Assembly: GCA_937885465.1 (NCBI GenBank)
Contig: CAKZZM010000154.1
Span: 7,760-71,759 of the forward strand
Length of the DNA: 64,000 nucleotides
Origin: an uncultured Bacteroidales bacterium
Lineage (GTDB): Bacteria; Bacteroidota; Bacteroidia; Bacteroidales; Paludibacteraceae
Direction of reading: 5' to 3'
Part shown: positions 1 to 64,000 of the stretch, piece by piece
Layout of the letters: each line of letters starts with the position of its first letter
How positions within the stretch are numbered: the stretch's first letter is position 1
Made by a program: the position numbers and the translations under genes
The notes under the pieces: generated by a model
Databases searched by the model: none
Told to the model about the DNA's origin: nothing
The model's input: only the letters and a program-made list of their open reading frames with translations

Positions 1-1077
1 CGAGTCTCCGAGGTGACCATACGTAACATTGCCGCGCAGCAGCACGCCGTGACCGGCATACTTAAAGTCGAAACTGCCGATAGACACCGTTCCACGCACA
101 CCCTTATACTGGTCACCGTTAATGTTATTACTAAGCGAGTTACGGAACGAGTTGCCACAATACCCGGAAAGTGACAGACGCAGTCCGCGTACACCTTCGT
201 AATCAAGACGTAACGCTCCGGCATACACATTGGCAAGTTTGAACTCATACGGACTGCCGGCACCTGTCTTTACCCAGTTTTTGCGGCTGAAACGGTCGCT
301 GTCAAGACCCGGAAGAAACATTGCCTGATACTTCAATCCGAACGATGTTGACCCCATAAAAGTCAGTGCCACCTCATGCCAAGTGCTTGGCAGGATAGTA
401 AACTCTCCTTCAGATCTATAAACGCTGAAGAACTCAGTGGGCATGTGGTACGCATTCAGTGCTCCGACAGGCACCACCTGCATACCGGCGCGAATGATAG
501 CATAGCGGTTGAACCTCTTCTGTAACCAGAACTGCTCAAGCGTCACCTCACCGCCACGCTCTATCTCCTGCTCCACTTCGCTACCGCCTTCTTTCTCTTC
601 AATCTCCATTGCGACCTCAGGACCACCGTGCTCAAACTCTATCTCCGAACCCATACTCCACCCTTTACCGAAGTCATAACCTAAATATATAACCACGTGC
701 GGGAGGTCAAACTCCCCATATCCGTCGTTTTTATAAAGCTCGGGCGTCACATATCTCAAATATTTGTTAGAATAGAAACAGCGTTTCGCTGTTATTTCGC
801 CATAGCCGCCAATGGTTAGGCGATGTCGCCCGTTCCCGACTTCCTTTGCCTTATCTGCAGGGCTGAGTTGCTCTATATCCGTTGCTTCCGGCTGCTCTGC
901 ATTCGTCATTTTTGGGGAGTCGGCGGGAAGTTGTGCAGCCTGCTCAAGTCGCTCAATACGCTGCAGCAGATTTTGCAGATCAGCAGCAGAAACGCGAACC
1001 GAGTCCTGCGCTGCTGCTGCTATACTGCTCACAATCAAAACAATAAACAAATATGAATATTTCTTGGAGAACATCAT
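1..1077 (-). CDS. outer-membrane porin-like beta-barrel protein (C-terminal part lies beyond the left window edge)
   Basis: The minus-strand frame is open from ATG-ATG at 1077-1072 to position 1. It is missing from the ORF track only because no stop lies in the window. My translation starts MMFSKKYSYLFIVLIVSSIAAAAQ (signal peptide), then a coiled-coil-like LQNLLQRIERLEQ, then Gly/aromatic-rich strand-like segments (TIGGYGEI, VVIYLGYDFGKGWSMGSEIEFEHGG). The family call rests on general character only. Confidence 0.55.
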   Translation of the reverse strand, partial: MMFSKKYSYLFIVLIVSSIAAAAQDSVRVSAADLQNLLQRIERLEQAAQLPADSPKMTNAEQPEATDIEQLSPADKAKEVGNGRHRLTIGGYGEITAKRCFYSNKYLRYVTPELYKNDGYGEFDLPHVVIYLGYDFGKGWSMGSEIEFEHGGPEVAMEIEEKEGGSEVEQEIERGGEVTLEQFWLQKRFNRYAIIRAGMQVVPVGALNAYHMPTEFFSVYRSEGEFTILPSTWHEVALTFMGSTSFGLKYQAMFLPGLDSDRFSRKNWVKTGAGSPYEFKLANVYAGALRLDYEGVRGLRLSLSGYCGNSFRNSLSNNINGDQYKGVRGTVSIGSFDFKYAGHGVLLRGNVTYGHLGDS

Positions 1078-1376
1078 TTATGAGAAAAAATGTGCTTTAA
1101 TTCGGATATGCAAAGGTACATCTTATTTGTTCTTCTAACAATACCCAAAAATTGGTAAAATAGTTATAACTTTTGCCGATTTTAACATAAATTGAAAAAT
1201 GACAGTCGAAAGGTGAAAGCCTGCCGCGCTTTTTGTGCAAAATTAATAATATAGGAACGGGTAACTGCCATTTTGTCATACTCGCCTTTTTTGGCACAGA
1301 ATGTGGGTTTTAGAGTGCGAAAGATATTGTTTGATAATTTTTATTTTTCATTTGGAATTAATAAATACGATATACT

Positions 1377-3491
1377 ATGAACAACAAGACTGAAAACTTA
1401 AACAAGTACGCTATTAATCTTAATGAGCGTGCACGCAGCGGCAAGTTAGACCCTGTTATAGGTCGTGATGAAGAGATACGCCGTGTCCTTCAGATACTCA
1501 GCCGCCGCACGAAGAACAACCCTATTTTAATAGGTGAGCCGGGCGTGGGTAAGACTGCAATAGCAGAGGGACTCGCCCATCGTATAGTGAGAGGTGATGT
1601 GCCTGAGAATTTGAAGCAGAAGCAGATCTTCTCGCTTGATATGGGTGCGCTGATTGCCGGTGCTAAGTATCAAGGTGAGTTTGAGGAGCGTCTGAAGGGT
1701 GTTATTACCGAAGTGACGGAGGCTGCCGGAGAGATAATCTTGTTTATTGATGAGATACATACTCTTGTCGGTGCCGGTCAGACGAGTGGTGCGATGGATG
1801 CCGCCAATATTTTGAAACCTGCCCTTGCTCGAGGCAACCTACGCGCTATCGGTGCTACAACATTGCAAGAGTATCAGAAATATTTCGAGAAGGATAAGGC
1901 ATTAGAAAGGCGTTTCCAAACGGTGATGATTGACGAGCCTGACGAGGCGGCAACAATAAGTATCCTTCGTGGTCTGAAAGAGCGTTATGAGAACCACCAC
2001 CATGTGCGTATTAAGGATAATGCCTTAATAGCGGCGGCGGAACTGTCAACCCGTTATATATCCGACCGCTTCTTGCCGGATAAGGCGATTGACCTCGTCG
2101 ATGAGGCCGCAGCGAAGATGCGTCTTGAGGTTGACTCCGTGCCGGAAGAATTAGATAATCTTGAAAGGCAGATTAAGCAGTTAGAGATAGAGCGCGAAGC
2201 AATACGCCGTGAGGGTGATAAGGAGAAACTGACCGCCCTTGGTAATCAACTCGCAGACCTTAAGCAACAGGCTGATACTATGCGAGCAAGGTGGCAGAAG
2301 GAGAAGGGGTATATTGCTACTATTCAGGACGAGAAAGTGCGCATGGAGCAACTAAAGCACGAGGCTGAGGTGGCAGAGCGCGAGAGTGATTATGGCAAGG
2401 TGGCAGAAATCAGATATAGCCGACTGAAAGAGTGCGAGGAGAAGATACAGCATGCGCAGGATGCACTGCATCAACTCGGAGGCGAGAGCCTGATAAAAGA
2501 GGAGGTGGATGCAGACGACATCGCCGAAGTGGTGAGCCGCTGGACAGGTATCCCCGTGCAGAAGATGCAGCAATCTGAAAGAGACAAACTGCTGCATCTG
2601 GAGGAAGAGTTGCATAAGCGCGTTATAGGTCAAGACGAGGCTATACAGGCGGTAAGTGATGCTATCCGCCGTAGTCGTGCCGGTCTGCAAGACCCGAAGC
2701 GACCGATAGGCTCGTTTATCTTCCTCGGTACAACGGGGGTAGGAAAGACCGAACTCGCCAAAGCCCTTGCCGATTATCTCTTCGACGACGAGAATATGAT
2801 CACCCGTATTGATATGTCAGAATATCAGGAGAAGTTTAGTGCTACACGACTTATCGGTGCCCCTCCGGGATATGTGGGCTACGACGAGGGTGGACAACTG
2901 ACGGAAGCAATCAGGCATAAACCCTATTCTGTGGTCCTTTTCGATGAGATAGAGAAGGCGCACCCCGATGTCTTCAATGTGCTGCTGCAAGTGCTTGACG
3001 ATGGCAGATTGACTGATAATAAGGGCAGGACTGTCAATTTCAAGAATACGCTTATTATCCTTACGAGTAACCTCGGCAGCCAGTTGATAAGAGAGAATAT
3101 GGAGAAAGGAGTGAGTCTTGATACAACCCGCGAGCAAGTGATGGAGATGCTAAGGCAAACCGTTCGTCCGGAGTTCCTTAATCGTATCGACGAAACGATA
3201 CTCTTCACGCCTCTCGATGAAGGGCAGATACGCGATATCGTCAGTCTGCAGGTCGGCTCGATACATAAGATGCTGATGGAGCAGGATATAGACCTCCGTT
3301 TCACTGACGATGCTATCCGATATATAGCCAAAGAGGGATATGACCCGCAGTTTGGGGCGCGACCCGTTAAACGAGCGTTGCAAAGACTTGTGCTTAACGA
3401 ACTCTCAAAGCAGATAATCGCAGGAAAGGTGAGTGTGAACCGACCGGTTATCGTTGACCTGAAAGAGGGAGAGTTGCACTTTGAAAATTAA
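1377..3491 (+). CDS. clpB: ClpB-type AAA+ disaggregase lacking the N-terminal domain
   Basis: 704 aa with two Walker A sites ([16 protein letters not shown]) and a long coiled-coil middle domain between them. Blocks nearly identical to E. coli ClpB as I recall it: [47 protein letters not shown]. It begins at the equivalent of about residue 150 of E. coli ClpB. Confidence 0.93.
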
Positions 3492-3506
3492 CCTCCAAGC
3501 AGAAAA

Positions 3507-3635
3507 GTGGAGAACGTCTCCGAACGTTCTTATAAGTGGAGAACGTCTCCGAACGTTCTTATAAGTGGAGAACGTCTTCGAACGTTCTCCACTTTTTTAC
3601 TTCTTTGAGAGACGGTCGAAAAGACCGTCTCTACC
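3507..3635. repeat. RepA x3 (period 29 nt; starts 3507, 3536, 3565) followed by a RepB hairpin (3607-3635)
   Basis: GTGGAGAACGTCTCCGAACGTTC is read directly three times. The third copy is the fully palindromic form GTGGAGAACGTCTTCGAACGTTCTCCAC. It is followed by GAGAGACGGTCGAAAAGACCGTCTCTACC. Confidence 0.95.
3565..3598 (+). terminator. putative intrinsic terminator of clpB formed by a palindromic RepA copy
   Basis: 10-bp stem GTGGAGAACG/CGTTCTCCAC followed by TTTTTT, 74 nt after the clpB stop. Confidence 0.55.
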
Positions 3636-3668
3636 GTCTGCCCGCACTTTTCACTTTTCACTTTTTAA

Positions 3669-3700
3669 TTTGCGTATGTAAAATAAAAGCAGTATCTTTG
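3669..3700 (+). promoter_or_regulatory. Bacteroidetes-type promoter candidate (TTTG-N20-TAtcTTTG)
   Basis: TTTG at 3669-3672 and TATCTTTG at 3693-3700, 29 nt upstream of the ATG at 3729. Matches the known -33/-7 consensus of Bacteroides sigma-A promoters. Confidence 0.5.
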
Positions 3701-3728
3701 CACTTTGACTCAGAAATAAGGCACTGCT

Positions 3729-4673
3729 ATGAAGCGATTATATTTTTTGGTATTATTATCTGTTCTTCTTTGTTTTTCCACTGCTTTTGCTCAGAATTCC
3801 GAGAGCGTATCTTCGCTTGAAGGATTTCGTTTTGAGGTTATAGGCGACACCCTCTTCGTCATTTCTGAAGAGGGGACGGTTATGCCTCACCACTGCGTTT
3901 TTAAGCAGACAGACCGTGAGAATATCTACCGCCGCATCTATCACGACGAGACGGATGATTTGATGGAAGATCATCCGGCTAATGATATCTATTTGAGTAT
4001 CTGGACTCGCGAGCGTGTCAATCCGTACAAGCAATCGGTTGACTCTCTGAAAGATAGTATCTTGATAGACCTTCGCGGGTTTACCTTACCTCACCCGGGC
4101 TATATAACTTCTAAGTTCGGACCTCGACGCTATCGCTACCATTATGGTACCGACCTTAAGTTGCAAACGGGGGACTCTGTTCGTTGTGCTTTTGACGGGC
4201 AAGTGCGTATAGTAGGTTGGGACCCGCGCGGCTACGGACATTATGTTGTGGTGCGCCACGATAATGGTTTAGAAACGGTATATGGTCACTTATCCGCCCC
4301 GTTAGTTGATGAAAATATGCGTATCTATTCAGGGGAAGTGGTAGGATTAGGAGGTAATACGGGACGTTCTACAGGTTCGCATCTGCATTTTGAGTTCCGC
4401 TATCTCGGTAATGCTTTCAATACCGAAAAAATCATTAATTATGAAACGGGTCAGTTGCGTGACTCAACTTATCTCATCACTAAGGACGGCACCTTCGAGC
4501 ACCGCAAGGCTGTCAAGCAACTGGGGAACGCTAAGTATCACACTATTCGTCAGGGCGATACACTTTCAGGTATAGCAAAACGCTACGGCACCTCTGTTCG
4601 TGCTTTATGTAATCTGAACGGCATAAAAGAAACAAAAGTGCTGCAAATAGGGAAGAAGATAAGAGTTAGATGA
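3729..4673 (+). CDS. secreted M23 family metallopeptidase with C-terminal LysM domain
   Basis: Signal peptide MKRLYFLVLLSVLLCFSTAFA. M23 motifs HYGTDLK and GNTGRSTGSHLHFE. C-terminal LysM-like segment HTIRQGDTLSGIAKRYGTSVRALCNLNGI. Confidence 0.9.
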   Translation: MKRLYFLVLLSVLLCFSTAFAQNSESVSSLEGFRFEVIGDTLFVISEEGTVMPHHCVFKQTDRENIYRRIYHDETDDLMEDHPANDIYLSIWTRERVNPYKQSVDSLKDSILIDLRGFTLPHPGYITSKFGPRRYRYHYGTDLKLQTGDSVRCAFDGQVRIVGWDPRGYGHYVVVRHDNGLETVYGHLSAPLVDENMRIYSGEVVGLGGNTGRSTGSHLHFEFRYLGNAFNTEKIINYETGQLRDSTYLITKDGTFEHRKAVKQLGNAKYHTIRQGDTLSGIAKRYGTSVRALCNLNGIKETKVLQIGKKIRVR

Positions 4674-4689
4674 AAGGTGGATTGTGTAA

Positions 4690-5964
4690 ATGGTAAATGA
4701 ACAAGTGGTAAATATAATGGCTCCTGTGGGGAGTTGGGAGAGTTTAGCAGCGGCTTTGAATGCCGGTGCTAATTCTGTTTATTTCGGGATAGAAAAGCTG
4801 AATATGCGTGCGAGGAGTACACTCAACTTCACCACCGCAGACCTTCACGAGATAGTGCGCCGCTGCAAGGAGAGGGGGGTGCAAACTTACCTGACGCTTA
4901 ATACTGTCGTCTATCCTGAAGATATGCAACTGATGCGCGAGATAGTGGATAATGCCAAGGAGGCGGGCGTGGATGCTATCATAGCCTCTGATATTGCGGC
5001 TATGCAATATGCGGTAAGTAAGGATGTGGAGGTGCATCTGTCAACGCAACTGAATATAAGCAATACTGAGGCTTTGCGCTTCTATGCTCAGTTTGCTGAT
5101 GTCGTTGTGTTAGCAAGGGAACTGAATCTTGAGCAGGTGGCTGCTATACATAAAGATATAGTAGAGCAGAATATCCGCGGGCGACACGGCGAACTCGTTA
5201 AGTTAGAGATGTTCTGCCACGGCGCACTCTGTATGGCGGTCAGCGGTAAGTGCTATATGTCGCTGCATGAGAATAATACCTCTGCCAATCGCGGCTCGTG
5301 TGTGCAGATATGCCGCCGAGCATATACGGTGCGAGATAAAGAAACGGGAGATGAACTGACTATTGACAACCAGTATATTATGTCGCCTAAGGACTTGAAG
5401 ACCATTCATTTCCTTAATAAGATATTAGATGCGGGTGTTTCTGTTCTGAAGATTGAGGGGCGTGCCCGCGGACCTGAGTATGTCAAGACCGTTGTTGAGT
5501 GTTACAAAGAGGCTGTGGAGGTATATTATTCTCCACGCGGGGTTGATATCAATGCCCGCATTGCCGATTGGGATTCGCGACTTGCTCGAGTCTTCAATCG
5601 AGGGTGGTGGAACGGCTATTATCTCGGGCAACGACTCGGTGAGTGGACACACGAATACGGCTCGCAGGCGACTGTCAAGAAAGTGTATGCAGGAAAGGTA
5701 ACCAATTATTTCAGGCAAGCAGGAGTGGCTGAGGTTCATGTGGAGGCGTGTGCTATACCCAAAGACGCAGAACTGCTCTTCACGGGTGAGACGACAGGGG
5801 CATACGAGATGAAACTGAGTGATGCGCGTATCTTTGCGCCATTCTCCGATGGCAGACCTTCTAATATACCTATCGATAAACAGCAGGCGGATAAGGGTGA
5901 CTATCTCTCTTTCAAAACAGCTTCCCCCGTCAGGCGAGGCGATAAAGTATTCCTACTAAGGTGA
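4690..5964 (+). CDS. peptidase U32 family protein
   Basis: 424 aa. N-terminus APVGSWESLAAALNAGANSVYFG and the Cys-rich block CHGALCMAVSGKCYMS...CVQICRR are typical of U32 (collagenase-like / YhbU-YegQ type) proteins. The start could instead be the ATG at 4717. Confidence 0.85.
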   Translation: MVNEQVVNIMAPVGSWESLAAALNAGANSVYFGIEKLNMRARSTLNFTTADLHEIVRRCKERGVQTYLTLNTVVYPEDMQLMREIVDNAKEAGVDAIIASDIAAMQYAVSKDVEVHLSTQLNISNTEALRFYAQFADVVVLARELNLEQVAAIHKDIVEQNIRGRHGELVKLEMFCHGALCMAVSGKCYMSLHENNTSANRGSCVQICRRAYTVRDKETGDELTIDNQYIMSPKDLKTIHFLNKILDAGVSVLKIEGRARGPEYVKTVVECYKEAVEVYYSPRGVDINARIADWDSRLARVFNRGWWNGYYLGQRLGEWTHEYGSQATVKKVYAGKVTNYFRQAGVAEVHVEACAIPKDAELLFTGETTGAYEMKLSDARIFAPFSDGRPSNIPIDKQQADKGDYLSFKTASPVRRGDKVFLLR

Positions 5965-6113
5965 GTGGAGAACGCCTCCGAGCGTTCTGAATAGTGTTAG
6001 TAGCGAGGCACTCCTGTGCCTCGTATGAAGCACAGGAGTGCTTCACTACTAGTGGAGAACGCCTCCGAGCGTTCATATCTCTCGTCTTTATAAAGTCGGC
6101 ATTTAATGCCGAC
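5965..6113. repeat. mosaic RepA(5965) - RepH double hairpin (6002-6046) - RepA(6052) - RepD(6075-6113)
   Basis: Both RepA copies are the C:G stem variant GTGGAGAACGCCTCCGAGCGTTC. The RepH hairpins are GAGGCACtcctGTGCCTC and GAAGCACaggaGTGCTTC. RepD ends in the palindrome GTCGGCATTTAATGCCGAC. Confidence 0.95.
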
Positions 6114-6120
6114 ATACAAA

Positions 6121-6147
6121 GACTGCCGAATTCCACATTCGGCAGTC
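6121..6147. terminator. bidirectional terminator-like hairpin between the convergent U32 and dnaK genes
   Basis: GACTGCCGAATtccacATTCGGCAGTC (11-bp stem) with T-rich tracts on both strands (TTTGTCTTTG on plus, TTTGTATG on minus). Confidence 0.6.
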
Positions 6148-6216
6148 TTTGTCTTTGTTCCTTTTTCTACTTTCGAACGTAGTACCTTCGTACATCGTCC
6201 TTCGTCCATTGTCACT

Positions 6217-8151
6217 TTACTTGACTTCTTCAAAGTCAACATCGGTTACATCACCTTTGTCGTTGCCGGCTGTGCCGTTGTTGCCGCTTTGCTGTCCGGC
6301 GTTAGTGAAGTCTGCGCCACCGGGGAATCCGGATCCTTGTGCGCCGCCTGCTGCCGCATACATCTCTGCACTGGCTGCTTGGAAGGCTGCGGTGAGGGTA
6401 CCCATTGCCGTCTCACATGCATCAGCATCTTTCTTCTCGTAAGCCGCTTTCAGATCTTTGAGAGCGTTCTCAATAGGTGCTTTCTTGTCGGCGGGAATCT
6501 TATCCCCGAACTCCTGCATCTGCTTCTCGGTCTGGAAGATAAGCGAGTCTGCTTTGTTGAGCTTATCAACACGCTCTCTCTCGCGTTTGTCGGCCTCTGC
6601 ATTGGCCTCTGCCTCGGCTTTCATGCGCTTAATCTCTTCGTCTGACAGTCCGCTTGATGCTTCAATGCGGATCTTGGCATCTTTGCCCGTAGCCTTATCT
6701 TTGGCACTTACATTGAGGATACCGTTTGCGTCAATATCGAATGTCACCTCGATCTGCGGTTCGCCGCGGCGTGCCGGCATGATACCGTCTAAGTGGAAAC
6801 GACCGAGCAGTTTGTTCTGCGCTGCCATAGGTCTCTCGCCTTGATAAATGACGATTTCTACTGACGGTTGATTATCAACGGCGGTGGTGAAGGTCTCTGC
6901 TTTCTTCGTCGGAATAGTAGTGTTTGCCTCAATCATCTTCGTCATCACACCACCCATCGTCTCTATACCGAGGGAGAGAGGAGTGACATCGAGAAGAAGG
7001 ACATCCTTAACATCGCCCGTCAATACACCACCTTGTATGGCTGCGCCTACTGCTACTACCTCGTCGGGATTAACACCTTTCGACGGAGCCTTGCCGAAGA
7101 ACTTCTCAACAGCCTGTTGGATAGCCGGAATACGGGTTGAACCGCCAACGAGGATAACTTCATTAATATCGCTTGTTGATAGACCGGCGTGCTGCAGTGC
7201 CGAACGGCAAGGAGCGATAGTACGCTGGATGAGATCGTCAATCAGTTGCTCGAATTTAGCGCGAGTGAGTGTCTTAACAAGGTGCTGAGGTACACCGTTT
7301 ACCGGCATGATATAAGGCAGATTGATCTCGGTAGTGGTAGTGTTCGAAAGTTCGATCTTAGCCTTCTCTGCAGCCTCTTTCAAGCGTTGCATCGCCATCG
7401 GGTCCTTAGAGAGGTCGGCACCACCGTTCTCTTGTCTGAACTCGCTTATGAGCCACTCGATAATACGATGATCGAAGTCGTCACCGCCGAGGTGTGTGTC
7501 ACCATCTGTTGCCTTTACCTCGAATACTCCGTCGCCTAACTCAAGTACGCTGACATCGTGGGTGCCGCCACCGCAGTCGAACACTACTATCTTCATGTCT
7601 TTATTCGACTTGTCAAGACCGTATGCCAACGCTGCTGCTGTAGGCTCATTAACGATACGGCGTACATTAAGACCTGCTATCTCGCCTGCCTCTTTTGTGG
7701 CCTGACGTTGTGAGTCGTTGAAGTAAGCAGGAACGGTGATAACCGCATCCGTCACTTCCTGCCCGAGATAGTCCTCTGCCGTCTTCTTCATCTTTTGCAA
7801 AATGATGGCAGATATCTCTTGCGGGGTGTAGAGACGACCATCAATATCAACACGCGGAGTGTTATTGTCACCACGAACAACCTTATAAGGCACGCGAGAA
7901 ATCTCCGAGGAGAGACGGTCGTAGGTCTCACCCATAAAACGCTTGATACTATAAACAGTCTTTGTCGGATTGGTGATTGCCTGACGCTTTGCAGGGTCTC
8001 CCACTTTCCTTTCACCACCATCTACAAAACCGATAACCGAAGGGGTGGTTCGTTTGCCTTCACTGTTAGCGATAACCACGGGCTCATTGCCCTCCATAAC
8101 TGCGACGCAGGAATTAGTAGTTCCTAAGTCAATTCCAATAATCTTACTCAT
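6217..8151 (-). CDS. dnaK: molecular chaperone DnaK (Hsp70)
   Basis: 644 aa with canonical Hsp70 signatures: [22 protein letters not shown]-like [15 protein letters not shown], and [14 protein letters not shown]. Confidence 0.97.
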
Positions 8152-8184
8152 ATTCTTTTGTTTTTTTTATTTCGTTAAACTTTC

Positions 8185-8240
8185 CGTAGCGTAAGCGCTA
8201 CTTTGTACTTTGTACTTAGTCACTTGGTACTTAGTTGTAG
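8185..8240. repeat. RepE low-complexity GTAC-rich block in the dnaK upstream region
   Basis: CGTAGCGTAAGCGCTACTTTGTACTTTGTACTTAGTCACTTGGTACTTAGTTGTAGC. The same word set recurs at 19219, 21131, 26629, 38476, 41703 and 61545. Confidence 0.8.
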
Positions 8241-8324
8241 CTTTGCACCACAAATACTCAAATCGTATGCCAAACAAACGGCACAGCAATTTTTCTGCCA
8301 TTTTGTCAGTTTAGTGGTAATAAA

Positions 8325-8536
8325 GGTAGAGACGGTGTTCTTCACCGTCTCTCAATAGTGGAGAACGTCTCCGAACGTTTCTATTTCTCGTTTTTATAAA
8401 GTCGGCATTTAATGCCGACATTAGGAGTGGAGAACGTCTCCGAACGTTCAGACTTATTGAAACAGCGTTTAAACGGCATTTAAACGGCGTTGAAAAGTCC
8501 TTAAAAAGAGAGACGGTCGAAATGACCGTCTCTACC
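8325..8536. repeat. mosaic RepB(8325-8355) - RepA(8358) - RepD(8384-8419) - RepA(8427) - RepB(8508-8536)
   Basis: All units read directly. The B-to-A junction TCTCTCAATAGTGGAGAAC is the same as at four other loci. Confidence 0.95.
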
Positions 8537-8549
8537 ATCGACTTCTGGC

Positions 8550-8693
8550 TTACATAGGCTCGACATCGTCTATCGTCGGATCAACGGAACCACCGAACTC
8601 AAGTGCTCCGCCGCGTACCGAACCAATGCAGATACTGCCATCTGAATAGATGGGAAGAATATAGGTGTAAGGATTCTGATATTTCTTTTTCAT
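8550..8693 (-). CDS. possible small ORF (47 aa), hypothetical
   Basis: My translation is MKKKYQNPYTYILPIYSDGSICIGSVRGGALEFGGSVDPTIDDVEPM. It lies 19 nt downstream of the 8712..10787 gene on the same strand and is below the ORF-track length cut-off. No recognisable family. Confidence 0.25.
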   Translation of the reverse strand: MKKKYQNPYTYILPIYSDGSICIGSVRGGALEFGGSVDPTIDDVEPM

Positions 8694-8711
8694 AGTGAAG
8701 CAAATTTGAGG

Positions 8712-10787
8712 TTATCTTATCTTGTTGCCTAAGGTATTGTAGTACGTACCATCGCGGACTATAATTATTTGTCCGTTCTCAATAGTCTTATAGGTGAGCG
8801 AGTTGTAGGTGTTCGTTTGTGGTTGTTCCGCAAATTCTATCTCTGTTGCTACTTGTGAGCCGTGCACTATTCTCGCCCGCTGTATCACCCCTGCAGATAC
8901 ATCGTGCACCACGAAGTATGCCCGCGTACCTTTTATATCGATGTCGCCTGTCGGGAAGTAGAGTAAGTTGTTGGCACCGAGGAAGAGGTTGTTCTCGCCG
9001 GCAGGGATTGTGCCCTTAATGAATGAGCCGACGAAGTTGGCGTTGGTGCCGTTAGTTGTCAAATGAGAAGTACTCTTATATATTGTATGAGAGTTAAACA
9101 ACGGATTGACAACATCCTGCGTCGGCTTAATCAGATACGGTCTGCCATACGTAGCAGCGGACAAATCGACGTTAGAGAAATTCAATGTCAGCACGCCGTC
9201 AGCTAATGTGGCGGATGACATCTCTAACAACTCGTAACCGGCACCGAAGATCGTTTCCAATTCAGCCGCTGTTACACCGTTGAATGGGAAGCAAACGGTG
9301 TTGTACATGCCGCCTTTGAAAGAACGTTTAAGCAGCGGTTTCATTGAAGCACCATTCTTTTCATTGATATAAGCCATATCGGTGGCTAATTCATCAATAA
9401 TCAAAATGTTTGCAACTTGTGCAGACGAAAGTGCCGTCAGGTAACCATTAGAATAATTTTTCGGATTAGATAACTTCAATACGTAATCACCGGCACTCAA
9501 GAACCATTCGGGAGAGGTGATAACCTTATCACTTTGGTTATACTCGTATTGAGGAGTATAGGAGTGCAGTTCGTTGTCTTCGTTATCCAATACTTTGATA
9601 GTCAGGTTCGACCAGTTGGTGCTACTACAGGTTGCCGTAAACGTATATACTCCGTCTTCTGCCACATGGATGTTCCATTTAGCCCACTCGTCGGAAATAG
9701 TTGAGAGGTGCCCTGCATCTGTGAAGTGAAGTTCACCTGTTTCTCTATATGCTCGTGAACTCAGTATAGCATCTGACAACGTTATCGTACCCGGAATATC
9801 AACCGAATTACCACATTCATAGGTGAGTGTGATGCTATTAAGTTTAACTTTGGAAAAAGCTGTCATATTCATAACTTTTAGCATATACTTACCGGCAGGA
9901 ACATTTCTTAAATCCAAAGTGCCAAACGTATATGATGTCTCAGAAGAAGATCTGCTGCTTTCGGGAGCCGGTATATGAGCAACGATAGTGTTGCTTGCAA
10001 CATCCACAAGCCAGAACTCAAATTTCCAACCATTGGTAGAAGTTACGTTTGTTGTTACATCATAAATAGCCGGGTTTGTTAGATTAATCGGGAAAGCAGC
10101 CCAACGTAATGTATCGTAGCGGTTATCGCGAAGTCCGAAATCTACATACTCGCCAACTTCTCCCATACTCGGATGTGCGAATACATTGGTAGTTGTAAGT
10201 GTCGTGGTACCTGCTACTGTGGTATAGGAGCGAGTCTTATACAAGAATCCATTTGCAGGGCTGAATGAATTTACGGCAGGCGAAGAACGATCCGGACAGA
10301 ACCAAGCACCGCTATTGTAATGCATGGCAAAGCTGAACTTACTGCCCAATGTTGTGATATATGTTGCGGGGAAGCCAATTTCAATTACTTTGTTGTCAGC
10401 AGAAATAGCTTTAGGAAAGCTTATCCAGCTTCCTCCGGAGCTAACTCCTGTAGTTGCTGTATACTCAATACCCATTGCTGAGAATCCCCAATACTCCGAA
10501 ATGGTGTTTGTGGATTTGCTATAGTCTGCATCAATAAATGCAGTAGGGTATTGAGCCCATGTATTATCAAAATCGGTTGTGTTTTCCATCATGTATGCCA
10601 AAGCGTTTGTGCCAAGTTCTGCATCGGCTGCAGGTATGACTTTAAGCATAGGCCATGTGCCGGGTTCGCTTAACATAGGAACTTCAGCCCAATCGGATTT
10701 GTTGCCATCAATAGTGATAGTCGGACCTGTAGCAGTCGCGAGGATTGAAAGCAGTAATGCGGGAATAAGGAAGAATAGTTTTTTCAT
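8712..10787 (-). CDS. secreted multidomain protein with carbohydrate-binding-like N-terminus and T9SS-like C-terminal tail
   Basis: Signal peptide MKKLFFLIPALLLSILATA. The ITIDGNKSDWAEVP motif resembles CBM9/DOMON-like modules and also occurs in the 37462 lipoprotein. The C-terminus IENGQIIIVRDGTYYNTLGNKIR is shared with four other secreted proteins in the window. Confidence 0.75.
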   Translation of the reverse strand: MKKLFFLIPALLLSILATATGPTITIDGNKSDWAEVPMLSEPGTWPMLKVIPAADAELGTNALAYMMENTTDFDNTWAQYPTAFIDADYSKSTNTISEYWGFSAMGIEYTATTGVSSGGSWISFPKAISADNKVIEIGFPATYITTLGSKFSFAMHYNSGAWFCPDRSSPAVNSFSPANGFLYKTRSYTTVAGTTTLTTTNVFAHPSMGEVGEYVDFGLRDNRYDTLRWAAFPINLTNPAIYDVTTNVTSTNGWKFEFWLVDVASNTIVAHIPAPESSRSSSETSYTFGTLDLRNVPAGKYMLKVMNMTAFSKVKLNSITLTYECGNSVDIPGTITLSDAILSSRAYRETGELHFTDAGHLSTISDEWAKWNIHVAEDGVYTFTATCSSTNWSNLTIKVLDNEDNELHSYTPQYEYNQSDKVITSPEWFLSAGDYVLKLSNPKNYSNGYLTALSSAQVANILIIDELATDMAYINEKNGASMKPLLKRSFKGGMYNTVCFPFNGVTAAELETIFGAGYELLEMSSATLADGVLTLNFSNVDLSAATYGRPYLIKPTQDVVNPLFNSHTIYKSTSHLTTNGTNANFVGSFIKGTIPAGENNLFLGANNLLYFPTGDIDIKGTRAYFVVHDVSAGVIQRARIVHGSQVATEIEFAEQPQTNTYNSLTYKTIENGQIIIVRDGTYYNTLGNKIR

Positions 10788-10813
10788 CGTATTATGATTT
10801 TAAGCGTTTACTA

Positions 10814-10925
10814 AGTTGAAAGTTGAAAGTTGAAAGGTGAAAGTGCGGGCAGAGCCATAAAGTGGAAAGTCCGGCAAGTCCGGAAAGTCCGGAAAGTGCG
10901 GAGAGCCCGGAGAGTCCGGAAAGCC
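10814..10925. repeat. RepG heptamer/nonamer array with an embedded RepC
   Basis: AAGTTGAAAGTTGAAAGTTGAAAGGTGAAAGTGCGGGCAGAGCCATAAAGTGGAAAGTCCGGCAAGTCCGGAAAGTCCGGAAAGTGCGGAGAGCCCGGAGAGTCCGGAAAG. Confidence 0.9.
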
Positions 10926-11094
10926 CCCTTTTTCGCCTTTTCCGCTGAGTTATACGTCACCACTCCCTTTTGACAAATTTATTAAATTACTCGCGCCTTA
11001 AGAATATAATGTATTGTGTTATGAAGCATTATTTGCAATTCCGATTTCCAACGAGATAGTTAATATGCAGATACTCAATAATATATGGTATAAT

Positions 11095-11235
11095 GTTTCG
11101 AAACTGATTTTTATTTCGCAATATTTCGAAATTTTATGTCCTTTCGCTTTATGGGGTGTAATGTGTTTATAAATATAGAGTTATGCCTTTTATAGATAAA
11201 ATATGTTACAAAGCATAATATTTCGTTTCGAAAGC
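11095..11235. promoter_or_regulatory. cluster of TTTCG / CGAAA half-sites upstream of agaS (candidate DeoR/AgaR-type operators)
   Basis: GTTTCGAAAC (11095-11104), ATTTCGCAA (11113), ATTTCGAAAT (11123-11132), CTTTCGC (11140), TTTCGTTTCGAAAGC (11221-11235). The same motif type occurs at 29061-29108 next to the DeoR gene. Confidence 0.4.
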
Positions 11236-11250
11236 ATAATGTGATTATGT

Positions 11251-11258
11251 TACCTTTG
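11251..11258 (+). promoter_or_regulatory. -7 box TAccTTTG upstream of agaS
   Basis: Exact TAnnTTTG match 86 nt upstream of the ATG at 11344. No clean -33 TTTG found. Confidence 0.4.
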
Positions 11259-11343
11259 CACTGCCCGACAATGTACCATGTACGAAAGTCCGGGCAGAAC
11301 CCTAAAGTTGAAAGCCGAAAGTTATACTACAAAGCAAATAGAT

Positions 11344-12555
11344 ATGACACATTTCACTTATTCAGAGATTCATCAGCAGCCCGAGATGTGGCGCAAAGAG
11401 TTGCAAGTCCTGCTAAGTGCGAAAGCAGAGATAAGTGCGTTCATGCGCAAGTACCTCACTCCCGACACGGACGTTGTGCTGACCGGTGCAGGCACATCGG
11501 CGTTCATTGGGGATGCCATCTGTCCGGTGATGCGCGGTATGTGGCGGAATGTGCGTTCGGTGCCGACAACCGACTTGATTACCCACTCGGAGTATCTGTT
11601 GGACAAGGAGCGTCCGTTGCTGCTGATTAGTTTTGCCCGTTCGGGCAACAGTCCGGAGAGCGTGGGTGCAGTGAACCTTGCGAACAAGTTGTGCAAGAAC
11701 GTGGCGCACATCTACATAACCTGCAACAAGAACGGAAAGCTGGCACAACAAGCAATAGAAAGTGCGGATAGAGCCCTAAAGTCTGAACGTTCGGACTTAT
11801 TAGTGGAGAACGTCTCTGAACGTTCTCAGACGTTCTCCACTATTAAGAAAGTCGAAAGTAACATATTGCTGTTGCTGTTGCCGGAGGAGACGGATGACAA
11901 GAGTTTGGCTATGACGAGCAGTTTCTCAACTATGCTGCTGACGTGCCTGATGCTCGGGCACATCGATACGCTTGAGCAGGATGCCGAGATGATAGAGAAA
12001 GCGGTGAAGAACGCCGAGTGCGTGATAGCCGATTATGAGGACAAGCTGCAAGAGATTGGCAGTCGCAAGTTCGAACGCGGTGTCTTCCTCGGCAGTGGCG
12101 CACTGAAAGGTATCGCCGAGGAATGCCACCTGAAGTTGCAGGAGCTGACGGATGGTGCAGTGGTGTGTAAGTTCGACTCGTTCTTAGGTTTCCGTCACGG
12201 ACCCAAAGCAGTGGTGAACGATAAGTCGATAGTCGTCTATCTGATGACGAACGAGGAGGATGTGATGCGTTACGAGCGCGACCTGATACGTCAGGTGGAC
12301 GGCAACAACAACCCCGTGGCGCAGGTGATTGTTATCTCGGGGCGTGACCCCGAGATGCCGGAGGTGAAAGCTGACCTTGTGGTGAAGATGCCCTACAGCA
12401 AGGCGGAGACGGATTTCTATGGTATAGTGTCGTACGTGTTAGTGGGGCAGCTGTTGGGGTACTACGCATCTCTCGCCCACAGCCTCAATCCCGACGCGCC
12501 ATCCGTCAGCGGGAACATACACCGAGTAGTGGAGGGAGTGACTATCTACGAGTAA
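11344..12555 (+). CDS. agaS: AgaS-type SIS-domain galactosamine-6-phosphate deaminase/isomerase carrying a 32-codon repeat insertion
   Basis: Collinear with E. coli AgaS as I recall it: LTGAGTSAFIGD, VPTTDL, PLLLISFARSGNSPESV, ITCN, AMTSSFS, GFRHGPK, PDAPSVSGNIHRVVEGV. I prefer the ATG at 11344 (MTHFTYSEIHQQPEMW) over the ORF-track start 11278, because the extra 22 codons are RepC/RepG sequence. Confidence 0.85.
   Translation: MTHFTYSEIHQQPEMWRKELQVLLSAKAEISAFMRKYLTPDTDVVLTGAGTSAFIGDAICPVMRGMWRNVRSVPTTDLITHSEYLLDKERPLLLISFARSGNSPESVGAVNLANKLCKNVAHIYITCNKNGKLAQQAIESADRALKSERSDLLVENVSERSQTFSTIKKVESNILLLLLPEETDDKSLAMTSSFSTMLLTCLMLGHIDTLEQDAEMIEKAVKNAECVIADYEDKLQEIGSRKFERGVFLGSGALKGIAEECHLKLQELTDGAVVCKFDSFLGFRHGPKAVVNDKSIVVYLMTNEEDVMRYERDLIRQVDGNNNPVAQVIVISGRDPEMPEVKADLVVKMPYSKAETDFYGIVSYVLVGQLLGYYASLAHSLNPDAPSVSGNIHRVVEGVTIYE
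11764..11859. repeat. 96-nt composite repeat (RepC-like, RepA, partial inverted RepA, RepG) in frame inside agaS
   Basis: Encodes [32 protein letters not shown]. It is bounded by the direct hexamer GAAAGT (11758-11763 and 11854-11859), exactly 96 nt apart. Confidence 0.85.
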
Positions 12556-12563
12556 ACGAGAAG

Positions 12564-12612
12564 AATAGTTGACTATCTGAATAGTTGACTATCTGACTAT
12601 CCGACTATCCGA
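12564..12612. repeat. short tandem repeats (AATAGTTGACTATCTG x2, then ACTATCCG x2)
   Basis: Read directly between agaS and the gatZ-like gene. Confidence 0.85.
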
Positions 12613-12638
12613 CAAGAAAAATAAAAAAACAAAACAAT

Positions 12639-13868
12639 ATGGCTAAAACAGAAAACATCCTCCGCGTGATGGAGGAACTGAAAGAAAAAACAGGTGTTCC
12701 GCGCACCCTTTTCGCTGCGTGTCCTAACTCACTTGCAGTAATCAAGGCATCGTTCCGTGCTGCCAAGCGTAATAACTCACCCATCTATTTCGCCACGACG
12801 CTTAACCAAGTGGATTGCGACGGCGGCTACACCGGCATGACGCAGGCCGAGTTCACTAAGATACTCGCCCGTGAGGCAGCGGCAGTACACTATACCGGTC
12901 CGTATGTTGTGGCTATCGACCACGGCGGACCGTGGCTGAAAGATAAGCAGTCGATTGAGCGTTGGAATACCGAGCGTGCCATGCAAGGCGTGAAAGAGAG
13001 TTATGAGGCTGCTATTCTTGCCGGCTATGACCTCATCCATGTTGACCCGACAGTGGATATCTTCCTGCCTAAAGGACAAATAATTGATATTCATGTTGTT
13101 GTCAAGCGTACCGTCGAACTGATTAAGCACGCCGAAGACTTCCGCAAAGCGCATAACTTACCACCTATCTCTTACGAGGTGGGAACGGAAGAGGTGCACG
13201 GCGGATTGGCCGACGACAAGACCTTCGATACTTTCTTGACAGGCTTGAAGGCAGGTTTGCACGAGGTTGGACTCGATGATATATGGCCGTGCTTTATTGT
13301 GGGGAAAGTTGGTACTGACCTGCATACCACTTTCTTCGATGCCGATGTGGCACGAAAACTGACGGCTAAGGTTAGACCTTACGGCAGTTATATCAAGGGG
13401 CACTATTCCGATGATGTGGATAATCCCGAAGATTATCCTAAGGCAGGTATGGGAGCCGCCAATGTAGGACCTGAATTCACTATGAATGAGTATGATGCTC
13501 TCGCTGAACTCGAAGAGGAAGAGAAGAAGTTGTTTGCCGAAGGTAAAGTGGCGCAACTGAGCAATATGACACAAGTCCTATGGAAATTAGTGCACGAGAG
13601 TAACCGATGGAAGAAATGGCTACACGGGGACGAGGTCGGCAAAGACCTGAGCGAGTGCTCGCCAGAACGACAACTATGGCTCGTGCAGACAGGCTGCCGA
13701 TATATATGGCAGAAGCCGGAAGCACTCGTCGCCCGTCAGATGCTCTACGATAATCTTAACCACCTCGGCATAAATGCCGAAGAGGTCGTGCTGATGCGCA
13801 TAGAGCATAATATGGATAAGTATTATAATGCGTTCAATATAGTTAATCTGAATGATTATTTGAAATAG
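12639..13868 (+). CDS. GatZ/KbaZ-family protein (tagatose-bisphosphate aldolase accessory subunit / tagatose-6-phosphate 4-epimerase family)
   Basis: 409 aa. The N-terminal block ACPNSLAVIKASFRAAKRNNSPIYFATTLNQVDCDGGYTGMTQAEF parallels the GatZ block ...[21 protein letters not shown]. Confidence 0.8.
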   Translation: MAKTENILRVMEELKEKTGVPRTLFAACPNSLAVIKASFRAAKRNNSPIYFATTLNQVDCDGGYTGMTQAEFTKILAREAAAVHYTGPYVVAIDHGGPWLKDKQSIERWNTERAMQGVKESYEAAILAGYDLIHVDPTVDIFLPKGQIIDIHVVVKRTVELIKHAEDFRKAHNLPPISYEVGTEEVHGGLADDKTFDTFLTGLKAGLHEVGLDDIWPCFIVGKVGTDLHTTFFDADVARKLTAKVRPYGSYIKGHYSDDVDNPEDYPKAGMGAANVGPEFTMNEYDALAELEEEEKKLFAEGKVAQLSNMTQVLWKLVHESNRWKKWLHGDEVGKDLSECSPERQLWLVQTGCRYIWQKPEALVARQMLYDNLNHLGINAEEVVLMRIEHNMDKYYNAFNIVNLNDYLK

Positions 13869-14020
13869 TCCGGAGGGTCCGGAGATTCCGGAAAGTCCGA
13901 AAAGTCCGGAGATTCCGGAAAGTCCGGAAAGTCCGGAAAGTCCGAAAAGTCCGGAAAGTCCGAAGATTCCGGAAAGTCCGAAGATTCCGGAAAGTCCGAA
14001 CGCTCGGAGGCGTTCTCCAC
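13869..14020. repeat. 15 tandem 9-nt units (TCCGGAAAG and variants, 13869-14003) running into an inverted RepA (13998-14020)
   Basis: Units counted one by one. The array starts at the base after the gatZ-like stop codon and ends 10 nt before the esterase ATG. Confidence 0.95.
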
Positions 14021-14029
14021 TATTCTGAT

Positions 14030-15430
14030 ATGAAGAAACCTGCGTATATATTATTTGCGATGTTGGCGGTGATGCTGTGTGCTTGCGGCGGTTGCAAAGG
14101 TCCTGTATCACAGGACGAGCCGCAGCAGGAGCAGCCGGTAACGGAACAAGTTGACCTGAGTCTGATCAAGCAATCCGTACCCGTAACCGATGACTGGGTT
14201 TGGAGCGGCAAGCCGGACATAACGATTCATATCGAGAATGGTAATGCGGTAGCCGTGAAAGTGGGCGTGTCGGTTCGCTACGCGAAGGACAATAAGGAAA
14301 AGGTGGAAACCGTGACTGACAGCGTAGAGGTGCCTGCCAACGGAGCGATAGACTACAAGGCGACTACGACTACGATGTTGAATCCGGGAGTGTATCGCGC
14401 CGGTTGCTACGTGAATAATAAGGTCGCACGGAACTTCAATTTTGCTATTGATCCGTTCAGTATCAAGTCAGAACCGGATAAGCAGCCGGATTTCGATGAG
14501 TTTTGGCAGAATGCCAAGGAGCAGTTGGCAGGTGTGGAAATGAACGCCACGCTGACTGAGTTGCCGGAAAAGAGCAGTACGATACGTAAGGTTTATTTAG
14601 TGGAGATGTACTCCGTGCCTGATGATCCTTCGGGTGAGCCGGTGAAGATCCGCGGTTACTACTGCGAGCCGCAGGACGGGCAGAAGCACCCTGTGATTAT
14701 GCACTACTACGGCTACGACACGCAGGGCAGTACGGCCAAGTGCGAGTGTCCGAGCGGCGGTTCGTCGAAGTACGCGGAGTTCTACCTGTCGCATCGCGGG
14801 CAGTATCTGAACAACCGTCCCGCCTCGACGGGTAACCCGGGTGTGACAGAGGATTGCGTTAGTTACTATGGCGACTGGTTCTCGTACAACTTCGGCAACC
14901 GAGACACGTGGTATTACCGCGGCGCGTATATGGATGTGGTGCAGTCGGTACGGTTCATGGCAACGCGTGAGACGAGCGACATGACGAAGCTGTTCGGCGA
15001 AGGGTCGAGTCAGGGCGGTGCGCTGACCTACGCTGCTGCCGCGTTGAGCGATTATCCGTTCTCGGCTATCGCCTGCAATGTGGCTTTCCTCGGCGATTTT
15101 GCGGATGCGATGGACGGCATAGGCGGCTTGGCGATGGAGCTGACTAAGGGGGCACGCGGTTCGATGAGCAATGAAGAGGTGCTCAAGTTCCTGAGTTACT
15201 TCGACACGAAGAACCTCGCTACTCATATATCATGCGCAGTGTTGGCAAGTAGCGGATTGCAGGATGATGTGTGCCCGCCAAGAACGAATATTGTGCCGTT
15301 CAATAACATCGCCGTGGCAGAGGCGGACAAGGAGTACGTGTTCGGTCCTGAGATGGGACACGACTACCCTAAAAACTGGAATAGTAAGATGTGGGAGTTG
15401 TTTAATAAGTTAAATCAGAAATACGAATAA
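14030..15430 (+). CDS. CE7/AXE1-like acetyl esterase lipoprotein
   Basis: Lipoprotein signal MKKPAYILFAMLAVMLCACGGC. Nucleophile elbow GEGSSQGGAL (G-x-S-x-G). Overall alpha/beta-hydrolase layout of acetyl xylan esterase / cephalosporin-C deacetylase family members. Confidence 0.75.
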   Translation: MKKPAYILFAMLAVMLCACGGCKGPVSQDEPQQEQPVTEQVDLSLIKQSVPVTDDWVWSGKPDITIHIENGNAVAVKVGVSVRYAKDNKEKVETVTDSVEVPANGAIDYKATTTTMLNPGVYRAGCYVNNKVARNFNFAIDPFSIKSEPDKQPDFDEFWQNAKEQLAGVEMNATLTELPEKSSTIRKVYLVEMYSVPDDPSGEPVKIRGYYCEPQDGQKHPVIMHYYGYDTQGSTAKCECPSGGSSKYAEFYLSHRGQYLNNRPASTGNPGVTEDCVSYYGDWFSYNFGNRDTWYYRGAYMDVVQSVRFMATRETSDMTKLFGEGSSQGGALTYAAAALSDYPFSAIACNVAFLGDFADAMDGIGGLAMELTKGARGSMSNEEVLKFLSYFDTKNLATHISCAVLASSGLQDDVCPPRTNIVPFNNIAVAEADKEYVFGPEMGHDYPKNWNSKMWELFNKLNQKYE

Positions 15431-15432
15431 CC

Positions 15433-16410
15433 ATGAAGCAGTTTGATATCATCGCCTTAGGCGAGTTGAATGTGGATTTGATACTCAATCAGATAGATGG
15501 TTTTCCTGAAGTAGGTAAGGAGAAATTTTTGAAGCAGATGACCCTGACCTTAGGTAGCAGTACCGCTATCTTTGCTGCCAATGCCGCTGCCTTAGGTGCC
15601 AAGGTGGCGTTCTGCGGAATGATAGGCAACGATAGTTTCGGCGACCTCGTAGAAACAAGTCTGCAAAAGAAAGGTGTGGACACTCGTTTCCTTATTCGGC
15701 AAGATAAGTACGCCACGGGGGCAACAATATGCATGAGTTATGACGAGGATCGTGCCAATCTTACCTATCAAGGGGCAATGGACTATATGTCGCTCGCAGA
15801 TATTAACCCCGAAGTGTTTAAGGTGGCGAAACATATTCATATATCATCCATCTTTATGCAAAGCGGCATACGCCGCGATATTGTGAAGATTCTCAATATC
15901 TGCAAAGAGAATGGCATCACCACCTCGCTCGACAGTCAGTGGGATCCGACCGAGAAGTGGGACATTAACCTGCAAGAAGTACTGCCACTCGTTACTTTAT
16001 TTATGCCCAACGAGACCGAACTGAAGTTCCTTACGAAGAGTGAGACTTTAGAAGAAGCGATAGAGAAAATTCGTCCATATACCAACGCTGCTGTTATAAA
16101 GTGTGGCAGCCGCGGCTCGATACTTATTCGTAAGGGTGAATTGCGGGACTCAGGAGAGCTTCAAACCTTTCCTGACAGAGTGCAAGAGGCGTTGCTTAAC
16201 ACTAATGTGGTGGATTGTATCGGTGCAGGTGACTCGTTCAATGCAGGGTTTATCGCTCGTTTCGCGGCAGGCGATGCCCTTGACCTGTGTCAGCAGTACG
16301 GCAATATGACCGGTGCTGTGAACACTACCGCCGCAGGCGGAACAGCAGCCTTCACCTCACGAGAGGAAGTAGAACGCATCGGACGAGAACGATTTGGCTG
16401 GGAGAAATAG
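15433..16410 (+). CDS. PfkB (ribokinase) family sugar kinase
   Basis: 325 aa. N-terminal GELNVDL and C-terminal VVDCIGAGDSFNAGF (PfkB signature 2). The start is 2 nt after the esterase stop. Confidence 0.85.
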   Translation: MKQFDIIALGELNVDLILNQIDGFPEVGKEKFLKQMTLTLGSSTAIFAANAAALGAKVAFCGMIGNDSFGDLVETSLQKKGVDTRFLIRQDKYATGATICMSYDEDRANLTYQGAMDYMSLADINPEVFKVAKHIHISSIFMQSGIRRDIVKILNICKENGITTSLDSQWDPTEKWDINLQEVLPLVTLFMPNETELKFLTKSETLEEAIEKIRPYTNAAVIKCGSRGSILIRKGELRDSGELQTFPDRVQEALLNTNVVDCIGAGDSFNAGFIARFAAGDALDLCQQYGNMTGAVNTTAAGGTAAFTSREEVERIGRERFGWEK

Positions 16411-16431
16411 TGGAGAACGTCTCCGAACGTT
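16410..16431 (+). repeat. RepA copy whose TAG provides the pfkB stop codon
   Basis: GAG AAA TAG TGGAGAACGTCTCCGAACGTT. The TAG at 16408-16410 is the 5-prime TAG of the extended RepA consensus. Confidence 0.9.
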
Positions 16432-16509
16432 TGGTAGTAGCGTTGTCAATTACGCCGAATATTATTCGGCAGCCCCTTCATAAATAGCGTAAGCGCTTCG
16501 TAAATAATT

Positions 16510-19218
16510 ATGAAATATATGATGCACATACTGTTGATTGTTGCAGCCATGGCAACGGAGGTGTCAGGGGCGTCGTGGTATGTGCGGACTGATGGTTTGG
16601 ACGGCAATGACGGCAAGAGTTGGGAGACGGCGCAGTCAACGATACAGTTGGGTATTGACAACTGTCGCGTGGGCGATACCTTATACATAGCCGAGGGCGT
16701 GTATCATGAGGGCATTGTGTTGAAAGACGGCATCGCCATCATCGGCGGTTGTGCGGCAGGTGAGTACGGCACCCGCAAATATCCAACGTTCGATAGTGGA
16801 GAACGTCTCCGAACGTTCTCAGACGTTCTCCACTCAGGCGGCAGAACTATCTTGGATGGTACGGGGTTAGGCACACGGCTTATCAGTTGCGAGCAAGACT
16901 GCCATCGTCCGACCTTGGTGCAGGACCTTATATTGCAAAATGCGCGTCATAGTCAGCGTGGCGGTGGCGCATGGCTACGTGGCAAGGTGACGATGCGACG
17001 ATGTGTAGTGCGCGGTTGCAGCGGTACGTTGTGCGGCGGCGTGCTGATTAAAGGTGACCTGCCCGAATCGTCTGCCCTTGGTGCCCGATTAGAAGACTGC
17101 CTTGTGCATAACTGCACGGCTACCGGTCATGAGTGGCCGGATGCCGGCGGTGTGGCGAACTTCGACGGCACACTGGTTCATTGCACGATAGCGAACAACT
17201 ACGGCGACCGCTATGGCGGCATACACAGCGAGAGTTCGGTGTATGACTGCACGATGTGGGGCAATAGGAACGAATACGGTTTTGTAGATCCGACGAATTA
17301 CGTGTCGGACGAGAGTGAGTCCGGCATGAGCCGTGCTGACGAGGGGTTCGAACAGCAGTTTTTCGTTTATCCGTGGTTGAGTGAGCAGAATGAGGCAACA
17401 GCCGGTCCGCATTTCCGTGACCCCGCCACATTTGCAGGAGTGCCGACGAATAAGGCAGAGGAAGATATAATGCAGGCGGCAGACTATAGTATAGGTGAGC
17501 CTGCGCATCGCATAGAGAAAATGCCGCCTGCCGTTCCCCGTGCCGATAATAGAAATAGAAAAACTATCTCGTCCGAGAATTTAGAATATACAGTTCCGTC
17601 ATATATGTCTTTTTTGGTGGATAGTACTGCGACACTTGTGAGTAAGGAAGCACCTTATTGTATTGCTGCGCAGATCAATGGAGACCCGCGCAAACGTATG
17701 GCGTTCTGCTGGTTTACAAATGAAGGTGTTACGCGGGGAGAGGTGCAGTTGTTAGCGAAGAAAGATGCTACGGTAGCAGATTTTGAGACGAGTTTTTCAG
17801 TGGAGAATGTCTCCGAACGTTCACAAGTGGAGAACGTCTCCGAACGTCTGGCGGTAGAGACGGTGTTTTCCACCGTCTCTCAAATAGTGGAGAACGCCTC
17901 CGAACGTTCACAAGTGGAGAACGCCTCCGTAGCGCAAACGGTACGTAGCGTAAGCACTTCGTACTTGGTACCTGCCTCTCCTACTACAACTCCGCCTTTG
18001 CACTATGCTATATCTTCGTCAGGCATACTGAATAAGGCAAATATCAGCAAGAATACGGCATTCCGCTATGTCAGTCATAAGGCACTTGCCGACGATCTGC
18101 AACCCAGTACCGACTATTCGTGGCGATGCGGATATGAAGGACATTTTTCGGAAATTTTCCATTTCCGTACTGCTGACAACCGACAAAAAGATTTTTCGTT
18201 TGTCTATATGACGGATAGTCATATTCACAATCAGGAGTATATCGATGCAACAAGGCAGTGTGCGGAAGCGGTAGCGAGAAATGAGAGAGATGCGCGATTT
18301 TGCGTCTTCCCTGGTGATTTCGTAGATACCGGTACGGAGAACAACAGTGAGTGGGAGTGGGAGAGATGGTTCGAAGAAGCAATGAAACCTGTCCTTCGTC
18401 AGATGCCGCTTGTGCCGACCGATGGCAACCACGACGATTCACCACTGCTGAACTATACGTATCACTTCAATACTGATACGACGTTCAACATGACGACGCA
18501 GGTGCGTCCGCAGTTTGCGGGCATCAACTACAGCTTCACGTACGGCGATATGCAGTTGATCGCCTTCTCCGAGCAGGATTTTTGGCGTGGCGAGTACGAT
18601 TATTCCGCTCTTACCTCCGAGTATCTCGAGCGCGATTTGGGCGGTTGGATACATCGGCAGGTGGAAAAGGAGAAAAATGTGAAGTGGAGAGTCGGCTTAG
18701 TGCATAAGAATCTCTTCTCGGGTTCGGATCATCAGCGTGATAAGGAAACGCCACTCTTGCGTGCTACTCTTCTGCCGGTGATGAGAGATTGTCATATCGA
18801 CCTTTTATTGCAGGGACACGACCACACTTACGAAGTGATAGGACCCGTTGATCCGGATACTAAGAAACCTATTCTGTCTGCTATCTCGAATCAAGAGACG
18901 GTACCTGTTGATGCGGTCAGGAATATAACCGGCAAGAAAGACGGCACATACGATGTCAGCAGCGGAACGCTTTATTTTATAGGCGCGACTTGTGGCGCGA
19001 AGAGATATACGCCGCTCAAGCGCGAAGAGATGGACGCGAGCAAGCATATTCATCAGGTGGATAATTACTTTGACCTCTTTACCGGAATGTTCGGTCAACC
19101 CGGAGCACCTTCTTACACGAGAGTGACGGTGAAAAAAGATTACCTGTTGCTTGAATCGTTCAATGTTCTGCCGAATGGCAAGACGGAGCTGTTCAACACC
19201 CTGAAGATCGTTAAATAA
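16510..19218 (+). CDS. secreted beta-helix + purple-acid-phosphatase-like metallophosphoesterase, paralogue 1 (two in-frame repeat insertions)
   Basis: Signal peptide, then a right-handed beta-helix type N-terminus (SWYVRTDGLDGNDGKSWETAQSTIQ). PAP-N-like domain, then the metallophosphoesterase motifs MTDSH, PGDF, DGNHD, VHKNLF, QGHDH. Confidence 0.8.
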   Translation: MKYMMHILLIVAAMATEVSGASWYVRTDGLDGNDGKSWETAQSTIQLGIDNCRVGDTLYIAEGVYHEGIVLKDGIAIIGGCAAGEYGTRKYPTFDSGERLRTFSDVLHSGGRTILDGTGLGTRLISCEQDCHRPTLVQDLILQNARHSQRGGGAWLRGKVTMRRCVVRGCSGTLCGGVLIKGDLPESSALGARLEDCLVHNCTATGHEWPDAGGVANFDGTLVHCTIANNYGDRYGGIHSESSVYDCTMWGNRNEYGFVDPTNYVSDESESGMSRADEGFEQQFFVYPWLSEQNEATAGPHFRDPATFAGVPTNKAEEDIMQAADYSIGEPAHRIEKMPPAVPRADNRNRKTISSENLEYTVPSYMSFLVDSTATLVSKEAPYCIAAQINGDPRKRMAFCWFTNEGVTRGEVQLLAKKDATVADFETSFSVENVSERSQVENVSERLAVETVFSTVSQIVENASERSQVENASVAQTVRSVSTSYLVPASPTTTPPLHYAISSSGILNKANISKNTAFRYVSHKALADDLQPSTDYSWRCGYEGHFSEIFHFRTADNRQKDFSFVYMTDSHIHNQEYIDATRQCAEAVARNERDARFCVFPGDFVDTGTENNSEWEWERWFEEAMKPVLRQMPLVPTDGNHDDSPLLNYTYHFNTDTTFNMTTQVRPQFAGINYSFTYGDMQLIAFSEQDFWRGEYDYSALTSEYLERDLGGWIHRQVEKEKNVKWRVGLVHKNLFSGSDHQRDKETPLLRATLLPVMRDCHIDLLLQGHDHTYEVIGPVDPDTKKPILSAISNQETVPVDAVRNITGKKDGTYDVSSGTLYFIGATCGAKRYTPLKREEMDASKHIHQVDNYFDLFTGMFGQPGAPSYTRVTVKKDYLLLESFNVLPNGKTELFNTLKIVK
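16796..16833 (+). repeat. 38-nt full palindromic RepA in frame in paralogue 1
   Basis: GTGGAGAACGTCTCCGAACGTTCTCAGACGTTCTCCAC is translated as [13 protein letters not shown]. It is absent at the aligned position of paralogue 3 (…MYETIIDGTDIG…). Confidence 0.9.
17800..17972 (+). repeat. about 174-nt composite block RepA-RepA-RepB-RepA-RepA(truncated)-RepE in frame in paralogue 1
   Basis: RepA at 17800, 17827, 17887 and 17914; RepB at 17852-17883; RepE-like CGTAGCGTAAGCACTTCGTACTTGGTAC. Translated as [58 protein letters not shown]. Confidence 0.9.
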
Positions 19219-19373
19219 AGTACCAAGTGATAAAGTACCAAGTGACGAAGTACCAAGTACCGCTTACGCTAAGGAGACGTTCTCCACTGCACTTATATCT
19301 CTCGTCTTTATAAAGTCGGCATTTAATGCCGACCAAACGCTAAAAGTCAAGTGGAGAACGTCTCCGAACGTTC
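19219..19373. repeat. mosaic RepE - partial inverted RepA - RepD (19295-19333) - RepA (19351-19373)
   Basis: Read directly between paralogues 1 and 2. Confidence 0.9.
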
Positions 19374-19415
19374 ACAAGTTAGGAGAAATTCTCCATAATT
19401 CAAAACTCAAATACC

Positions 19416-21131
19416 ATGAAAAGAATCTATTACATTCAATTGATTGGCATGGTTGCCTTGTTTGCAGCATGCAAGCATGACCCTGTTGTTGAGCCGGAAG
19501 AGCCTCAGCAGCAGGACACAACTGAGCAGTATGTGCCGAAGGCGGAATGGGAGTTGGCTGACTCGCTATATACGCCGGCTGACTACACTGTGCCGAGTCA
19601 TACGATGCTCAAGATTGCCATCAGCGCTTGTGCCGACAATCCGAGCGAGGAAAACCTGGCAGTGATGCGCCAAAAGATCGAGGAGTTGGTGCCCAAGACT
19701 GAGCCTTACTGCATGGTTGCTACCATCAACGGCGACCCGAAGAGCAGGATGGGGTTTTGTTGGATGACCAATGACAGTGTTTTCGATGGCGTGGTGCAAC
19801 TTGTTGCCAAAGAGAATGCTACAGAAGCGGACTTTGAGTCAGGCGTGATAGAAATACCTGCTACGACCAAACGAACCAAAGCCATTACCTATGGTGGCAT
19901 TTGCTCCTATATTGTCCGTGCTTCAGGCATTCCGAAAAATGAGAAATATCGTTATATCAGCCACAAGGCAATAGCAGAGAACCTGACTCCCGGTTGTGCT
20001 TATTCGTGGCGAGTAGGCTACGAAGGCCATTGGAGTAAGATAGCCCAATTCCGTACTGAAGATGCAGAGCAAGGTGAATATTCGTTTATCTATATGACTG
20101 ACAGCCATATTATGAATGCAGAATATATCAGTAAGGCACGCCGTTGTGCCCTTGCCGCAGCCAAAACTGTACCTGAAGCACGTTTCTGTGTATTTCCCGG
20201 CGATTTTGTTGAAGATGGTGAACAGGTTAATAGCGAATGGGAGTGGGAGAGATGGTTTGAGGAAGCAATGAAACCTGTTATTATGCAAATGCCTATTGTT
20301 CCTACTGATGGTAACCACGATCCCAGTCCCAATCTTAATTATACGCACCATTTCAATACTGACAATGCTTTTTACAATAGTTGTTTTATCCCGCAGTACG
20401 AAGGTGTCGTTTACGATTTTGTATATGGAGACGCATTGTTTCTTGTCTTTTCCATGCAGGATTATTGGCGTGTCCAATATAGTTATGCTGACCCGCCCTC
20501 ATCAATCTATCTAAATAAGATTAGTGATTGGTTCATCAGTCGTACAACAGCCAATCCTGACACTAAGTACCGTATCTCTTTGGCACATTTCAATCTGTTC
20601 TCAGGGTCAGATCATTCTATAGACAACGATCCTCCGCTCTTCCGTGCATGTATGTTGCCAACGATGAAGCTTTGTGAGGTTGATTTAGCGTTGCAGGGGC
20701 ATGATCACACCTACGAGGTTATTGGTCCGGTTAATCCGGATGATTGTACGCCGATACTGGACGCTATCTCTGACCGTGAGGAAGTGCCTGTTGATAAAAA
20801 TATGAACGCAACGGGTTACAAAGGCGGCACTTTCTGCACCGATGACGGTACGCTCTATTTTATCGGTGCCACTTGCGGGGCAAAAAAATACTATCCTCAC
20901 AGCCGTGAGCGGATGGAGGCTGATTATAATAGCGGCAAGCACAATGTGCCGAACTACTTTGACCTGTTCACGGGTATGTTCGGTCAGCCGGAGAAACCGA
21001 GTTTCACGAAGATCACGGTGAAAGATGATTGCATTGAGTTTAATTCTTATACTGCAGACAACGATGAGGGCAATGTGACGCTGTTCAACACCATGCGCGT
21101 TGTCCGCACTAAACCTCATAGCGTGCCATAA
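19416..21131 (+). CDS. purple-acid-phosphatase-like metallophosphoesterase lipoprotein, paralogue 2 (no beta-helix module)
   Basis: Lipoprotein signal LFAACKHD. Same PAP-N + metallophos architecture and motifs (MTDSH, PGDF, DGNHD, AHFNLF, QGHDH). Contains the NSEWEWERWFEEAMKPV block identical to paralogue 1. Confidence 0.85.
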   Translation: MKRIYYIQLIGMVALFAACKHDPVVEPEEPQQQDTTEQYVPKAEWELADSLYTPADYTVPSHTMLKIAISACADNPSEENLAVMRQKIEELVPKTEPYCMVATINGDPKSRMGFCWMTNDSVFDGVVQLVAKENATEADFESGVIEIPATTKRTKAITYGGICSYIVRASGIPKNEKYRYISHKAIAENLTPGCAYSWRVGYEGHWSKIAQFRTEDAEQGEYSFIYMTDSHIMNAEYISKARRCALAAAKTVPEARFCVFPGDFVEDGEQVNSEWEWERWFEEAMKPVIMQMPIVPTDGNHDPSPNLNYTHHFNTDNAFYNSCFIPQYEGVVYDFVYGDALFLVFSMQDYWRVQYSYADPPSSIYLNKISDWFISRTTANPDTKYRISLAHFNLFSGSDHSIDNDPPLFRACMLPTMKLCEVDLALQGHDHTYEVIGPVNPDDCTPILDAISDREEVPVDKNMNATGYKGGTFCTDDGTLYFIGATCGAKKYYPHSRERMEADYNSGKHNVPNYFDLFTGMFGQPEKPSFTKITVKDDCIEFNSYTADNDEGNVTLFNTMRVVRTKPHSVP

Positions 21132-21186
21132 CAAAGTACCAAGTGACGAAGTACGATGTACGATACCGTTCGGAGACGTTCTCCAC
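21131..21186. repeat. RepE block plus truncated inverted RepA
   Basis: CAAAGTACCAAGTGACGAAGTACGATGTACGATACCGTTCGGAGACGTTCTCCAC. Confidence 0.85.
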
Positions 21187-21213
21187 TATTATAATCCTAA
21201 ATATACATTTATT

Positions 21214-24200
21214 ATGAAAAAACTATTCTTTCTTTTGACGCTGTGCACAGCGGTGCTGTGTGCTTCTGCGAGCAATAAGTATGTGCGCCCCGACGGCGAT
21301 GATTCGCTCGATGGCAAATCATGGGCTAACGCCTTTGCTACTATCCAAACGGCAGTATGGGGCGTACCGGCAGGTGACACCGTTTTTATCGCTGAGGGTA
21401 CTTATAATCAGCGATTTTCCGTCAGTGATGGTCAGACTATCCTCGGTGGCTATAACGCCCAGACGGGGGAGCGCGACATCGAGATGTACGAAACGATAAT
21501 CGATGGTACTGATATAGGTCAGTATCTGATAGTTAAGTATGATGGTCCCCCTACCAATCATATTTTGATAGAGGGTCTTACTCTGCAGAATGCTCAGCAT
21601 GATCAGTGGGGCGGCGGAGCCATCTATCTACGCGATAATATGACGGTTCGTCAGTGCCATATACGCAACTGCCGTGGTGGAACGGCGGGCGCCATCTTCA
21701 TCGACCATAATGATGCCGCGACCGTGCAGGCGGTGGTTAGCGGCTGCATAGTGGAACTATGCTCAGCCAACGGCTGCGCCGCTATCTACAATAACAACGG
21801 CATAGTGGAGAACTGCATAGTACGCGGTTGTAGCGGCAAAGCGGGGGCTATACGCAACGAGACGGCCGCCGGCATAGTACGCAACTGCGTAGTGCATAAC
21901 AACACCCTCACCGGCACTTGGCCTAATAGCGCCATCTATAACAAAGGTTTAGTCTATAATTGCACCGTAGCCAATAACCACGGCGACCAATATGCGGGCA
22001 TTCATTCTGAAGGTATGGTGTATAATTCCGTCTTTTGGGGGAATACAAACCCGACCGATTTCAGCGATCCTGCTAACTATATCAATGGTAGCAACTCCAC
22101 GCACAACGTGGCAGACGAAGGTTTCGGCAAGAGTTCTGCATATCTGAGTCTGACTCTCTCTGCCAATAATACCGATGTGGCGGGTCCTAATTTCCGCAAC
22201 CCGACGAATTTCGCAGGTGTGCCTGCCGATGATGCGCAGATCACCAGTATGCAGAATGCCGATTTCTCGCTCACCGATGCTTCTGTGGCATTGCTTGATA
22301 AGGCTGAGGCGGCATCTGCTACCACCACCGACATCACCGGTGTCGCTCGTCCCAAAGGAACGGGTTACGACATAGGTGCATACGAGTACGATCCCGATGC
22401 CGTTACTGTTGCCGTAACAGGTGTTAGTATTCAGCAAGATACCCTCAGAGTGATTGTCGGTCAGACAGCCACCTTCACCGTTATTATAACACCTGCCGAT
22501 GCTAATAATAAGCGGGTAAGTTGGGAATGTCAGGATGCTACTGTGGCAACAATACAGAATGGCATAGTAACAGGTCTGAGAGAAGATACCACTTTGGTCA
22601 GTGTGACCACGCAGGATGGAGCTTTCACTGCCACAGCAGTGTTAGTAGTTCTGCCCGTTCCGCCCGTTTATTATCCGGTAGAGGTCTTGGCTGCAGATAC
22701 TCTGTATAAGCAGGCTGACTATACAGTGCCGTCTTATATCCCCTTCCTCATCGCTAAGGAAGCCGCAAGGATAGATAGTGCTACTGCTGAGGATGTTACT
22801 GCTATTGCCGATAAGATAGCAGAGATGAATATTGCTATCGGTAATCTTGTGAACAAAGAAGAACCATATAATATGGTTGCCAATATCAACGGTGATCCGT
22901 CAATGCGTATGGCGTTCTGCTGGTTCACTAACGAAGGTATAACGGATGGAGTGGTGCAACTTCTTGCAATGGAAAATGCTACGGCAGACGACTTCGAGAC
23001 GAATAACGGCGTTATAACTATTACCGCAGAGGCGACCACGACTCCTGCGCTCAATTATGCCGTTGCCACTTCGGGTATAGCAAAGGCGGCGGGCATTGCC
23101 GGTAATACCAAATTCCGCTATGTCAGCCACAAAGCACTTGCCGATAATCTGACAGCTGGCACAACCTATTCGTGGCGAGTAGGTTATGAAGGGCATTATT
23201 CCGATATCGCCCGTTTCCGCACAAAAGATGCAGTGCAGGGCGAATATTCTTTCCTCTATATGTCGGATAGTCATATTCAGGATGCAGAGTATGTAAATAA
23301 TGCTAAATGGTGCGCTATGGCAGCAGTGCAGACCGTTCCGGAAGCTCGTTTCTGCCTCTTCCCCGGCGACTTTGTCGAGACAGGCACCAAGTCGAACTCC
23401 GAGTGGGAGTGGGAGAGATGGTTCGAGGAATCGATACGACCGGTGATAATGCAGATGCCTATCGTGCCAACTGATGGTAATCACGATGATAGCGAGAATC
23501 TTAATTACGACTATCACTTCAATACCGACTGGGGATTCTACTCAATGGTGCAGTCGCACAAACCGCAGTTCCACGGCATAACCTATTCGTTTGTCTATGG
23601 AGATGTCCTCTTTCTTGTTTATTCGTTGCAAGATTGGTGGCGAGCAAGCGGCAGTAGTGCCGAAGGCAGGTTGTCATCGTATCTCTCAAATGATGTGAAA
23701 AACTGGTTTAATGAGCAGATTGCGGCGCATCCGAACACCAAATATCGCGTGACACTTGCTCATAAAAATATCTTCTCCGGTTCAGGACATTCAACCGATG
23801 ATGAGATACCGATGTTCCGTGATATTATGTTGCCTATTTTGAAAGATTGTCAGATCGACCTTGCTATTCAGGGGCATGACCACTGCTATGAGGTTATAGG
23901 TCCGGTTAATCCTGATACCCGCACATTAGTGGAAGGGGCTGTGGAAGATGTAGAGACGGTTGCCGTCAATACCAATACGAATATGACCGGCAAGCAAGGC
24001 GGCACTTTCACCACCGATGACGGTACGCTGTATTTCATTGGAGCAACTTGCGGGCGTAAGCGTTACTACCCGTATAGCCGTGCTAAGATGGAGGAGAAAT
24101 ATACTACCGACCCGTCTGTTCTTTATGATGATAACCACCACGATGTAGAGAATTATTTTGACCTCTTCACAGGCATGTTTGGTCAACCGGGTGCTCCTTC

Positions 24201-24450
24201 ATTCACTAAGTTTACTGTTAAGAGCGACTGCCTTGAGGTTAATTCCTATACAGCCGACTCGAACGGCAATGCTACTCTTATCAATACAATGCGAGTGAAG
24301 CGTAACACTGCCCACACCGTTCCCTCTGGCTACGAAGACGTGCAGCAGCAGCGCACCATCCGCGACGGCGAGAAGTTCATCCGCGGTGGTCAAATGCTGA
24401 TTCGCAAGGATGGCAAGACCTACAATGTGCTGGGTGAGGTGGTAGAGTAA
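21214..24450 (+). CDS. secreted beta-helix + Big_2 + purple-acid-phosphatase-like metallophosphoesterase with T9SS-like tail, paralogue 3
   Basis: I prefer the ATG at 21214 (MKKLFFLLTLCTAVLCASA signal peptide) over the ORF-track start 21100, which reads through repeat sequence. Ig-like Big_2 segment VTGVSIQQDTLRVIVGQTATFTV...VSWECQD. Motifs MSDSH, PGDF, DGNHD, AHKNIF, QGHDH. Tail FIRGGQMLIRKDGKTYNVLGEVVE. Confidence 0.85.
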   Translation: MKKLFFLLTLCTAVLCASASNKYVRPDGDDSLDGKSWANAFATIQTAVWGVPAGDTVFIAEGTYNQRFSVSDGQTILGGYNAQTGERDIEMYETIIDGTDIGQYLIVKYDGPPTNHILIEGLTLQNAQHDQWGGGAIYLRDNMTVRQCHIRNCRGGTAGAIFIDHNDAATVQAVVSGCIVELCSANGCAAIYNNNGIVENCIVRGCSGKAGAIRNETAAGIVRNCVVHNNTLTGTWPNSAIYNKGLVYNCTVANNHGDQYAGIHSEGMVYNSVFWGNTNPTDFSDPANYINGSNSTHNVADEGFGKSSAYLSLTLSANNTDVAGPNFRNPTNFAGVPADDAQITSMQNADFSLTDASVALLDKAEAASATTTDITGVARPKGTGYDIGAYEYDPDAVTVAVTGVSIQQDTLRVIVGQTATFTVIITPADANNKRVSWECQDATVATIQNGIVTGLREDTTLVSVTTQDGAFTATAVLVVLPVPPVYYPVEVLAADTLYKQADYTVPSYIPFLIAKEAARIDSATAEDVTAIADKIAEMNIAIGNLVNKEEPYNMVANINGDPSMRMAFCWFTNEGITDGVVQLLAMENATADDFETNNGVITITAEATTTPALNYAVATSGIAKAAGIAGNTKFRYVSHKALADNLTAGTTYSWRVGYEGHYSDIARFRTKDAVQGEYSFLYMSDSHIQDAEYVNNAKWCAMAAVQTVPEARFCLFPGDFVETGTKSNSEWEWERWFEESIRPVIMQMPIVPTDGNHDDSENLNYDYHFNTDWGFYSMVQSHKPQFHGITYSFVYGDVLFLVYSLQDWWRASGSSAEGRLSSYLSNDVKNWFNEQIAAHPNTKYRVTLAHKNIFSGSGHSTDDEIPMFRDIMLPILKDCQIDLAIQGHDHCYEVIGPVNPDTRTLVEGAVEDVETVAVNTNTNMTGKQGGTFTTDDGTLYFIGATCGRKRYYPYSRAKMEEKYTTDPSVLYDDNHHDVENYFDLFTGMFGQPGAPSFTKFTVKSDCLEVNSYTADSNGNATLINTMRVKRNTAHTVPSGYEDVQQQRTIRDGEKFIRGGQMLIRKDGKTYNVLGEVVE

Positions 24451-24473
24451 GAACGTTCGGAGACGTTCTCCAC
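24451..24473 (-). repeat. inverted RepA immediately after the stop codon
   Basis: TAA GAACGTTCGGAGACGTTCTCCAC. Confidence 0.95.
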
Positions 24474-24525
24474 TGGTAGGAAAAAAATACAATTAACCAT
24501 ATTTATTAACTAAAATTCTAATAGT

Positions 24526-26433
24526 ATGAAAAAGATTTTTTCATTTCTTGCTGTCATTCTGATGGCAATGGCAGTGAATGCTGAGGTGATTCAGATTACC
24601 CCCACCTCACCTCATTCATCCAATAACCTGCGCCAAGCAATCGCTGCAGCGGCCACCGGTGATATTGTTGAAATGGCTGCCGGTACGTATGAAGAGTCGG
24701 GTGACTACCTCGCTTTTACAGGAAAAGAAGTAATAGTTCGTGCCGCAGAAGGTGCAGAGGTAATTATCAAGCCGGTGTGCCCTGTACGTTTGAAATCAGG
24801 AGCTAAGGCTGAATTTATCAACGTCAAATTTGACTGTAGTACTGTAGGCTCTTATGATTACGTAATTGTACCAGCTGATGACACAGATAATAAACGCGTT
24901 GTCCTTACAGGTTGTGAGTTCTATGGTTGGGATAAAAATAAAGCCATGATAGAGGCTACGTCCTCCAGAAGATTAGATGCTATCACAATTGAAAATTGCT
25001 ATTTCCACAACTGCATGAAGAGTGTTGTTTTCGTAGAAAACACCGGCTCCATTGATTTAAGCATTACCAATACAACTTTTGCCAATATCTCGACAGATGC
25101 ATCGGCTTTCTATGCAGGTGTAATTGACTCTCGCGCCACTTCCGGTTCGTTTCTTGTTGACCATTGCACATTCTACAATGTTCAAGTAATGAATACGGAT
25201 TATGCTGCTGTTGGTAAGGTAAAACTTACGTCAGGTGCAGTAGTATCCAATTGTATCTTTGCAATGCCGGAGAGCACATCCGGTGTTCGTACCATTCGTG
25301 ATGCCGTTGCTGCTAATAACTGTATGGTTTTCAATTATGCAAGCGATTCCAATCTTGGTATGCAGAGTGCAGTAACAAAAACCAATTGCGTTGTGGCTGA
25401 TCCGCTCTTTGTTGATGCGGATAATGGTGATTACACTCTCGGCGAGGAGTCACCTGCGTTGGGTGCCGGAACGGATGAAAGCAACCTTGGTGATCCGCGT
25501 TGGTGGCCGGCTGATGAGACTCCCGAGCCTGCTAAGGAGTATGTTGGTGTTTACAATTGGTCCACAGGTGATGATGCTATCGGTGTAACTGCTTTGGGGG
25601 CAACCGGCGTGGATATATCTACTGTGAAGATTCATAACAATACTGATTCAAAGGATGCCATCAAGTTTTCATCTTCGTATGCTTATGCAGGTGGCAAGTA
25701 TCTTGTTATCAAACCTGAAGAAGGCAAATTCTTGGAGGGTGACGAAGTTTATTTCTCTGCCGTTATCAGCAATGATGCAACCGATGGCTCGAAATATGCT
25801 CAAGTTGATATCTATGCAGCGGACGGTAGTACCCGTCTCTTCCGTAGCGATACTGTAGTAAATGGAAAAATGAGTTCAGATGAGCCTGTTATTGAAAACT
25901 TCGTTCTGTCAGCGGAGCAAGATTCGATATTAGTAGGTCGTTATGGTAACACCAATATGTTCGTACTCAGCCTGACCGTTGTTCGTCCGGTAAGTGAGAC
26001 TCCCGAGCCTGAACATATCTATTCAGTAGCCGGTAGTGAGGCATTGCTTGGCACGAATTGGAATGAGGCGGAAGGCAATGAGATGGTTAAGCAGGACGAT
26101 GGCACATATCAGCTCGTGCTATCAGATGTTGAACTGGTAGTTGGCAACTACGAGTATAAAGTGGTAATTGATCATATATTGAACAACGGCGAGGCAGAAA
26201 GTAACTCTGTACTTGAGATCACCACAGCCGGTCGCTACAATGTTACGTTCACTTACGATCCTTCCGTTCCTACAACAAGCGCAGAGGCTGAACTCATTGA
26301 GGAAATAATTGTTCTGCCAACAGCCATCGACAACGCAGGTGCAGCTGTTAAGGCACAGAAAGTGGTGATTGACGGTCAGTTGCTGATTATTCGTGGTGGT
26401 AAGATCTTCAACGCACAAGGGCAACTGCAATAA
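24526..26433 (+). CDS. secreted right-handed beta-helix protein with C-terminal Ig/CBM-like module and T9SS-like tail
   Basis: Signal peptide. N-terminus LRQAIAAAATGDIVEMAAGTYEE and DPLFVDADNGDYTLGEESPALGAG are typical of beta-helix (lyase-fold) proteins. Two TPEP linkers. A GNYEYKVV motif module. Tail VVIDGQLLIIRGGKIFNAQGQLQ. Confidence 0.7.
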   Translation: MKKIFSFLAVILMAMAVNAEVIQITPTSPHSSNNLRQAIAAAATGDIVEMAAGTYEESGDYLAFTGKEVIVRAAEGAEVIIKPVCPVRLKSGAKAEFINVKFDCSTVGSYDYVIVPADDTDNKRVVLTGCEFYGWDKNKAMIEATSSRRLDAITIENCYFHNCMKSVVFVENTGSIDLSITNTTFANISTDASAFYAGVIDSRATSGSFLVDHCTFYNVQVMNTDYAAVGKVKLTSGAVVSNCIFAMPESTSGVRTIRDAVAANNCMVFNYASDSNLGMQSAVTKTNCVVADPLFVDADNGDYTLGEESPALGAGTDESNLGDPRWWPADETPEPAKEYVGVYNWSTGDDAIGVTALGATGVDISTVKIHNNTDSKDAIKFSSSYAYAGGKYLVIKPEEGKFLEGDEVYFSAVISNDATDGSKYAQVDIYAADGSTRLFRSDTVVNGKMSSDEPVIENFVLSAEQDSILVGRYGNTNMFVLSLTVVRPVSETPEPEHIYSVAGSEALLGTNWNEAEGNEMVKQDDGTYQLVLSDVELVVGNYEYKVVIDHILNNGEAESNSVLEITTAGRYNVTFTYDPSVPTTSAEAELIEEIIVLPTAIDNAGAAVKAQKVVIDGQLLIIRGGKIFNAQGQLQ

Positions 26434-26442
26434 GCAGACTTA

Positions 26443-26558
26443 GTGGAGAACGTCTCCGAACGTTCGTAGAGACATCCAGGGAGGGTGTCTCTCAATAGTG
26501 GAGAACGTCTCCGAACATTCAGATGTCAAAAGTCTGAACATTTGGAGACGTTCTCCAC
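26443..26558. repeat. RepA (26443) - RepB variant (26466-26495) - 61-nt long palindromic RepA pair (26498-26558)
   Basis: The palindromic pair is GTGGAGAACGTCTCCGAACATTCAGATGTCAAAAGTCTGAACATTTGGAGACGTTCTCCAC. Confidence 0.9.
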
Positions 26559-26592
26559 TCGTATATTTTTGTTGTATTTTTTGCAACAATAT

Positions 26593-26624
26593 ATTGCGTA
26601 ATTGAAAATAAGATAGTAACTTTG
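26593..26624 (+). promoter_or_regulatory. promoter candidate (ATTG-N20-TAacTTTG)
   Basis: TAACTTTG at 26617-26624, with an imperfect -33 (ATTG) ending at 26596. It lies upstream of the 26718 gene; the 5-prime UTR would contain RepE. Confidence 0.4.
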
Positions 26625-26628
26625 AGAT

Positions 26629-26702
26629 GTACGATTTAAGTCACTTAGTACTTCGTCACTTGGTACTTCGTCACTTGGTCACTTTCAGTAACTTTTCACT
26701 TC
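26629..26702. repeat. RepE GTAC/CACTT-rich block
   Basis: GTACGATTTAAGTCACTTAGTACTTCGTCACTTGGTACTTCGTCACTTGGTCACTTTCAGTAACTTTTCACTTC. Confidence 0.85.
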
Positions 26703-26717
26703 TAATTAATAACTACT

Positions 26718-28043
26718 ATGGAACAAGAAACATTAGTGGAGAACGTCTCCGAGCGTTCTGACTTAGTGGAGAACGCCTCCGAGCGTTCGGACTTATTACA
26801 AAACGATTCTCAACCCCCACGAAAGATTAATGGTTGGTTGGCGTTTTTCTTATGGGTAGGTGTCGGCTTTGGTGCCTTTATGAGTTGTGTTATCACTATC
26901 TTAGCAATAAGCAAGATAGGGGTTACTCCGGTGTCAGCACTTATTTATTGCGGTTATTTAGGTGCTCTTGTCGTGACGGCGGTGATGACTATCGTTGCCT
27001 TCTACAAGCGCAAAGAGAATGCCGTTTCACTTGCATTCGTCTATATCGCTATTATTGCAATTGACGGTCTGGCGCAAATCGCGCTGTCAGCGTTTGGAAA
27101 TATTAGTTTAGAAATCAAAAATGTTGTTCGTCCGTTCTTATGGGCATTAATATGGTTCTTGTATCTAATGCTGTCTAAGCAGGTAAAAGAGGTCATACCG
27201 GTTGAGATTCGCAAAACAAAACCTGTAGAGATAATACTTCTCGTTGTTTATGTTGTTTCATGTATTGTTTTACACGTGGAATTGGATAAGATGGTTAAAG
27301 ATCCGAAGAGCAGTCTTCTCGTAAGCAACGAATATCTTATTAAGCAAACTATTGCTGAAATGAATACAGAGTTTCCTACTATGTCTGATGGTATAAGAAT
27401 TGAGAAGGTTACTCTGGAAGGGAAAACAGTGATGTATAATTACCAATTTCCAAACGTTGGCCTTGACGATTTAGATGCCGGTTATATAAGCAAGCACTGC
27501 ATCTACCACAAGCAAGAGGTTTTGGAAGGATATGCCACAGAAACGGATGAAGATATAATAGGTATTACTGATCTATTTTTCGGTAGTGGTTACGATGTAT
27601 GTTACCATTTCAAAGACAGAAAAGATATGACGGTTTATGATATTGTTGTAACGCCTTCTGAATACGAGTGGGCAAAGGAGCAGGCTGATACCTTCCGCTG
27701 TGAGAAGGCTGCATGGGAGGAACTGCTGACGGAGGTGAATAGCGAACTGCCTATTGAGTATTTGGGCGACTGCTTTCTCAACAATGTTACCGTTGATTTT
27801 GAAAATAATGCACTCATATACACGGTTGCCTTACCCGAGATGAAGAGTTATATTTTGAAACTGTTTATAACGGAATCCTATTTCAAAAACTTTATCATTG
27901 AAAACGCCGAAGGCCTGAGCAACTATCTGTGGTCAATGGCAGGAATTGACAAGATGGATCTGAAATATCAGCTTGTCACCTCCGAGGGCGAAGACCATGT
28001 GCAAGTGGTAGTGCCATACGAGGAGTATAAGGAATATCTGTAA
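26718..28043 (+). CDS. membrane protein (multi-TM N-terminal half, soluble C-terminal half); N-terminus encoded by two RepA copies
   Basis: 441 aa. [34 protein letters not shown], then INGWLAFFLWVGVGFGAF and further hydrophobic helices. No other in-frame ATG lies before the first TM segment. No confident family. Confidence 0.6.
   Translation: MEQETLVENVSERSDLVENASERSDLLQNDSQPPRKINGWLAFFLWVGVGFGAFMSCVITILAISKIGVTPVSALIYCGYLGALVVTAVMTIVAFYKRKENAVSLAFVYIAIIAIDGLAQIALSAFGNISLEIKNVVRPFLWALIWFLYLMLSKQVKEVIPVEIRKTKPVEIILLVVYVVSCIVLHVELDKMVKDPKSSLLVSNEYLIKQTIAEMNTEFPTMSDGIRIEKVTLEGKTVMYNYQFPNVGLDDLDAGYISKHCIYHKQEVLEGYATETDEDIIGITDLFFGSGYDVCYHFKDRKDMTVYDIVVTPSEYEWAKEQADTFRCEKAAWEELLTEVNSELPIEYLGDCFLNNVTVDFENNALIYTVALPEMKSYILKLFITESYFKNFIIENAEGLSNYLWSMAGIDKMDLKYQLVTSEGEDHVQVVVPYEEYKEYL
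26736..26788 (+). repeat. two RepA copies (period 30 nt) inside the first 25 codons of the 26718 gene
   Basis: GTGGAGAACGTCTCCGAGCGTTC (T..G intermediate) at 26736 and GTGGAGAACGCCTCCGAGCGTTC at 26766. Confidence 0.95.
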
Positions 28044-28225
28044 GTAGAGAACGCCTCCGAGCGTTCAGACTTAGTGGAGAACGCCTCCGAGCGTTCAGAC
28101 TTTTGACATCTGAACGTTCGGAGACGTTATCCACTGCACTTACCTCTCGTCTTTATAAAGTCGGCATTTAATGCCGACTAAAGTGTATATCTCTCGTCTT
28201 TATAAAGTCGGCATTTAATGCCGAC
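28044..28225. repeat. RepA (28044) - 61-nt long palindromic RepA pair (28074-28134) - RepD x2 (28139-28178, 28186-28225)
   Basis: Read directly between the convergent 26718 and DeoR genes. Confidence 0.95.
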
Positions 28226-28233
28226 TTTAAGTG

Positions 28234-29010
28234 TTATACCATTTTCAGCTCAATGCCGGCTGCTTTGAGGCGCGAGGGCAGACCGGTTGGTATGGCTCGG
28301 TCGGTGATGATGCAATGTATCTCAGAGGCGTTTGCTATATGGACGAAACTGCGTTTGTTGAATTTCGATGAGTCGAACACGGCGATTACCTTCGCAGCCT
28401 GTTGTATCATCTGTTGGTTGAGTAGGGCTTCTTCTAACGAAGGGGTAGAAACGCCGTTTTCTAACGAGAACGAATCTACTCCCAAAAATAACTTGTATCC
28501 GCTGAAGTTCCGCAGTACGGATATGGCGAGCGGACCGACGGTGGAATGACTGTTGACACGCACATTGCCGCCTATGAGAATAACATCGAAACGCTTATAT
28601 CGCATCAGCTCGGTGGCGATGTTCATAGCGTTGGTAATGATATGCAGGTTATAGAAATTGTCTAAGTGTCGTGCTATCTCAAGTGTGGTGGTGCCTGAGT
28701 CGAGCATGATGAAATCACCCTCGTTGATCATCTTTGTCGCTTCTTCCCCTATCCTCTCTTTTTCCTTAAAGTTAAATAACTTTTTCTTTCCGATAGAAGT
28801 GTCCTCATTCGGGTTTTCTATCGGTCGGCGCATCGCGCCTCCTCGTGTTCGAATGAGAAGGTTGCGACTTTGCAATATTGTGAGGTCCTTACGAATGGTA
28901 ACCTCTGATATGCCTGTTTCGCGACTCAGTTCTGTTACCAGAACCTCTTCTTTTTTCTCTAACTGCCGCAGGATAAGTGCCCTGCGTTCTTTTGCCGATG
29001 ATGCGTTCAT
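28234..29010 (-). CDS. DeoR family transcriptional regulator
   Basis: 258 aa. N-terminal wHTH (RRALILRQLEKKEEVLVTELSRETGISEVTIRKDLTILQ) and a C-terminal DeoR sugar-phosphate sensor domain (MLDSGTTTLEIA). Confidence 0.9.
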   Translation of the reverse strand: MNASSAKERRALILRQLEKKEEVLVTELSRETGISEVTIRKDLTILQSRNLLIRTRGGAMRRPIENPNEDTSIGKKKLFNFKEKERIGEEATKMINEGDFIMLDSGTTTLEIARHLDNFYNLHIITNAMNIATELMRYKRFDVILIGGNVRVNSHSTVGPLAISVLRNFSGYKLFLGVDSFSLENGVSTPSLEEALLNQQMIQQAAKVIAVFDSSKFNKRSFVHIANASEIHCIITDRAIPTGLPSRLKAAGIELKMV

Positions 29011-29035
29011 AGTAATCTGTCGGTTAAGTTTCCTA

Positions 29036-29043
29036 CAAAATTA
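29036..29043 (-). promoter_or_regulatory. -7 box TAatTTTG (minus strand) for the DeoR gene
   Basis: Plus-strand CAAAATTA at 29036-29043, 26 nt upstream of the DeoR start at 29010. Confidence 0.45.
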
Positions 29044-29060
29044 TAAATAATTTTCCGAAT

Positions 29061-29108
29061 GCGAAAGTGAAAAAGTTTCGCATATTTTTTTCGAAACGTT
29101 ACGAAATG
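29061..29108. promoter_or_regulatory. TTTCG/CGAAA palindromes in the DeoR / amidohydrolase divergent region (candidate operators)
   Basis: GCGAAAgtgaaaaagTTTCGC (29061-29081) and TTTTTCGAAACGTTACGAAATG (29087-29108). Same half-site as upstream of agaS. Confidence 0.4.
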
Positions 29109-29225
29109 TATCACAATCGCACCTCATGCTGTTAATACGTTTAATATAAATATGTTAGCCCGAGAATGTAGTAATTTATGCTATATAGCATACTATATCG
29201 AAGTCTTTATTAAGTTTGAATTTAT

Positions 29226-29233
29226 TAATTTTG
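29226..29233 (+). promoter_or_regulatory. -7 box TAatTTTG for the amidohydrolase gene
   Basis: Exact TAnnTTTG match 22 nt upstream of the ATG at 29255. A second match, TAagTTTG, lies at 29211-29218. Confidence 0.45.
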
Positions 29234-29254
29234 CATCCGAAAAATTATGTTTTT

Positions 29255-30388
29255 ATGAAAAAGTCGTTCGTTCTTTTCTTCTTAGGTATCAGCGTAGGTT
29301 TGGTGTCGTGTGGCGTGAAGTCTGCTTCTGAGAGAGCGTCTGCCTTATCCGGCGAAAATGGGGAGATGTCCGCGCCTTCTGACAGGGTGCTTGTGAGAAA
29401 TTATTTCCCTGTTGTGGTGAATAATATATCTCAGACAAAGGTAGAGCGAGCAAAGTTTCCCATCATTGATATGCACTCGCATGATTATGTTGAGAAGGCG
29501 GGTGATTTAGAGAACTGGGTCAAGGTGATGGACGAGGTCGGCGTTGAGCATACCGCCATCATGCACTGCTCGTGGATTGGTCGTCCGTTTGAGGAGGTGG
29601 TGGAGGCATACGCTCCGTACAAGGACCGCTTCCGTCTGTGGTGCTGCTTTGATTATACGGATATTGATACGCCGGAAGGTCTGGCTAACTCGCTGAAGAC
29701 GTTGGAGCGTTATCATGATATGGGTGCCGTAGGTGTAGGTGAGTTGGGCGACAAGGGCGAGGGCGACCTGTATGCCCGTCCGGTAGAGGGTAAGGGTATT
29801 CATATCGATGACCCGCGAGTAAAACCGCTGCTTGACAAATGTGCTGAACTAAAAATGCCGGTTAGCATTCACATTGGTGAGCCTATATGGATGTATCTGC
29901 CAATGGATGAGACTAACGATGGTCTGCCCAATGCCGCCGTTTGGCATGTGGATACGACTAACTGCATGGGATACTACGGACTTGTCAACACTTTCGAGAA
30001 TGCGGTTCGTGATAATCCGAATACTCTCTTCATCGCCTGCCATTATCTGAATATGAATGATGATTTGCCTCGCTTAGGTGCGATGCTGGATAAGTATCCT
30101 AATATGTATGTGGATATAGCGGCCCGTGTGGCAGAATCAGCGCATACACCGCGTGCTACTCGGGAGTTTCTGATTAAGTATCAAGACCGCGTTCTCTTTG
30201 GTACAGATAATGGTATGGACGAATCGATGTATCAGAATATCTTCCGCGTTCTTGAAACAAACGACGAACATTTCTATGTTCCGGAGTATAACTACCACTG
30301 GGCGTTGAGCGGATTTAACCTGCCGGACGAGGTGCTGAAGAAGATATACCACGATAATGCAGAGAGGATACTGAAGGAATACAAGTGA
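29255..30388 (+). CDS. amidohydrolase-fold (TIM-barrel metal-dependent hydrolase) lipoprotein
   Basis: I prefer the ATG at 29255 (MKKSFVLFFLGISVGLVSCG lipobox); the ORF-track start 29216 is a TTG. HxH metal motif IIDMHSHDY, and later VSIHIGEP, CHYL, FGTDN. Confidence 0.8.
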   Translation: MKKSFVLFFLGISVGLVSCGVKSASERASALSGENGEMSAPSDRVLVRNYFPVVVNNISQTKVERAKFPIIDMHSHDYVEKAGDLENWVKVMDEVGVEHTAIMHCSWIGRPFEEVVEAYAPYKDRFRLWCCFDYTDIDTPEGLANSLKTLERYHDMGAVGVGELGDKGEGDLYARPVEGKGIHIDDPRVKPLLDKCAELKMPVSIHIGEPIWMYLPMDETNDGLPNAAVWHVDTTNCMGYYGLVNTFENAVRDNPNTLFIACHYLNMNDDLPRLGAMLDKYPNMYVDIAARVAESAHTPRATREFLIKYQDRVLFGTDNGMDESMYQNIFRVLETNDEHFYVPEYNYHWALSGFNLPDEVLKKIYHDNAERILKEYK

Positions 30389-30400
30389 AAAAAGTGGAAA

Positions 30401-30540
30401 GAGCGGGCAGAGCCATAAAGAGCGGGCAGAGCCCTAAAGAGTCCCGCCCTACCAAAGCGTTGTCCATTATGCCGAATATTATTCGGCTGTCCCTCCCGCC
30501 AACCAAAGCGTTGTCCATTATGCCGGAAAGTTGAAAGCCG
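30401..30540. repeat. RepC x2, a 23-nt direct repeat CCAAAGCGTTGTCCATTATGCCG (30452, 30503), hairpin GCCGAATATTATTCGGC, and RepG
   Basis: Read directly. The GCCGAATATTATTCGGC hairpin also occurs near 16455. Confidence 0.9.
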
Positions 30541-30543
30541 ATT

Positions 30544-32496
30544 ATGAAAAAAGTCTTTTATCTATTATCTTTAACTGTTGCGGTCTTAAGTCTGACTGCG
30601 TGTCAGCCGAAGGCGGATAGTGGTGAACGCCTCCGAGCGTTCGACACCGAACGGCTGATCTGCGCGGAAGCGGATATGCAGGCGTTCCCGTATCAGCAGA
30701 AGGGCTTGCATGTGGTAAAGCAGCAGACGGTACGGAATGTTGACGGCGTGCCGGGATTGCAGGTGATCCAGACGCAGTTCATCAATATAGGCAAGCCTGT
30801 GATGGTCAGAGCCTACGAGCTATGCCGCACAGAAATTGAGCCGAAAGATACAGTTGTATGGTCGCTACAGCCGAGCAGCACGGCGGCACGTATGGACTGG
30901 GTGCTGCCCGTTACGCAGGGATTCAGCAAGCAGAACTACCTTGGCATGAACAACTCCGACTACGGTGGTGGCATACCTGTGGTTGACCTGTGGCAGCGTG
31001 ACGGCGGTGAGGCTATCGGGTTGTTTGAGCCGGTGCTGCGGATGATTTCAATGCCCGTGGAGTGGAAGCGCTATGATAACAAAGTGACGATGGCACTCCG
31101 TTATGATCTGCCGGAATCGGTAGAACTGGCAACTGGTGACACGTTGCGTTGCTATAAGGCGTTCCGCTACAAGCATACGGGTGATTACTTTACCGCCCTG
31201 CGTACGTTCTCGGAGTATATGCAGGCGAACGAAGGGGTGGTGATGAGGCCATCTGAGCCGGAAGCGTTTGAACCCGTTTGGTGTGCGTGGGGATATGGGC
31301 GTCCGTTCAAAATGGATATGGTATTGGGTACGTTGGACAAGGTTGCCGAATTAGGTTTCACTTGGGTGGATATAGACGATGGCTACCAGATTGCGGAGGG
31401 CGACTGGAATACGAACGAGTATTTCCCTGGCGGTGACAAAGATATGCGTCATATAACGGACGAGGTTCACAGGCGCGGTATGAAAGCCAAACTATGGTGG
31501 GCACCATTGGCGGCTGACCCGGATACGAAGTTGGTGAAAGAGCATCCCGAATATCTGCTCAAGACCGAGGAATGGGCACACGAGTATATCACGTGGTGGG
31601 ACAGCTGGTATCTGTCGCCTGTTAATCCGGGTGTAGATGCCTATACGACTGACCTGCTGAAGATGTTTATCGACCGTTGGGGATTCGATGGCTTGAAGAT
31701 TGATGGTCAGCATCTGAACTGCTGTCTGCCCGACTATAACGAGACGTCAGGGCTGAATGACCCTTGGGAGGCGCCCGAGCAGATGCCGACATACTTTGGT
31801 AAGATATACGAGCAGACTCGTGCCATGAAGCCAGATGCTGTTATTCAGGTTTGTCCCTGCGGCTGCGCAGTGAACTATTGGCTGCTGCCGCAGATCAACC
31901 AAGCCGTGGCATCCGACCCGATGAGTTCGCGTCAGGTGCGAATGAAACGCAAGGCTTACGCAGCTATGGCACCGGATCTGGCATACTACGGCGACCATGT
32001 GGAACTGACGGATGGCGGCAATGATTTTGCTTCGCAGATAGGTACGGGTTCGGTTATCGGAACGAAGTTCACGTGGCCGAAGGACAACCCCGACTGGAAC
32101 GAAGGTCCGTTCCTGCTCACGCCGGAGAAAGAACAACTGCTCCGCAAGTGGATGAAGATTTACAAGGAAAATAACCTTGCCCGAGGCGAATACATGAACC
32201 TCTATACGTGGGGTTTCGACTATCCTGAGGCGCATGTGATAAGAGTTGAAAGTCCGGGCAGAGCCCTAAAGTCGAAAGTCGAAAGCGCAGGGGAGGCGAT
32301 GTACTATGCGTTCTATACCGATGATCAACCCTTCAGCGGTATAATAGAGTTACGCGGAATAGAGGCAGGCAAGACTTATACTGCCACAGAGTATGCAGCC
32401 GATGAACCGCGTGAGTTCGAGGTGGACGGCAGCAATCCGAAGATAGAGGTGAACTTCGAGCGGAGTTATCTGCTGAAAGTAGTAGAAAAGTGGTGA
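30544..32496 (+). CDS. alpha-galactosidase-like glycoside hydrolase lipoprotein (clan GH-D, GH36/GH27-like) with two in-frame repeat insertions
   Basis: Lipobox LSLTAC. Catalytic-domain blocks WCAWGYG, FTWVDIDDGYQ, KAKLWWAPL, FDGLKIDGQH. Repeat-encoded SGERLRAF lies just after the lipobox, and VESPGRALKSKVES lies near the C-terminus. Confidence 0.78.
   Translation: MKKVFYLLSLTVAVLSLTACQPKADSGERLRAFDTERLICAEADMQAFPYQQKGLHVVKQQTVRNVDGVPGLQVIQTQFINIGKPVMVRAYELCRTEIEPKDTVVWSLQPSSTAARMDWVLPVTQGFSKQNYLGMNNSDYGGGIPVVDLWQRDGGEAIGLFEPVLRMISMPVEWKRYDNKVTMALRYDLPESVELATGDTLRCYKAFRYKHTGDYFTALRTFSEYMQANEGVVMRPSEPEAFEPVWCAWGYGRPFKMDMVLGTLDKVAELGFTWVDIDDGYQIAEGDWNTNEYFPGGDKDMRHITDEVHRRGMKAKLWWAPLAADPDTKLVKEHPEYLLKTEEWAHEYITWWDSWYLSPVNPGVDAYTTDLLKMFIDRWGFDGLKIDGQHLNCCLPDYNETSGLNDPWEAPEQMPTYFGKIYEQTRAMKPDAVIQVCPCGCAVNYWLLPQINQAVASDPMSSRQVRMKRKAYAAMAPDLAYYGDHVELTDGGNDFASQIGTGSVIGTKFTWPKDNPDWNEGPFLLTPEKEQLLRKWMKIYKENNLARGEYMNLYTWGFDYPEAHVIRVESPGRALKSKVESAGEAMYYAFYTDDQPFSGIIELRGIEAGKTYTATEYAADEPREFEVDGSNPKIEVNFERSYLLKVVEKW
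30620..30642 (+). repeat. RepA (GTGGTGAACGCCTCCGAGCGTTC) in frame, 5 codons after the lipoprotein Cys
   Basis: Translated as SGERLRAF. Confidence 0.9.
32245..32285 (+). repeat. RepG-RepC-RepG unit in frame in the alpha-galactosidase
   Basis: GTTGAAAGTCCGGGCAGAGCCCTAAAGTCGAAAGTCGAAAG is translated as VESPGRALKSKVES. Confidence 0.85.
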
Positions 32497-32573
32497 ACGT
32501 CTCCGAACGTTGCACCTTCGTACATCGTACATTGTCACTTTGTACATTGTACATTGTCACTTTGTACATTGTA
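32490..32573. repeat. RepA variant containing the alpha-galactosidase stop codon, then a TGTACAT heptamer array
   Basis: GTGG-TGA-ACGTCTCCGAACGTT (TGA at 32494-32496), then ...TACATTGTCACTTTGTACATTGTACATTGTCACTTTGTACATTG. Confidence 0.9.
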
Positions 32574-32599
32574 AATAGTTTAACCAAATATTTAATCAC

Positions 32600-35572
32600 A
32601 TGAAACGATTACTACCAATCCTATTGAGCCTGATGCTTGCTGTATCAGCATTTGCTGACATCAACGTGAAAGGCCGGGTTATCGATGCCGATGGCTCCGA
32701 GCCACTGATTGGCGTGAGTATTCTCGTGCAGGGTACGACACAAGGTACAGTGACCGACTTCGACGGAAACTTTGAAATAATTGTTCCCGACAAGGCGGTG
32801 TTGCAATTCTCATACATCGGCTACAAGACCATAGAAGTACGTGCCGTATCGAGTATGCATGTCATTATGGAGAGCGATGCACAGCAACTGCAAGAGGTTG
32901 TCTCTTTAGGCTACTCTGCTGTAAAGCGTGCCGAGTTAAGTTCTGCAGTTGTAACGGTGAGTGCTGACGCGCTGACGGACGTAACGACCAGCGATGTGGG
33001 CAATATGTTGCAGGGCAAGGTCGCCGGTGTACAGGTAAGTAACTCGACCGGTCAACCGGGTGCCGGAGCTGAGATACGCATCCGTGGTACAGGTTCTATC
33101 ACAGCAGCGAGTGACCCCGTATATGTAGTTGACGGAGTGATGGGCGGCAACTTCAACCCCAACGATGTGGAAACAATCTCAATATTGAAAGATGCAGGTG
33201 CCACAGGCATCTATGGTGCTGCGGCTGCCGGTGGCGTAATCGTTGTGACAACCAAGCAGGGCAAGCGTCAGGAGAAGGCACGCGTCAATGCGCGGATTAC
33301 TGTTGGCGGTACGCAACCATTGTTTGGAAACTACAGGATGATGAAATCTGAAGAGTTGTACGACTACCAAAAAGTCATGTATAACGACAAAGGCATAAAA
33401 GGGGCCACGTTTAATAACCTGCGACCGATTACTTTGTTAGAAGAAGATCACGATTGGAAAGATTATTTCTTCAAGAACGGCATGACGCAGGACTACTATG
33501 TGTCCGTAGCCGGTGGCGGTCAGAAGTTAGGCTATTACGCATCGTTTGACTACTACAAACAGGATGGTACATTTATCAACACAGGTTACGAGAAGTTCTC
33601 AGGACGTGTAAATTTGAATGCTGAGTTGTTCAAGTGGTTGGATATGCGCCTGAGTACATATTTTGACAAATCCAAGTCGGAAAGTGAGGCGTCGTGGATT
33701 ATGATGAATGACGCATATACCAAACTGCCGTGGGATAATCCGTATGATGAGGATGGAAATCTCGTATATATATCTTCTGCCAAACGCCCGGATGGGAGTA
33801 CTTGGTACTCGCAGGACAAGTGGAATGCGTTGCATAACACCCAATATGACTTTAGTCGCGGCACAGGCCTCTCTATGGGGGCTGACTTGCAACTCAATTT
33901 TCATATAACCGACTGGCTGACGCTCCAATCCACCAACCGATTCTCGCATAGTAACGGCAAATGGACTTCTTATGTTGATCCTCGCAGTTTCAACTCAACC
34001 TATAATAACGGTTTCATGGAGGAATCATACGACCAATCTAATTCTTTTGGAACGACTGACATACTGAAGGCCTCTTATCAGTGGGGAGCACATTCCGTAA
34101 ACGGTATGGTTGGATTTGAGTATGGATTATGGAAGAGTGAATATACCACAGCATCCGGTACAGGTATGCCAAATGGCGTGAGTGCGCTCAACGCTACCGT
34201 ACCTCAAGAAGTATCAGGTTATACAGTCCCCGGAGCGGGCTGGGCAACATTTATTCAAGCAGGTTACGATTACGGAAAACGCTATTTTATCAATGCCACG
34301 TTCCGTGCTGAAGCAAGTTCAATCTTCGCTCCTGAACATCGCGTAGGATATTTCCCCTCTGTAGCCGCAAGTTGGCTAATCAGCAACGAGAACTTTATGA
34401 AGGATCAGAAAGTTGTCAGTTTCCTTAAGCTCCGCGCTTCCTATGGTATAACGGGTAATAATAATATCCCGGCTTACAGGTATCTTTCTACGTATGCTCT
34501 CAAGAGTAAGTATCAGAACACAACAACGGCAATTGTAAGTCGATTGAGTAACCCGTTACTTCACTGGGAAACAGCCAATATGGCAGCGGTAGGTATTGAT
34601 TTAACTTTTATTGGCCGCATCGATATGTCGTTGGATTTATACAATACGGATAATACAGGCCTGCTACTGAACGTTCCTGTTGCTCCCTCCACGGGTTTCT
34701 TTGAGGTAACCAAGAATGCAGGTACCGTTCGCAATCAAGGTGTTGAATATCGTATTGATGCCGAAGTCCTTAAGGTGAGTGATGTTCGCTGGGACGTAGG
34801 CTTCAATATCGGCTTTAACCGCAACAGAGTTACTTATACTCCGGATCACGTCCCATTCCTTCAGAGTGCCAATGCTGTTAACCAGCAGGTCAAAGAAGGG
34901 CAAGATATATTCTCATGGTACTTGAAAGAGTGGGCAGGTGTGGATCCCGAAAATGGTGACCCCTTGTGGTATATTGTTAATGCGGATGGAACAAAGACCA
35001 CAACAAACAACTATAAACTCGCAACCGAGCAGGTGGTAGGCAAAGCAACGCCACTCTTCCAAGGTGGTTTGAATACACAGGTTAGTTGGAAAGGTCTCAG
35101 CCTGAGTATCAATACCAATTTCACCTATGGTAATAAGGTATATAACTATAACCGCCAAGCTCTTGATGCAGATGGTGCCTATTTAGGTTATGGTCAGTAT
35201 TCAATCCAAGATTCTAAACTCGGTTGGAAGCGTTGGGAAGCATCGGGTGATGTCGCTACTCATCCCAAAGCTGTTCTGAATGGTAACAAGAGCTCAAACG
35301 ATGTGTCATCACGTTATTTGGAGGATGGCAGTTATTTCCGTCTGAAGAACATTACCTTGAGTTATGATTTAGCTGCTACTTTGATTCCGAAGAAGATTAT
35401 GAGCAAGTGCCGCGTATATATATCCGCCGACAATTTAGCCACCGCTACAAAGTTTTCGGGTATGGATCCGGAAGTTAGCATCAGAACATCGGAATATTCA
35501 CTGGCGGGTATGTATTCTGATCAATATCCGGTGGCTCGTAACATCGTTGGAGGTATAGAAATAGAGTTCTAA
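32600..35572 (+). CDS. SusC/RagA family TonB-linked outer membrane protein
   Basis: 990 aa. Signal peptide, CarboxypepD_reg-like domain (VKGRVIDADGSEPLIGVSILVQGTTQGTVTDFDGNFEI), plug (ISILKDAGATGIYGAAAAGGVIVVTTK), and a C-terminal aromatic residue (...GGIEIEF). Confidence 0.93.
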   Translation: MKRLLPILLSLMLAVSAFADINVKGRVIDADGSEPLIGVSILVQGTTQGTVTDFDGNFEIIVPDKAVLQFSYIGYKTIEVRAVSSMHVIMESDAQQLQEVVSLGYSAVKRAELSSAVVTVSADALTDVTTSDVGNMLQGKVAGVQVSNSTGQPGAGAEIRIRGTGSITAASDPVYVVDGVMGGNFNPNDVETISILKDAGATGIYGAAAAGGVIVVTTKQGKRQEKARVNARITVGGTQPLFGNYRMMKSEELYDYQKVMYNDKGIKGATFNNLRPITLLEEDHDWKDYFFKNGMTQDYYVSVAGGGQKLGYYASFDYYKQDGTFINTGYEKFSGRVNLNAELFKWLDMRLSTYFDKSKSESEASWIMMNDAYTKLPWDNPYDEDGNLVYISSAKRPDGSTWYSQDKWNALHNTQYDFSRGTGLSMGADLQLNFHITDWLTLQSTNRFSHSNGKWTSYVDPRSFNSTYNNGFMEESYDQSNSFGTTDILKASYQWGAHSVNGMVGFEYGLWKSEYTTASGTGMPNGVSALNATVPQEVSGYTVPGAGWATFIQAGYDYGKRYFINATFRAEASSIFAPEHRVGYFPSVAASWLISNENFMKDQKVVSFLKLRASYGITGNNNIPAYRYLSTYALKSKYQNTTTAIVSRLSNPLLHWETANMAAVGIDLTFIGRIDMSLDLYNTDNTGLLLNVPVAPSTGFFEVTKNAGTVRNQGVEYRIDAEVLKVSDVRWDVGFNIGFNRNRVTYTPDHVPFLQSANAVNQQVKEGQDIFSWYLKEWAGVDPENGDPLWYIVNADGTKTTTNNYKLATEQVVGKATPLFQGGLNTQVSWKGLSLSINTNFTYGNKVYNYNRQALDADGAYLGYGQYSIQDSKLGWKRWEASGDVATHPKAVLNGNKSSNDVSSRYLEDGSYFRLKNITLSYDLAATLIPKKIMSKCRVYISADNLATATKFSGMDPEVSIRTSEYSLAGMYSDQYPVARNIVGGIEIEF

Positions 35573-35624
35573 CGAATTACGTATTGCATAAATTACTGAA
35601 TTAATGAGTTAAAGATTGATCATT

Positions 35625-37376
35625 ATGAAAACGAAACTTATATCCGTCTTTATAAAGTCGGCATATAATGCCGACAAAAGTCTGAACGTTCTCAGACGTT
35701 CTCCACTAAGTCTGAACGTTCTCAGACGTTCTCCACTATATTTAACCGTGGCATTTGCTATTATGCTTGGTTTCCAGAGTTGCGATCTCGAATACTTCCC
35801 TACTGACGAGTTAAATTCGAGTGGTTTTTTAGCAGACGAATCCGGAGCACAATATGTGATTGACGGTTGTTACGCGATGCTCAAGGAGGAATATGCGTAC
35901 ATTGAGTATGCATCAAGTAATACTTATGTTCGTCATTATATGCAGATGGCAGAGTTTCCTGCGGACAATACCTGCTTATCAGGACGTACAACAGACCCTT
36001 TGTTCCAGGCAACATGCTATACTATGACAGACAATTTGAAGAATGTCGGCCTCTTTTGGTGGGTAGGATACAAAGTAATCTTTACGGCTAATACTATCAT
36101 TGAAAGCTATGCAGAGGGGAAATCCCAAGAGTGTGACCAACTACTTGGTGAGGCATATTTCCTACGCGCTATGTGTCACTTCCAATTAGCCACAATCTTC
36201 TCTAAGCCATATAGCCATGGTCGTGATAATCTTGGCATAGTGCTTCGTACAAGCACAAATACCGAAGAGACTCATCGTGCTACTGTTGGCGAGGTATATG
36301 ACCAGGTTGTAAAAGATTTGCAGAAGGCTGCAAGTCTGATGAACAAATCTCGTGGCAATGCAGGCTATGCTTCCAAGAACGCTGCGTTGGGGCTGCTTAG
36401 TCGAGTATATCTCTACATGGAGGAAAACCAAAAGGTGATTGACGTAATTGCCGAGATGGGCGACCCTATTGCTAATCTTGATCCTGACTACGCCACTTAT
36501 TTTGCCAATGCGCTGAAGAGCAAGGAGACCCTCTTCTGCGTAGCGCACACAACTCTTGAAGACCGCGGTCAAGCAAGCATCGGCAGCATGTACAACAACG
36601 ACCCGAATGGTAAAGGATGGGGAGAGGTGTATGCGAGTGATCCTCTACTTAATCTTTATGAACGTTATCCGGACGATATACGTTTAAGTTATATTAAACC
36701 GCAATATGCAGGTAGCAAGAATATGGTATATTTTTCGATACCTGATGCTACAGGATCAAGTGTTGACTTATGGGCTGATGTAAAAGCAGATAGCGAGGGT
36801 AACTACTGCGAGATTGACGGCAACAAGTACCGCATCAATGATGAATTGGTAAATGGTGAATACACTGCGCATTACGTAACGTATGAAGGTAAGAAATGTA
36901 GTGCGCGTCTGACAAAGACGATGACGCAGCGCAATACGTTTCCAAACTATTTTGTAACCAAATTCGGCTATCAGGACGGCAAGCCGCAATTATCCTCGCC
37001 GGTATTCCTGCGTTGGGGTGAGGTTGTGCTTAATCGTGCTGAGGCTAACGCTAAACTGGGTAATGATGATGCCGCCCTTGCAGACGTTAATGCTATACGT
37101 AGGCGTGCCGGTATTCCCGCAGAAGGAGAGTTTGCTGCCGGCAAGATGCATGGCTACACGTCTGTTTTGGATGTCGTGCTTGACGAACGGCGCATGGAGT
37201 TGGCGTTTGAGGGACACCGAATGTTCGATGTATATCGCAACAAACGCAACATGGATCGCCAATTCGGCGGAGTACATCCGTGGGAGATTGTTAAATACGA
37301 TGATCCAAAGATTCAATATCCTATTCCCTATGGTGAGTGGTCTGTTAGCGGAATACAGCAGAACCCGGGATACTAA
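35625..37376 (+). CDS. SusD/RagB family nutrient-binding lipoprotein with a repeat insertion in the signal-peptide n-region
   Basis: Follows SusC by 52 nt. Lipobox MLGFQSCD. TPR-like body with a typical C-terminal region (LDERRMELAFEGHRMFD). ATG at 35625; the ORF-track start 35616 is a TTG. Confidence 0.9.
   Translation: MKTKLISVFIKSAYNADKSLNVLRRSPLSLNVLRRSPLYLTVAFAIMLGFQSCDLEYFPTDELNSSGFLADESGAQYVIDGCYAMLKEEYAYIEYASSNTYVRHYMQMAEFPADNTCLSGRTTDPLFQATCYTMTDNLKNVGLFWWVGYKVIFTANTIIESYAEGKSQECDQLLGEAYFLRAMCHFQLATIFSKPYSHGRDNLGIVLRTSTNTEETHRATVGEVYDQVVKDLQKAASLMNKSRGNAGYASKNAALGLLSRVYLYMEENQKVIDVIAEMGDPIANLDPDYATYFANALKSKETLFCVAHTTLEDRGQASIGSMYNNDPNGKGWGEVYASDPLLNLYERYPDDIRLSYIKPQYAGSKNMVYFSIPDATGSSVDLWADVKADSEGNYCEIDGNKYRINDELVNGEYTAHYVTYEGKKCSARLTKTMTQRNTFPNYFVTKFGYQDGKPQLSSPVFLRWGEVVLNRAEANAKLGNDDAALADVNAIRRRAGIPAEGEFAAGKMHGYTSVLDVVLDERRMELAFEGHRMFDVYRNKRNMDRQFGGVHPWEIVKYDDPKIQYPIPYGEWSVSGIQQNPGY
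35641..35736. repeat. RepD (35644-35675) + two inverted RepA copies (ending 35706 and 35736; period 30) in codons 6-38 of SusD
   Basis: Translated as SVFIKSAYNADKSLNVLRRSPLSLNVLRRSPL. Confidence 0.92.
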
Positions 37377-37461
37377 TCTGTCAGGCTTGCATTAGAGAAT
37401 ACAATAAAGAACAAATATGGTAATTAACCTTTTTGTATTAACCAATTAATTTATCGTTATT

Positions 37462-38418
37462 ATGAAGAAAAGTTTAATTTTTGCAAGTGTTATTGCTATG
37501 GTTGCAATCCTTGCTGCGTCCTGCAAATCCAACGTTGACGCACCAAAAGCTCGTTTCGGCTATTCCGTAGATGAGCTGACTGTAACGTTCCAGAACGTAT
37601 CAAAAGATGCTGATTCTTATGTGTGGGATTTCGGCGATGGTAAAACATCTACAGAGAAAGAACCAACGCACACTTACGCTGATTACGGAGACTATCTCGT
37701 AAAACTTACAGCAACAAATGCCGGCGGTTCACACACCTATTCTGAAGAAATCAGCATTGCCCGCCGTGCTATCAAAATTGATGGCAAGTTTGCGGACTGG
37801 GACAACGACAAATTAGCAACATGTAAAGCTGATGAGAATTCAAAGTACGAGCATCTTTATGTTGCCAAGTTTGCACGTGATGACGAGTTTATCTATTTCT
37901 ACATTGAGTTCAATGGTGGAGAAGACGAATTCGAAGTAAAGAAATATAACGATGACTGGACCGAGGTTATCGCTGTAGAGACTGTTCAAGGACACTATGC
38001 AGAGCAAGTGCAGTTCTACCTGAATTGCGGAGACGAGACAACAGGAGGTAACACCAGTTGGTATTGGGAAGATGCAGCTGCTGACATCTGTCTTGAAGGC
38101 AGATGGCTTGACCAATTTGAGGGAACAACCGTTCATATCTGGCCGGAAGACCAGGCGTTGGTTGATGATTGGTTGTGGGTTGATGCAGGCGTAGTAGGAT
38201 CTACTACATCCTGCAAAGGTGTACAACTTGAGAATGGTCACACCGCCGTTGAGGGTAAGATCTTAATTGGTATGTTGCCGGTTATTCCGACTGATATGTT
38301 GAAGATGGGTGTAAATATCTCTAATCCGGGTTGGGAGCTGGAAGGTATTCTTCCTGAAATTATTGTAGAGGCCGGCATAGAAACACAGCAACCGCTGATT
38401 GAGGTTCCGAAACTCTAA
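37462..38418 (+). CDS. PKD-domain surface lipoprotein (SusE/F-position glycan-binding candidate)
   Basis: Lipobox ILAASC. PKD signature VTFQNVSKDADSYVWDFGDGKTSTEKEPTHTYADYGDYLVKLTATN. Followed by an IKIDGKFADWDN module. Confidence 0.75.
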   Translation: MKKSLIFASVIAMVAILAASCKSNVDAPKARFGYSVDELTVTFQNVSKDADSYVWDFGDGKTSTEKEPTHTYADYGDYLVKLTATNAGGSHTYSEEISIARRAIKIDGKFADWDNDKLATCKADENSKYEHLYVAKFARDDEFIYFYIEFNGGEDEFEVKKYNDDWTEVIAVETVQGHYAEQVQFYLNCGDETTGGNTSWYWEDAAADICLEGRWLDQFEGTTVHIWPEDQALVDDWLWVDAGVVGSTTSCKGVQLENGHTAVEGKILIGMLPVIPTDMLKMGVNISNPGWELEGILPEIIVEAGIETQQPLIEVPKL

Positions 38419-38431
38419 TCTTATTTTCATT

Positions 38432-38460
38432 CGGAAACCGCTCACTCCGAGCGGTTTCCG
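38432..38460 (+). terminator. terminator-like hairpin after the PKD lipoprotein gene
   Basis: CGGAAACCGCTCactccGAGCGGTTTCCG (12-bp stem). No clear T-tract follows. Confidence 0.45.
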
Positions 38461-38475
38461 GATCTATTTAATTTA

Positions 38476-38585
38476 CGAAGCGCTTACGCTACTTAAATTG
38501 TATTTAAATTGTATTTAAATTGTATTTAAATCGTATTTAAATAGCGATAGCGGTACATAGCGTAAGCGGTACATCATACTTCGTT
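38476..38585. repeat. RepE words flanking four tandem 11-nt units (TGTATTTAAAT)
   Basis: CGAAGCGCTTACGCTACTTAAAT(TGTATTTAAAT)x3 CGTATTTAAATAGCGATAGCGGTACATAGCGTAAGCGGTACATCATACTTCG. Confidence 0.85.
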
Positions 38586-38607
38586 TTAACTCATTTAGCA
38601 ATGTATT

Positions 38608-40020
38608 ATGCGCAATCGGATTAATAATTTTCTCATAATATTACTATCGTGCTCATTTTGGGCTTGTAATCCTAATAATCCGGAAACTTCGGATCATGCC
38701 ATGCATCATGACAACCTAACCGTTAGTGATGAGAATTTTTGTAATCCCGAACGGGGATTTCATGTGTTTAAAGAGTTTCAGGGCACTATCCCGTTGCCGG
38801 CGATGGATGTATCAACGGTAAAGACTATTTATAATACAGGTTATTCACTTATATTAACCAATTACTACCTGAAATATTATCGTGATTGTCCTCTCTCAGA
38901 AGCCTATCTCGATGGAGTTCGGGCGAATATGCAGGCACTGCGTGACGGCGGCTGCAAATGTGTACTTCGCTTCGCATATACCGATACAGACGAATATACC
39001 AAGGATAGTTATGCGAAGAACTATGAAGATCCGCGTGAAGCACCTGTTGATGTCATATTGCAACACATTGAGCAGCTTAAACCTATTTTGCAGGAGTACG
39101 TTGACGTTATCTACGCTATGGAAGCAGGATTTGTAGGAGTGTGGGGAGAATGGTATTACACGACGAACTTCAAATCCAATCCCAAAGATGCAGAAGATTA
39201 TGCCGACTACAAGCGCGTGCTTGATGCTTTGTTGGATGCGCTGCCCAAAGAACGTCAGATTTGTGTGCGCACTCCCGCCTTCAAAATGAATTGCTATGGT
39301 TGGTCATTAGCAGACACTATTACTCGTGCCGAGGCATACTCCGGAACACCGAAGTCTCGTTTGGCCGGTCATGACGATGCCTTTATGGCAAATAGTTCGG
39401 ATATGGGTACATTCAAGAGCCCGACTGACCGACAGTATTGGGAGGCGGAGTCAAAATACACTATATACGGCGGTGAATCTAATAAGCCGGGAAGTTATGC
39501 CGGCTGCGAAAATACCTTAGCCCAAATGTTGGCTATGCACATGTCCTATTTGAATATAAGTTACCACAAAACGGTTATTGCTCGTTGGCAAAGCGGAGGC
39601 TGTTTGGAAGATATACGCCGTCAATTGGGATACCGCTTTGAAGGGCGAGATATTGCCTATACCAAAAATCCCAAGGCAGGTGAAGTCTTGGCTGTGAAAT
39701 TATCGGTGGTGAATGTTGGCTACTCTGCTCCGAAGAACCCACGTGACATCGAGTTCCTGCTTATCAACACTGCCGATGCAAAGGACGTATATCGCGTTGT
39801 GCCTGACAGCGATCCACGCTTCTGGTTCACCGATGAGATGCAAACGATAGAGGCTTCGTTTGTGCCAAAGAAAGCAGGCGCGTACAAACTATACCTCAAT
39901 CTGCCCGATCCTCAACCTACGCTACATACCAATCCTCGCTATAGTATCCGTCTCGCTAACACGGACTGCTGGGAAGAAACCACCGGCTACAACTACCTGA
40001 CCACGATTATGGTAGAATAA
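38608..40020 (+). CDS. putative glycoside hydrolase (DUF4874/DUF4832-like TIM-barrel protein), lipoprotein
   Basis: Signal with SFWAC. NPERGFH near the N-terminus and GFVGVWGEWYYT, which I associate with the DUF4874/DUF4832 pair. Located in the PUL. Family recall is uncertain. Confidence 0.6.
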   Translation: MRNRINNFLIILLSCSFWACNPNNPETSDHAMHHDNLTVSDENFCNPERGFHVFKEFQGTIPLPAMDVSTVKTIYNTGYSLILTNYYLKYYRDCPLSEAYLDGVRANMQALRDGGCKCVLRFAYTDTDEYTKDSYAKNYEDPREAPVDVILQHIEQLKPILQEYVDVIYAMEAGFVGVWGEWYYTTNFKSNPKDAEDYADYKRVLDALLDALPKERQICVRTPAFKMNCYGWSLADTITRAEAYSGTPKSRLAGHDDAFMANSSDMGTFKSPTDRQYWEAESKYTIYGGESNKPGSYAGCENTLAQMLAMHMSYLNISYHKTVIARWQSGGCLEDIRRQLGYRFEGRDIAYTKNPKAGEVLAVKLSVVNVGYSAPKNPRDIEFLLINTADAKDVYRVVPDSDPRFWFTDEMQTIEASFVPKKAGAYKLYLNLPDPQPTLHTNPRYSIRLANTDCWEETTGYNYLTTIMVE

Positions 40021-40066
40021 GGACTAACCAAATGACTAAGTGAAATAACTTAAAAATTATCAAGAT

Positions 40067-40939
40067 ATGAAAAATCGTCTTTGGCTCTTGTTTATCCTCA
40101 TCACGGTAGTGACATGGGGTGTATGGGGAGCATTCTCAGGTTATCAGATTCAGCATGGCATACCTGATACGATAGTCTATATCGTTTGGGCATTGTCGAT
40201 GATACCGTGCGCTATTGTTGCGCTGATTATCAACAAGGGTAAGTTCCTTCACGACAAGAAGTCCGCTCTTCTCGGTTGCACCGTTGGTCTGCTTGGTGCC
40301 GGCGGACAGTTAGTGCTATTCAAGGCACTGACGTTGGGTCCCTCATATATCATCTATCCTTTCATCTCGATGTCGCCCGTCATAGTGATAACTCTCGCAG
40401 CGATTTTTCTCAAAGAGAAGGCTACGCGCTGGCAGATAGCAGGAATAGTGGTTGCACTTGTTGCTATTCTTCTGCTCTCGCTTGAGACGGGACAAGAGAA
40501 CAGCCCCGTTAGCGGTTGGCTGTGGATAGTCTTGGCTATAGTAGTGCTAATCGCATGGGGCGTACAAGGCTTCTTTATGAAATTTGCCAACAACTCCATG
40601 GATGCCGAATCGATATTCTGCTGGATGACTCTGACGGCAGTGATTTTGATACCTGTAGCGTATTATATGAACAATGATGCCGCTACATTCATGCAGACGG
40701 AGAACGCAATATCGCAATGTTGGGCTTCGTTCGGAATACAGATACTCAATTCGATAGGTGCACTGACGCTTGTGTATGCATATCGTTATGGGAAGGCTGT
40801 TGTCGTTTCGCCGATGGAAGGACTATCGCCGATGGTAACGGTATTGCTCTCGCTCATCATACTGCAAGTGATACCTAATCCGCTTCAGATTGCAGGTATA
40901 TGCTGCGCTGCGTTTGCAATGTATGCGTTGTCGAAATAA
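40067..40939 (+). CDS. DMT-superfamily (EamA-like) transporter, about 10 TM
   Basis: 290 aa and uniformly hydrophobic, with two similar halves (…LFKALTLGPSYIIYPFISMSPVIVITL… / …LVYAYRYGKAVVVSPMEGLSPMVTVLL…). Confidence 0.78.
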   Translation: MKNRLWLLFILITVVTWGVWGAFSGYQIQHGIPDTIVYIVWALSMIPCAIVALIINKGKFLHDKKSALLGCTVGLLGAGGQLVLFKALTLGPSYIIYPFISMSPVIVITLAAIFLKEKATRWQIAGIVVALVAILLLSLETGQENSPVSGWLWIVLAIVVLIAWGVQGFFMKFANNSMDAESIFCWMTLTAVILIPVAYYMNNDAATFMQTENAISQCWASFGIQILNSIGALTLVYAYRYGKAVVVSPMEGLSPMVTVLLSLIILQVIPNPLQIAGICCAAFAMYALSK

Positions 40940-40955
40940 GTAATTATACAAAATA

Positions 40956-41047
40956 GTGGAAAACGCCTCCGAGCGTTCATATTTCTCGTCTTTATAAAGT
41001 CGGCATTGAATGCCGACATCCGGAGTGGAGAACGTCTCCGAACGTTC
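40956..41047. repeat. RepA (40956, C:G variant) - RepD (40979-41017) - RepA (41025-41047)
   Basis: Read directly. The same A-D-A order occurs at 8358-8449. Confidence 0.95.
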
Positions 41048-41080
41048 AGACTTAATATTAACTCATAAATTATAATCATT

Positions 41081-41701
41081 ATGAAAAAAATTTTACTTTT
41101 TGCTGCTGTGCTTGCAGCCGTTGCTGTTAATGCAAAAGTGATTAATGTTGACCTGAGTGAAGCAACAGAAATGGCATACACCAACTGTTCTGCCACTCCG
41201 ACGTACGCAGATGGCGTTCTCTCCGTAGCATATACGACAGGCAGTTGGGAATGGGCAGGCGTAGAGATTGCCCTTGATAACCTTGATGTTACTTCCGTTG
41301 ACTTTGAATATATGGGAGAGACTGAAGCATGGACAAGTTTTGTCGTTTATCTGCGTGCAGAAGATGGCGCACGTTGGTACGATGATGCGGACGATTTCAG
41401 CATGTCGCATGCCGATTGGTTTAGCAAGACTGAATATGTGCCGACCCGGCTGCTTTGGGATGCATCGGAATACGCTTTAGGCGAAAAACCGTTCATCGCT
41501 CTTGGTTTTATCGCCAACCCGAGTGCCGCTACAACAAGCACTTTTAGTCTCCGCAATGTAAAGCTGACTGTTCCTGGTGATGATGATACGGCTATAGATA
41601 ACGTTCCGGCTCCGGGTAAAGTAACAAAGGTTTTACGTGACGGTACCTGGATGTTCGTCCGCGATGGTAAAACATTTAATGTCCTCGGCGGGCAAATGTA
41701 A
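41081..41701 (+). CDS. small secreted protein with T9SS-like tail
   Basis: Signal peptide MKKILLFAAVLAAVAVNA. Beta-rich body. Tail KVLRDGTWMFVRDGKTFNVLGGQM. Confidence 0.6.
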   Translation: MKKILLFAAVLAAVAVNAKVINVDLSEATEMAYTNCSATPTYADGVLSVAYTTGSWEWAGVEIALDNLDVTSVDFEYMGETEAWTSFVVYLRAEDGARWYDDADDFSMSHADWFSKTEYVPTRLLWDASEYALGEKPFIALGFIANPSAATTSTFSLRNVKLTVPGDDDTAIDNVPAPGKVTKVLRDGTWMFVRDGKTFNVLGGQM

Positions 41702-41770
41702 ACCAAAGTACCTACTTAGCGTAAGCGGTACTTCGTACATAGCACAAGCGGTCACTTCGTACTTAATTTT

Positions 41771-42895
41771 ATGTATCGAGTAAAAATATTACTTTTAGTG
41801 CTTTGTTCAGTGGTGCTTAGCACTATATCTGCTTTAGAACGTTCGGAGACGTTCTCCACTATATCTGCTGCTCCACCGCTTATCTTTAATGGTGATACGC
41901 TGCCGAAGAACACGGATTTTAAGAAGAGTCAGTGCGGCACGTTGAAAACATCTGCCACGATAAGCGAGGTGTCAGGTATTGCATGCTCTCGCCTGACGCC
42001 CGGGTATATATGGATGGAGAGCGATGACTATCGTAATGTCATAGCAACAGACGAAAAAGGGAAGACGCGCTATATGAAACTGCTGTTTCGCGGTCTGCCT
42101 GACAGGTGGGATTGGGAAGATATGTGCGGAGGCGTATATGAGGGAGTAAACTATCTCTTTGTGGGTGCCTTTGGCGATAATAATGAGACAACCGGAAATT
42201 ACTATATTATCTATTTCGAAGAACCGGAGGTGACTTCTTCACAGACGTATATAGTGGATGCCTCGTATATTCATTTTGCCTATCCCGATGGCAAGAAGCA
42301 TAATGCGGAAGCTTTGATGTATGATAATCGTGAGCAAATGCTTTATGTCATAACAAAGGTATATTACGATGTGTGTCAGGTGTTTAGTCTGCCGATGAGT
42401 CATGATTACGGTGAAGAGGAACAGACATTGACATATATTTGTGATTTAGGGTTAAAGTCCGATCTCGGGAGTGACGGGATGCATGGTTTCCATTTAGTGA
42501 CGGCTGCGGATATCTCACCTGATGGCAGGTATATCCTTATCAAGAATCATAATAATAATATTGCCAGTTACTCGTATGTGTTATTGTGGCAAAGGGAAGC
42601 AGATGAGAGCGTGAGCGATGCATTGATGCGCCAGCCTGAGCAGATAGGTTGCTACTCCTACGAGTGGCAGGGTGAGGCGATGTGTTGGCTCGATTCCACC
42701 ACTTTCTATACTACCTCTGACGAAGATTCGGGTGACCCGCCTATCTTTAAGTATGTCAAGACACCGCCGTCGGCGGTTGAAGAAGTGGAGGCATTAGAAG
42801 ATGATAATGCTCGGATAAAGTTGTTGTTTAATAAAGGAAACCTCTATATTCGCAAGAACAACCGACTCTACAGCTTAGATGGTAGAGAGGTTTAA
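41771..42895 (+). CDS. secreted hypothetical protein with T9SS-like tail; RepA inserted in the signal peptide region
   Basis: 374 aa. [36 protein letters not shown]... Tail LLFNKGNLYIRKNNRLYSLDGREV. No confident family. Confidence 0.6.
   Translation: MYRVKILLLVLCSVVLSTISALERSETFSTISAAPPLIFNGDTLPKNTDFKKSQCGTLKTSATISEVSGIACSRLTPGYIWMESDDYRNVIATDEKGKTRYMKLLFRGLPDRWDWEDMCGGVYEGVNYLFVGAFGDNNETTGNYYIIYFEEPEVTSSQTYIVDASYIHFAYPDGKKHNAEALMYDNREQMLYVITKVYYDVCQVFSLPMSHDYGEEEQTLTYICDLGLKSDLGSDGMHGFHLVTAADISPDGRYILIKNHNNNIASYSYVLLWQREADESVSDALMRQPEQIGCYSYEWQGEAMCWLDSTTFYTTSDEDSGDPPIFKYVKTPPSAVEEVEALEDDNARIKLLFNKGNLYIRKNNRLYSLDGREV
41821..41869. repeat. inverted RepA flanked by a 13-bp direct duplication
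   Basis: CACTATATCTGCT (41821-41833) + TTAGAACGTTCGGAGACGTTCTC (41834-41856) + CACTATATCTGCT (41857-41869). Period 36 nt = 12 codons. Confidence 0.9.
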
Positions 42896-42906
42896 TTAGA
42901 ATGTTA

Positions 42907-42988
42907 GTGGAGAACGTCTTAGAACGTTCGGAGACGTTCTCCACTATTTTATCGCGGACGAGCCGTCCGCGTCCCAGACGTTCTCCAC
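42907..42988. repeat. full palindromic RepA (42907-42944) followed by RepF (hairpin GCGGACGagccGTCCGC) ending in a RepA tail
   Basis: GTGGAGAACGTCTTAGAACGTTCGGAGACGTTCTCCAC, then TATTTTATCGCGGACGAGCCGTCCGCGTCCCAGACGTTCTCCAC. The same A-F unit is at 46749-46815. Confidence 0.92.
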
Positions 42989-43093
42989 TATTGTTTTTTA
43001 GGTTGATAAAGTTTAAGTTGATGATTGTGTTTTATTTTTTAGAAGGCTGCTCGATGTGAATCGGGCAGCCTGCGTATTTAAGTGAGAACGTTT

Positions 43094-45073
43094 TCAGACG
43101 TTCTCCACTAATGTCATCTCGCAGCGTTGGCAGTCTGTTTCAATGCGGAGGAGAGTATCGGCATGCCGTATATAAGCGGGTGTTTTTTGTTTGCTTGTGG
43201 TCTTCTTTTTTTTGCAGCAGTTCATCTCGTAGAGAATGCAATATTTGCAGGTCATCAATGGCGAGGGGTGAGAGTGGAGAGTGGAGAACGTCTGAGAACG
43301 TTCAATAGTGGAGAACGTCTCTGAACGTTCGGAGACGTTCTCCACTGTTGAGAGACGGTGAAAAACACCGTCTCTACCACGTTCGGAAGTGCTCTCTACA
43401 GAAGACGATGTTTGCTGTGCCTCAGAGCGGCTTTGCGGATGGCATTTCGACACTTGGTACTCAGTGATGAATTTTTCGACTGCTTTCCGGCGCCAATCGT
43501 TAAGTACGGAGGTACGAAGGAAATAGGGCGTTTGCCATTGAATGATGATTTCATCAGCAATAAGCGGTGTCCCGCCGAGTTTGGCTAACTGCTGTCTGAC
43601 TATGGTCTCTGCCCGTTCTGCATTTTCCGCCGCTTCGTGCGATGATTCAAAGTGAGAAGTCGCGGACGAGCCGTCCACGCCCCATTTCGCGGACGAGCCG
43701 TCCACGCCCCAGACGTTCACCACGCGGGAGTGTGCCGTTCTGATAGTTATGTCGAAACCTGCGTTTGTAGCACTGAAAATGATGCTGACGGGCAGGAGTC
43801 GCACAGCAGCATTATTCTGCATCAGAGTGCGGTTGAATTCTGCATCGAAGTTTCGGTAAACAGGTGTTCCCTCTTTTATCTTACCCATACCGTTGCTTGT
43901 GGAGAACGTCTGAGAACGTTCGGAGACGTTCTCCACTAATAAGTCTGAACGTTCAGAGACGTTCGCTACTGCACTCGAACGTTTAGAGACGTTCGCCACT
44001 GCGCTCGAACGTTCAGAGACGTTCGCCACTGCTGACCAGTAGCAGCCTTGTCCGTTGAAGGTCAGGCCATCGCCGTTGTGCATTGTTTTGCCGCGCAGCA
44101 AGCCTTGTGGTAGTGGGGCATAGCCTATTAGTTCGCCGGTGGATTTGGGCGTTTGTCGATTGACGAGGTTGTGGGGGCGTTCAAGCGAGAAGTATTCGGT
44201 GGAGCCGCGGTGGAAGGTCTTGACGGGGTCGGGCGTGAAGTTGAGTATTACTCGTCCGCGTGAGGTGCGGCTGACCCCGATGTCGTTGAGCAGTAAGTTG
44301 TAGTAGGCGGTGATATTTTTCACATAATCGATATCTTTCAAACGCCCCTCTATCTTAAGTGTTGTAACGCCTGTATCAAGCAGTTCTCTAAGATGGGCGG
44401 AGCGGTCGAGGTCGTAGAGCGAGAGTATATGTTGCTCTTTGGCAATCACTTTTTTGTCTTTGTCAAGTATGTCGTATGGCAGTCGGCACATCTGTGCACA
44501 TTCGCCTCTATTGGCTGACCTGCCGCATACTGCTTCGCTGAGGTAGCATATGCCCGAATAGCAGACGCATAAGGCACCATGTACAAACGCCTCTAATTCG
44601 CAGGTGGTGACGGCGCGTATCTCTGCCATCTGTTGGTACGATAGTTCTCGTGCAAGTACCACTCTGCTGAAGCCGAGTTGCTCAAGTGCCTGCACCTTCT
44701 CTGCCGTGCGGTTGTCGCATTGGGTGGAAGCATGAAGGCGAAAACCGGCTTGCAATAGTGTTTGAGCAAGGCGCATATCTTGAACAATAAGGGCATATAC
44801 TCCCGCTTCTCTGCATTGATACGCTATGCTCACTGCCTCGCCATACTCGTCTTCGCGCAGTAAAGTGTTGAGAGTAACTAATACTCTTGCATCCCAAAAA
44901 GAGGCATAGCGGACTAACTCCGCTATGTCCTCTATGCTGTTCCCCGCTGCTTTTCTTGCGCCGAAGGCGGGGCCACCTATATAAACGGCATCTGCACCGG
45001 CATCAATAGCAGCCTTGCCGACGGTTACATTCTTAGCCGGTGCGAGCAGTTCGATTTGTTTATCTCCTATCAC
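43094..45073 (-). CDS. peptidase U32 family protein carrying several in-frame repeat insertions
   Basis: GTG start at 45073 overlapping the flotillin stop. The N-terminal 330 aa are clearly U32 (IELLAPAKN...AGADAVYIGGPAFGARK...VHGALCVCYSGICYLS...CAQMCRLPY). Repeat-encoded stretches are listed below. The stop codon lies inside a RepA variant. Confidence 0.8.
   Translation of the reverse strand: MIGDKQIELLAPAKNVTVGKAAIDAGADAVYIGGPAFGARKAAGNSIEDIAELVRYASFWDARVLVTLNTLLREDEYGEAVSIAYQCREAGVYALIVQDMRLAQTLLQAGFRLHASTQCDNRTAEKVQALEQLGFSRVVLARELSYQQMAEIRAVTTCELEAFVHGALCVCYSGICYLSEAVCGRSANRGECAQMCRLPYDILDKDKKVIAKEQHILSLYDLDRSAHLRELLDTGVTTLKIEGRLKDIDYVKNITAYYNLLLNDIGVSRTSRGRVILNFTPDPVKTFHRGSTEYFSLERPHNLVNRQTPKSTGELIGYAPLPQGLLRGKTMHNGDGLTFNGQGCYWSAVANVSERSSAVANVSKRSSAVANVSERSDLLVENVSERSQTFSTSNGMGKIKEGTPVYRNFDAEFNRTLMQNNAAVRLLPVSIIFSATNAGFDITIRTAHSRVVNVWGVDGSSAKWGVDGSSATSHFESSHEAAENAERAETIVRQQLAKLGGTPLIADEIIIQWQTPYFLRTSVLNDWRRKAVEKFITEYQVSKCHPQSRSEAQQTSSSVESTSERGRDGVFHRLSTVENVSERSETFSTIERSQTFSTLHSHPSPLMTCKYCILYEMNCCKKKKTTSKQKTPAYIRHADTLLRIETDCQRCEMTLVENV
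43273..43380. repeat. RepA x3 + RepB inside the 3-prime part of the U32 gene
   Basis: RepA at 43281 and 43308, inverted tail to 43345, RepB 43346-43380. Encodes (minus strand) [33 protein letters not shown]. Confidence 0.9.
43659..43723. repeat. RepF x2 in tandem inside the U32 gene
   Basis: CGCGGACGAGCCGTCCACGCCCCA twice. Encodes WGVDGSSAKWGVDGSSA on the minus strand. Confidence 0.85.
43899..44030. repeat. five RepA-derived units inside the U32 gene, three of them as a 30-nt tandem array
   Basis: Encodes [47 protein letters not shown] on the minus strand. Confidence 0.9.
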
Positions 45074-46569
45074 TTCTTTATCTTGGCTTCCCCGGCTATT
45101 ACTTGGGAGTTATTCTGCATGATGCTTGCCATGTCAACGCCTGTTGCTTCTTTAATCACTTCCATGGTTTGCCGCATCACGACCGGCACATTACCCGATA
45201 TCCCTGCTGCTTCTGAGCCTGTGGTGCCATATACATGTACGTCGTTTATGGAAGAAAGCGGTTCGGCGACTTTAGCGGCTATGTCGGGCAGAATCTTAAC
45301 CATCATCTCTGCGATAGCAGCGCCGTTGTACTTCTTATATGCTTCTGCTTTCTTATCCATAGCAGCGGCTTCTGCCTCACCTTTAGCTTTTATAGCAGCG
45401 GCTTCTGCTTCGCCGACGGCTTTGATACCCGCTGCTTCTTGTTGCTTCTGGAAGAGTGCAGCTTCGGCTTGCGCCTTGATGGCGGCTGCCTGTTGCTCTG
45501 CCTCATAACGCTCTGCCTCCGCTTTGCGTTTGCGTTGCTCCAATTCAGCGGCGGCATTGACCTCTTTCTGGTACTTAGCGGCATCGGCCTGTTTGTTAAT
45601 CTCAGCGTCAAGACGCTTCTCTTGTATCGCTATCTCCTGTTCGCGAAGCAGTTGCTCTTGTTTGGCTTTTTCTACCTCGGCTTCTACAGTGAGGCGGTTA
45701 ATCTCTTTCTGACGCTCTTGCAGGCGGATAGAGCGTGCAGCCTCTGCCTCTACCGTCTTTATGTTAATCTCTTTTGCCTGCTCCTGACGCTGTATCTCGT
45801 AGGCCGCATCAGCGATAGCTGATTGAGTATCAGCCTGCTTCTTGAGGTCAGCCTGCTTAATGGCAAGTTCGGTGTTGCGGATAGCAATTTCCGTTTCTGC
45901 GGCAACACGAGCATCGTTAGCCTGCTTCGACGCTTCTGCGCGTGCAATGGCGACATCACGCTCTGCATTAGCCTTGTTGATAGAGGCATCTTTGGTGATC
46001 TTGCAAGTGTTGTCGGCACCGAGTGCGTGGATAAGACCTTCATTGTCGGTGATGGATTGTATGTTACAAGAGAGAATTTCAATACCGAGTTTGGCCATAT
46101 CGGGAGCAGCCTTTTCTTGTATCTGATTAGAGAACCCGTCGCGGTCCACGTTAAGTGAGCGCAGGTCTTGTGTGCCTATAATCTCACGCATATTACCTTG
46201 CAGTGAGTCGCGTATCTCAGATGCTATCTCCTGACGACTTTTACCGAGGAAGTTGGCAGCGGCGGTAGCAATATGAGCAGGGTCAATACGCACCTTCGCT
46301 ACGGCATCAACATCAACATTGATGAAGTCTGACGTGGGAACTGACGAGTCAGTCTTAATATCCACTGACAACTGACCGAGATAAAGGCGATCCACCTTTT
46401 GCAAGCCGGGAATACGCATACCGCCGGTACCGATGAGGAACTTGGGGTTCTTGCGAGGCCAGCCGGAGATGACGAGGGCTTGGTTAGGAGATGTCTTAAC
46501 GTAACACAGTGAGATAAACAGGATGAGTAGTGCCACTCCTGCGATGATAATGATTGTTGTAGGTTCCAT
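45070..46569 (-). CDS. flotillin-like SPFH/band-7 family protein
   Basis: I prefer the ATG at 46569 (MEPTTIIIIAGVALLILFISL, TM anchor). SPFH domain, then a long Ala/Glu/Lys-rich coiled coil (AEAERYEAEQQAAAIKAQAEAALFQKQQEAAGIKAVGEAEAAAIKAKGEAEAAAMDKKAEAYKKYN). Confidence 0.85.
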   Translation of the reverse strand: MEPTTIIIIAGVALLILFISLCYVKTSPNQALVISGWPRKNPKFLIGTGGMRIPGLQKVDRLYLGQLSVDIKTDSSVPTSDFINVDVDAVAKVRIDPAHIATAAANFLGKSRQEIASEIRDSLQGNMREIIGTQDLRSLNVDRDGFSNQIQEKAAPDMAKLGIEILSCNIQSITDNEGLIHALGADNTCKITKDASINKANAERDVAIARAEASKQANDARVAAETEIAIRNTELAIKQADLKKQADTQSAIADAAYEIQRQEQAKEINIKTVEAEAARSIRLQERQKEINRLTVEAEVEKAKQEQLLREQEIAIQEKRLDAEINKQADAAKYQKEVNAAAELEQRKRKAEAERYEAEQQAAAIKAQAEAALFQKQQEAAGIKAVGEAEAAAIKAKGEAEAAAMDKKAEAYKKYNGAAIAEMMVKILPDIAAKVAEPLSSINDVHVYGTTGSEAAGISGNVPVVMRQTMEVIKEATGVDMASIMQNNSQVIAGEAKIKK

Positions 46570-46690
46570 AGTTATATGTATAAAGGTTAAGTGCTGCAAA
46601 GTTATATATTTCAGAAGAAATACGCAAGAAAATTGTTAATATTTTCTTGCGTACATCGTTTTTTAGCAGTAATTTTGCAAACGTTTAGTA

Positions 46691-46815
46691 GTGAAGCTCT
46701 CCTATGCTTCATGCGAGGCATGGGAGTGCCTCGCTACTACAACTACCGGAACGTTCGGAGACGTTCTCCACTATTTTATCGCGGACGAGCCGTCCGCGTC
46801 CCAGACGTTCTCCAC
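46691..46815. repeat. inverted RepH (46691-46737) - inverted RepA (46749-46771) - RepF (to 46815)
   Basis: Read directly upstream of smpB. This sequence explains the spurious 5-prime extension of the ORF-track entry 46704..47309. Confidence 0.9.
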
Positions 46816-46856
46816 GAAAACAGAAAATAACAGTTGCCCCTTCGGTTGTAAGCACT

Positions 46857-47309
46857 ATGCTTCCGTCATCAAAAGTAAATATTAGAAATAAGCGTGCCTT
46901 TTTTGACTATGAGGTACTTGAGCGTTATACTGCCGGTCTCCAACTATTCGGTACGGAGATTAAGTCGATACGCGAGAGCAAGGCTTCGCTTGCTGACACT
47001 TACTGTTCGTTCGAAGGCAGTGAGTTATGGGTGAGAGGTATGCATATAGCGCAATATGCCTTCGGGTCGTATAATAACCATGAGGCGAAGCGGAACAGGA
47101 AACTGCTTCTTAACAAAAGAGAGTTAAGGAAGTTGGAAAAGGCAGTAAAAGATACGGGGAAGACTATCATTCCGCTGTCGCTTTTTATTAATGAGAAAGG
47201 ACTTGCCAAATTGGAGATTGCCCTTTGTCAGGGCAAGCATACCTACGATAAGCGTCAGGCTCTGAGAGAGAAAGACGATAGGCGAGAAATGGTGGAAAGT
47301 GGATGGTAG
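46857..47309 (+). CDS. smpB: SsrA-binding protein SmpB
   Basis: 150 aa from the ATG at 46857. [29 protein letters not shown] and [19 protein letters not shown] are canonical SmpB blocks. Confidence 0.93.
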
Positions 47310-47335
47310 AGACGGTCTTTTCGACCGTCTCTCAA
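47305..47335 (+). repeat. RepB hairpin containing the smpB stop codon
   Basis: GGTAGAGACGGTCTTTTCGACCGTCTCTCAA. The TAG at 47307-47309 is the smpB stop. Confidence 0.92.
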
Positions 47336-47371
47336 AGAAGTCGAAAGTTACAGTAAATAGAAAATAAATAT

Positions 47372-48898
47372 ATGAGTAAAGCATTATTAATGATTCTCGA
47401 CGGCTGGGGAATCGGACACAAAGACAAAGCCGATGCGATAAGTCAGACCTCTACCCCTCACTGGGATAAGTTACTTGCAGATTATCCTAATTCTCAACTT
47501 CAGGCGAGTGGCGAGAATGTAGGTCTGCCTGATGGTCAGATGGGTAATTCTGAGGTCGGGCACCTCAATATAGGTGCGGGGCGCGTTGTTTATCAAGACC
47601 TCGTTAAGATTAATCGTGCCTGCAAAGATGGCAGTATAATGCAGAACCCTGAGATACAGGCTGCATATTCGTATGCTAAAGAGAGCGGCAAGCAACTGCA
47701 TATCATGGGTCTGACATCTGATGGCGGTGTGCACTCTTCTTTGGAGCACCTCTTTTTTCTTTGCGACATCGCCAAGGAATATGGTCTGCAAGGTAAGACT
47801 TTTATCCACTGTTTCATGGATGGCAGGGATACCGATCCCCGTTCGGGCATAGGTTTCATTGACCAACTTGAGGCTCATTGCGCTCGGTCGGCAGGTGAGA
47901 TAGCTTCTATCTGCGGTCGTTTTTATGCTATGGACCGCGATAAGCGTTGGGAGCGAATCAAAGAAGGATATGATTTGCTTGTGAGCGGCAAAGGTGCTGA
48001 GTTCGAGAATATGCATGAGGCCATGCAGGCAAGTTACGACAGCGGAGTGACGGATGAGTTTATTAAACCGATAGTACGTATGCGTGGTGGTAAACCGCTT
48101 GCAACGATAGAGGAGGGGGATGTGGTAATCTTCTTTAACTATCGCAACGACCGCGCCAAAGAGATAACGATAGCCCTCACGCAGCAGGAAATGCCGGAGC
48201 ATGGAATGCATACCATTAAGAATCTGCACTATTGTTGCATGACGCCTTACGACTCTTCGTTCACGGGACTGCATATCCTCTTCCCGAAAGAGAATGTGAA
48301 CAATACCTTAGGTGAGATAGTCTCAAAGGCGGGCATGAAACAGTTGCGCATTGCCGAAACGGAGAAGTTTGCACATGTTACCTTCTTCTTCTCAGGAGGG
48401 CGTGAAGCGGAATTCGAAGGTGAGGACCGTATTCTTATACCTTCACCTAAGGTACCTACATACGACCTGCAGCCGATGATGTCTGCACCTGAAGTAACGA
48501 TAGCCTTGCGCGACGCATTGAACTCGCAGAAATATGACTGCATCATTCTCAATTATGCCAATGGCGATATGGTCGGACATACGGGCGTGTATAATTCCAT
48601 TCAGCAGGCAATAACGGCGATAGATATATGCGTAAATGAGACGGTTGAGGCAGCGCGCCGTAACGGCTATGAGGTGATTATCATTGCTGACCATGGTAAC
48701 TGCGATCATGCAATCAACGATGACGGTACGCCTAATACTGCTCACTCACTCAACCCTGTGCCGTTCGTGTATATAAGCGATAATAAGGACGCAAAGGTTG
48801 AGAACGGTATCCTTGCCGATGTGGCACCGTCGCTCTGCCATATTCTTGGTATTGAGCAGCCACAGGAGATGACGGGCCATTGCCTGATTAGAAAGTAA
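47372..48898 (+). CDS. gpmI: 2,3-bisphosphoglycerate-independent phosphoglycerate mutase
   Basis: 508 aa. [36 protein letters not shown] blocks. Confidence 0.95.
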
Positions 48899-48914
48899 CA
48901 GGTCTAATTTGTCC

Positions 48915-48968
48915 TTTGTACATTGTACATTGTCCATTTGTACATTGTACATTGTCCCTTTGTACATA
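48915..48968. repeat. TGTACAT-based tandem repeat (22-nt unit TTTGTACATTGTACATTGTCCN, about 2.4 copies)
   Basis: Read directly after the gpmI stop. Confidence 0.85.
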
Positions 48969-48973
48969 ATTTG

Positions 48974-49252
48974 ATGCGTCGATTAGATAAATACTCAGTA
49001 GGAATAGTGCTTGGCTTGCTATTGCCGGCACTGTTCTGCTATGTATATATATCGAGGTTTAATCTGTGGGGTGTATTGAAAGCATTTGACTTCTCCGCCA
49101 ACAGTGTGCTGAGCAAAATGATGATGCTATCGGTGTTTCCTAATATGGCGCTGCTCTTTCTCTTTTATGAGATGGACCTATGGCGTTTGGCGAAGGGAGT
49201 GTTGATAGGTGCCTTCCCGTATATTATTGCTGCTATTTGGTTTACTATATGA
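48974..49252 (+). CDS. small membrane protein (92 aa, about 3 TM), translationally coupled to lpxB
   Basis: MRRLDKYSVGIVLGLLLPALFCYVYI... Its stop overlaps the lpxB ATG (ATGA at 49249-49252). The ORF-track start 48923 lies in the tandem repeat. Confidence 0.5.
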   Translation: MRRLDKYSVGIVLGLLLPALFCYVYISRFNLWGVLKAFDFSANSVLSKMMMLSVFPNMALLFLFYEMDLWRLAKGVLIGAFPYIIAAIWFTI

Positions 49253-50673
49253 CGGTATTCCTTATAGCAGGTGAGGCATCGGGCGACACGCATGCTGCCC
49301 GACTGATGCAGGCAATGAAAGTATTGCAAAGCGATATCCGCTTTGTCGGATTAGGCGGTGATGCGATGAGACGCGAGGGAGCGGTGCTCTATCAAGACTA
49401 CCGTGAGATGGCTTTTATGGGGATATTTGCCGTGCTGAGCAATTTGAGTAAGGTGAGGCGTAATTTCAAGATTGCCCGCGAAGCACTGCTGAAAGAGAAG
49501 CCGGATGTGCTGATATTGATTGATTATCCCTCGTTTAACCTGCGGATGGCGCAGTTCTGCCGTGAGCATCTGCCTGCTACTCGTATCGTCTATTATATCC
49601 CGCCCAAAGTATGGGCATGGAAGCGCTGGAGAGTACATAAGATTGCTCGTCTGTGTGACGAGGTGTTAGGTATATTCCCTTTCGAACCGGATTTTTACTC
49701 GCGATATGGTTACAAATGTACTTATATAGGCAATCCTACAGTGGAGGAGGTAACGAGTACAGAGTGGAGAACGTCTGAGAACGTTCAAAAAAAGGCGGAG
49801 AGGGCAGGGGAAGAAAGCGATTTAGCGAACGGCAATTCGAGAATTATCGCTGTTCTGCCGGGCTCTCGGCGAAGTGAGATAGAACATTGTCTGCGAAAAA
49901 TGGTTGAAGCCGCACAATTGGCAGCACCCGGTTATGATATTGTTGTGGCAGGTGCTGAGGGGCAAAGCAGAGAATTATATGAGCAACAACTAAAAATATC
50001 CGGGGGGTTGGACCCCTCCGCTCCGTCAAGAGACAGTGGAGAACGTCTGAGAACGTCTGGCGGTAGATACGGTGGAAAACACCATCTCTCAAATAGTGGA
50101 GAACGTCTGAGAACGTCTGGCGACTCTGCACCAAAGGTGAGGGTGGTGTTTGGCAGTACTCATGATATATTAAGGCAGGCGGACGCTGCTATTATCAATT
50201 CGGGAACGGCAACGCTTGAGGGTGCATTGCTAAGGTGTCCGCAGGTGGCTGTATATCATATCGCTGTGCCTCACGCTATATTATTTAGCAGGTTGTTGTT
50301 CAGCAGTCCGTATTTTACTCTGCCTAATATCCTGCTTCAGAGAGAGGTAATCTCGGAACTGATAGGTTACCGATTTACGGTTCAGCGAACGGCAGATGAA
50401 CTGAGGAAACTATTGCAAACTGATGAAAGACAGTGGCGAATGTCAGAGAACGTTCATAACTCTCGTCTTTATAATGTCGGCATTAAATGCCGACGTTTGG
50501 AGCGGAGCTCGTCTGAGAACGTTCAAAAAGAGTCCTCCGCTCCTTTCGGGACCGGCGAGACCGAGAGCGCGAGACAAAGGCAATTGCAAGGCTATGAAGA
50601 GATAGCAAATATGCTTGGAAAGCAAAACGCCGCGGAGACTGCTGCAAAAATTATACTGAAACATCGAGAGTGA
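49249..50673 (+). CDS. lpxB: lipid-A-disaccharide synthase LpxB with three in-frame repeat insertions
   Basis: Collinear with E. coli LpxB as I recall it: IAGEASGD, DYPSFNLR, IPPKVWAWKRWR, LPGSRRSEI, SGTATLE, LPNILL. It is 474 aa versus about 380 for typical LpxB. The excess maps to RepA/RepB/RepD sequence. Confidence 0.85.
   Translation: MTVFLIAGEASGDTHAARLMQAMKVLQSDIRFVGLGGDAMRREGAVLYQDYREMAFMGIFAVLSNLSKVRRNFKIAREALLKEKPDVLILIDYPSFNLRMAQFCREHLPATRIVYYIPPKVWAWKRWRVHKIARLCDEVLGIFPFEPDFYSRYGYKCTYIGNPTVEEVTSTEWRTSENVQKKAERAGEESDLANGNSRIIAVLPGSRRSEIEHCLRKMVEAAQLAAPGYDIVVAGAEGQSRELYEQQLKISGGLDPSAPSRDSGERLRTSGGRYGGKHHLSNSGERLRTSGDSAPKVRVVFGSTHDILRQADAAIINSGTATLEGALLRCPQVAVYHIAVPHAILFSRLLFSSPYFTLPNILLQREVISELIGYRFTVQRTADELRKLLQTDERQWRMSENVHNSRLYNVGIKCRRLERSSSENVQKESSAPFGTGETESARQRQLQGYEEIANMLGKQNAAETAAKIILKHRE
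49764..49786 (+). repeat. RepA (loop variant CTGAGA; 5-prime TAG changed to GAG) in frame in lpxB
   Basis: GAG TGG AGA ACG TCT GAG AAC GTT CAA = EWRTSENVQ. Confidence 0.92.
50036..50117 (+). repeat. RepA-RepB-RepA composite module in frame in lpxB
   Basis: Translated as [29 protein letters not shown]. It is near-collinear with the module at 17827-17909, including the junction GAACGTCTGGCGGTAGA. Confidence 0.92.
50431..50527 (+). repeat. degenerate RepA - RepD - degenerate RepA in frame in lpxB
   Basis: CAGTGGCGAATGTCAGAGAACGTTC + TCTCGTCTTTATAATGTCGGCATTAAATGCCGAC + ...GTCTGAGAACGTTC. Translated as QWRMSENVHNSRLYNVGIKCRRLERSSSENVQ. Confidence 0.88.
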
Positions 50674-50736
50674 TACCTTCGTACCTCGTACATTAGTCCT
50701 TCGTACTTCGTCCGACACTCTAACTACTATACGATT

Positions 50737-51822
50737 ATGTTACTACTTTTTATATTTTTAATTTCAGCATTAGTTATTTCTTTTCTATGCTCTATCTTAG
50801 AGTCTTCGCTTCTCTCGACCACTTTTTCGTATTTGCAGATGAAGGAGGATGAGGGCGATAAGGCTGCTGTGCGATTGAAGCAGTACAAGCAGGAGAGTGA
50901 GCGTCCGCTCGCTGCTATCCTGTCGCTGAATACGATAGCAAACACTATAGGTGCTGCCGGCATAGGACAACAGGCAACATTAATCTTCGGCAGTAAGTGG
51001 TTTGGCTTGGTATCGGCAATAACAACTATTCTTATTCTTGTTTTTTCAGAGATTATCCCAAAGACCATCGGTTCTACTTATTGGCGATCGCTCACCGCTT
51101 TTACTGCTAATACTCTTAGGGTGCTGATTTTTATTATGTTCCCTGTTGTGTGGTGTGTGGAAAAGATAACTCAGATGATAACGCCGAAAGATGCCGAGGA
51201 GGCGTCCGTATCAAGAGAAGAAGTGAGCGCAATGGCGAATGTGGGAGAAGAAGAGGGAGTGTTTGATGAGGATGAGAATAAGATTATTCAGAATATCATT
51301 AAGTTGGACGATGTTAAGGCTTACGATATTATGACACCTCGCGTCGTTTGTGCTACGGCACCGGAAACGATGACTCTGCAAGATTTTTATAAAGAAGACC
51401 GCTATGATCACTTCTCTCGTATCCCCGTATATGCTGACTCTCCTGAGTTTATCACGGGTTATGTACTTCGTTCTGATGCGCTTGAGATGCTGGCAGAGGA
51501 TAAGTTCCATATTCGTCTTGGTGATATTAAGCGTCCTCTGCCTTACTTCAATGAGGAGACCGCTATACCCGATATATGGGACGCGCTGATAGAGCATAAG
51601 GAGCAGATTTCCATCGTTATTGATGAATATGGTGCGATGCAGGGAATATTAACGCTTGAAGATGTAATCGAAACGGTCTTCGGACTGGAGATTACCGACG
51701 AGAACGATCAGTTCACTGATATGCAGCAGTATGCCCGTGAGCGTTGGCAGCAGAGGCAAAAACGCTTCCAGACGGTCAGCATTCCGAAAGTAGAAAGTGA
51801 AAAGTTGAAAGTTGAAAGTTGA
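50737..51822 (+). CDS. CNNM/DUF21 transmembrane + CBS-pair domain protein (HlyC/CorC-type transporter family)
   Basis: The N-terminal 4-TM DUF21-like region ends in SEIIPKTIG, followed by two CBS motifs. The last about 11 codons (KVESEKLKVES) and the stop lie in a RepG heptamer array. Confidence 0.85.
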   Translation: MLLLFIFLISALVISFLCSILESSLLSTTFSYLQMKEDEGDKAAVRLKQYKQESERPLAAILSLNTIANTIGAAGIGQQATLIFGSKWFGLVSAITTILILVFSEIIPKTIGSTYWRSLTAFTANTLRVLIFIMFPVVWCVEKITQMITPKDAEEASVSREEVSAMANVGEEEGVFDEDENKIIQNIIKLDDVKAYDIMTPRVVCATAPETMTLQDFYKEDRYDHFSRIPVYADSPEFITGYVLRSDALEMLAEDKFHIRLGDIKRPLPYFNEETAIPDIWDALIEHKEQISIVIDEYGAMQGILTLEDVIETVFGLEITDENDQFTDMQQYARERWQQRQKRFQTVSIPKVESEKLKVES

Positions 51823-51947
51823 AAGTTGAAAGTGCGGGCAGAGCCCTAAAGTAGATGGTAGAGATGGTCTTTTCGACCGTCTCTCAAGGAAGTCAGGGCG
51901 GATTCCTAAAGTGGATGGTAGAGACGGTCTTTTCGACCGTCTCTCAA
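51786..51947. repeat. RepG heptamers (GAAAGTT x4) - RepC - RepB (51857-51887) - RepC-like - RepB (51917-51947)
   Basis: Read directly. One RepB copy has a G:T wobble (GAGATGGTC/GACCGTCTC). Confidence 0.92.
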
Positions 51948-51970
51948 AGAAGTAGAAATACGCTAATAGA

Positions 51971-52001
51971 AAAGCAGCGAAGTGTGCACTTCGCTGCTTT
52001 T
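51971..52001. terminator. bidirectional terminator-like hairpin between the CNNM gene and tRNA-Arg
   Basis: AAAGCAGCGAAGTGtgCACTTCGCTGCTTT (14-bp stem) with T-runs on both strands. Confidence 0.6.
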
Positions 52002-52007
52002 GTTATG

Positions 52008-52081
52008 TGATCCCGGTGGGACTCAAACCCACGACCTTCAGAACCGGAATCTGACGCTCTATTCAACTAAGCTACGGAACC
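52008..52081 (-). tRNA. tRNA-Arg (anticodon CCG)
   Basis: 74-nt cloverleaf folded by hand. Acceptor GGTTCCG/CGGGATC (two G:U pairs), D-stem GCTT/GAGC, anticodon stem TCAGA/TCTGA with loop TTCCGGT, 5-nt variable loop, T-stem GTGGG/CCCAC, discriminator A. CCA is not encoded. Confidence 0.85.
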
Positions 52082-52208
52082 ATAAGAACTCTCCCCTTTG
52101 TCGGGCGGAGGACTTATTCTTTCTTCTATATAACAAATGTGTTATACACCTTACTAAAGTTTCCTACTTATTTTGCCAAAAATTTTAATTTTTGGATAAT
52201 TGTGGGTA

Positions 52209-52260
52209 GTAGCGAACGTCTCCGAACGTTCAACGTAGTGGAGAACGTCTCCGAACGTTC
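52209..52260 (+). repeat. two RepA copies (52209, 52238)
   Basis: GTAGCGAACGTCTCCGAACGTTC and GTGGAGAACGTCTCCGAACGTTC. Confidence 0.95.
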
Positions 52261-52373
52261 AATTGTGGGTAATTGTTGACCAAAAACCAAAAAAAACGTA
52301 GTTTTTTCGCCAAATTCGTCTAATACGCCGACAAAAAAATAATAAGTTGTTGATTCTCTGATGTGGGAAACTT

Positions 52374-52448
52374 CAGTACCTTACTTGCTTCGGTCGCGAG
52401 CGGGGGTGCTCACGCTCCTATATCAATGCAAAGGTACTGTTTTTTTTT
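52374..52448. ncRNA. candidate small structured RNA (orientation unresolved)
   Basis: The 9-bp stem CAGTACCTT (52374-52382) / AAGGTACTG (52431-52439) encloses a 48-nt region with an internal GAGCG...CGCTC hairpin, followed by T9 (52440-52448). On the opposite strand the same 3-prime arm forms an exact -7 box TAccTTTG (52429-52436). Confidence 0.25.
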
Positions 52449-52477
52449 GAATAGTGCAAGAAAATAATTCAATTTTT

Positions 52478-52574
52478 GAACGTTTACAGACGTTCTCCAC
52501 AGCACTTATATCCGTCTTTATAAAGTCGGCATTGAATGCCGACTAAAGTCCGAACGTTCAGAGACGTTCTTCAC
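52478..52574. repeat. inverted RepA (52478) - RepD (52505-52543) - inverted RepA (52552-52574) overlapping the 3-prime end of the HMA gene
   Basis: Read directly. The stop codon of the minus-strand HMA gene (52558-52560) lies in the RepA loop. Confidence 0.92.
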
Positions 52575-52977
52575 TTTGCGGAATGGAGGCTCCGGAATCG
52601 GCATCGGTTTCCGTTTGTGTGTTCAGTTTTTGCTCTTTGGCAGGCGAAGTCGCGCTTGCATTTGTCTTGCTTTGTGTCAGTGCTTCTGTGGCGGCGGTAT
52701 TGACTGTGGCGGGTTTGCCGATGGCTTTGAACGCCTCTTGCAGGGTTCCGATATCGGTTTTGTTAGCATCATAGACAATGGTTACCTGCTTTTTGTCAAG
52801 GTCGCAGATGAGGTCTTTCACGCCTTTCTCAAAAGCGATATTTTTCTCTATTTTTTTGATGCAGGCATCGCAGTGTAGCTCTACATCGAACACGATTGTC
52901 CGTTTGTCTGTCTTAGCGGCAAAAAGAGTGCTAAGAGATAGGGCAATAGCACAGAGTGTTGTAAGGAAATAACGCAT
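52558..52977 (-). CDS. secreted heavy-metal-associated (HMA) domain protein
   Basis: Signal peptide MRYFLTTLCAIALSLSTLFA. HMA fold with a CxxC metal site (VELHCDACIKKIEKNI). Low-complexity tail. The last residues (SEERL) are encoded by RepA. Confidence 0.8.
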   Translation of the reverse strand: MRYFLTTLCAIALSLSTLFAAKTDKRTIVFDVELHCDACIKKIEKNIAFEKGVKDLICDLDKKQVTIVYDANKTDIGTLQEAFKAIGKPATVNTAATEALTQSKTNASATSPAKEQKLNTQTETDADSGASIPQSEERL

Positions 52978-52998
52978 AATATTCTGTTTTTTTAGTTT

Positions 52999-53051
52999 GA
53001 ACGTTCAGAGACGTTCTCCACTACCGTTGAACGTTCAGAGACGTTCTCCAC
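52999..53051 (-). repeat. two inverted RepA copies (period 30) between the TonB-dependent receptor and HMA genes
   Basis: GAACGTTCAGAGACGTTCTCCAC at 52999 and 53029. Confidence 0.95.
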
Positions 53052-53127
53052 TACGGCTGTGTTCAGTTTCTAAAATCCGTTAGTATCCGTGTGGAATAAA
53101 TAGTTAAAGTAATTTTTCGAAGTAACC

Positions 53128-55548
53128 TTAATCATCGTTTTTCTCAAGTGTCCAACGGAAGCCGAGATATACTTTCCAGCCTGTTATCGGTCCCCATGCC
53201 ATCGATGCGTCAAAATCTGTGCCGAAAGGTTTGTCGGCATCGATGATTGGATTTTCTTGTCGGAAGTTAGTCATGTTTTCTGCGCCGAGGTAGATAGAGC
53301 ATGTCCGGAAGTATTTTGTAACCTGCGCCATCAGTTGCGGATACCATTTGTAGTAAAGCGAGCCGTCTGCTTGCTCGCTGTATTGCGAAGAGCCTAAGTT
53401 TTGCAAGAAGTAAGTGTTAAAACCGTCGGGCATTCGTCCTCCGCCGTTGAACTGCGCAGTCAGGTCGAATTGCCACTTCTTCAGTGGCGTTTGGTAAGAA
53501 GTGGTGATGATGCCTTTCCACCTGTTGGTCAGTGGTTTGAGTCGCGTTACAGCCACGCTGCCGTCTGCCTCTGTCGCGTCTGCTTTCGAGGTGTAGTACG
53601 GCAGGGTGGTGAATGTCGTTTGGCGTGTGTCGGTATAGCGGAAGGCGGCAGTGAGAGTCCAACCGCGCAAAATCTCCATTGTCGCCTCTATCTGGGCATT
53701 ATGAGCAAATGAGCGACCGCCTATATCTGATATGTTGTAGAGCGTAACAGAGTGTGCGGAGCGGTCGAGGTCGGCAACAACGCAGTCGAAGAAATTAGTG
53801 AAATAATACTCGGCAGAGACGGATAACTCTCCGGATGCGGTAGGAATATGGAAAGTGGTGCTAACGCCCGTGTTAATTGCTCGCTCTTGGTTGGCAACAG
53901 GAATGTAAGTGGTATTAATCATTCGTGATGAAGGTAGCATAAAAGCATTGTCGGCAATTACATTAGGACTGCGATAGCCTAATCCTAAGGATGCTCTGAT
54001 GCTCCACCATTCCCACGGGCTATATCTGACATTCAGTCTCGGAGTGGCAAATATGCCGTAGCGAGAAGACCAATCGGCACGAACACCGCTCACGAGCGAT
54101 AGTTGTTCTTCCACTTTGAGTGAGTATTCTGCGAATATGCCCGGGGTAAACTCCTGCCGAGAGAGGTCTAATGTCGTTGAAGCTGCGATGGCTCCGCTAT
54201 TTCCGTACTCGAATATCTGTTCGTTATATTTATCGTAGTTAAAACTCAGACCTGTGGATAGCCGATGGTCGATATCGATATCCGAGTTTCCTCCTTCAAA
54301 ATTGGCTTGGCATATAGCATTGAGATAGGCGTTCCATTGTGAGGCATCCCATTGTCGCAGCCCGTAGGTGTTGTGCTGGTCGTGGTAGGATGCGGCGGCG
54401 ATGATGCCGACCGAACTGCCGGTCTCTTCGTCAAAGACGATGCCGTTTTTCAGAAATCCGTCGATGCGGTGTGTGCGTAAAGTGATGAGATAAGGATTAG
54501 AGAGCGTAGTGTTGCTGTTGTGGGTATGTCGTTGTCCTCCGTCGCGGGCATCATATAAGCCGCGAACAAAGGCTTGGAGGGTGTAGTCATGGTTTTTGTA
54601 AAACCAGCGGTTGGCGATATTGAGGTTGTTGCTCAGAGGCATATCAAGGAAGCCGTCTTTGTTGTCGTCCATCGGCAGTGAGCCGTTTTGATAATGCGCT
54701 AATATACCCGTATATAGTGATTGATGTTGTGCCTGAAGCGGGATATTCCAACCGCCTTCGACATTCAGTTCGGCATGCAGTTCGGAGTTAAGCATCACAT
54801 TAATAGCGACAGGGTCTTGTGTCTGAGGCTTGAGATATTCCACATTTATCTGCCCCGTGGTCGCTTCGTAGCCGTTTATAACGGACGAGGTACCTTTGCT
54901 GACCTGAATAGAATTCATCCATGGTCCCGGGATATATTCCATTCCGAAGTTTTGCGCCAATCCTCTCACGCCCGGCGTGTTTTCTGATAGCAGTTGCACA
55001 TAGGTGCCGCTTAGCCCGAGTAGGCGTATCGTCTTTGCTCCCGTTGCTGCATCGGCATACGCCACATCTACGGAGGCGTTTGTCTCGAACGCCTCGCTGA
55101 GGTTGCAGCATGCCGCCTTGCATAGTTCTTCGCTATTGAGCGTCTCTACATCGAAGGCGGCGGTACGAGATTTGAGGACGGCAGCGCGACGCTCTACTAT
55201 ATTAACCGTGTTCAATTCAATCATATCAGCGAGCACAAAAGTGACGGGAAGATTGCTTTGTGAGGGTTTAGAAGTACTTACGACTATTGTGTCGTTGATA
55301 TATCCGACATACGATGCTATGAGTTTGTCGGTAGAGTTGGCGGGTGCCGGTGGAATATTAAACTTGCCGTTGTCATCGGTCACGCCACCGATAGTAGTGC
55401 CTTCCCAAAAGACATTAGCACCGATAAGCGGCATACCGTTGAGGTCAAGTACCTCACCGGAAATCTGTTCTTCTACATTCGCGCTTAAAATGGTCTGCGC
55501 AAGAATGACGAGACAAGAGAGTAATATGGTCAGTTTTTTTCCGTACAT
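53128..55548 (-). CDS. TonB-dependent outer membrane receptor
   Basis: I prefer the ATG at 55548 (MYGKKLTILLSCLVILAQTILSA signal peptide). CarboxypepD_reg-like domain (ISGEVLDLNGMPLIGANVFWEGTTIGGVTDDNGKFNI), plug, and a long beta-barrel ending in an aromatic-rich C-terminus (GWKVYLGFRWTL). Confidence 0.88.
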   Translation of the reverse strand: MYGKKLTILLSCLVILAQTILSANVEEQISGEVLDLNGMPLIGANVFWEGTTIGGVTDDNGKFNIPPAPANSTDKLIASYVGYINDTIVVSTSKPSQSNLPVTFVLADMIELNTVNIVERRAAVLKSRTAAFDVETLNSEELCKAACCNLSEAFETNASVDVAYADAATGAKTIRLLGLSGTYVQLLSENTPGVRGLAQNFGMEYIPGPWMNSIQVSKGTSSVINGYEATTGQINVEYLKPQTQDPVAINVMLNSELHAELNVEGGWNIPLQAQHQSLYTGILAHYQNGSLPMDDNKDGFLDMPLSNNLNIANRWFYKNHDYTLQAFVRGLYDARDGGQRHTHNSNTTLSNPYLITLRTHRIDGFLKNGIVFDEETGSSVGIIAAASYHDQHNTYGLRQWDASQWNAYLNAICQANFEGGNSDIDIDHRLSTGLSFNYDKYNEQIFEYGNSGAIAASTTLDLSRQEFTPGIFAEYSLKVEEQLSLVSGVRADWSSRYGIFATPRLNVRYSPWEWWSIRASLGLGYRSPNVIADNAFMLPSSRMINTTYIPVANQERAINTGVSTTFHIPTASGELSVSAEYYFTNFFDCVVADLDRSAHSVTLYNISDIGGRSFAHNAQIEATMEILRGWTLTAAFRYTDTRQTTFTTLPYYTSKADATEADGSVAVTRLKPLTNRWKGIITTSYQTPLKKWQFDLTAQFNGGGRMPDGFNTYFLQNLGSSQYSEQADGSLYYKWYPQLMAQVTKYFRTCSIYLGAENMTNFRQENPIIDADKPFGTDFDASMAWGPITGWKVYLGFRWTLEKNDD

Positions 55549-55685
55549 TTGTTTGCAAGCGGACAGGTCGTACAACCGCCATCGCACGGTGTTGATTTTC
55601 TCTGCTCTCGGTAGATTGTCAGCACCATACCGCACACAGCGATTGCAATAATTACTATAACGATGATTTTCTCTATCATTTTGCG

Positions 55686-55693
55686 CAAAATTA
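55686..55693 (-). promoter_or_regulatory. -7 box TAatTTTG (minus strand) for the TonB-dependent receptor
   Basis: Plus-strand CAAAATTA at 55686-55693. Implies a 5-prime leader of about 130 nt. Confidence 0.4.
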
Positions 55694-55820
55694 CTGCTTT
55701 TTTTATAGTTAAGCAATAACTAAAAATAAGTAATTGCCGTTAAGCGGGTATCCCCTTATTTTGGTAGTGCTGAATTTTTTGCTTTGTTGTATTTTTCTTG
55801 CGCTGTTGAGAAAATTGTAG

Positions 55821-55828
55821 TACCTTTG
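55821..55828 (+). promoter_or_regulatory. -7 box TAccTTTG for the glycosyltransferase gene
   Basis: Exact TAnnTTTG match 46 nt upstream of the ATG at 55874. Confidence 0.45.
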
Positions 55829-55873
55829 CAATAACGCAATAATAATGTTTCTGCTTTCAGTGCCGGTTCTGTT

Positions 55874-57010
55874 ATGAAGGTTCTCTATCTTACGGAGTGG
55901 TATCCGCATCGTTATGATGCCATGTCAGGCTTGTTTGTTCACAAACACGCCGCGGCTTCTGTTGGTGCGGGGGTTGATGTATGTGTGCTGTACCTCTTTA
56001 ATGAGAAGAGCCAAAGGACGATGACCACGAACAGAGTAGGGATAGAGGTGGTTGAGCAGCTGACGGATGGCGTGCGTGAGGTGTACGTATATTATAATAA
56101 AGGTACATTTCTTTCGGCGTTGCGGCGAGGGTGGCGTGAGGTGCAGGAGAGGTGGGGGACGCCTGACCTTTGTCAGTTGAATGTGTTGACAAAGAATGTT
56201 CTTCTGCCGCTTTGGCTAAGGCTGACACGACATACACCTTATATAGTAGTTGAACATTGGTCGGGTTATCTGCCGCAGAATGGAAAGTTTGCAATGTCAA
56301 GTGTCGTGCATCGTTCGCTTGCTCGTTTGGCGGTAAGAAAAGCGTCAGCGGTGATGCCGGTGTCGGAAGTGTTGGAACGGTCGATGCGGGCGCAGGGGTT
56401 TAGCAATAAGCGATGGCTGAGGTTGAATAATGTGGTGGACGATATCTTTTACAATGTTGAGTGCCGTCCTCATAGCATCAAGTCGTTTCTTCATGTCAGT
56501 TGCTTTGATGAGCGGGCAAAGAATGTGCGAGGTCTGCTTAGGGCGGTAAGAATATTAGCAGATAAAAGGGATGATTTTCGGTTGGTGCTTGTCGGTACGG
56601 GTGTTGATTATGCTGATGTTCGGGAGTATGCCGAGTCGCTCGGTTTCCCGAGAGGTATGTTGCAGTGGAAGGGTGAGTTGCCTCTGGAGGGGGTGGCAGA
56701 GTGCTTTGCCGAAGCCGATGCTTTTGTGTTGTTTTCTAATTACGAGACGGCGGGCGTGGTACTTGCTGAGAGCCTTGCAGCAGGATGTCCGATAGTGAGT
56801 ACGCCTGTCGGTATTGCTCCTCAGATAATAACGGACAAAACAGGTGTCTTAGTGCCGATAGGCGACGAGTCTGCTTTGGCAGAAGCATTGGAAGGCGTGA
56901 TGACTGATGTGCGGGAGTTTGATAGGAAAGAGATGCGGAGGAGAGCGAATATCTATAGTTATGATAGTGTGGGGGACTGCCTACTTCGGGTTTATCAGTC
57001 GGTTATTTGA
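55874..57010 (+). CDS. glycosyltransferase family 4 (GT-B, group 1)
   Basis: 378 aa. N-terminus MKVLYLTEWYPHRYDAMSGLFVHKHA and the C-terminal E-x7-E-like region (FSNYETAGVVLAESLAAGCPIVSTPVG). Confidence 0.88.
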   Translation: MKVLYLTEWYPHRYDAMSGLFVHKHAAASVGAGVDVCVLYLFNEKSQRTMTTNRVGIEVVEQLTDGVREVYVYYNKGTFLSALRRGWREVQERWGTPDLCQLNVLTKNVLLPLWLRLTRHTPYIVVEHWSGYLPQNGKFAMSSVVHRSLARLAVRKASAVMPVSEVLERSMRAQGFSNKRWLRLNNVVDDIFYNVECRPHSIKSFLHVSCFDERAKNVRGLLRAVRILADKRDDFRLVLVGTGVDYADVREYAESLGFPRGMLQWKGELPLEGVAECFAEADAFVLFSNYETAGVVLAESLAAGCPIVSTPVGIAPQIITDKTGVLVPIGDESALAEALEGVMTDVREFDRKEMRRRANIYSYDSVGDCLLRVYQSVI

Positions 57011-57104
57011 GTGAAAAAATGCGAGAGAGAAGAAAAAAACAACTCGGCAATAAACAATATGTTATAGCAAAAAAGCAACTTTTTTTAAAAAAAAAGTCAT
57101 TGTG

Positions 57105-57136
57105 TTTGCTAATATAAGAAAAAATATGTAAATTTG
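57105..57136 (+). promoter_or_regulatory. promoter candidate TTTG-N20-TAaaTTTG for the TonB gene
   Basis: TTTG at 57105-57108 and TAAATTTG at 57129-57136, 37 nt upstream of the ATG at 57173. Confidence 0.5.
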
Positions 57137-57172
57137 CATCGATTTGCGAGAAAATTCAAATTGATTAGTACC

Positions 57173-57856
57173 ATGGATATCAAGAAATCAAAAGAAGCGA
57201 GTTTGGAAGATAAGAAGTTAACTTATCTTCTCTTAGGCTTTGTGTTTGTCCTTAGCATTTGCTATGTAGCGCTTGAATGGACGGAGAAAGAGGTTACCGT
57301 GTATGAGATTATCGATGAAGAGTTCCTTATTGAGGATGAGATCGAGATTCAGCAGACCACTCAGGACATTACTCCTCCGCCACCACCGGCACCCGTACAA
57401 GAGATTGAGGTGCTGACCGTTGTTGACGATGAGGTGGAGACGCAGCATATCGAGATTAACACAGAGGATGACAAGGATGTTGAGGTTGTTGTTGCAGCGC
57501 CGGTAGAGCAAGTTGTAGAAGACGAGGAGGTAGAGGAAGAGGTGTTCGTTGTGGTTGAGAAGATGCCGGAGTTCCCCGGTGGCCAAGCCGCTCTCTTCAA
57601 ATATCTATCCGAGAATGTTAAGTATCCCGTTATTGCACAGGAGAATGGTATTCAAGGGCGTGTCATCTGCCAATTCGTGGTGAACAAGGACGGCTCTATC
57701 GTTGATGTAGAGGTAGTCCGCACAGGTGGTGACCCGTCGCTTGACAAAGAGGCCGTCAGGGTTATCAAATCAATGCCTAAGTGGTCGCCCGGGCAACAGA
57801 GAGGTAAGGCTGTACGCGTTAAATATACCGTGCCGGTTAACTTCAAACTTCAATAA
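57173..57856 (+). CDS. energy transducer TonB family protein
   Basis: ATG at 57173 (the ORF-track start 57134 is a TTG). TM anchor, Pro/Glu-rich spacer (TPPPPPAPVQEIE...), and a TonB_C domain (FPGGQAALFKYLSENVKYPVIAQENGIQGRVICQFVVNKDGSIVD). Confidence 0.88.
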   Translation: MDIKKSKEASLEDKKLTYLLLGFVFVLSICYVALEWTEKEVTVYEIIDEEFLIEDEIEIQQTTQDITPPPPPAPVQEIEVLTVVDDEVETQHIEINTEDDKDVEVVVAAPVEQVVEDEEVEEEVFVVVEKMPEFPGGQAALFKYLSENVKYPVIAQENGIQGRVICQFVVNKDGSIVDVEVVRTGGDPSLDKEAVRVIKSMPKWSPGQQRGKAVRVKYTVPVNFKLQ

Positions 57857-58035
57857 GTAGAAAGTCGATAGTAAAAAGTCGATAGTAAAAGTCGAAAGCC
57901 CCGCAAACGCAAATCGTGTTCCGGCTTTCGACTTTCTTAATAGTGGAGAACGTCTCCGAACGTTCAAACTTTCAACTTTCAAACTTTCAACTTTCAACTT
58001 TCGGCTTTCAACTTTCAACTTTCAACTTTCAACTT
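57857..58035. repeat. RepG words and hairpin (57891-57932), RepA (57943-57965), then about 10 tandem heptamers ACTTTCA
   Basis: Read directly. GTCGAAAGCC...GGCTTTCGAC forms a 10-bp stem after the TonB stop. Confidence 0.9.
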
Positions 58036-58037
58036 AA

Positions 58038-59375
58038 ATGAAGCGATCGTTATGTATAGCAGTATTAACTTGTGTCCTATTTGCGAGTTGTTCGGTGGAA
58101 AGTGATACCTCTGCGCCTCAGCACTTGATATACGGTGCCGATGTGAGCGATGCTTTTTACTTGGACAGATTGCCGCTTATTGATTCTGCTTTTCAGCGTT
58201 ATGTCGATATGGAGGTGCTACCGCAGGCGGTGACGATGGTGGTGCATAAGGGTAGGGTGGTGCATTGCAAAGCCTTTGGATGGCGCGATAGGGAAAATAA
58301 TATACCTTGCAGGACTGACGATATTTTTCGTATTGCGTCTCAGACGAAAGCGATATCCGTTGTTGCTTTTATGACTCTTGTGGAGGAGGGACTTATTCAG
58401 CTTGACGAACCCGTTAAGAAGTACTTACCTGAATTTGCCTCTCCGCAAGTTTTAGTCAGTTATAGGGATGCCAATGGTCAATATACTGATATTGTTACTC
58501 GTCCGGCTAAGAGGGATATTACAATCCGCCACCTCATCACTCATACTTCAGGTATATGTTATGATGGCATTTTCGACCGTCTGCAATATGACTACGAAAT
58601 AGCGCCGCATAACACATTAGATAGTCTTACTCTCGCAGAGAATGTGCGTCATATTGCACAAATGCCCTTGCGTTGTGACCCCGGGGAGGAGTTTAACTAT
58701 TGCTACAACATCGATATTCTCGGGCGTATAGCAGAGGTTGTTACAGCCCAAGACTTTTATACCATTATCAAAGAGCGGGTACTTGACCCTTGTGATATGC
58801 GCGACACCTATTTTCTCGTGCCGCCTGAGAAGACCGACAGAGTGGTCAAACTATATTCTTACCTGAGAGATATGACCGATACCGATGCCTCTGCTTTGCC
58901 GCATAGCGATGCTCGTCTCGGGCGGCCGCAGGGACAGTTAGTCCTTTCTGATAATCAGTTATATCAGACTTTTCCTTACGCTGCAACCGGCACTTACTGC
59001 TCACCTTCGTCCGGACTATGCGGCACGATAGAAGATTATGCTAAGTTTTGCCAGATGATACTCAATGGAGGCACTTTCAATAATCGTCGAATAATAGGAC
59101 GCAAGACATTGGAGATGATGCAGAAAAACGGCGTGGGCAATATGCGGGGCGAGTTGGGATTCGGTATGGCGTGGGATGTGTTCCGACCTGAAAACGCGCA
59201 CAATACGGTTATTTCCGAAGGCTCAATGCGGTGGGGCGGGATGTTCGGCACCGATTATGTTATTGACCCGCAGGAAGAGTTACTTATTCTGCTCTACACC
59301 AACTGTCTGCCTAACCTATCCGGATATAATGCCAAGACGATGATGCATAATGTCACATATCAAGCCTTAAAATAA
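58038..59375 (+). CDS. serine hydrolase of the beta-lactamase/PBP4* family, lipoprotein
   Basis: Lipobox LFASCS. SxxK motif ASQTK. 445 aa. Confidence 0.85.
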   Translation: MKRSLCIAVLTCVLFASCSVESDTSAPQHLIYGADVSDAFYLDRLPLIDSAFQRYVDMEVLPQAVTMVVHKGRVVHCKAFGWRDRENNIPCRTDDIFRIASQTKAISVVAFMTLVEEGLIQLDEPVKKYLPEFASPQVLVSYRDANGQYTDIVTRPAKRDITIRHLITHTSGICYDGIFDRLQYDYEIAPHNTLDSLTLAENVRHIAQMPLRCDPGEEFNYCYNIDILGRIAEVVTAQDFYTIIKERVLDPCDMRDTYFLVPPEKTDRVVKLYSYLRDMTDTDASALPHSDARLGRPQGQLVLSDNQLYQTFPYAATGTYCSPSSGLCGTIEDYAKFCQMILNGGTFNNRRIIGRKTLEMMQKNGVGNMRGELGFGMAWDVFRPENAHNTVISEGSMRWGGMFGTDYVIDPQEELLILLYTNCLPNLSGYNAKTMMHNVTYQALK

Positions 59376-59378
59376 TCT

Positions 59379-61496
59379 ATGGACCTAAGATACAAGGAGT
59401 TAAAATATTGCAAGGGGGTAGGCCCGAAGCGGGCTGAAATCCTAAGAAAAGAGTTGCATATCGATACGGCTCTTGACCTCTTGTATCTGTTCCCTTATAA
59501 ATATATTGATCGGTCGCACTTCTCGTATATCAGAGATATCAGCAGCGAAGATGAATATATGCAGATTGTCGGCATTGTCGTAGATGTGCAGACTGTAGGA
59601 ACGGGCAAAACGAAGCGAATGACTGCAGAGTTTGCCGATAGAAATGGTGATACGATAGAGCTTGTTTGGTTTAAAGGGTTGCAATACCTTAAAATAGAAA
59701 CGGGTGTTCCTTATATCCTTTTCGGCAAACCGTCTTTCTTCAATCATACCTTTAATTTTGCCCATCCCGATCTTGAGAAAATAGTGTCGCAGGAGCAACT
59801 GCAGACGCGTTGCGGACTCGAGCCGCATTATAACACGTCAGAGAAGATGAAGTCGGGCGCGTTGAATGATAAAGCAATGCGCACCATCATTCAAGGTCTG
59901 ATGCCTGACTTAAAAGAAGGTATTCCCGACACTTTGCCCGATTGGTTTATAGAGGAGAATCATCTTCTTCCGCTCACAGACTCGCTTATCAACATCCATT
60001 TCCCGGCAAATGGGAGAATTCTTCAAAAAGCAAAGGAGAGGCTTAAGTTTGAGGAATTGTTTTTTATCCAACTGCAAATATTAAAGCAGGCAAAGCGGCA
60101 GCAGATGCAGTCTGTCGGATTTCGTATGCCTATCGTGGGCAGGAATTTCAATAATTTCTATTATAATTATCTGCCTTTTCAGCTGACAGGTGCGCAGATG
60201 AGAGTGGTGAAAGAAATCAGGGCTGACTTTGTGTCGGGAAAGCAGATGAATCGCCTATTGCAAGGTGATGTAGGAAGCGGCAAGACCTTAGTTGCTCTGC
60301 TCTGCTCATTGCTCGCCGTAGATAACGGCTTCCAGACTTGCATAATGGCACCGACGGAGATACTTGCTAATCAGCATTTCCTGACGGTAACTCAAATGCT
60401 GCGGGGGATGAGCGTTAATGTTCGATTACTGACGGGCAGTACCAAGCAAAAGGAGAGGAGAGAGTTGTTGCCCGCATTGCAAAAAGGAGAGATAGATATT
60501 CTTATAGGAACGCACGCTTTGATAGAGGATAATGTCGTTTTTGCCAATCTTGGTTTGGTGGTGGTTGATGAGCAGCATCGTTTCGGCGTGGCTCAACGTG
60601 CCAAACTATGGGCAAAAAACCTTCAGCCTCCGCATATACTCGTCATGACGGCAACGCCCATTCCGAGAACTCTCGCAATGACCGTTTATGGAGACCTGTC
60701 GGTTTCTGTTATCGACGAACTGCCGCCCGGGCGTAAACCCGTAAGGACATTGCATTATAATATACAAAGGCGGCAACAGATAGATAATTTTATTGAGCAG
60801 CAGGTAGAGAAGGGCAGGCAGGTGTATGTCGTTTTTCCCCTTATTGAGAAGCGTGATAAGAAGAATAAGGAAGAGGAGCAGAAACAACTTGCGGACCTTG
60901 TGTCAGGATATGAGCGTATCTGCCATAGGTTTCCCGAATATAATATATCTATGGTGCACGGCAAGATGAATCCAAAGGAGAAGGACTTGCATATGCGCTT
61001 ATTTGCTGAGGGAAAAACGCAGATTCTTGTAGCGACAACGGTGATAGAGGTGGGAGTCAATGTACCCAATGCCTCGGTGATGATAGTAGAGAATGCCGAT
61101 AGATTTGGTCTGTCGCAACTCCACCAGCTGAGAGGTAGGGTAGGACGTGGTGCCGATCAGAGTTATTGCATACTGCTGACCGATTTCGCTCTCTCAAAAG
61201 ACACCCGTAAACGCATGGATATAATGGTCGCCACCAACGATGGTTTCCGTATCGCAGAGGCAGATCTGCAGTTGCGCGGACCGGGCGACCTTGAAGGTAC
61301 GCAGCAGTCAGGTCTGCCGTTTGAGATGCATATAGCTTCGCTCGCCACCGACGGACAGCTGTTAGAGAAGGCAAGAAGAGTGGCACAAACGATTTTGGAA
61401 GAAGATCCCGAGCTTGCATTGCCTAAAAACAGTCTGCTACAGACAGGACTATCTAAACTAAAAAACAGTACCACCGATTGGAGCGAGATATCGTAG
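59379..61496 (+). CDS. recG: ATP-dependent DNA helicase RecG
   Basis: 705 aa. Wedge domain, then helicase motifs GDVGSGKT, VVDEQHRFG, MTATPIPRT, QLHQLRGRVGRG. Confidence 0.95.
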   Translation: MDLRYKELKYCKGVGPKRAEILRKELHIDTALDLLYLFPYKYIDRSHFSYIRDISSEDEYMQIVGIVVDVQTVGTGKTKRMTAEFADRNGDTIELVWFKGLQYLKIETGVPYILFGKPSFFNHTFNFAHPDLEKIVSQEQLQTRCGLEPHYNTSEKMKSGALNDKAMRTIIQGLMPDLKEGIPDTLPDWFIEENHLLPLTDSLINIHFPANGRILQKAKERLKFEELFFIQLQILKQAKRQQMQSVGFRMPIVGRNFNNFYYNYLPFQLTGAQMRVVKEIRADFVSGKQMNRLLQGDVGSGKTLVALLCSLLAVDNGFQTCIMAPTEILANQHFLTVTQMLRGMSVNVRLLTGSTKQKERRELLPALQKGEIDILIGTHALIEDNVVFANLGLVVVDEQHRFGVAQRAKLWAKNLQPPHILVMTATPIPRTLAMTVYGDLSVSVIDELPPGRKPVRTLHYNIQRRQQIDNFIEQQVEKGRQVYVVFPLIEKRDKKNKEEEQKQLADLVSGYERICHRFPEYNISMVHGKMNPKEKDLHMRLFAEGKTQILVATTVIEVGVNVPNASVMIVENADRFGLSQLHQLRGRVGRGADQSYCILLTDFALSKDTRKRMDIMVATNDGFRIAEADLQLRGPGDLEGTQQSGLPFEMHIASLATDGQLLEKARRVAQTILEEDPELALPKNSLLQTGLSKLKNSTTDWSEIS

Positions 61497-61510
61497 CGTG
61501 GAATGTAAAA

Positions 61511-61691
61511 TCTTCGCTGGTAGTGGAGAACGTCTCCGAACGTTCGCAAGCGGTACTTGGTCACTTGGTACTTGGTACTTAGTACTTGGTCACTTGGTGT
61601 TTTTTTTGCTTGCGTAACCCGATTTTTATTATTAATTTTGCAAACTCTTCGCTGGTAGTGGAGAACGTCTCCGAACGTTCGCAAGCGGTAC
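61511..61691 (+). repeat. 46-nt perfect direct repeat (61511-61556 and 61646-61691), each containing RepA, flanking a RepE block and a -7 box
   Basis: TCTTCGCTGGTAGTGGAGAACGTCTCCGAACGTTCGCAAGCGGTAC occurs twice, 135 nt apart. Confidence 0.95.
61633..61640 (+). promoter_or_regulatory. -7 box TAatTTTG for the acyl-CoA ligase gene
   Basis: Exact match 100 nt upstream of the ATG at 61740. The second 46-nt repeat copy would lie in the 5-prime UTR. Confidence 0.4.
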
Positions 61692-61739
61692 ATAGCGTAA
61701 GCAGTACTTCATTTATCCTTTGTGCATTATTTTTAAGCG

Positions 61740-63395
61740 ATGAAGAAACATTATCTTGAATATCTGACAGATGTGATGCAGCACCAATGGGACGATGCTG
61801 CGCTTACTAACTATGGCGAACAAGCCGGTTACACTTTTAAGTCTCTTGCAGAGCAGATGCTGCGCCTGCATGAGCTATTCCGCATATTAGGTATAAAGAA
61901 AGGCGATAAGATAGCCCTTGCAGCGAGGAACTCAGCCAACTGGGCAGCCGCATATCTTGCTATCGCTTCATACGAAGCGGTGGTGGTAAGTATCTTGCAA
62001 GATTTCAAGGCGGAAGATATAGATAACCTCGTCAAACATTCAGATGCCAAGGCGTTGTTCGTCGGACCATTCGTTTGGAGAGAGTTGCAAAATCAACCAT
62101 TATCATCTATTGAAACCATTATCTCTCTGACTGATTTCTCTCTTATCCGTCAGAAGCAGGATGGCGAAAAAGAGCAAATGAGTTCTGATGCTATCTATGC
62201 TCTTATAGATAAGGCGTTGATGCAAAAATTTCCGAAGGGACTTCAGCCGGACGATATTTTCTTTACGGCGGACCCCAATGCGCTTGCGCTCATTAACTAC
62301 ACTTCCGGTTCAATGGGGTTGCCTAAAGGCGTGATGCTCAACGGGCGGTCGCTCTCAAATAATGTAGAGACTGGTATGTCGGTGTTGCCTGTTGAGCCGG
62401 GGCAGAGTGTAGTGTCGATGCTGCCGCTTGCTCACATGTTCGGGCAGATTTGCGAATTTCTTTATCCGCTTTGTTCGGGAACGCATATCTATTTCCTAAC
62501 GAAGACACCTACGCCGTCAGTGCTGCTAAAAGCCTTGCAGGATGTGCAACCGTATATGGTTGTTACAGTGCCTTTGGTGATAGAAAAGATCTATTCCAAA
62601 AATCTTAATCCGCTGTTGTCGAAAACGGTAGTCCGGATGTTTTGGAAGATGCCGGGAGTGGGAAATATTTTCAAATCTTTTGTTAAGAAAAAACTTAAAA
62701 AAGCCTTTGGCGGCAATATAAGATATTTCCTTTGCGGTGGTGCCGCCATCAACCCTGAGGTGGAGAATGCACTGATGGATATTCACTTCCCGCTTTCAGT
62801 AGGTTATGGTATGACGGAGTGCGGACCGCTCATCGGTGGCAATCCGCCGAAGTATTTCGTGGCGCAATCAGGAGGCGTGCCTGTTCTGAATACGGAGGTG
62901 AAGATTGATCAGCCTAACGAAGAAGGAATAGGTGAGATACTCGTAAAAGGCGAGAATGTGATGATGGGGTACTATAAGAACGAAGAAGCTACCAAAGCCG
63001 CTTTCAATAAGGAAGGTTGGATGAAGACGGGCGACCTCGGCTATTTAGATAGTCGCAAGAATATCTTTATCAAAGGAAGAAATAAGACTATGATTCTCGG
63101 TGCCTCAGGGCAGAATATCTATCCGGAAGATATTGAAAATAAACTGAATAATATGGATGCAGTGGGTGAGAGTATTGTTGTGGAGAGAGAAGGAAAACTC
63201 ATTGCGCTTATCTTCCCCGATGAGCAGGCAAAGAAGCGATTCTCTTTGGAAGAACTGCAGAATGTGATGAGAGAGAATCTTCAAAAACTCAATAAGCGCA
63301 TTCCCGGATATTCGCAAGTCTCCAATATCGAAATCAAAGACGAACCTTTTGAAAAAACGCCAAAGAAGAGTATTAAGCGCTTCTTATATAAATAA
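61740..63395 (+). CDS. AMP-dependent synthetase / long-chain-fatty-acid--CoA ligase family protein
   Basis: 551 aa. AMP-binding motif INYTSGSMGLPKGVML, then GYGMTECG, and TGDLGYLD...GRNK. Confidence 0.88.
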   Translation: MKKHYLEYLTDVMQHQWDDAALTNYGEQAGYTFKSLAEQMLRLHELFRILGIKKGDKIALAARNSANWAAAYLAIASYEAVVVSILQDFKAEDIDNLVKHSDAKALFVGPFVWRELQNQPLSSIETIISLTDFSLIRQKQDGEKEQMSSDAIYALIDKALMQKFPKGLQPDDIFFTADPNALALINYTSGSMGLPKGVMLNGRSLSNNVETGMSVLPVEPGQSVVSMLPLAHMFGQICEFLYPLCSGTHIYFLTKTPTPSVLLKALQDVQPYMVVTVPLVIEKIYSKNLNPLLSKTVVRMFWKMPGVGNIFKSFVKKKLKKAFGGNIRYFLCGGAAINPEVENALMDIHFPLSVGYGMTECGPLIGGNPPKYFVAQSGGVPVLNTEVKIDQPNEEGIGEILVKGENVMMGYYKNEEATKAAFNKEGWMKTGDLGYLDSRKNIFIKGRNKTMILGASGQNIYPEDIENKLNNMDAVGESIVVEREGKLIALIFPDEQAKKRFSLEELQNVMRENLQKLNKRIPGYSQVSNIEIKDEPFEKTPKKSIKRFLYK

Positions 63396-63430
63396 TGAGT
63401 GCTTCGTATTATGCGTGGGGGTGACATTTA

Positions 63431-63453
63431 GTGGAGAACGTCTCCGAACGTTC
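63431..63453 (+). repeat. RepA copy
   Basis: GTGGAGAACGTCTCCGAACGTTC. Confidence 0.95.
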
Positions 63454-63464
63454 AGTGGTAAACG

Positions 63465-63496
63465 TAGGGTAACATTGTGTTGCCCTATTTTTTTTG
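63465..63496 (+). terminator. intrinsic terminator after the acyl-CoA ligase gene
   Basis: TAGGGTAACattgtGTTGCCCTA followed by T9. Confidence 0.7.
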
Positions 63497-63568
63497 CAAA
63501 GTGGCATTATTGAAAATCAGTTTGTTGCAAAGAAAGTTCATTTTTTTTCAAAAAAAATCGGGTAAAAA

Positions 63569-63600
63569 TTTGGTGGGTTTGAAAAAAAGTAGTAATTTTG
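63569..63600 (+). promoter_or_regulatory. promoter candidate TTTG-N20-TAatTTTG with no ORF downstream
   Basis: TTTG at 63569-63572 and TAATTTTG at 63593-63600. Confidence 0.5.
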
Positions 63601-63606
63601 CACTCG

Positions 63607-63835
63607 CTTTTGAAAAGAGAGGCACTCGAATGTCAGTGTGACGATAGCAGTCAGTGAGATGACGAAATAGTAGAGAACATCTCCGAACGTTCAACAACAG
63701 GAGTGTTTTCGGAGTAAAAAGCGAGCCACAGTGGTGGCACCCGTACTGAAGCGCTGGAAACCGCACGATATATGCTGAGGTGTACATCGGGAAAACAGCA
63801 GGCCGACGAACTACTCAACTACGGTAGTTTTTTTT
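63607..63835 (+). ncRNA. candidate about 230-nt noncoding transcript or riboswitch-like leader (unidentified class)
   Basis: Lies between the promoter candidate and a hairpin AACTAC...GTAGTT + T8 (63810-63835). No plus-strand ORF over 25 codons. Long-range pairing CTCGCTTTT (63603-63611) / AAAAGCGAG (63716-63724), and hairpin GCCACagtgGTGGC. Contains a degenerate RepA (63670-63692). Confidence 0.3.
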
Positions 63836-64000
63836 ACGCCCCTAACGGTTGAAAAGCAGGTAAGAGTTGAGAGATTAGAGATAAAGTTGCAGCAGGTAAT
63901 AGAACTTGTGCAGGAAGTCGGAAGGGCGCGGAAGTCGGGTTTAGATTGACAGATTGAAAGCAAAAATGTAGTACATAACAGGAACGGCACTTATATATAG

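What the first reader, a model, noticed from the sequence alone, without database searches (positions are those of the whole stretch)
3507..63692. RepA: a ~25-nt hairpin repeat at about one copy per kb, with compensatory stem changes and a stop-free core in all six frames
The consensus is TAGTGGAGAACGTCTCCGAACGTTC, in either orientation. I count roughly 55-60 recognisable copies by eye (not an exhaustive computation). Example starts: 3507, 3536, 3565, 5965, 6052, 8358, 8427, 11803, 13998, 16410, 16796, 17800, 17827, 17887, 19351, 24451, 26443, 26498, 26736, 26766, 28044, 28074, 30620, 32490, 35680, 35710, 40956, 41025, 41837, 42907, 43281, 43308, 43899, 46749, 49764, 50036, 50096, 52209, 52238, 52478, 52552, 52999, 53029, 57943, 61523, 61658, 63431. 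The core folds as GAACGT-loop-ACGTTC. The loop varies (CTCCGA, CTCTGA, CTGAGA, CTTCGA, CTTAGA) while the stem is kept. The innermost stem pair switches from T:A to C:G jointly in at least eight copies (GAACGCCTCCGAGCGTTC at 5965, 6052, 13998, 26766, 28044, 28074, 30620, 40956), with single-change intermediates at 26736 and 17887. The 23-nt core GTGGAGAACGTCTCCGAACGTTC contains no stop codon in any of its six frames; only the flanking TAG closes one frame. No transposase or integrase gene is in the window, so the elements look non-autonomous (REP/MITE-like). I am not aware of such a family being described for Bacteroidales, but I cannot search.
Basis: partly seen in the sequence, partly recalled or inferred. 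Interest (0 to 1): 0.8.

Follow-up and report, generated by a model that had tools for sequence, protein, structure and literature searches.

The report
REP-like hairpin repeat invading Bacteroidales genes
A 25-base hairpin repeat of the REP type peppers this uncultured Bacteroidales genome about once per kilobase, lying mostly just after stop codons but also in frame inside real genes such as lpxB, and near-identical strains differ by gain or loss of whole repeat units.

Summary
The 23-nt core has 58 hits (≤3 mismatches) in the window against 0 expected. About 580 copies lie in ~954 kb of the same genome drawn from other contigs.

The unit is a sharply bounded 25-mer: TA-GTGG-A-[GAACGT-CTCCGA-ACGTTC]. 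That is a GT[AG]G-tagged small hairpin, which is the REP signature. It occurs solo, in head-to-tail arrays (period 26-30), as 38-nt "double-foot" palindromes, and in mosaics with two other hairpin modules.

About 20% of copies, or more, sit in frame inside genes. LpxB carries three lineage-specific insertions, which AlphaFold models at low confidence (two below pLDDT 50). AgaS, a U32 peptidase, a SusD signal peptide and others also carry copies. Three peptide frames dominate.

Strains 99.4-99.8% identical differ almost only by whole-module indels, including +69 and −60 nt inside lpxB.

The T:A/C:G "covariation" marks two subfamilies, not eight independent events. Six-frame stop-freeness is true of 14% of random 23-mers.

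No RAYT or other transposase was found in ~1 Mb (~35% of the genome). No copies were found in 80 relatives.

Verdict: a new member of a known kind (REP). It is unusual for its tandem organisation and its active intragenic load. The mobiliser is unresolved.

The parts
3505..3592 (+). Three tandem RepA units (period 29). The last extends to a 28-nt palindrome followed by TTTTTT. It starts 14 nt after the stop of the ClpB-like gene. A RepB hairpin follows at 3603-3635.
   Evidence: terminator-like hit 3563-3594
5963..6115 (+). Two C:G-subfamily RepA units (5965, 6052) plus RepC (6079-6115). The first abuts the stop of U32 peptidase gene 4690-5964. The spacer is convergent with dnaK.
8325..8539 (+). 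Mosaic RepB - RepA (8358) - RepC - RepA (8427) - RepB, lying between dnaK and the 691-aa gene.
11801..11842 (.). Full 'double-foot' palindrome (RepA + and − sharing the central GAACGTTC). It lies in frame inside the AgaS-like SIS gene 11278-12555. It accounts for a ~31-aa insertion (aa 160-193) relative to PDB 3odp.
13998..14022 (-). Solo C:G RepA at the end of a GGAAAGTCC-type tandem array (13887-13997), intergenic. The array length differs by 36 nt in another strain.
16408..16432 (+). Solo RepA whose TAG is the stop codon of the PfkB kinase gene 15433-16410.
16794..16835 (.). Double-foot palindrome in frame in ORF 16510-19218 (aa ~95-109, peptide [13 protein letters not shown]).
17798..17932 (+). 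RepA, RepA, RepB, RepA and a partial RepA, in frame in ORF 16510-19218 (aa ~430-475), upstream of the purple-acid-phosphatase domains. Synteny with another strain's contig breaks at 17810, inside the first unit.
19268..19373 (+). Partial RepA(−), RepC and RepA (19351), intergenic.
21164..21188 (-). Solo RepA, intergenic. Strain L006 lacks this unit: 60 nt of spacer including it are replaced there by an unrelated 14 nt (scored as a 46-nt deletion).
24451..24475 (-). Solo RepA immediately after the stop at 24450. Two other strains have a second unit here (+27 nt).
26441..26560 (.). RepA (26443), a RepB-like hairpin, RepA (26498) and RepA(−) (26536). The cluster starts 10 nt after the stop at 26433.
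26734..26788 (+). Two tandem units (period 30; one is the T..G intermediate, one is C:G) at the N-terminus of ORF 26718-28043. Whether they are coding is ambiguous.
28042..28229 (.). Two tandem C:G units (28044, 28074), RepA(−) at 28112, and two RepC units. The cluster starts right after the stop at 28043. One RepC (47 nt) is missing in other strains.
30618..30642 (+). One C:G-type unit in frame after the lipoprotein signal peptide of the melibiase-like gene 30544-32496 (…CQPKADSGERLRAF…). Other strains carry 2 or 3 units (+27, +54 nt), giving proteins of 650, 659 and 668 aa.
32488..32512 (+). Solo unit overlapping the stop codon of gene 30544-32496.
35645..35738 (-). RepC plus two tandem RepA(−) units (period 30) inside the n-region of the SusD lipoprotein signal peptide, read in the basic frame NVLRRSPL.
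40954..41054 (+). RepA-RepC-RepA composite starting 15 nt after the EamA gene stop. Strain L004 carries an extra RepC+RepA here (+69 nt).
41837..41861 (-). Solo unit in frame just after the signal peptide of ORF 41771-42895 (…[15 protein letters not shown]…).
42905..42992 (.). Double-foot palindrome (42907/42922), a TCGCGGACGAGCCG module and a partial RepA, in the convergent spacer after the stop at 42895.
43086..43110 (-). Unit overlapping the stop of U32 peptidase gene 43094-45073(−). Strain L004 has an additional C:G-subfamily unit here (+33 nt). That extra unit is not a copy of its neighbour.
43279..43378 (.). RepA, a double-foot palindrome and RepB, in frame in U32 peptidase 43094-45073(−) (aa ~566-598).
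43899..44031 (.). A double-foot palindrome plus three tandem units (period 30), in frame between the U32 and DUF3656 domains (aa ~348-392, SAVANVSERS ×3).
46749..46815 (-). RepA(−), a TCGCGGACGAGCCG module and a partial RepA, upstream of the true smpB start (~46857). Intergenic.
49762..49786 (+). LpxB insertion 1: a solo unit in frame (EWRTSENV). In strains L004 and L005 this site carries a RepA-RepC-RepA composite (+69 nt). That composite shares private variants with insertion 3.
50034..50118 (+). LpxB insertion 2: RepA-RepB-RepA in frame (~46 aa absent from all homologues). 60 nt of it are absent in strains L004 and L005. AlphaFold pLDDT is below 50 here.
50431..50524 (+). LpxB insertion 3: a diverged RepA-RepC-RepA in frame (~47 aa absent from homologues). 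AlphaFold pLDDT is below 50 here.
52207..52260 (+). Two tandem units (period 29; the first has a GTAG head), intergenic beside the tRNA gene at 52008-52081(−).
52478..52576 (-). RepA-RepC-RepA composite (−) overlapping the stop of the HMA-domain gene 52558-52977(−).
52999..53053 (-). Two tandem units (period 30), intergenic. Strain L004 has five more (+150 nt).
57941..57965 (+). Solo unit embedded in CTTTCAA-type tandem oligomers, 85 nt after the tonB stop.
61521..61680 (+). Two units (61523, 61658) with identical 12-nt 5' and 11-nt 3' flanks, indicating a local 135-nt duplication. They lie after the recG stop (61496).
63429..63453 (+). Solo unit 34 nt after the stop at 63395.
63668..63692 (+). 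Solo diverged unit with a GTAG head, intergenic.

Best explanation
RepA is the 25-nt unit TA-GTGG-A-(GAACGT-CTCCGA-ACGTTC) of a REP-type repeat family. It is a small hairpin with an unpaired GT[AG]G head. The family behaves as non-autonomous selfish DNA in an uncultured Paludibacteraceae-related Bacteroidales from anaerobic bioreactors.

Shown:
- It is genome-wide at ~0.6-1 copy per kb.
- It occurs solo, in head-to-tail arrays, as double-foot palindromes, and in mosaics with two other hairpin modules.
- Near-identical strains differ by gain or loss of whole modules.
- Copies pile up just downstream of stop codons, preferentially in the sense orientation.
- About 20% or more lie in frame inside genes, where they add short hydrophilic peptides at positions absent from homologues. 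In LpxB these positions are modelled at low confidence.

Inferred:
- New sites are seeded by a hairpin-recognising single-strand DNA enzyme encoded elsewhere in the genome. The likeliest candidate is a RayT/TnpAREP-type Y1 HUH transposase, of a kind known in Bacteroidetes.
- Once a unit is present, slippage and ectopic recombination or gene conversion between units expand, contract and copy arrays and composites.
- Selection then removes copies that bring stops or disruptive peptides. The survivors are those after stop codons, in linkers and loops, and in three tolerated reading frames.
For: Reality and dispersal:
- 58 hits against 0 expected in the window.
- 577-588 copies in 954 kb of other contigs of one bin plus the window.
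- The same elements appear in independent assemblies from several samples.

REP anatomy:
- The 25-nt boundaries are sharp. Position 3 is G in 523 copies and A in 43, i.e. GTGG or GTAG.
- The hairpin GAACGT/ACGTTC is the minimum-free-energy fold. Two subfamilies both keep a perfect inner pair: 483 T:A and 72 C:G against 21 mixed.
- 38-nt GTGG…CCAC palindromes fold at −15.3 kcal/mol as DNA. [quoted passage not shown]

Location:
- 339 copies are intergenic although only ~10% of the DNA is non-coding.
- 159 of 547 gene 3' ends have a copy within 200 nt, and 89 within 30 nt. In 11 cases the TAG of TAGTGG is the stop codon. The first downstream copy is in the sense orientation in 72 cases and antisense in 23.

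Intragenic copies:
- 113 copies lie deep inside ORFs.
- LpxB has three insertions exactly at RepA islands, absent from all ~370-aa homologues.
- AgaS has a ~31-aa insertion relative to 3odp.
- In the LpxB model the only segments with pLDDT below 50 are insertions 2 and 3.
- Frame use is skewed: VENVSERS 47, ERSETFST 36, SGERLRTF 19, the other three frames 11 in total.

Ongoing dynamics:
- All indels longer than 3 nt between strains 99.4-99.8% identical are repeat modules.
- The four indels inside coding sequence are multiples of 3 (69, 60, 27, 54 nt).
- The extra composite at lpxB site 1 in two strains carries the private variants of the site-3 composite 670 nt away.
- The extra unit at 43082 belongs to a different subfamily from its neighbour.

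Lineage specificity:
- No copies in the syntenic contigs of the nearest LpxB relative.
- No copies in 1.3 Mb from 80 related species.

Precedent:
- GT[AG]G REPs, including a GTGG-headed family, and in-frame intragenic REPs are documented (PMC3733652).
Against: - No RayT/IS200-type gene was found in ~1.06 Mb of this genome (about 35% of a ~2.6 Mb bin). The searches used a motif regex, tblastn, an HMM of solved Y1 transposases, and an HMM of 120 Bacteroidetes-type RayT homologues. None of the 31 genes outside the window (34 including three window genes) flanked by RepA on both sides looks like a transposase.
- The arrangement is atypical for REP/REPIN. There are 243 head-to-tail neighbour pairs, 29 tail-to-tail and 3 head-to-head. 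In most REP families head-to-tail dimers are rare (PMC3733652).
- The stem is 6 bp with a 6-nt loop. This is shorter than the ≥7-bp descriptor used to call canonical REPs (PMC6006769). The single hairpin is weak: −4.6 kcal/mol as DNA, z = −1.1.
- No insertion into a previously repeat-free site was caught between strains. Every polymorphism lies at or beside an existing unit.
Confidence: 0.62

Rival explanations
1. A transposase-free modular minisatellite. RepA and its companion modules spread and change only through replication slippage, unequal crossing-over and ectopic gene conversion between existing units, with no dedicated enzyme. The GTGG head and the hairpin are incidental, or matter only by promoting slippage and stalling.
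For: - Head-to-tail arrays dominate: 243 of 275 close neighbour pairs, with periods 27, 28 and 30.
- All strain polymorphisms are whole-unit steps at existing units.
- The lpxB site-1 composite is a copy of the site-3 composite, anchored on a pre-existing RepA.
- No RayT or IS-like gene was found in ~1 Mb.
- The simple tandem oligomers nearby behave the same way.
Against: - It does not explain how units first reached hundreds of unrelated sites, including protein loops where homologues have no sequence at all.
- It does not explain the sharp 25-nt boundaries with unrelated flanks.
- It does not explain why 152 of 588 copies are isolated.
- Both subfamilies keeping a perfect stem, and the canonical GT[AG]G head, point to recognition of a structure.
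Confidence: 0.2
2. Primarily a functional cis-element: an mRNA 3'-end stabiliser or terminator, or a protein-binding site. Selection places it after genes, and the intragenic copies are by-products.
For: - 29% of gene 3' ends have a copy within 200 nt.
- There is a 72:23 sense-orientation bias, and 11 copies supply the stop codon.
- Divergent spacers are poorer in copies (1.9/kb) than unidirectional (3.75/kb) or convergent (3.4/kb) spacers.
- A few palindromic copies followed by a T-run look like intrinsic terminators, e.g. 3563-3594.
Against: - The consensus has no T-tract. Terminator-like sites are not clearly above shuffles: 18 against 17.1, and 28 against 18.9.
- The single hairpin is weak as RNA (−6.6 kcal/mol, z = −0.5).
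- Copy number at a given gene end varies between near-identical strains (1 or 2 units at 24450; 2 or 7 at 52996).
- 20-35% of copies are inside ORFs.
- Relatives do without the element entirely.
Confidence: 0.12
3. A DNA uptake signal sequence (like Neisseria DUS or Haemophilus USS), enriched by biased uptake and recombination.
For: - The density is about 1 per kb.
- It is present in coding regions in tolerated frames.
- Some copies form inverted pairs after genes.
Against: - The intragenic copies are insertions of extra residues, not substitutions within conserved sequence.
- Tandem arrays and mosaics with other modules are not features of uptake sequences as I know them (general knowledge, not tested).
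- There is a strong excess in the ~10% non-coding DNA.
- There is an orientation bias relative to genes.
Confidence: 0.03
4. An assembly or binning artefact, or contaminating synthetic sequence.
For: The window comes from a metagenome-assembled genome. One synteny break falls inside a repeat.
Against: - The same elements sit at the same sites in SPAdes, MEGAHIT and Logan assemblies of different samples. The differences between them are clean in-frame unit differences and SNPs.
- The copies are diverged.
- ORFs remain open through them.
Confidence: 0.01

Closest known systems
GTAG-superfamily REPs (repetitive extragenic palindromes) and their RayT/TnpAREP Y1 transposases, especially the 'double foot' REPs of TnpAREP subclass 2.4 reported in Cyanobacteria and Bacteroidetes (PMC2817692, PMC3733652, PMC6006769)
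   Same: - It is a 20-40-nt imperfect palindrome with an unpaired 5' GT[AG]G 1 nt from the stem.
- It has hundreds of copies and is species-specific.
- Copies are enriched just after stop codons, and some supply TAG as the stop.
- Subfamilies differ at paired stem positions.
- GTGG…CCAC palindromic forms exist.
- In-frame intragenic copies occur.
- It forms mosaic clusters with other motifs, as BIMEs do.
   Different: - The stem is only 6 bp with a 6-nt loop.
- Head-to-tail arrays dominate over inverted dimers.
- The intragenic share is very high (≥19%).
- No cognate RayT gene has been found so far, in ~35% of the genome.
Intragenic REPs of Opitutus terrae (GTAG-20, mostly GTGG-headed) and Thauera sp. 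MZ1T (GTAG-1, short 5-bp stems, arrays) (PMC3733652)
   Same: - The head is GTGG.
- Many copies lie inside ORFs, including repeat clusters encoding tens of residues.
- Stems are short and the organisation is array-like.
   Different: - The phylum and the sequence differ.
- Here strain-level in-frame gain and loss is documented, including in an essential gene.
- I could not compare copy densities.
Rickettsia palindromic elements (RPE), mentioned in PMC3733652; in-frame insertion is known from the older literature (my knowledge)
   Same: - Palindromic repeats are inserted in frame into housekeeping genes.
- They add peptide segments that leave the fold intact.
   Different: - RPE-1 elements are ~100-150 bp single units and carry a CGTC tag. 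RepA is a 25-nt GTGG-tagged unit that also forms arrays and is mostly intergenic.
- The host here is free-living, not an obligate intracellular bacterium.
BrickBuilt minisatellite/MITE of Porphyromonas gingivalis (PMC4596501)
   Same: - The host is also a member of the Bacteroidales.
- It has ~23-nt units in tandem arrays.
- It is species-restricted.
   Different: - BrickBuilt has 19 copies in strain ATCC 33277 and is always intergenic.
- Its units have no spacers and lie within a leader/tail MITE with inverted ends.
- I made no sequence comparison, and BrickBuilt shows no in-frame coding copies.
Small dispersed repeats (SDR) of heterocyst-forming cyanobacteria (Elhai et al. 2008; from my own knowledge, paper not retrievable here)
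   Same: - They are ~21-27-nt imperfect palindromes.
- They are found between and inside genes and nested in other repeats.
- No mobiliser is known.
   Different: The phylum and sequence differ. I could not check the details against the paper.

Membership tests
REP, GTAG superfamily | Short (20-40 nt) imperfect palindrome forming a stem-loop | tested here: met
   25-nt unit. The 6-bp stem GAACGT/ACGTTC is the MFE fold.
REP, GTAG superfamily | Unpaired GT[AG]G tetranucleotide 0-2 nt 5' of the stem foot (PMC6006769, PMC3733652) | tested here: met
   Positions 1-4 are G 572, T 571, G 523 / A 43, G 565 of 577 copies. One nucleotide (A) separates the head from the stem.
REP, GTAG superfamily | Basal stem of ≥7 fully paired nt and a loop of 2-5 nt (the RNAMotif descriptor of PMC6006769) | tested here: not met
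   The stem is 6 bp with a 6-nt loop on the GTGG strand. On the complementary strand it is 7 pairs with a 4-nt loop only if one G·T pair is allowed. Di Nocera et al. accept 5-9-bp stems (PMC3733652).
REP, GTAG superfamily | High copy number (>100 per genome), dispersed | tested here: met
   577-588 copies in 954 kb across ~70 contigs.
REP, GTAG superfamily | Mostly extragenic, close to 3' ends of ORFs, poorer in divergent spacers | tested here: met
   339 of 588 copies lie in the ~10% non-coding DNA. 89 of 547 gene ends have a copy within 30 nt. Density is 1.9/kb in divergent spacers against 3.4-3.75/kb elsewhere.
REPIN / BIME | Units mainly as inverted pairs (head-to-head or tail-to-tail) at a fixed distance | tested here: not met
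   243 head-to-tail, 29 tail-to-tail (16 of them the overlapping double-foot form) and 3 head-to-head pairs.
REP-RAYT system | A single-copy RayT/TnpAREP gene flanked by the cognate REPs (REPtron) | tested here: inconclusive
   No hit in ~1.06 Mb (about 35% of the bin). The best E-value was 0.64 with an HMM of 120 Bacteroidetes-type RayT homologues. The same HMM recovers the RayT-like gene in relative L140 at 6e-104. The rest of the genome could not be fetched.
MITE | Terminal inverted repeats plus target-site duplication; derived from an IS | tested here: not met
   Solo units have no TIRs. The 5' TA is conserved but the 3' flank is not. Only the 38-nt palindromic form has 13-nt inverted arms. 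No related IS or multi-copy gene was found in 954 kb.
Rickettsia palindromic elements | ~100-150-bp palindromic element inserted in frame in protein genes; CGTC-tagged (PMC3733652) | tested here: not met
   In-frame insertion is met. Unit length and tag are not: the unit is 25 nt with a GTGG head.
DNA uptake sequences (DUS/USS) | Short motif enriched by substitution, not insertion; no arrays | tested here: not met
   Copies in LpxB and AgaS are extra residues relative to homologues. Tandem arrays are common.
CRISPR array | Repeats separated by unique spacers of similar length, at one or a few loci | tested here: not met
   Units in arrays are separated by only 3-7 nt and are dispersed at hundreds of loci.

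The most novel reading that the evidence does not exclude
RepA and its companion modules form a currently active repeat system with no RayT. It spreads by a mechanism not yet described for REPs, such as hairpin-primed or recombination-driven copying between units. It routinely writes and erases short peptide segments in essential proteins (LpxB, a SusD signal peptide, lipoprotein linkers) on the time-scale of strain divergence. On this reading it is a source of protein length variation rather than just tolerated junk.
Probability: 0.2. Interest if true: 0.7.

Novelty: new member of a known kind. Interest (0 to 1): 0.5.

Why it matters
If this is right, the organism carries one of the densest REP-type loads seen in Bacteroidales, and strains can be compared directly. 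Whole units come and go inside an essential lipid-A gene, in a SusD signal peptide and in lipoprotein linkers among strains about 99.5% identical.

That makes three questions testable in natural populations:
- How REP-like elements seed new sites.
- Which reading frames and protein positions tolerate them.
- Whether they need a RayT at all.

There is also a practical point. The stop-free core makes naive ORF callers extend or fuse genes in such genomes. The repeats are likely to break assemblies and create rearrangement points.

Tried and rejected
- **Rfam.** A gathering-threshold scan of the window found only a tRNA.
- **Core 23-mer in genome contigs.** The scan returned no stretch and a row-limit notice. 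The source genome appears not to be retrievable there, so the organism is known only through relatives (DnaK 86-92% identical to Paludibacteraceae/Bacteroidales MAGs).
- **Viral contigs.** No match.
- **Exact look-ups.** Look-ups of the ClpB-like ORF and of P0001 found nothing. The cluster look-up gave no accession or name.
- **RepA peptides as a protein query.** A query of concatenated RepA-encoded peptides found nothing, because only one candidate shared indexed words. That search was wasted.
- **RayT searches.** Regexes for the YxxNP and HUH motifs, tblastn and phmmer with E. coli RayT (identical to 4er8) and IS200, and two HMMs were all negative. My first HUH regex would have missed the Bacteroidetes type (NHIHGII), so I replaced it with the HMM.
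- **REPtron signature.** Genes flanked by RepA on both sides number 34. All look like housekeeping genes.
- **dnaK synteny.** A comparison around dnaK in relatives was not possible because synteny is not conserved.
- **Repeated 12-mers in relatives.** These turned out to be local arrays (CRISPR, protein repeats), not dispersed REPs.
- **PDB for the U32 peptidase.** No homologue, so its insertions rest on Pfam domain spacing and the peptide sequence only.
- **Intrinsic terminator.** Rejected as the general role of RepA.
- **Uptake sequence, CRISPR, artefact.** All rejected; see the rival explanations and membership tests.

Full report

Yes. The core GTGGAGAACGTCTCCGAACGTTC has 58 matches at ≤3 mismatches in the 64-kb window, against none in 100 shuffles. 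At ≤5 mismatches there are 62.

Pfam scans of the window's main ORFs show housekeeping genes and a polysaccharide-utilisation locus, with no transposase or integrase. The housekeeping genes include a ClpB-like gene, DnaK, SmpB, iPGM, LpxB and RecG. Rfam finds only a tRNA.

The 23-nt core is indeed stop-free in six frames. So are 14% of random 23-mers of this window, so the property is not remarkable on its own.

**2. Anatomy of the unit**

I aligned 577 copies from the window plus 107 other stretches of the same genome. Information content is high from the TA before the core to the last C, and drops to background on both sides. The unit is therefore a 25-mer, TAGTGGAGAACGTCTCCGAACGTTC.

- Positions 1-4 read GTGG in 523 copies and GTAG in 43.
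- One A follows, and then the hairpin GAACGT-CTCCGA-ACGTTC.
- That hairpin is the predicted fold of the single strand, but it is weak: −4.6 kcal/mol as DNA.
- An alternative hairpin, GGAGA-ACG-TCTCC, is broken by the common CTGAGA loop variant and is not conserved.

Many copies are halves of a 38-nt perfect palindrome, GTGGAGAACGTCT-CC-GAACGTTC-TC-AGACGTTCTCCAC. It folds strongly, at −15.3 kcal/mol as DNA.

**3. Arrangement**

Neighbouring copies are mostly head-to-tail. There are 243 such pairs, with periods 27, 28 and 30. There are 29 tail-to-tail pairs, of which 16 are the overlapping palindrome, and only 3 head-to-head pairs. A quarter of copies (152 of 588) are isolated.

RepA also forms mosaics with two other hairpin modules:
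- RepB, GGTAGAGACGGTCGAAAAGACCGTCTCTCAA, which has a GTAG head.
- RepC, CTCTCGTCTTTATAAAGTCGGCATTTAATGCCGAC.

Examples are RepA-RepC-RepA at 8356-8449, 40954-41047, 50431-50524 and 52478-52576, and RepA-RepB-RepA at 17827-17909 and 50034-50118.

**4. The stem "covariation"**

At the innermost pair the counts are T:A 483, C:G 72, T:G 12 and C:A 9 (Fisher p ≈ 3e-68). The copies are replicas, so this shows two subfamilies that both keep a perfect stem. It does not show many independent compensations.

Other pairs show mainly one-sided changes, for example 56 G·T at the outer pair, with only a few double changes. The pattern fits propagation of hairpin-competent variants. It does not prove selection on each copy.

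**5. Where the copies lie**

I used a greedy longest-ORF map of 954 kb, in which 90% of the sequence is covered by ORFs. The copies fall as follows:

| Location | Copies |
|---|---|
| Intergenic | 339 |
| Deep inside ORFs (≥100 codons upstream, ≥30 downstream) | 113 |
| First 100 codons of an ORF | 98 |
| At or near gene ends | 38 |

Gene 3' ends are favoured:
- 159 of 547 have a copy within 200 nt, and 89 within 30 nt.
- In 11 cases the TAG of TAGTGG is the stop codon.
- The first downstream copy is in the sense orientation in 72 cases and antisense in 23.

Divergent spacers hold about half the density of unidirectional or convergent spacers.

RepA is not a generic intrinsic terminator. The consensus has no T-run, and terminator-like sites are not clearly above shuffles. 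A few palindromic copies followed by T-runs do look like terminators, for example 3563-3594.

**6. Copies inside genes are real in-frame insertions**

*LpxB.* The protein here is 474 aa and is present as such in public protein data. All other homologues are ~365-390 aa. The alignment shows three insertions of about 17, 46 and 47 residues, exactly at the RepA islands 49762-49786, 50034-50118 and 50431-50524. An AlphaFold2 model is confident overall (pLDDT 82.7, pTM 0.81). The only segments below 50 are residues 262-291 and 403-435, which are insertions 2 and 3. There is also a dip at insertion 1.

*AgaS-like isomerase.* It has a ~31-residue insertion relative to PDB 3odp, at the palindrome at 11801-11842.

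*Further examples*:
- The U32 peptidase 43094-45073 carries SAVANVSERS three times between its two domains.
- ORF 16510-19218 has two clusters.
- The melibiase-like lipoprotein has a unit just after its signal peptide.
- The SusD signal peptide carries RepC plus two RepA units in its n-region.

*Frame use among the 113 deep copies* is very uneven:

| Frame (peptide) | Copies |
|---|---|
| VENVSERS | 47 |
| ERSETFST | 36 |
| SGERLRTF | 19 |
| Other three frames combined | 11 |

One of the rare frames is closed by the TAG of the unit. The skew looks like a selective filter on what a protein can carry.

**7. The elements are changing now**

Independent assemblies from bioreactor samples are 99.4-99.8% identical to the window. 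They come from ERZ842392, ERZ842383, ERZ922529 and a Logan assembly. Every indel longer than 3 nt is a repeat module or a simple tandem oligomer:
- +69 nt (RepC+RepA) at 40973.
- +33 nt at 43082.
- +150 nt (five units) at 52996.
- +27 nt at 24450.
- +27 or +54 nt at 30617, inside the lipoprotein gene (650, 659 or 668 aa).
- −47 nt (RepC) at 28144.
- Inside lpxB, +69 nt at 49779 and −60 nt at 50033 (477 against 474 aa).

The four coding indels are all multiples of three. Nine of the sixteen non-coding indels are not.

Two events are more than slippage:
- The extra unit at 43082 is of the C:G subfamily, beside a T:A-type neighbour.
- The composite present at lpxB site 1 in two strains carries the private variants of the site-3 composite 670 nt downstream. 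Examples are ATAAC, TATAATG, CATTAAATG and GCGGAGCTCG. It is therefore a copy of that composite, anchored on a pre-existing RepA.

I did not catch any insertion into a repeat-free site. Synteny with one contig (NODE_121) ends inside the RepA copy at 17810. This is either a rearrangement at a repeat or an assembly chimera.

**8. Distribution**

Almost all come from one consecutively numbered set of contigs (FLNU01002328-2544), a bin of roughly 2.6 Mb by my interpolation of contig lengths. None of them overlaps the window.

Five contigs of different GC content from the same project carry one exact copy or a variant array.

The nearest LpxB relative has no RepA, RepB or RepC in its syntenic 14-kb contigs. 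Nor do 1.3 Mb around dnaK from 80 related species, whose DnaK is 74-92% identical. The closest of these are labelled Paludibacteraceae or Bacteroidales MAGs. The expansion is therefore lineage-specific.

**9. Looking for a mobiliser**

In about 1.06 Mb of this genome I found no Y1/HUH transposase. The sample comprised the window, strain contigs and the FLNU stretches. Methods and results were:
- Motif regexes.
- tblastn and phmmer with E. coli RayT and IS200. My RayT sequence proved identical to PDB 4er8.
- An HMM of solved Y1 transposases.
- An HMM of 120 homologues of a RayT-like protein that I found in relative L140. It gave a best E-value of 0.64 in the RepA genome against 6e-104 for L140 itself.

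The L140 protein itself carries an in-frame tandem insertion (LSLPITQLP ×4). This echoes the published observation that REPs insert in frame within TnpAREP genes of the subclass common in Bacteroidetes (PMC6006769).

None of the 34 genes flanked by RepA on both sides looks like a transposase. There are no multi-copy IS-like genes in 954 kb. About two thirds of the genome was not available, so the RayT question stays open.

**10. Comparison with what is known**

REPs are 20-40-nt palindromes with an unpaired GT[AG]G head. They are present in hundreds of copies and concentrated after genes, and they sometimes supply the TAG stop. They are thought to be mobilised by RayT/TnpAREP (PMC2817692, PMC3733652, PMC6006769).
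- A GTGG-headed family exists in Opitutus terrae.
- In-frame intragenic REPs encoding up to 43-82 residues have been described in O. terrae, Thauera and Rickettsia (PMC3733652).
- TnpAREP subclasses 2.4 and 2.6 are reported as abundant in Bacteroidetes. Subclass 2.4 is associated with "double foot" GT[AG]G…C[TC]AC REPs (PMC6006769).

RepA meets the head, hairpin, copy-number and location criteria.

It departs from the canonical picture in several ways:
- The stem is short, at 6 bp.
- Head-to-tail arrays dominate, whereas such dimers are rare in most REP families (PMC3733652).
- The intragenic share is high.
- No RayT has been found yet.

It is not a MITE, RPE, uptake sequence or CRISPR array by the tests listed. 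BrickBuilt of P. gingivalis is another Bacteroidales repeat with 23-nt tandem units. It has 19 copies in strain ATCC 33277, is strictly intergenic and lies within a MITE (PMC4596501).

**11. Verdict**

The finding is real and more interesting than described, but the kind is known. I file it as a new member of the REP kind.

- I hold with good confidence that it works like a REP: a selfish hairpin repeat filtered by selection into gene ends and permissive protein loops.
- I hold with only moderate confidence that a RayT-type enzyme seeds new sites.
- Recombination between units clearly contributes to current dynamics.
- A purely recombinational, RayT-less system remains the most novel reading that the data allow.

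Noticed in passing
window 17810 (ORF 16510-19218); L001 1-350: Synteny with the 99.5%-identical contig ENA ERZ842392 NODE_121 stops inside a RepA copy. The other contig continues into unrelated UmuC/YolD-like coding sequence. This is either a rearrangement at a repeat or an assembly chimera.
   Followed up: partly
window 3603-3635, 8325-8355, 8507-8539, 43349-43378, 47302-47335, 51860-51947: RepB, a second hairpin repeat with a GTAG head (GGTAGAGACGGTCGAAAAGACCGTCTCTCAA; 10-bp stem, −11.3 kcal/mol as DNA). About 10 copies in the window and about 20 in 954 kb. It occurs alone or between RepA units.
   Followed up: partly
window 6079-6115, 19300-19335, 28144-28229, 35645-35680, 40980-41022, 50455-50500, 52510-52550: RepC, a third module (CTCTCGTCTTTATAAAGTCGGCATTTAATGCCGAC). 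It usually sits between two RepA units. One copy is present or absent between strains.
   Followed up: partly
window 10813-10923, 13887-13997, 32527-32572, 48916-48956, 51801-51835, 57968-58035, 19218-19265, 26648-26679: Intergenic tandem arrays of 7-14-nt oligomers (AAAGTTG, GGAAAGTCC, GTACATT(GTC), AAGTACCAAGTGAC). These also change copy number between strains by 7, 14, 15, 18, 22, 36 or 41 nt. Their role is unknown.
   Followed up: no
RepA and RepB consensus: Both modules contain CGTCTC/GAGACG, a known type IIS restriction recognition site. I did not test whether this is more than coincidence.
   Followed up: no
L051:1798-1820, L056:9700-9722, L084:6857-6879, L102:394-416, L098:1076-1164: Exact single RepA copies occur in contigs of different GC content (41-51%) from the same bioreactor metagenomes. 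One contig carries a 33-nt-period array of a variant. This suggests other hosts or horizontal spread. L056 also has GTAGTGG-type words and heptamer arrays of a similar style.
   Followed up: partly
L140:6495-7178 (−) and L140:12678-14166: A related Bacteroidales MAG encodes a RayT-like Y1 protein interrupted in frame by LSLPITQLP ×4. A cluster of nine GGTCGGAATGAC-containing repeats lies 5 kb away.
   Followed up: partly
window 35625-35740: The SusD lipoprotein signal peptide carries RepC plus two RepA units in its n-region, in the otherwise rare basic frame (NVLRRSPL). No alternative start codon lies downstream, so the insertion appears to be translated.
   Followed up: partly
window 61511-61556 and 61646-61691: Two RepA units after recG share identical flanks on both sides, indicating a local ~135-nt duplication rather than two independent insertions.
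   Followed up: no
window 1377-3491: The ClpB-like ATPase is 704 aa and its first AAA domain starts near residue 27, so it seems to lack the usual N-terminal Clp domain. The same gene length is called in another strain (L001).
   Followed up: no
The dnaK search found no hit above 92% identity. The window's own genome seems not to be retrievable from that collection.
   Followed up: no

Follow-up and report, generated by a model that had tools for sequence, protein, structure and literature searches.

In-frame copies of dispersed palindromic repeats within a phosphatase-like gene and other genes of a Paludibacteraceae bacterium

The window, meaning the whole 64-kb stretch of DNA analysed here, contains three tandem paralogous genes on the forward strand. 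The first of them carries two separate in-frame stretches of repeat-derived DNA. The features of this region, with the evidence for each in brackets, are as follows:

16510..19218, + strand: paralogue 1, a secreted beta-helix / Pur_ac_phosph_N / Metallophos protein of 902 aa (ORF list, Pfam)
16794..16833, + strand: in-frame palindromic RepA of 40 nt, lying after a partial RepA 3' half (matches, alignment)
17797..17970, + strand: in-frame repeat block of 58 codons, SVENVSER...STSYLV (sequence, alignment, translation)
17799..17852, + strand: RepA copies 1 and 2, with a 27-nt period (sequence, core matches)
17853..17885, + strand: RepB, a GTAG-tagged hairpin, GGTAG AGACGGTG TTTTC CACCGTCT CTCAAAT (sequence, folding, copy survey)
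17886..17928, + strand: RepA copy 3 and truncated copy 4, a GCC variant (core matches)
17929..17975, + strand: two degenerate RepE units (GTAGCGTAAGC...), then a GTACTTC/GTACTTG heptamer tail (family matches)
19416..21131, + strand: paralogue 2, without the beta-helix domain and without the 58-codon block (ORF list, alignment, Pfam)
21214..24450, + strand: paralogue 3, with beta-helix, Big_2 and phosphatase domains and without both insertions (ORF list, alignment, Pfam)

Paralogue 1 has a signal peptide. Its start is placed at 16519 in the database, which gives 899 aa; a database protein (P0001) is 100% identical to it, and P0121 is a 1-aa variant. Tandem paralogues are found in other species too.

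The larger insertion had been placed at 17800-17972 by a sequence-only reading of the DNA. The block is real, and the peptide quoted for it is the exact translation of 174 nt in the register 17797-17970; the sequence is as described, but the coordinates were about 3 nt off and spanned 173 nt rather than 174. Repeat-derived DNA around the block extends from 17799 to about 17975. The proposed make-up of RepA, RepA, RepB, RepA, truncated RepA and RepE was borne out family by family, with RepE present as two copies and followed by the heptamer tail. Full RepA copies match at 17802, 17829 and 17889 and the truncated copy at 17913-17928, with RepB matched at 17856-17880 and the two RepE units at 17929-17960. 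Across the block, two of the six reading frames are open, one of them among the three on the + strand.

Alignment of the three paralogues, which the earlier reading had proposed as a check, leaves paralogues 2 and 3 with a gap of 53 columns precisely where the block lies, and frame and homology pick up again exactly past it. A separate gap lies at the palindromic RepA. This second insertion, described earlier as 38 nt at 16796-16833, is indeed present in paralogue 1 and missing in paralogue 3, as it also is in paralogue 2, but measures 40 nt (16794-16833). About six native loop residues were apparently replaced by the block and not merely interrupted. In the AlphaFold model both insertions are loops of low confidence (pLDDT under 50 over residues 433-481 for the block and 87-110 for the palindromic RepA), each set between strands that are modelled with confidence. 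The claim that the block sits within the coding sequence without breaking it holds: the 902-codon ORF is intact, and the residues of the catalytic motifs (D569, H571, D603, N640, H641, H732, H770 and H772) do not vary among the aligned paralogues. The integrity of this ORF suggests that the block is translated and that the protein is active.

The units of the block belong to families that are dispersed through the window. A search for the RepA core GGAGAACGTCTCCGAACGT with at most three mismatches returned 60 matches in 64 kb, a density of about one per kb, against none expected from shuffles. The RepB hairpin has nine copies in the window (none expected) and RepE nine matches (0.05 expected). 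RepA occurs as a 40-nt palindrome and as a 24-nt half, and its core is free of stop codons in any frame. Among 385 RepA copies, the 5' context is TAGT in 70% and GTAGT in only 18%. Of 58 RepB copies, 52 carry GTAG on exactly one side, together with an 8-bp stem and a 5-nt T-rich loop. Repeat units measure 24-40 nt and form tandem arrays with periods of 27, 28 or 30 nt. A scan of the window against Rfam at the gathering score matched a single tRNA (52008-52081) and no RNA family for the repeats.

The intergenic spacers of the window are mosaics of RepA, RepB, RepC, RepE and heptamer arrays. It had been proposed that the block has the architecture of such mosaics, and its unit order and junctions do recur elsewhere. 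The order RepA, RepA, RepB, RepA is found again in an intergenic spacer (locus L148), and in 884 kb of RepA-bearing sequence the RepA-to-RepB junction recurs 16 times and the RepB-to-RepA junction 19 times. In that same sequence, RepA is predominantly extragenic, present in high copy number and strongly depleted from coding sequence: 74 of its 560 matches (13%) lie at least 100 codons deep, in 32 long ORFs. Of the tandem RepA spacings, 29 of 30 within ORFs are divisible by three, vs 82 of 178 outside them (p = 4e-8). That the units inherently come in lengths divisible by three was rejected, since only 53% of tandem spacings are such multiples and 28 nt is common. The triplet sizing is a filter imposed by selection within ORFs and not a property of the element.

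The block had been presented as a captured case. It is an in-frame mosaic but not a one-off, because at least three other genes of the window carry them. The repeat-bearing genes outside the paralogue cluster include:

11755..11856, + strand: in-frame mosaic that contains a 40-nt RepA palindrome; AgaS-like SIS isomerase gene at 11278-12555 (PDB 3odp comparison)
30618..30644, + strand: RepA near the 5' end of a melibiase-like gene at 30544-32496 (core match, strain comparison)
43094..44776, - strand: U32 peptidase gene, with in-frame repeat blocks at 43283-43375, 43660-43711 and 43901-44027
49249..50673, + strand: lpxB with in-frame mosaics (sequence, alignment, strain comparison)

The in-frame mosaics of these other genes fall at gaps in PDB or Pfam alignments. 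For instance, PDB 3odp has nothing equivalent to residues 160-193 of the AgaS-like isomerase; for the U32 peptidase, which lacks a sequence relative in the PDB, Pfam was used instead. Modules of this kind also turn over between strains. A 60-nt RepA-RepB module of lpxB (50033-50092) is missing in two other strains; in these, an additional RepC+RepA module of 69 nt follows 49779. Both differences are bounded by direct RepA repeats, in strains that are about 99% identical. The melibiase-like gene has one, two or three tandem RepA copies depending on the strain, in 27-nt steps, and all between-strain indels of at least 7 nt fall in repeat arrays.

The block and the palindromic RepA are absent from all 119 non-identical homologues. 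They are also absent from the orthologue loops of paralogues 1, 2 and 3 found in related-species loci, where the case that would have spoken for ancestral presence (orthologues of paralogues 2 or 3 carrying the block) was looked for and none was seen. Neither exactly nor with up to three mismatches does RepA itself occur in the 70 related-species loci, 916 kb in all, so the repeat family is lineage-restricted. It is this phylogenetic distribution, rather than polymorphism at the site, that marks the block as derived and as a probable insertion: its left flank, run against metagenomes in search of an empty-site allele, had no hit, and no block-less strain is found among the four sampled assemblies. 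The proposal that insertion followed the duplication is upheld by a wide margin, as paralogue 1 shares 60-70% identity with its own orthologues in many Paludibacteraceae species vs 50-53% with paralogues 2 and 3.

Several other explanations for the block can be weighed against these data. The source is a metagenome-assembled genome, and contigs of two SPAdes assemblies end inside the block, a sign that the repeats trouble assemblers. A repeat stitched into the gene by the assembler is nevertheless next to inconceivable: the independent assembly ERZ922529 spans the entire block with identical sequence and SNPs elsewhere, the broken contigs hold its left 82 nt and right 124 nt, each on the correct gene flank, and reading frame and homology resume exactly after it. 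Wherever the block is assembled in the three other assemblies it is identical, while these differ from the window by SNPs elsewhere. An ancestral low-complexity linker lost elsewhere, or slippage of local coding sequence, might be expected in this loop, which is hypervariable across orthologues of paralogue 1 and holds in-frame short tandem repeats in several species, such as (AAATCAC)n in locus L013 and (CCGACGGTCAA)3 in L005. Such an origin is extremely improbable, since the block is found in none of the homologues or related-species loci and each of its units is an exact match, or one with one or two mismatches, to a dispersed intergenic family whose junction sequences the block shares; units and junctions shared in this way could not be produced by local slippage. 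In a test for copied local repeats, 10-11-mers of the orthologue loops hardly recurred within their own ~14-kb loci, and a cross-species insertion hotspot would have only the observed in-frame tandem repeats behind it.

Paralogue 1 could instead be a decaying pseudogene whose frame is open across the block by luck. One frame-preserving insertion leaves the frame open with a chance of about 1 in 3, which is the fraction of + strand frames open here, and two redundant paralogues adjoin the gene. Yet the ORF has stayed intact through two insertions that each independently kept the frame, every residue of the metallophosphatase motifs is conserved, strains differ by a single amino acid and frame preservation is systematic genome-wide; decay is therefore very unlikely. 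Somewhat less remote, though still improbable, is an adaptive insertion, in which the peptide would diversify an exposed loop (surface variation or evasion) or the RepB hairpin would regulate the mRNA. The signal peptide, the hypervariability of the loop across species and the fast shifts of repeat copy number between strains in other genes are in keeping with it, as is the folding of the block RNA, which is somewhat better than that of shuffles (z = -2.1) and has the RepB hairpin as its stable element. Against it, the block is invariant in all four sampled assemblies, RepA is depleted from coding sequence, and a terminator and promoter scan of the gene returned nothing convincing within the block. 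The same repeats are moreover found in cytoplasmic housekeeping enzymes (LpxB, the AgaS-like isomerase and the U32 peptidase), where surface diversification would make no sense. The block is more probably neutral.

The block is probably a copy of lineage-specific, REP/BIME-like repeats in a permissive loop, with growth and shrinkage anchored on RepA and selection for frame preservation. A repeat copy would have entered the part of paralogue 1 that codes for a loop of the FN3-like N-terminal domain. Its arrival would postdate by far the origin of the three paralogues, follow the split from the nearest sequenced species and precede the divergence of the sampled strains. The mosaic may have arrived as a unit or, more likely, it grew as RepA copies anchored recombination or gene conversion. 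The suggestion that a whole intergenic-type cassette was captured holds for the architecture, which is that of the intergenic mosaics, though the capture may not have been a single event. Growth in steps from a seeded RepA is no less likely than one-step capture, because the lpxB polymorphisms show modules gained or lost between flanking RepA copies. The insertion would have survived through its stop-free RepA core, a preserved frame and a disordered excursion on a tolerant loop that left the enzyme intact, and selection would retain only frame-preserving versions.

How the repeats move was addressed by searches for a mobilising enzyme. No transposase or RAYT was found among 35 window proteins scanned with Pfam, a set that covers all but a few ORFs. 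Nor was a RAYT/Y1 transposase found among 2315 ORFs in 820 kb of FLNU01 loci, a weak search (two seed sequences in phmmer and a scan for motifs) that covers the genome only partly. Neither of the insertions in paralogue 1 has a visible target-site duplication at its flanks, and the same holds for the polymorphic modules of lpxB. A bolder reading, which is considered rather unlikely, is that of an active repeat system, either transposase-free or with an unknown mobilising enzyme, in which RepA copies would be portable homology anchors and loops would be remodelled in frame. Ectopic recombination would then copy mosaics between spacers and coding loops, even those of the normally essential lpxB. 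If true, it would represent a natural loop-insertion engine, undescribed in Bacteroidota, that repeatedly targets permissive loops, that of this phosphatase family among them.

The repeats described here belong with known kinds of elements, the Rickettsia palindromic elements and intragenic REPs. They also resemble the BIMEs of E. coli, in which REP-type palindromes and other short motifs are combined in recurrent orders in intergenic spacers; the mosaics here likewise combine several motifs in recurrent order. BIMEs are essentially extragenic, whereas the present mosaics also lie inside genes, in the predicted translated frame. Rickettsia palindromic elements are selfish, lineage-specific repeats, found between genes and in frame in many unrelated functional genes (Ogata et al. 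2000, 2002, summarised in PMC10969869), and the extra peptide segments that they encode were judged compatible with the protein fold (PMC10969869). The present repeats are similarly in frame in many unrelated genes with intact ORFs. The likeness is one of behaviour, and no sequence relationship is expected. The Rickettsia elements are single units of ~100-150 bp in an obligate intracellular alphaproteobacterium, whereas units of 24-40 nt are found here in tandem arrays and multi-family mosaics, in a free-living anaerobic member of the Bacteroidota.

GTAG/CGTC-tagged REPs are 20-40 bp palindromes that are mostly extragenic and lie downstream of ORFs (Di Nocera et al. 2013; PMC3733652). A minority are intragenic, as singles, dimers or clusters, for example in Opitutus terrae, Thauera and R. 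conorii, and intragenic clusters encoding 43-82 aa are on record; Bacteroidetes are named only for CGTC repeats (PMC3733652). RepB has the same layout of GTAG tag, 8-bp stem and 5-nt loop as these REPs (PMC3733652). RepA differs in architecture and in its mostly TAGT context (GTAG in 18%), and the association of REPs with RAYT genes has no parallel in the window Pfam scan or the weak 820-kb search. Small, non-autonomous repeats of the MITE type (ERIC, pneumococcal BOX and cyanobacterial MITEs, for example) can fuse in frame with ORFs of the host (PMC10969869, PMC3184786). They have terminal inverted repeats and target-site duplications, whereas no duplication is seen at the junctions here and the lpxB indels are bounded by RepA copies themselves.

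In-gene repeat insertion of this kind is apparently unreported in Bacteroidota. For sequence analysis, the repeats call for caution, as they break metagenome contigs within genes and inflate or shift predicted N-termini and gene lengths. They also provide a natural data set of tolerated loop insertions (in the phosphatase, LpxB, the AgaS-like isomerase and the U32 peptidase), and the polymorphic in-frame modules are material for studies of repeat spread and for strain-typing markers. Translated repeat DNA in working genes has so far been a curiosity centred on Rickettsia. The present case extends in-gene repeats, at high density and with ongoing strain turnover, to a free-living gut or bioreactor member of Bacteroidota.

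The three tandem paralogues lie in a metagenome-assembled Paludibacteraceae (Bacteroidales) genome, whose nearest database proteins and loci come from rumen and bioreactor MAGs of Paludibacteraceae. In the paralogue alignment, paralogues 2 and 3 are 50-53% identical to paralogue 1, in which the metallophosphatase motif residues are all conserved. The genes and the repeats inserted in paralogue 1 are as follows:

16510-19218, + strand: paralogue 1, 902 aa; signal peptide, right-handed beta-helix, Pur_ac_phosph_N (FN3-like) and calcineurin-like metallophosphatase domain
19416-21131: paralogue 2, in tandem, downstream of paralogue 1
21214-24450: paralogue 3, in tandem, after paralogue 2
16794-16833: second in-frame insertion in paralogue 1, a palindromic RepA of 40 nt encoding 13 residues
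17797-17970: in-frame block in paralogue 1, 58 codons
17799-17825: RepA in the block
17826-17852: second RepA copy
17853-17885: RepB
17886-17912: third RepA copy
17913-17928: truncated RepA
17929-17960: two degenerate RepE units
to about 17975: heptamer tail of the block, GTACTTC/GTACTTG

The sequence-only reading had located the block in the right place, and its 58-aa peptide is the exact translation of 17797-17970; its exact ends were about 3 nt off and spanned 173 nt, not 174. In the window there are 60 matches to RepA (0 expected), 9 to RepB (0 expected) and 9 to RepE (0.05 expected).

The same reading likened the block to intergenic spacers, a likeness borne out by common units, recurring junctions and identical unit order. 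Almost all spacers in the window are patchworks of units also in the block; spacer units comprise RepA arrays, RepB and RepC hairpins, RepE, heptamer arrays and 9-mer arrays. An 884-kb set of RepA-bearing sequence was assembled from the window and 96 loci retrieved with a RepA 24-mer, nearly all from the WGS set FLNU01. Within it, the junctions RepA-CTGGCGGT-RepB and RepB-CAAAT-RepA occur 16 and 19 times, respectively. The order RepA, RepA, RepB, RepA is also found in an intergenic spacer of one retrieved locus (L148), adjoining tRNA-like sequence. The RepC family is distributed as follows:

28144-28234, 8400-8440, 19290-19330, 40990-41025: RepC (TCTCGTCTTTATAAAGTCGGCATTTAATGCCGAC) hairpins, mostly between RepA copies as a 69-nt module

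A 47-nt unit of the RepC region (28144-28190) is absent from strain L171. The 9-mer arrays AGTCCGGAA / GGAAAGTCC at 13867-13998 and 10864-10923 reach about 15 copies, with length differences of 36 nt and 18 nt among strains. The end of contig FLNU01002364.1 (L097 14332-14552) matches a 221-nt segment of the window (63502-63722) at 99% identity, with unrelated sequence to the left of the segment; possible explanations are a larger repeat family, a rearrangement, or a chimeric junction formed where repeats cluster. Apart from this segment, the RepA-rich FLNU01 loci have only repeats in common with the window, so they may or may not belong to the same species.

The block was proposed to have been inserted after the duplication, and the wider comparison agrees. 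Paralogues 2 and 3 show a 53-column gap at its position. Among the 120 best homologues of paralogue 1, one is identical and the other 119 are mostly ~60-70% identical overall; neither the block nor the second insertion was found in any of these 119. Tandem paralogues are present in several of 70 other-species loci, and the duplication is therefore older than those species. Paralogue-2 or -3 orthologues with the block, which the reading had named as its counter-evidence, were sought in these 70 loci, and the block has no match in any recovered paralogue-1, -2 or -3 orthologue loop. RepA itself was not found in their 916 kb with 3 mismatches allowed. Together, these absences and the age of the duplication indicate that the insertion is much younger than the duplication.

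The block is nevertheless older than the sampled strain diversity. It is identical in ERZ922529, an independent bioreactor assembly whose aligned 20 kb match the window at ~99.3% nucleotide identity with gaps counted. Two SPAdes metagenome contigs break inside the coding block (17847-17880): that of ERZ842383 (L170) stops at window position 17880 and that of ERZ842392 (L171) begins at 17847, and in both the repeat sequence is attached to the right gene flank. The identical block in ERZ922529 and these correct flanks rule out an assembly artefact as its source. Such breaks show that intragenic repeats fragment genes in assemblies, giving truncated gene calls.

Features of the repeats and of the protein may explain the survival of the gene. 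Stop codons are absent from all six frames of the RepA core; of the frames of the whole block only two are open, and the gene uses one of them. In an AlphaFold model built on 30 orthologues, pLDDT falls below 50 at residues 433-481 and 87-110, matching both insertions, and the low-confidence segments are flanked by confident strands at 411-415 and 484-493. TSYLV, at the 3' end of the block, sits where close orthologues have the strand NILTV, which points to replacement of a few native residues, not just to their being pushed apart. The FN3-domain loop that holds the block is hypervariable in other-species orthologues (L013 7120-7251, L016 7111-7206, L005 7141-7248, L029 3737-3832, L006 1162-1269, L047 7138-7257) and often carries in-frame short tandem repeats, such as (AAATCAC)x4, (CCGACGGTCAA)x3 and AATTCAG/AAATCAG heptamers. 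These repeat units hardly recur elsewhere within their own ~14-kb loci. The hypervariability and the in-frame repeats point to a loop that, in many lineages, tolerates simple-repeat sequence or attracts it.

In-frame mosaics are also found in other genes of the window:

11278-12555: AgaS-like SIS isomerase; in-frame mosaic, residues 160-193 without counterpart in PDB 3odp
49249-50673: LpxB; alignment to E. coli LpxB 5w8s leaves a gap of ~40 aa, and repeat-derived peptides lie close to residue 177 and to the C-terminus
43094-44776, - strand: U32 peptidase; three in-frame blocks, one lengthening the DUF3656 match from 106 to 133 residues

The U32 ORF as listed (ATG at 44776) begins at Pfam profile position 36, and in another strain the gene is called at 659 aa; it therefore probably continues upstream, into the apparent spacer 44777-45069. 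Across the 884 kb, 32 long ORFs hold 74 of the 560 RepA matches at a distance of 100 codons or more from both ORF ends. Intragenic RepA uses all three forward and two of three reverse frames, VENVSERS being commonest. In a SusD-like gene (region 35625-35790), two RepA copies (NVLRRSPL x2) separate the lipoprotein signal sequence from the sole upstream ATG, and the hypothetical protein at 41771 (region 41771-41870) has a RepA, read as 10 residues, directly after the signal peptide; these repeats may contribute to signal-peptide n-regions or to mature N-termini.

Turnover of the repeats was examined by comparing four other assemblies of the same species with ~50 kb of the window, in which all indels of at least 7 nt fall in repeat arrays. 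In lpxB, a 60-nt RepA-RepB module (50033-50092) is present in the window strain and absent from two other strains, and a 69-nt RepC+RepA module after 49779 (region 49762-49787) is present in the same two strains and not in the window strain. Both lengths are multiples of three, the ORF is intact in all strains, and direct RepA repeats border both indels. The strains differing in these modules are ~99% identical, and lpxB is normally essential. The RepA-RepC-RepA peptide (WR.SENVHNSRLYNVGIKCRRLE) of the modules is repeated near the LpxB C-terminus. Near the 5' end of a melibiase-like gene (region 30544-30650), RepA is present once, twice or three times in three strains; the products are called as 650, 659 and 668 aa, and the repeat stretch is possibly translated, possibly upstream of the true start. 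Tandem RepA spacing is a multiple of 3 in 29/30 cases inside long ORFs compared with 82/178 outside (Fisher p = 3.7e-8). An intrinsic property of the element is ruled out as the source of this bias because 28-nt spacing is common overall; the bias inside ORFs is the mark of selection filtering for frame preservation.

The layout GTAG, 8-bp stem, T-rich 5-nt loop and CTCAA tail is found in 52/58 RepB copies and is the canonical REP layout (PMC3733652). The 5' context of RepA is mostly TAGT. Neither a transposase nor a RAYT turned up in the window, nor did a weak search of the FLNU01 loci reveal one, and no target-site duplications are visible at repeat junctions. In the preferred two-step model, a first RepA would occasionally be seeded into a coding loop. 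RepA copies would then serve as partners in recombination, slippage or gene conversion that adds or removes modules, a gain and loss shown by the lpxB strain polymorphisms. The paralogue-1 block may have entered whole or grown stepwise. Its RNA folds modestly better than shuffles (z = -2.1); no convincing terminator was found in it, and no evidence of a regulatory or adaptive role was seen.

In-frame palindromic repeats within genes are classic for Rickettsia RPEs, and GTAG-/CGTC-tagged REPs inside genes have been catalogued in several phyla, some clusters encoding 43-82 aa (PMC10969869, PMC3733652, PMC3184786). The Paludibacteraceae block works like both, whereas its repeats differ in their 24-40 nt units, tandem arrays, BIME-like multi-family mosaics and host. 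In full-text literature searches, such repeats were not found described for Paludibacteraceae, and no account specific to Bacteroidales came up. The significance of the Paludibacteraceae case lies mainly in the density of the repeats, their strain-level turnover and their presence in lpxB.

Follow-up and report, generated by a model that had tools for sequence, protein, structure and literature searches.

Purple acid phosphatases (PAPs) are typically broad phosphomonoesterases, and lupin PPD1 cleaves pyrophosphate and phosphodiester bonds; PhoD of Bacillus subtilis acts on phosphodiesters, teichoic acid among them. The polymer Pel binds extracellular DNA, and we know of no Pel or galactosaminogalactan structure reported with phosphate.

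Two phosphatases, BT3783 and BT2630, are encoded in the yeast-mannan loci of Bacteroides thetaiotaomicron, according to the available excerpts of PMC4978465. In Streptococcus intermedius, SIR_1591, a TIM-barrel protein with a DUF4832 domain, disrupts Pel-dependent aggregates, which are held by the GalNAc-rich Pel polymer, as described in the available sections of PMC12345266. The DUF4832 gene is accompanied by CotH-kinase and polyphosphate-polymerase genes in the pel loci of streptococci and clostridia, and the available parts of these papers report no phosphate on Pel (PMC7112168, PMC12345266).

The window, i.e., the whole stretch of DNA analysed here, comprises 64,000 nucleotides from an uncultured Bacteroidales bacterium of the Paludibacteraceae. 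This gut or bioreactor member of the Bacteroidota appears to carry a gene cluster for eating a galactosamine (GalN)-rich microbial slime polymer, and an optional phosphoesterase add-on to the cluster suggests phosphate groups on that polymer. The features of the locus are collected in Table 1.

Table 1. Features of the locus, with positions in the window
Feature	Position	Strand	Remarks
AgaS-family sugar-phosphate isomerase/deaminase, core	11278-12555	+	SIS domain; TIGR02815 agaS_fam E 6.7e-106, below cut-off
GatZ/KbaZ-like tagatose-phosphate enzyme, core	12639-13868	+	PF08013, 115.7 bits
CE7-type (AXE1) esterase, accessory module	14030-15430	+	PF05448; predicted lipoprotein, 145-aa N-extension
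PfkB-family sugar(-phosphate) kinase, core	15433-16410	+	PF00294, 153.7 bits
PAP1	16510-19218	+	902 aa; signal peptide, beta-helix, helical linker, PAP_N, Metallophos, C-terminal sandwich; no lipobox/C-tail
In-frame insertion, PAP1 beta-helix	16771-16836	+	genome-wide 20-nt repeat element; repeat core at 16799
In-frame insertion, PAP1 PAP_N loop	17791-17952	+	same repeat element; ~50 aa, peptide repeats
PAP2	19416-21131	+	571 aa; lipoprotein signal (Cys19), helical linker, PAP_N, Metallophos, C-terminal sandwich
PAP3	21214-24450	+	signal peptide, beta-helix, Big_2, PAP_N, Metallophos, short C-terminal tail
PAP3 beta-helix	21214-22404	+	
PAP3 choice-of-anchor-Q cap	22264-22392	+	
PAP3 Big_2	22411-22638	+	
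PAP3 PAP_N	22864-23223	+	
PAP3 Metallophos	23251-23889	+	
PAP3 short C-terminal tail	24313-24447	+	
BH4	24526-26433	+	635 aa; signal peptide, beta-helix, middle module, X25/CBM-like module, short C-terminal tail
BH4 beta-helix, DUF4957/DUF5123 type	~24583-25515	+	
BH4 X25/CBM-like module	26056-26265	+	
BH4 tail	26296-26430	+	
AgaR-like DeoR repressor, core	28234-29010	-	DeoRC + HTH_DeoR; NF040755 AgaR 242 bits vs cut-off 260
Amidohydro_2 metal hydrolase, predicted lipoprotein	29255-30388	+	PF04909; candidate de-N-acetylase
GH36-like alpha-galactosaminidase, predicted lipoprotein	30544-32496	+	9awt match
SusC-like TonB-dependent transporter	32600-35572	+	
SusD-like lipoprotein	35616-37376	+	
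PKD-domain lipoprotein	37462-38418	+	candidate surface glycan-binding protein
DUF4874/DUF4832 TIM-barrel-type hydrolase, predicted lipoprotein	38608-40020	+	PF16173, PF16116; candidate endo-acting enzyme of the locus
EamA-family inner-membrane transporter, core	40067-40939	+	also in L069, L089

Architecture of the phosphoesterase array

Between positions 16510 and 26433 the ORF list shows three same-strand PAP-like metallophosphoesterase paralogues, PAP1, PAP2 and PAP3, followed by a fourth beta-helix protein, BH4. The original prediction of three consecutive genes with a PAP N-terminal and a metallophosphoesterase domain is borne out by the ORF positions and by Pfam matches above the cut-offs for PAP1, PAP2 and PAP3, respectively, with Pur_ac_phosph_N (PF16656, cut-off 30) at 46.3, 43.2 and 39.7 bits and Metallophos (PF00149, cut-off 21.5) at 46.4, 40.9 and 51.9 bits. 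The PAP3 ORF as listed (21100-24450) has a TTG start and overlaps the PAP2 gene; since the first Met with a signal peptide after it is residue 39, the gene probably encodes the 1078 aa protein of Table 1. These three are the only PAP paralogues in the 3.05-Mb assembly; PAP1, the first in a conserved 1-2-3 gene order, has orthologues with 73-76% identity, and the three proteins are old, separately conserved paralogues with differing export signals.

In a three-way alignment all the catalytic motifs are kept, as had been claimed, including FPGDFV, TDGNHD, H(K/F)N(L/I)F, QGHDH and the block NSEWEWERWFEE, identical in the three proteins; motif I, previously given as (M/T)DSH, reads M(T/S)DSH. The metal ligands of PAP2 are D229, D263, E266, N300, H391, H429 and H431, and the PAP metal ligands are kept in 33-36 of the 36 family members aligned. 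In a profile alignment the ligands of kidney-bean PAP lie opposite D229, GD263, GNH300-301, H391, H400 and GH429xH431 of PAP2. The tyrosine of GDxxY, which binds Fe(III) and gives PAPs their purple colour, is missing from PAP1-3: in the alignment they have GDFV(E/D), whose Glu/Asp faces the Tyr of the 1kbp motif GDLSY; across the 36 family members this position is occupied by Glu (24), Asp (9) or another residue (3). The label PAP therefore needs a qualifier, the chromophoric ligand being replaced by Glu/Asp. The AF2 model of PAP2 (pLDDT 91.7) has the PAP fold. Lupin PPD1, wheat PAP phytase and kidney-bean PAP head its Foldseek matches (E 9e-24 to 1e-18, TM 0.50-0.69 for the plant PAPs), with PhoD next (2yeq, E 1.8e-15); the family profile matches PAPs at E 9e-20. 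As judged from alignments and model, PAP1-3 have the PAP fold and an intact binuclear metallophosphoesterase site, with Glu/Asp in the place of the PAP tyrosine.

When domains and structures were searched module by module, the N-terminal modules of PAP1 and PAP3 came out as beta-helices, as expected. The Beta_helix Pfam model passes in PAP3 (28.1 vs cut-off 25.9 bits), which also carries the anticipated Big_2 domain (45 bits, above cut-off); PAP1 scores 17.4 bits, below the same cut-off, and its predicted helix is borne out by homology to the PAP3 module (34% identity, E 2e-60). The AF2 model of the PAP3 module is a right-handed beta-helix of all-beta coils (pLDDT 91.1), so that PAP1 and PAP3, on homology and modelling, carry this fold. 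It is shared with Rhombotarget A (9cdu) and with the enzymes BT_1002 (5mqp, Z 27.1), Pel9A of PL9 (1ru4, Z 26.7) and RG lyase (5olq, Z 26.0), the four falling at Z 26-27 with alignments of 282-335 residues at 14-16% identity; phi29 gp12 follows at Z 19.7. BH4, foreseen as a secreted beta-helix protein with a CBM-like module, has a signal peptide and matches DUF5123 (58.7 bits) and X25_BaPul_like (28.7 vs 27 bits), both above the Pfam cut-offs. Its Atlas structural neighbours are DUF5123/DUF4957/chondroitinase-B-like, and its only match among PDB sequences is to residues 540-744 of BcAlyPL6 (7dmk, E 1.8e-7), which we take to be the non-catalytic C-terminal half of that enzyme.

The strong structural neighbours of the PAP3 N-module all belong to the carbohydrate-active beta-helix enzymes or the tailspike depolymerases, and the helices themselves might be true depolymerases (lyases or hydrolases, as in phage tailspikes) to which the phosphoesterase is secondary, or else rigid stalks that bind no sugar. 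Such roles are very unlikely: no lyase catalytic constellation is recognisable among the conserved residues of 35 aligned N-modules, where positions at or above 85% conservation consist mostly of Asn, Cys, Trp and Tyr ladders and D55, D97, D301, D350 and R140 are the only charged ones, the sole PDB sequence match of BH4 falls in the BcAlyPL6 segment above, and the PAP ligands are strictly conserved.

The export signals differ among the paralogues. The signal peptide of PAP2 ends in the lipobox LFAAC (MKRIYYIQLIGMVALFAAC-KHD, as read from the translation), and the protein has no beta-helix module, in keeping with its earlier description as a bare lipoprotein, a sequence-based prediction; PAP1, having neither lipobox nor C-tail, is predicted to be periplasmic. 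The tail of PAP3, described as resembling those of type IX secretion (T9SS) cargo, and that of BH4 match no Pfam or NCBIfam model, and their last 80 residues lack PF18962/TIGR04183 even at E<=10. The likeness holds in part, in that a short C-terminal motif, by raw count, ends 24 of the genome's 2774 ORFs that are 150 aa or longer, those of PAP3 and BH4 included, and SprA is encoded (SprA_N, 596.7 bits). In seven relatives the middle paralogue has such a tail in place of the lipobox, and Por_Secre_tail is found at E<=1e-4 in 27 of 39 family members scanned; Prevotella intermedia has documented CTDs only 43-55 aa long, in the available portion of PMC11969387. Across species all three paralogues are retained, each with a predicted export route of its own. 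The two in-frame insertions in PAP1 are each absent from all five PAP1 orthologues compared.

The surrounding locus and its conservation

The array sits within a locus of about 30 kb that includes the AgaS/KbaZ/PfkB genes and that adjacent SusC and SusD genes, the GH36-like alpha-galactosaminidase, the DUF4874/DUF4832 hydrolase and the AgaR-like regulator identify as a polysaccharide utilisation locus (PUL). The array's position directly after amino-sugar genes was correctly noted, the agaS, KbaZ, CE7 and PfkB genes preceding PAP1. Residues 145-455 of the CE7 esterase, whose N-terminus is a Cys-bearing signal peptide, match cephalosporin C deacetylase (1l7a, E 4.7e-34), and residues 137-648 of the galactosaminidase match the 'A type blood alpha-D-galactosamine galactosaminidase' (9awt, E 2e-49). 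The Amidohydro_2 hydrolase has no PDB sequence match and is also found in a locus lacking PAPs (L089). A homologue search with the DUF4832 protein returned only the name 'DUF4832 domain-containing protein'.

In 65 related loci, many of them cut by contig ends, agaS was counted 42 times, KbaZ 42 (with 87-95% identity), CE7 47, PfkB 44, BH4 50, AgaR 39, Amidohydro_2 31 and the galactosaminidase 26; the order PAP1-PAP2-PAP3 occurs in 33 of them and, with an extra PAP3, in 4 more. In a sample of 121 genomes of the genus, PAP and galactosaminidase occur together in 38, PAP only in 2, galactosaminidase only in 6 and neither in 75, so that 38 of the 40 PAP-positive genomes have the galactosaminidase, a table that overstates the support because genomes from within a single genus do not count as independent cases. 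The locus occurs without the PAP module in 6 of the 44 galactosaminidase-positive genomes of this sample and in one further genome (G374). The CE7 esterase is present in 3/3 PAP-positive genomes and in 0/7 PAP-less galactosaminidase-positive ones; L089 reads AgaR / agaS-KbaZ-PfkB-Amidohydro_2-galactosaminidase-SusC-SusD-x-DUF4874/4832-GH31-EamA. As the PAP-less versions also lack CE7, the esterase, the three PAPs and BH4 form an accessory module that co-varies with the locus, and the presence of the locus without it implies that phosphate removal is not essential to the core pathway.

Two independent loci, both rearranged, place beta-helix-PAP fusion genes beside DUF4832 hydrolase genes: one (L069) reads SusD-x-DUF4874/4832-GH31-EamA-CE7-APH kinase-PAP-PAP-(DUF4957/DUF5123 helix+Big_2+PAP), and one from another genus (L090), ECF sigma/FecR-SusC-SusD-DUF4874/4832-(helix+Big_2+PAP)-(DUF5123 helix+PAP+CBM11). 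Relatives with CBM11-like modules were seen in comparisons of this type, and a BH4-type helix is fused to the PAP core in two other proteins (P0125, P0133) and in a 51-member Atlas cluster.

Possible substrates of the array

The original prediction favoured action on phosphorylated glycans or extracellular nucleic acid over plain phosphate scavenging. The glycan part gains support because the array is a conserved, if optional, part of a SusC/D locus, co-occurs with the galactosaminidase, has both types of beta-helix fused to the PAP core elsewhere and has relatives with CBM11-like modules. Candidate substrates are a phosphoglycan, a teichoic-acid-like polymer and nucleic acid. On these sequence comparisons we tentatively propose, at a little under an even chance, that the phosphoesterases are tethered to a microbial polysaccharide rich in GalN/GalNAc and remove phosphate esters from it. 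CE7, PAP1-PAP2-PAP3 and BH4 would be an accessory module inserted in a Paludibacteraceae PUL whose target may be a microbial polysaccharide rich in alpha-galactosamine/galactose, similar in type to Pel or galactosaminogalactan. PAP3 and BH4 would be displayed at the cell surface or released by type IX secretion, PAP2 would be lipid-anchored and PAP1 would act as a periplasmic enzyme, while beta-helix, Big_2 and CBM-like modules would keep the catalytic domain bound to its glycan. The PAPs could hydrolyse the polymer's own phosphate esters, whether these are phosphate-linked substituents or glycosyl-phosphate bridges, beginning with the extracellular polymer and going on to imported oligosaccharides; CE7 would remove acyl groups, and the DUF4874/DUF4832 hydrolase, the alpha-galactosaminidase and the AgaS pathway would afterwards complete the breakdown.

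The wider family (2362 matches at E<=1e-3) has other settings: outside the genus it consists mostly of solitary T9SS cargo with no sugar genes nearby (L084, L085), a distant homologue lies among DUF5689/DUF6359, Endonuclease_1 and Exo_endo_phos_3 genes (L086), another is near a CHAD-domain gene (L088), and fusions to LTD (P0177), to a second Metallophos domain (7 of 39 proteins scanned) and to phytase-like domains (P0154, P0155) occur. The solitary cargo, the L086 nucleases and the LTD and phytase-like fusions fit nucleic-acid or general organic-phosphate hydrolysis. It is conceivable that the array encodes secreted broad acid or neutral phosphatases for monoesters, phytate and nucleotides, merely encoded or co-regulated with the sugar locus, as the PAP fold, the plant PAP phytase among the best matches, the solitary cargo and the phytase-like fusions would suggest. 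We consider this quite unlikely in view of the conserved gene order within the locus, the co-occurrence with the galactosaminidase, the minimal L090 locus, made up solely of SusC/D, a DUF4832 hydrolase and two helix-PAP proteins under an ECF/anti-sigma pair, the recurrent fusions to beta-helix, CBM11-like and X25-like modules, and the retention of the three paralogues with their export routes across species.

The nucleic-acid alternative is kept alive by the distant family members beside nucleases. Tethered by helix or CBM to a cationic GalN-rich polymer, the PAPs might be phosphodiesterases that cut a polyanion bound non-covalently to it (extracellular DNA/RNA or polyphosphate, cross-linking or shielding the polymer) and leave glycan esters alone. 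The L086 and L088 settings and the LTD and second Metallophos fusions agree with such a role, as do PPD1 as the nearest solved structure to the PAP core and the polyphosphate-polymerase gene carried by Gram-positive pel loci with DUF4832, according to the available parts of the source papers (PMC7112168, PMC12345266). It is nevertheless unlikely, as the locus in the window has no nuclease, nucleoside transporter or nucleotide-salvage gene, the helix-bearing PAP1 lacks a surface signal and is predicted in the periplasm, where matrix DNA is not expected, and the co-variation of CE7 with the PAPs is in better agreement with covalent decorations.

Comparison with known systems

Plant PAPs (1kbp/4dsy, 6gja, 3zk4) are the best sequence-profile and fold matches of the family and share with it the N-terminal FN3-like and binuclear metallophosphoesterase domains, five motif blocks in register (D, GDxx-, GNH(D/E), H, GHxH) and the second-shell His. 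Identity is only 13-16%, however, and the tyrosine ligand is Glu/Asp in 33/36 family members; motif I is DxH in PAP1-3 and DxQ in most of their family. Compared with plant PAPs, the AF2 model shows an additional helical hairpin at the N-terminus and a beta-sandwich at the C-terminus. PAP1-3 are also bacterial, use lipoprotein or T9SS-type export signals, carry beta-helix and Big_2 fusions and belong to a SusC/D locus. PhoD is likewise a secreted bacterial enzyme with a PAP-like two-domain fold, but it is a weaker match than true PAPs, its PhoD_N/PhoD Pfam models are not matched and its metal site differs. BH4 resembles the DUF4957/DUF5123/chondroitinase-B-like helices. Unlike in carbohydrate-active beta-helix enzymes, the helix here is fused to a phosphoesterase, a combination not found in the literature searched.

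The galactosaminidase resembles FpGalNase (9awt, GH36), which converts blood group A together with a GalNAc deacetylase, over ~510 residues, and the adjoining Amidohydro_2 lipoprotein recalls that deacetylase and galactosaminidase pair, although organism and context differ, the specificity of the locus enzyme is a prediction and the Amidohydro_2 hydrolase presumably belongs to another family than the F. plautii deacetylase. BT3783 and BT2630 set a precedent for glycan phosphatases encoded by a PUL, as they strip glycan phosphate so that glycosidases can proceed; unlike PAP1-3, they are of unrelated fold, BT3783 being likened to tyrosyl-DNA phosphodiesterase with a single Mg site, and are single small proteins with neither beta-helix/CBM fusion nor triplication, in the excerpts available (PMC4978465). 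SIR_1591 has the DUF4832 Pfam family in common with the locus hydrolase, a kinship by Pfam family alone, and Pel cleavage is, in the available text, the activity of the sole studied relative of these hydrolases. The pel loci hold producer-side genes in Firmicutes, in contrast to the consumer-side SusC/D locus of a Bacteroidota bacterium described here, and their pairing of DUF4832 with polyphosphate polymerase gives the hydrolase family a second, independent tie to phosphate chemistry.

The array and its catalytic cores

The ORF listing of the window places four genes on the same strand between 16510 and 26433, and the array described in the original prediction, three purple-acid-phosphatase-like (PAP-like) metallophosphoesterase paralogues (PAP1, PAP2 and PAP3) followed by a fourth gene for a beta-helix protein (BH4), is confirmed with three small corrections. 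Pur_ac_phosph_N and Metallophos score above the curated Pfam cut-offs in all three paralogues, whose cores show 54-62% identity to PAP2. The PAP3 signal peptide starts at the Met of codon 39 of the listed ORF, and the PAP3 limits in the table are therefore the most likely ones. In the alignment of the three paralogues M(T/S)DSH, FPGDFV, TDGNHD, H(K/F)N(L/I)F and QGHDH are all present and the block NSEWEWERWFEE is the same; motif I, previously written (M/T)DSH, is thus retained with a different spelling. No further paralogue was found in the assembly (3.05 Mb, 209 contigs; 97.5% complete, 6.65% contamination). Close named relatives come from rumen and gut Paludibacteraceae MAGs, with 'metallophosphoesterase family protein' as their sole annotation, and NCBIfam assigned no family to PAP1, PAP2 or BH4.

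Genes, ORFs and repeats of the array and its surroundings (window positions)
Feature	Position	Strand	Size or copies	Description
PAP1	16510-19218		902 aa	Pur_ac_phosph_N + Metallophos
PAP2	19416-21131		571 aa	Pur_ac_phosph_N + Metallophos
PAP3	most likely 21214-24450			Pur_ac_phosph_N + Metallophos; listed ORF starts at 21100 (TTG)
BH4	24526-26433		635 aa	DUF5123, 58.7 bits; X25-type CBM-like module, 28.7 bits (cut-off 27); Beta_helix, sub-threshold
Secreted protein	8712-10787	-	690 aa	C-terminal tail same as PAP3 and BH4
ORF between BH4 and AgaR	26718-28043	+	441 aa	predicted membrane helices
Start region of listed SusD ORF	35616-35740			TTG start; runs through two repeat-element copies ahead of lipoprotein signal
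Dispersed repeat, example sites	3505-3588, 16413, 16799, 17800-17935, 19354, 24451, 26446, 26733-26795, 28043-28102, 35678-35738, 43914-44032, 52206-52262			core GAGAACGYCTCCGARCGTTC
In-frame repeat insertion, PAP1	16771-16836			in beta-helix
In-frame repeat insertion, PAP1	17791-17952		~50 aa of repeats	PAP_N domain loop
9-bp tandem repeat AGTCCGGAA	13867-13998		14.7 copies	fills gap between KbaZ-like and CE7 esterase genes
Similar 9-bp array GGAAAGTCC	10864-10923		6.7 copies	
15-bp-unit arrays	19215-19258, 26640-26684		2.9 copies each	inverted orientation; flank PAP2-PAP3-BH4 block
Related 7-bp GTACTT-type arrays	8199, 32520, 48916, 61552			

PAP2 was aligned with 35 relatives of 466-878 aa picked from homologue-search matches (alignment A2), and its AF2 model reaches a mean pLDDT of 91.7. 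Foldseek with this model returned lupin PPD1 at the top (E 9e-24), followed by wheat PAP phytase and the kidney-bean and sweet-potato PAPs (to 1e-18), by PhoD (1.8e-15) and then by mammalian PAPs, SMPDL3A and Rv0805. The A2 profile recovered these plant PAPs at the sequence level too (E 9e-20 to 4e-13) and was needed to reach them, the PDB search with the single PAP2 sequence giving no match. The ligands D229, D263, H301, H391, H429 and H431 are conserved in 36/36 sequences of A2 and N300 in 35/36, while the second-shell H400 is kept in 32/36. The position opposite the tyrosine of the kidney-bean PAP GDxxY motif is occupied by Glu (24 of these 36 sequences), Asp (9) or another residue (3); judged from the alignment, the family is one of PAP-fold enzymes that lack the residue responsible for the purple colour of PAPs. 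Motif I is DxH in 7/36 and DxQ in 29/36, with PAP2 among the seven, and it also reads DSH in PAP1 and PAP3.

Beta-helix modules, export signals and repeats

The N-terminal modules of PAP1 and PAP3 are homologous (34% identity, E 2e-60), that of PAP1 being about two coils shorter. The AF2 model of the PAP3 module (pLDDT 91.1), based on the alignment A4 of 35 sequences from related loci, is characterized by short strands throughout, and its best VIA-align matches among 48,161 chains are Rhombotarget A (Z 27.2), the glycoside hydrolase BT_1002 (27.1), the pectate lyase Pel9A (26.7) and a rhamnogalacturonan lyase (26.0), followed by PL6 lyases, epimerases and phage tailspike depolymerases including phi29 gp12 (Z 19.7); Foldseek agrees, more weakly. 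On the basis of the model and these matches the predicted beta-helix fold can be regarded as certain; the function of the module is not certain. The four best fold matches are tied and single out no enzyme family, and Asn, Cys, Trp and Tyr account for most of the positions conserved in at least 85% of the 35 modules, alongside four Asp and one Arg.

The helix of BH4 is of a different type, matching the PAP3 module only over the N-terminal cap (E 0.001). Its one PDB sequence match is to residues 540-744 of the PL6 lyase BcAlyPL6 (E 1.8e-7) and its Atlas neighbours are DUF4957/DUF5123/chondroitinase-B-like proteins. A chondroitin- or alginate-type lyase role was set aside for BH4, the locus having neither uronate/unsaturated-sugar genes nor sulfatases. 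Readings of the array centred on its helices are very improbable.

PAP1 carries a plain signal peptide and nothing after its core, PAP2 has a predicted lipobox (LFAAC), and PAP3 and BH4 combine plain signal peptides with the tail K-x-(I/V)-x-(D/N)-G-Q-x-x-I-x-R-x-G-K-x-(Y/F)-N-x-x-G. The 'T9SS-like tail' originally predicted for PAP3 is recognized, as in BH4, by no Pfam or NCBIfam model of T9SS domains; what speaks for it is that 24 of the 2774 ORFs with 150 aa or more in this genome have it at their end, and that the T9SS translocon SprA is encoded (596.7 bits). Por_Secre_tail matches at E<=1e-4 occur in 27 of the 39 family members scanned, and short T9SS signals of 43-55 residues are described in a report on Prevotella intermedia (PMC11969387). 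Nine relatives were inspected. In two of them (L005, L007) the middle paralogue is a tail-less lipoprotein, and in seven (L019, L025, L030, L036, L039, L042, L044; two of these tails were flagged by a regular expression and the others read by eye) it has a plain signal peptide and a short tail, so that lipoprotein anchor and tail seem interchangeable. From these signals we infer that PAP3 and BH4 are displayed at the surface or released, that PAP2 is lipid-anchored and that PAP1 is periplasmic. The secreted 690-aa protein with the same tail has no Pfam or NCBIfam match, and its homologues were seen in only 3/65 related loci.

A dispersed repeat of ~29-30 bp (20-nt core GAGAACGYCTCCGARCGTTC; 5-bp hairpin and 8-bp palindrome) is present in 331 copies on 70/209 contigs of the 3.05-Mb genome, with 26 exact copies in the window, mostly directly after genes and in several cases in frame within coding sequence. 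Both in-frame insertions of PAP1 are missing in 5/5 aligned orthologues. Two copies encode the first ~30 residues of the 441-aa ORF, which has no Pfam or NCBIfam match and is absent from 65/65 related loci, and the true SusD start is probably downstream of the listed TTG. Tandem arrays with 9-bp units are also found in the window; as GTACTT-type arrays occur elsewhere in it, the 15-bp arrays may represent a widespread intergenic motif rather than a block boundary.

The surrounding locus and its distribution

The array, more than lying downstream of an amino-sugar operon, sits within a ~30-kb locus. It is preceded, in order, by genes for an AgaS-family isomerase, a KbaZ-like enzyme, a CE7-type esterase lipoprotein matching cephalosporin C deacetylase (1l7a, E 4.7e-34) and a PfkB kinase, and followed by the strain-specific membrane protein, an AgaR-like repressor on the opposite strand (242 bits, cut-off 260), an Amidohydro_2 lipoprotein, for which the PDB search gave no match, a GH36-like lipoprotein, SusC, SusD, a PKD lipoprotein, a DUF4874/DUF4832 lipoprotein and an EamA transporter. 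The GH36-like lipoprotein matches 9awt, 'A type blood alpha-D-galactosamine galactosaminidase' (E 2e-49), and a GH31 enzyme of related loci matches the GH31 alpha-galactosidase 8j53 (E 1.4e-200); together with the locus content, these matches point to an alpha-linked galactosamine/galactose-rich polymer as the putative target. Between 11000 and 29200 sigma-70 promoters (28 found, 27.9 expected) and terminators (13 found, 14.9 expected) are at chance level and uninformative on operon structure, and the sequencing-run search listed for the region no RNA runs and two DNA runs of the same bioreactor-metagenome study.

One genome per species provided 65 related loci, many of them truncated at a contig end or at the limit of the 10-kb flank, in which tblastn with the window proteins found agaS in 42, KbaZ in 42, CE7 in 47, PfkB in 44, BH4 in 50, AgaR in 39, Amidohydro_2 in 31, the galactosaminidase in 26 and SusC in 13. 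PAP1, PAP2 and PAP3 form separate orthogroups, with orthologues across species (up to 82%) closer than the paralogues to one another. The order 1-2-3 is kept in 33/65 loci and an extra PAP3 copy is present in 4 more, the remainder being partial or differently composed. The core family is rare at the levels of order and family, being found at E<=1e-30 in 10/301 Bacteroidales genomes (G000 counted in) and in 4/81 Paludibacteraceae genomes (3/33 genera), but occurs in a third of the genomes of the genus (40/121; 17/58 high-quality ones). The galactosaminidase is present in 44 of the same 121 genomes; 38 have both, 2 only the PAPs, 6 only the galactosaminidase and 75 neither, an overlap whose strength the Fisher p of 1e-22 exaggerates, since related genomes are not independent. 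In a 100% complete PAP-less genome (G374) the locus comprises AgaR and then agaS-KbaZ-PfkB-Amidohydro_2-galactosaminidase-SusC-SusD-x-DUF4874/4832-GH31-EamA, and the CE7 esterase is present in 0/7 PAP-less, galactosaminidase-positive genomes versus 3/3 PAP-positive controls. Therefore, CE7, PAP1-3 and BH4 are an optional cassette on a self-sufficient core locus.

Independent architectures are found elsewhere. A faecal Paludibacteraceae locus (L069) reads SusD-x-DUF4874/4832-GH31-EamA-CE7-APH kinase-PAP-PAP-(DUF4957/DUF5123 helix + Big_2 + PAP), and the whole of a locus in another genus (L090) is composed of ECF sigma/FecR, SusC, SusD, DUF4874/4832, a helix+Big_2+PAP protein and a DUF5123-helix+PAP+CBM11 protein. 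A domain scan covered 39 representatives, taken as the long proteins within the first 59 of the 150 listed. A beta-helix-type domain was present in four, of the BH4 type in two (P0125, P0133); Big_2 was present in 15, phytase-like domains in 2, LTD in 1 and two Metallophos stretches in 7. An Atlas cluster of 51 proteins combines DUF5123, PAP_N and Metallophos. BH4-type helix and PAP core thus recur fused or side by side, with the DUF4832 hydrolase as their most constant neighbour.

The only experimental information found on DUF4832 concerns SIR_1591 of Streptococcus intermedius, a TIM barrel with DUF4832 reported to break up aggregates held by the GalNAc-rich Pel polymer equally to PelA (PMC12345266). 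The DUF4832 gene of pel loci in streptococci and clostridia is described as travelling with CotH-kinase, polyphosphate-polymerase and DUF4956 genes, of unexplained roles (PMC7112168). The homologue search with the window protein gave uninformative names only and no streptococcal protein among the 120 matches listed, so its apparent kinship to SIR_1591 is at the Pfam level. An amphioxus DUF4832 paper held nothing on function. Literature searches found no Bacteroidota locus for Pel- or galactosaminogalactan-like polymers, and nothing relevant on the PAP, beta-helix and T9SS architecture, on DUF5123/DUF4957, or on teichoic acid with PUL and phosphodiesterase.

Proposed role of the cassette

Phosphate esters on microbial surface and matrix polysaccharides, such as teichoic-acid-like polymers, phosphodiester-linked capsules and phosphomannan, block glycosidases, and few locus-encoded enzymes are known to remove them. 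An array with intact PAP-fold active sites, beta-helix modules and three export signals, which behaves as a cassette and is linked to the locus, is best, though tentatively, read as one of glycan-tethered phosphoesterases that clear phosphate esters off the locus polymer. Helices, Big_2 and CBM-like modules would tether the enzymes to the polymer, with PAP3, BH4 and PAP2 acting at the surface and PAP1 on imported oligosaccharides; phosphate-ester substituents or bridges would be removed by the phosphoesterases and acyl groups by CE7, and the cleared polymer would pass to the DUF4832 hydrolase, the deacetylase/galactosaminidase pair and the AgaS pathway. The glycan context first suggested for the array is in this way partly supported and sharpened, by locus linkage and cassette behaviour; the substrate is a proposal.

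Distant relatives bear on other activities. A PAP-core homologue (L086, G216:C31) is clustered with DUF5689, DUF6359, Endonuclease_1 and Exo_endo_phos_3, in what looks like an extracellular nucleic-acid locus; L087 and L088 have giant homologues with two Metallophos domains, that of L088 (G223:C8) being an 1803-aa protein near a CHAD-domain gene. Ancestrally the family may well have hydrolysed nucleic acid or other organic phosphate, and such neighbours favour enzymes that strip bound DNA or polyphosphate, a reading of the array that is unlikely. In other Bacteroidales families homologues are solitary T9SS proteins (L084, L085), which points away from a glycan role. General phosphate scavenging is quite unlikely. 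A phytase role was rejected, no context supporting it.

The PAP-fold phosphoesterase family to which the array belongs is new in its modular architecture and in its genomic role. If glycan clearing is true, a PAP-fold family has been recruited for glycan dephosphorylation in a modular beta-helix/CBM form, triplicated, with three export routes, as an optional galactosamine-locus cassette. A more specific version is a long shot: Gram-positive Pel-type (alpha-1,4-GalNAc/GalN) exopolysaccharides would be phosphorylated or polyphosphate-decorated by CotH-kinase and polyphosphate-polymerase, and the Paludibacteraceae cassette would be their catabolic counterpart, with phosphoesterases of a new, glycan-directed class freeing the backbone for the DUF4832 hydrolase and the alpha-galactosaminidase. 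The significance would be highest with such a phosphorylated Pel-type matrix polysaccharide as substrate. Confirmation of the substrate would provide tools to dismantle Pel-type biofilm matrices, an approach to the phosphate-related accessory genes that are still unexplained in Gram-positive pel operons, and a new activity class for carbohydrate-active enzyme catalogues; plain phosphatases or nucleases would represent an ordinary family expansion. A precedent for glycan clearing is provided by the yeast-mannan loci described in Bacteroides thetaiotaomicron (PMC4978465), whose phosphatases, in contrast, are unrelated to PAP1-3.
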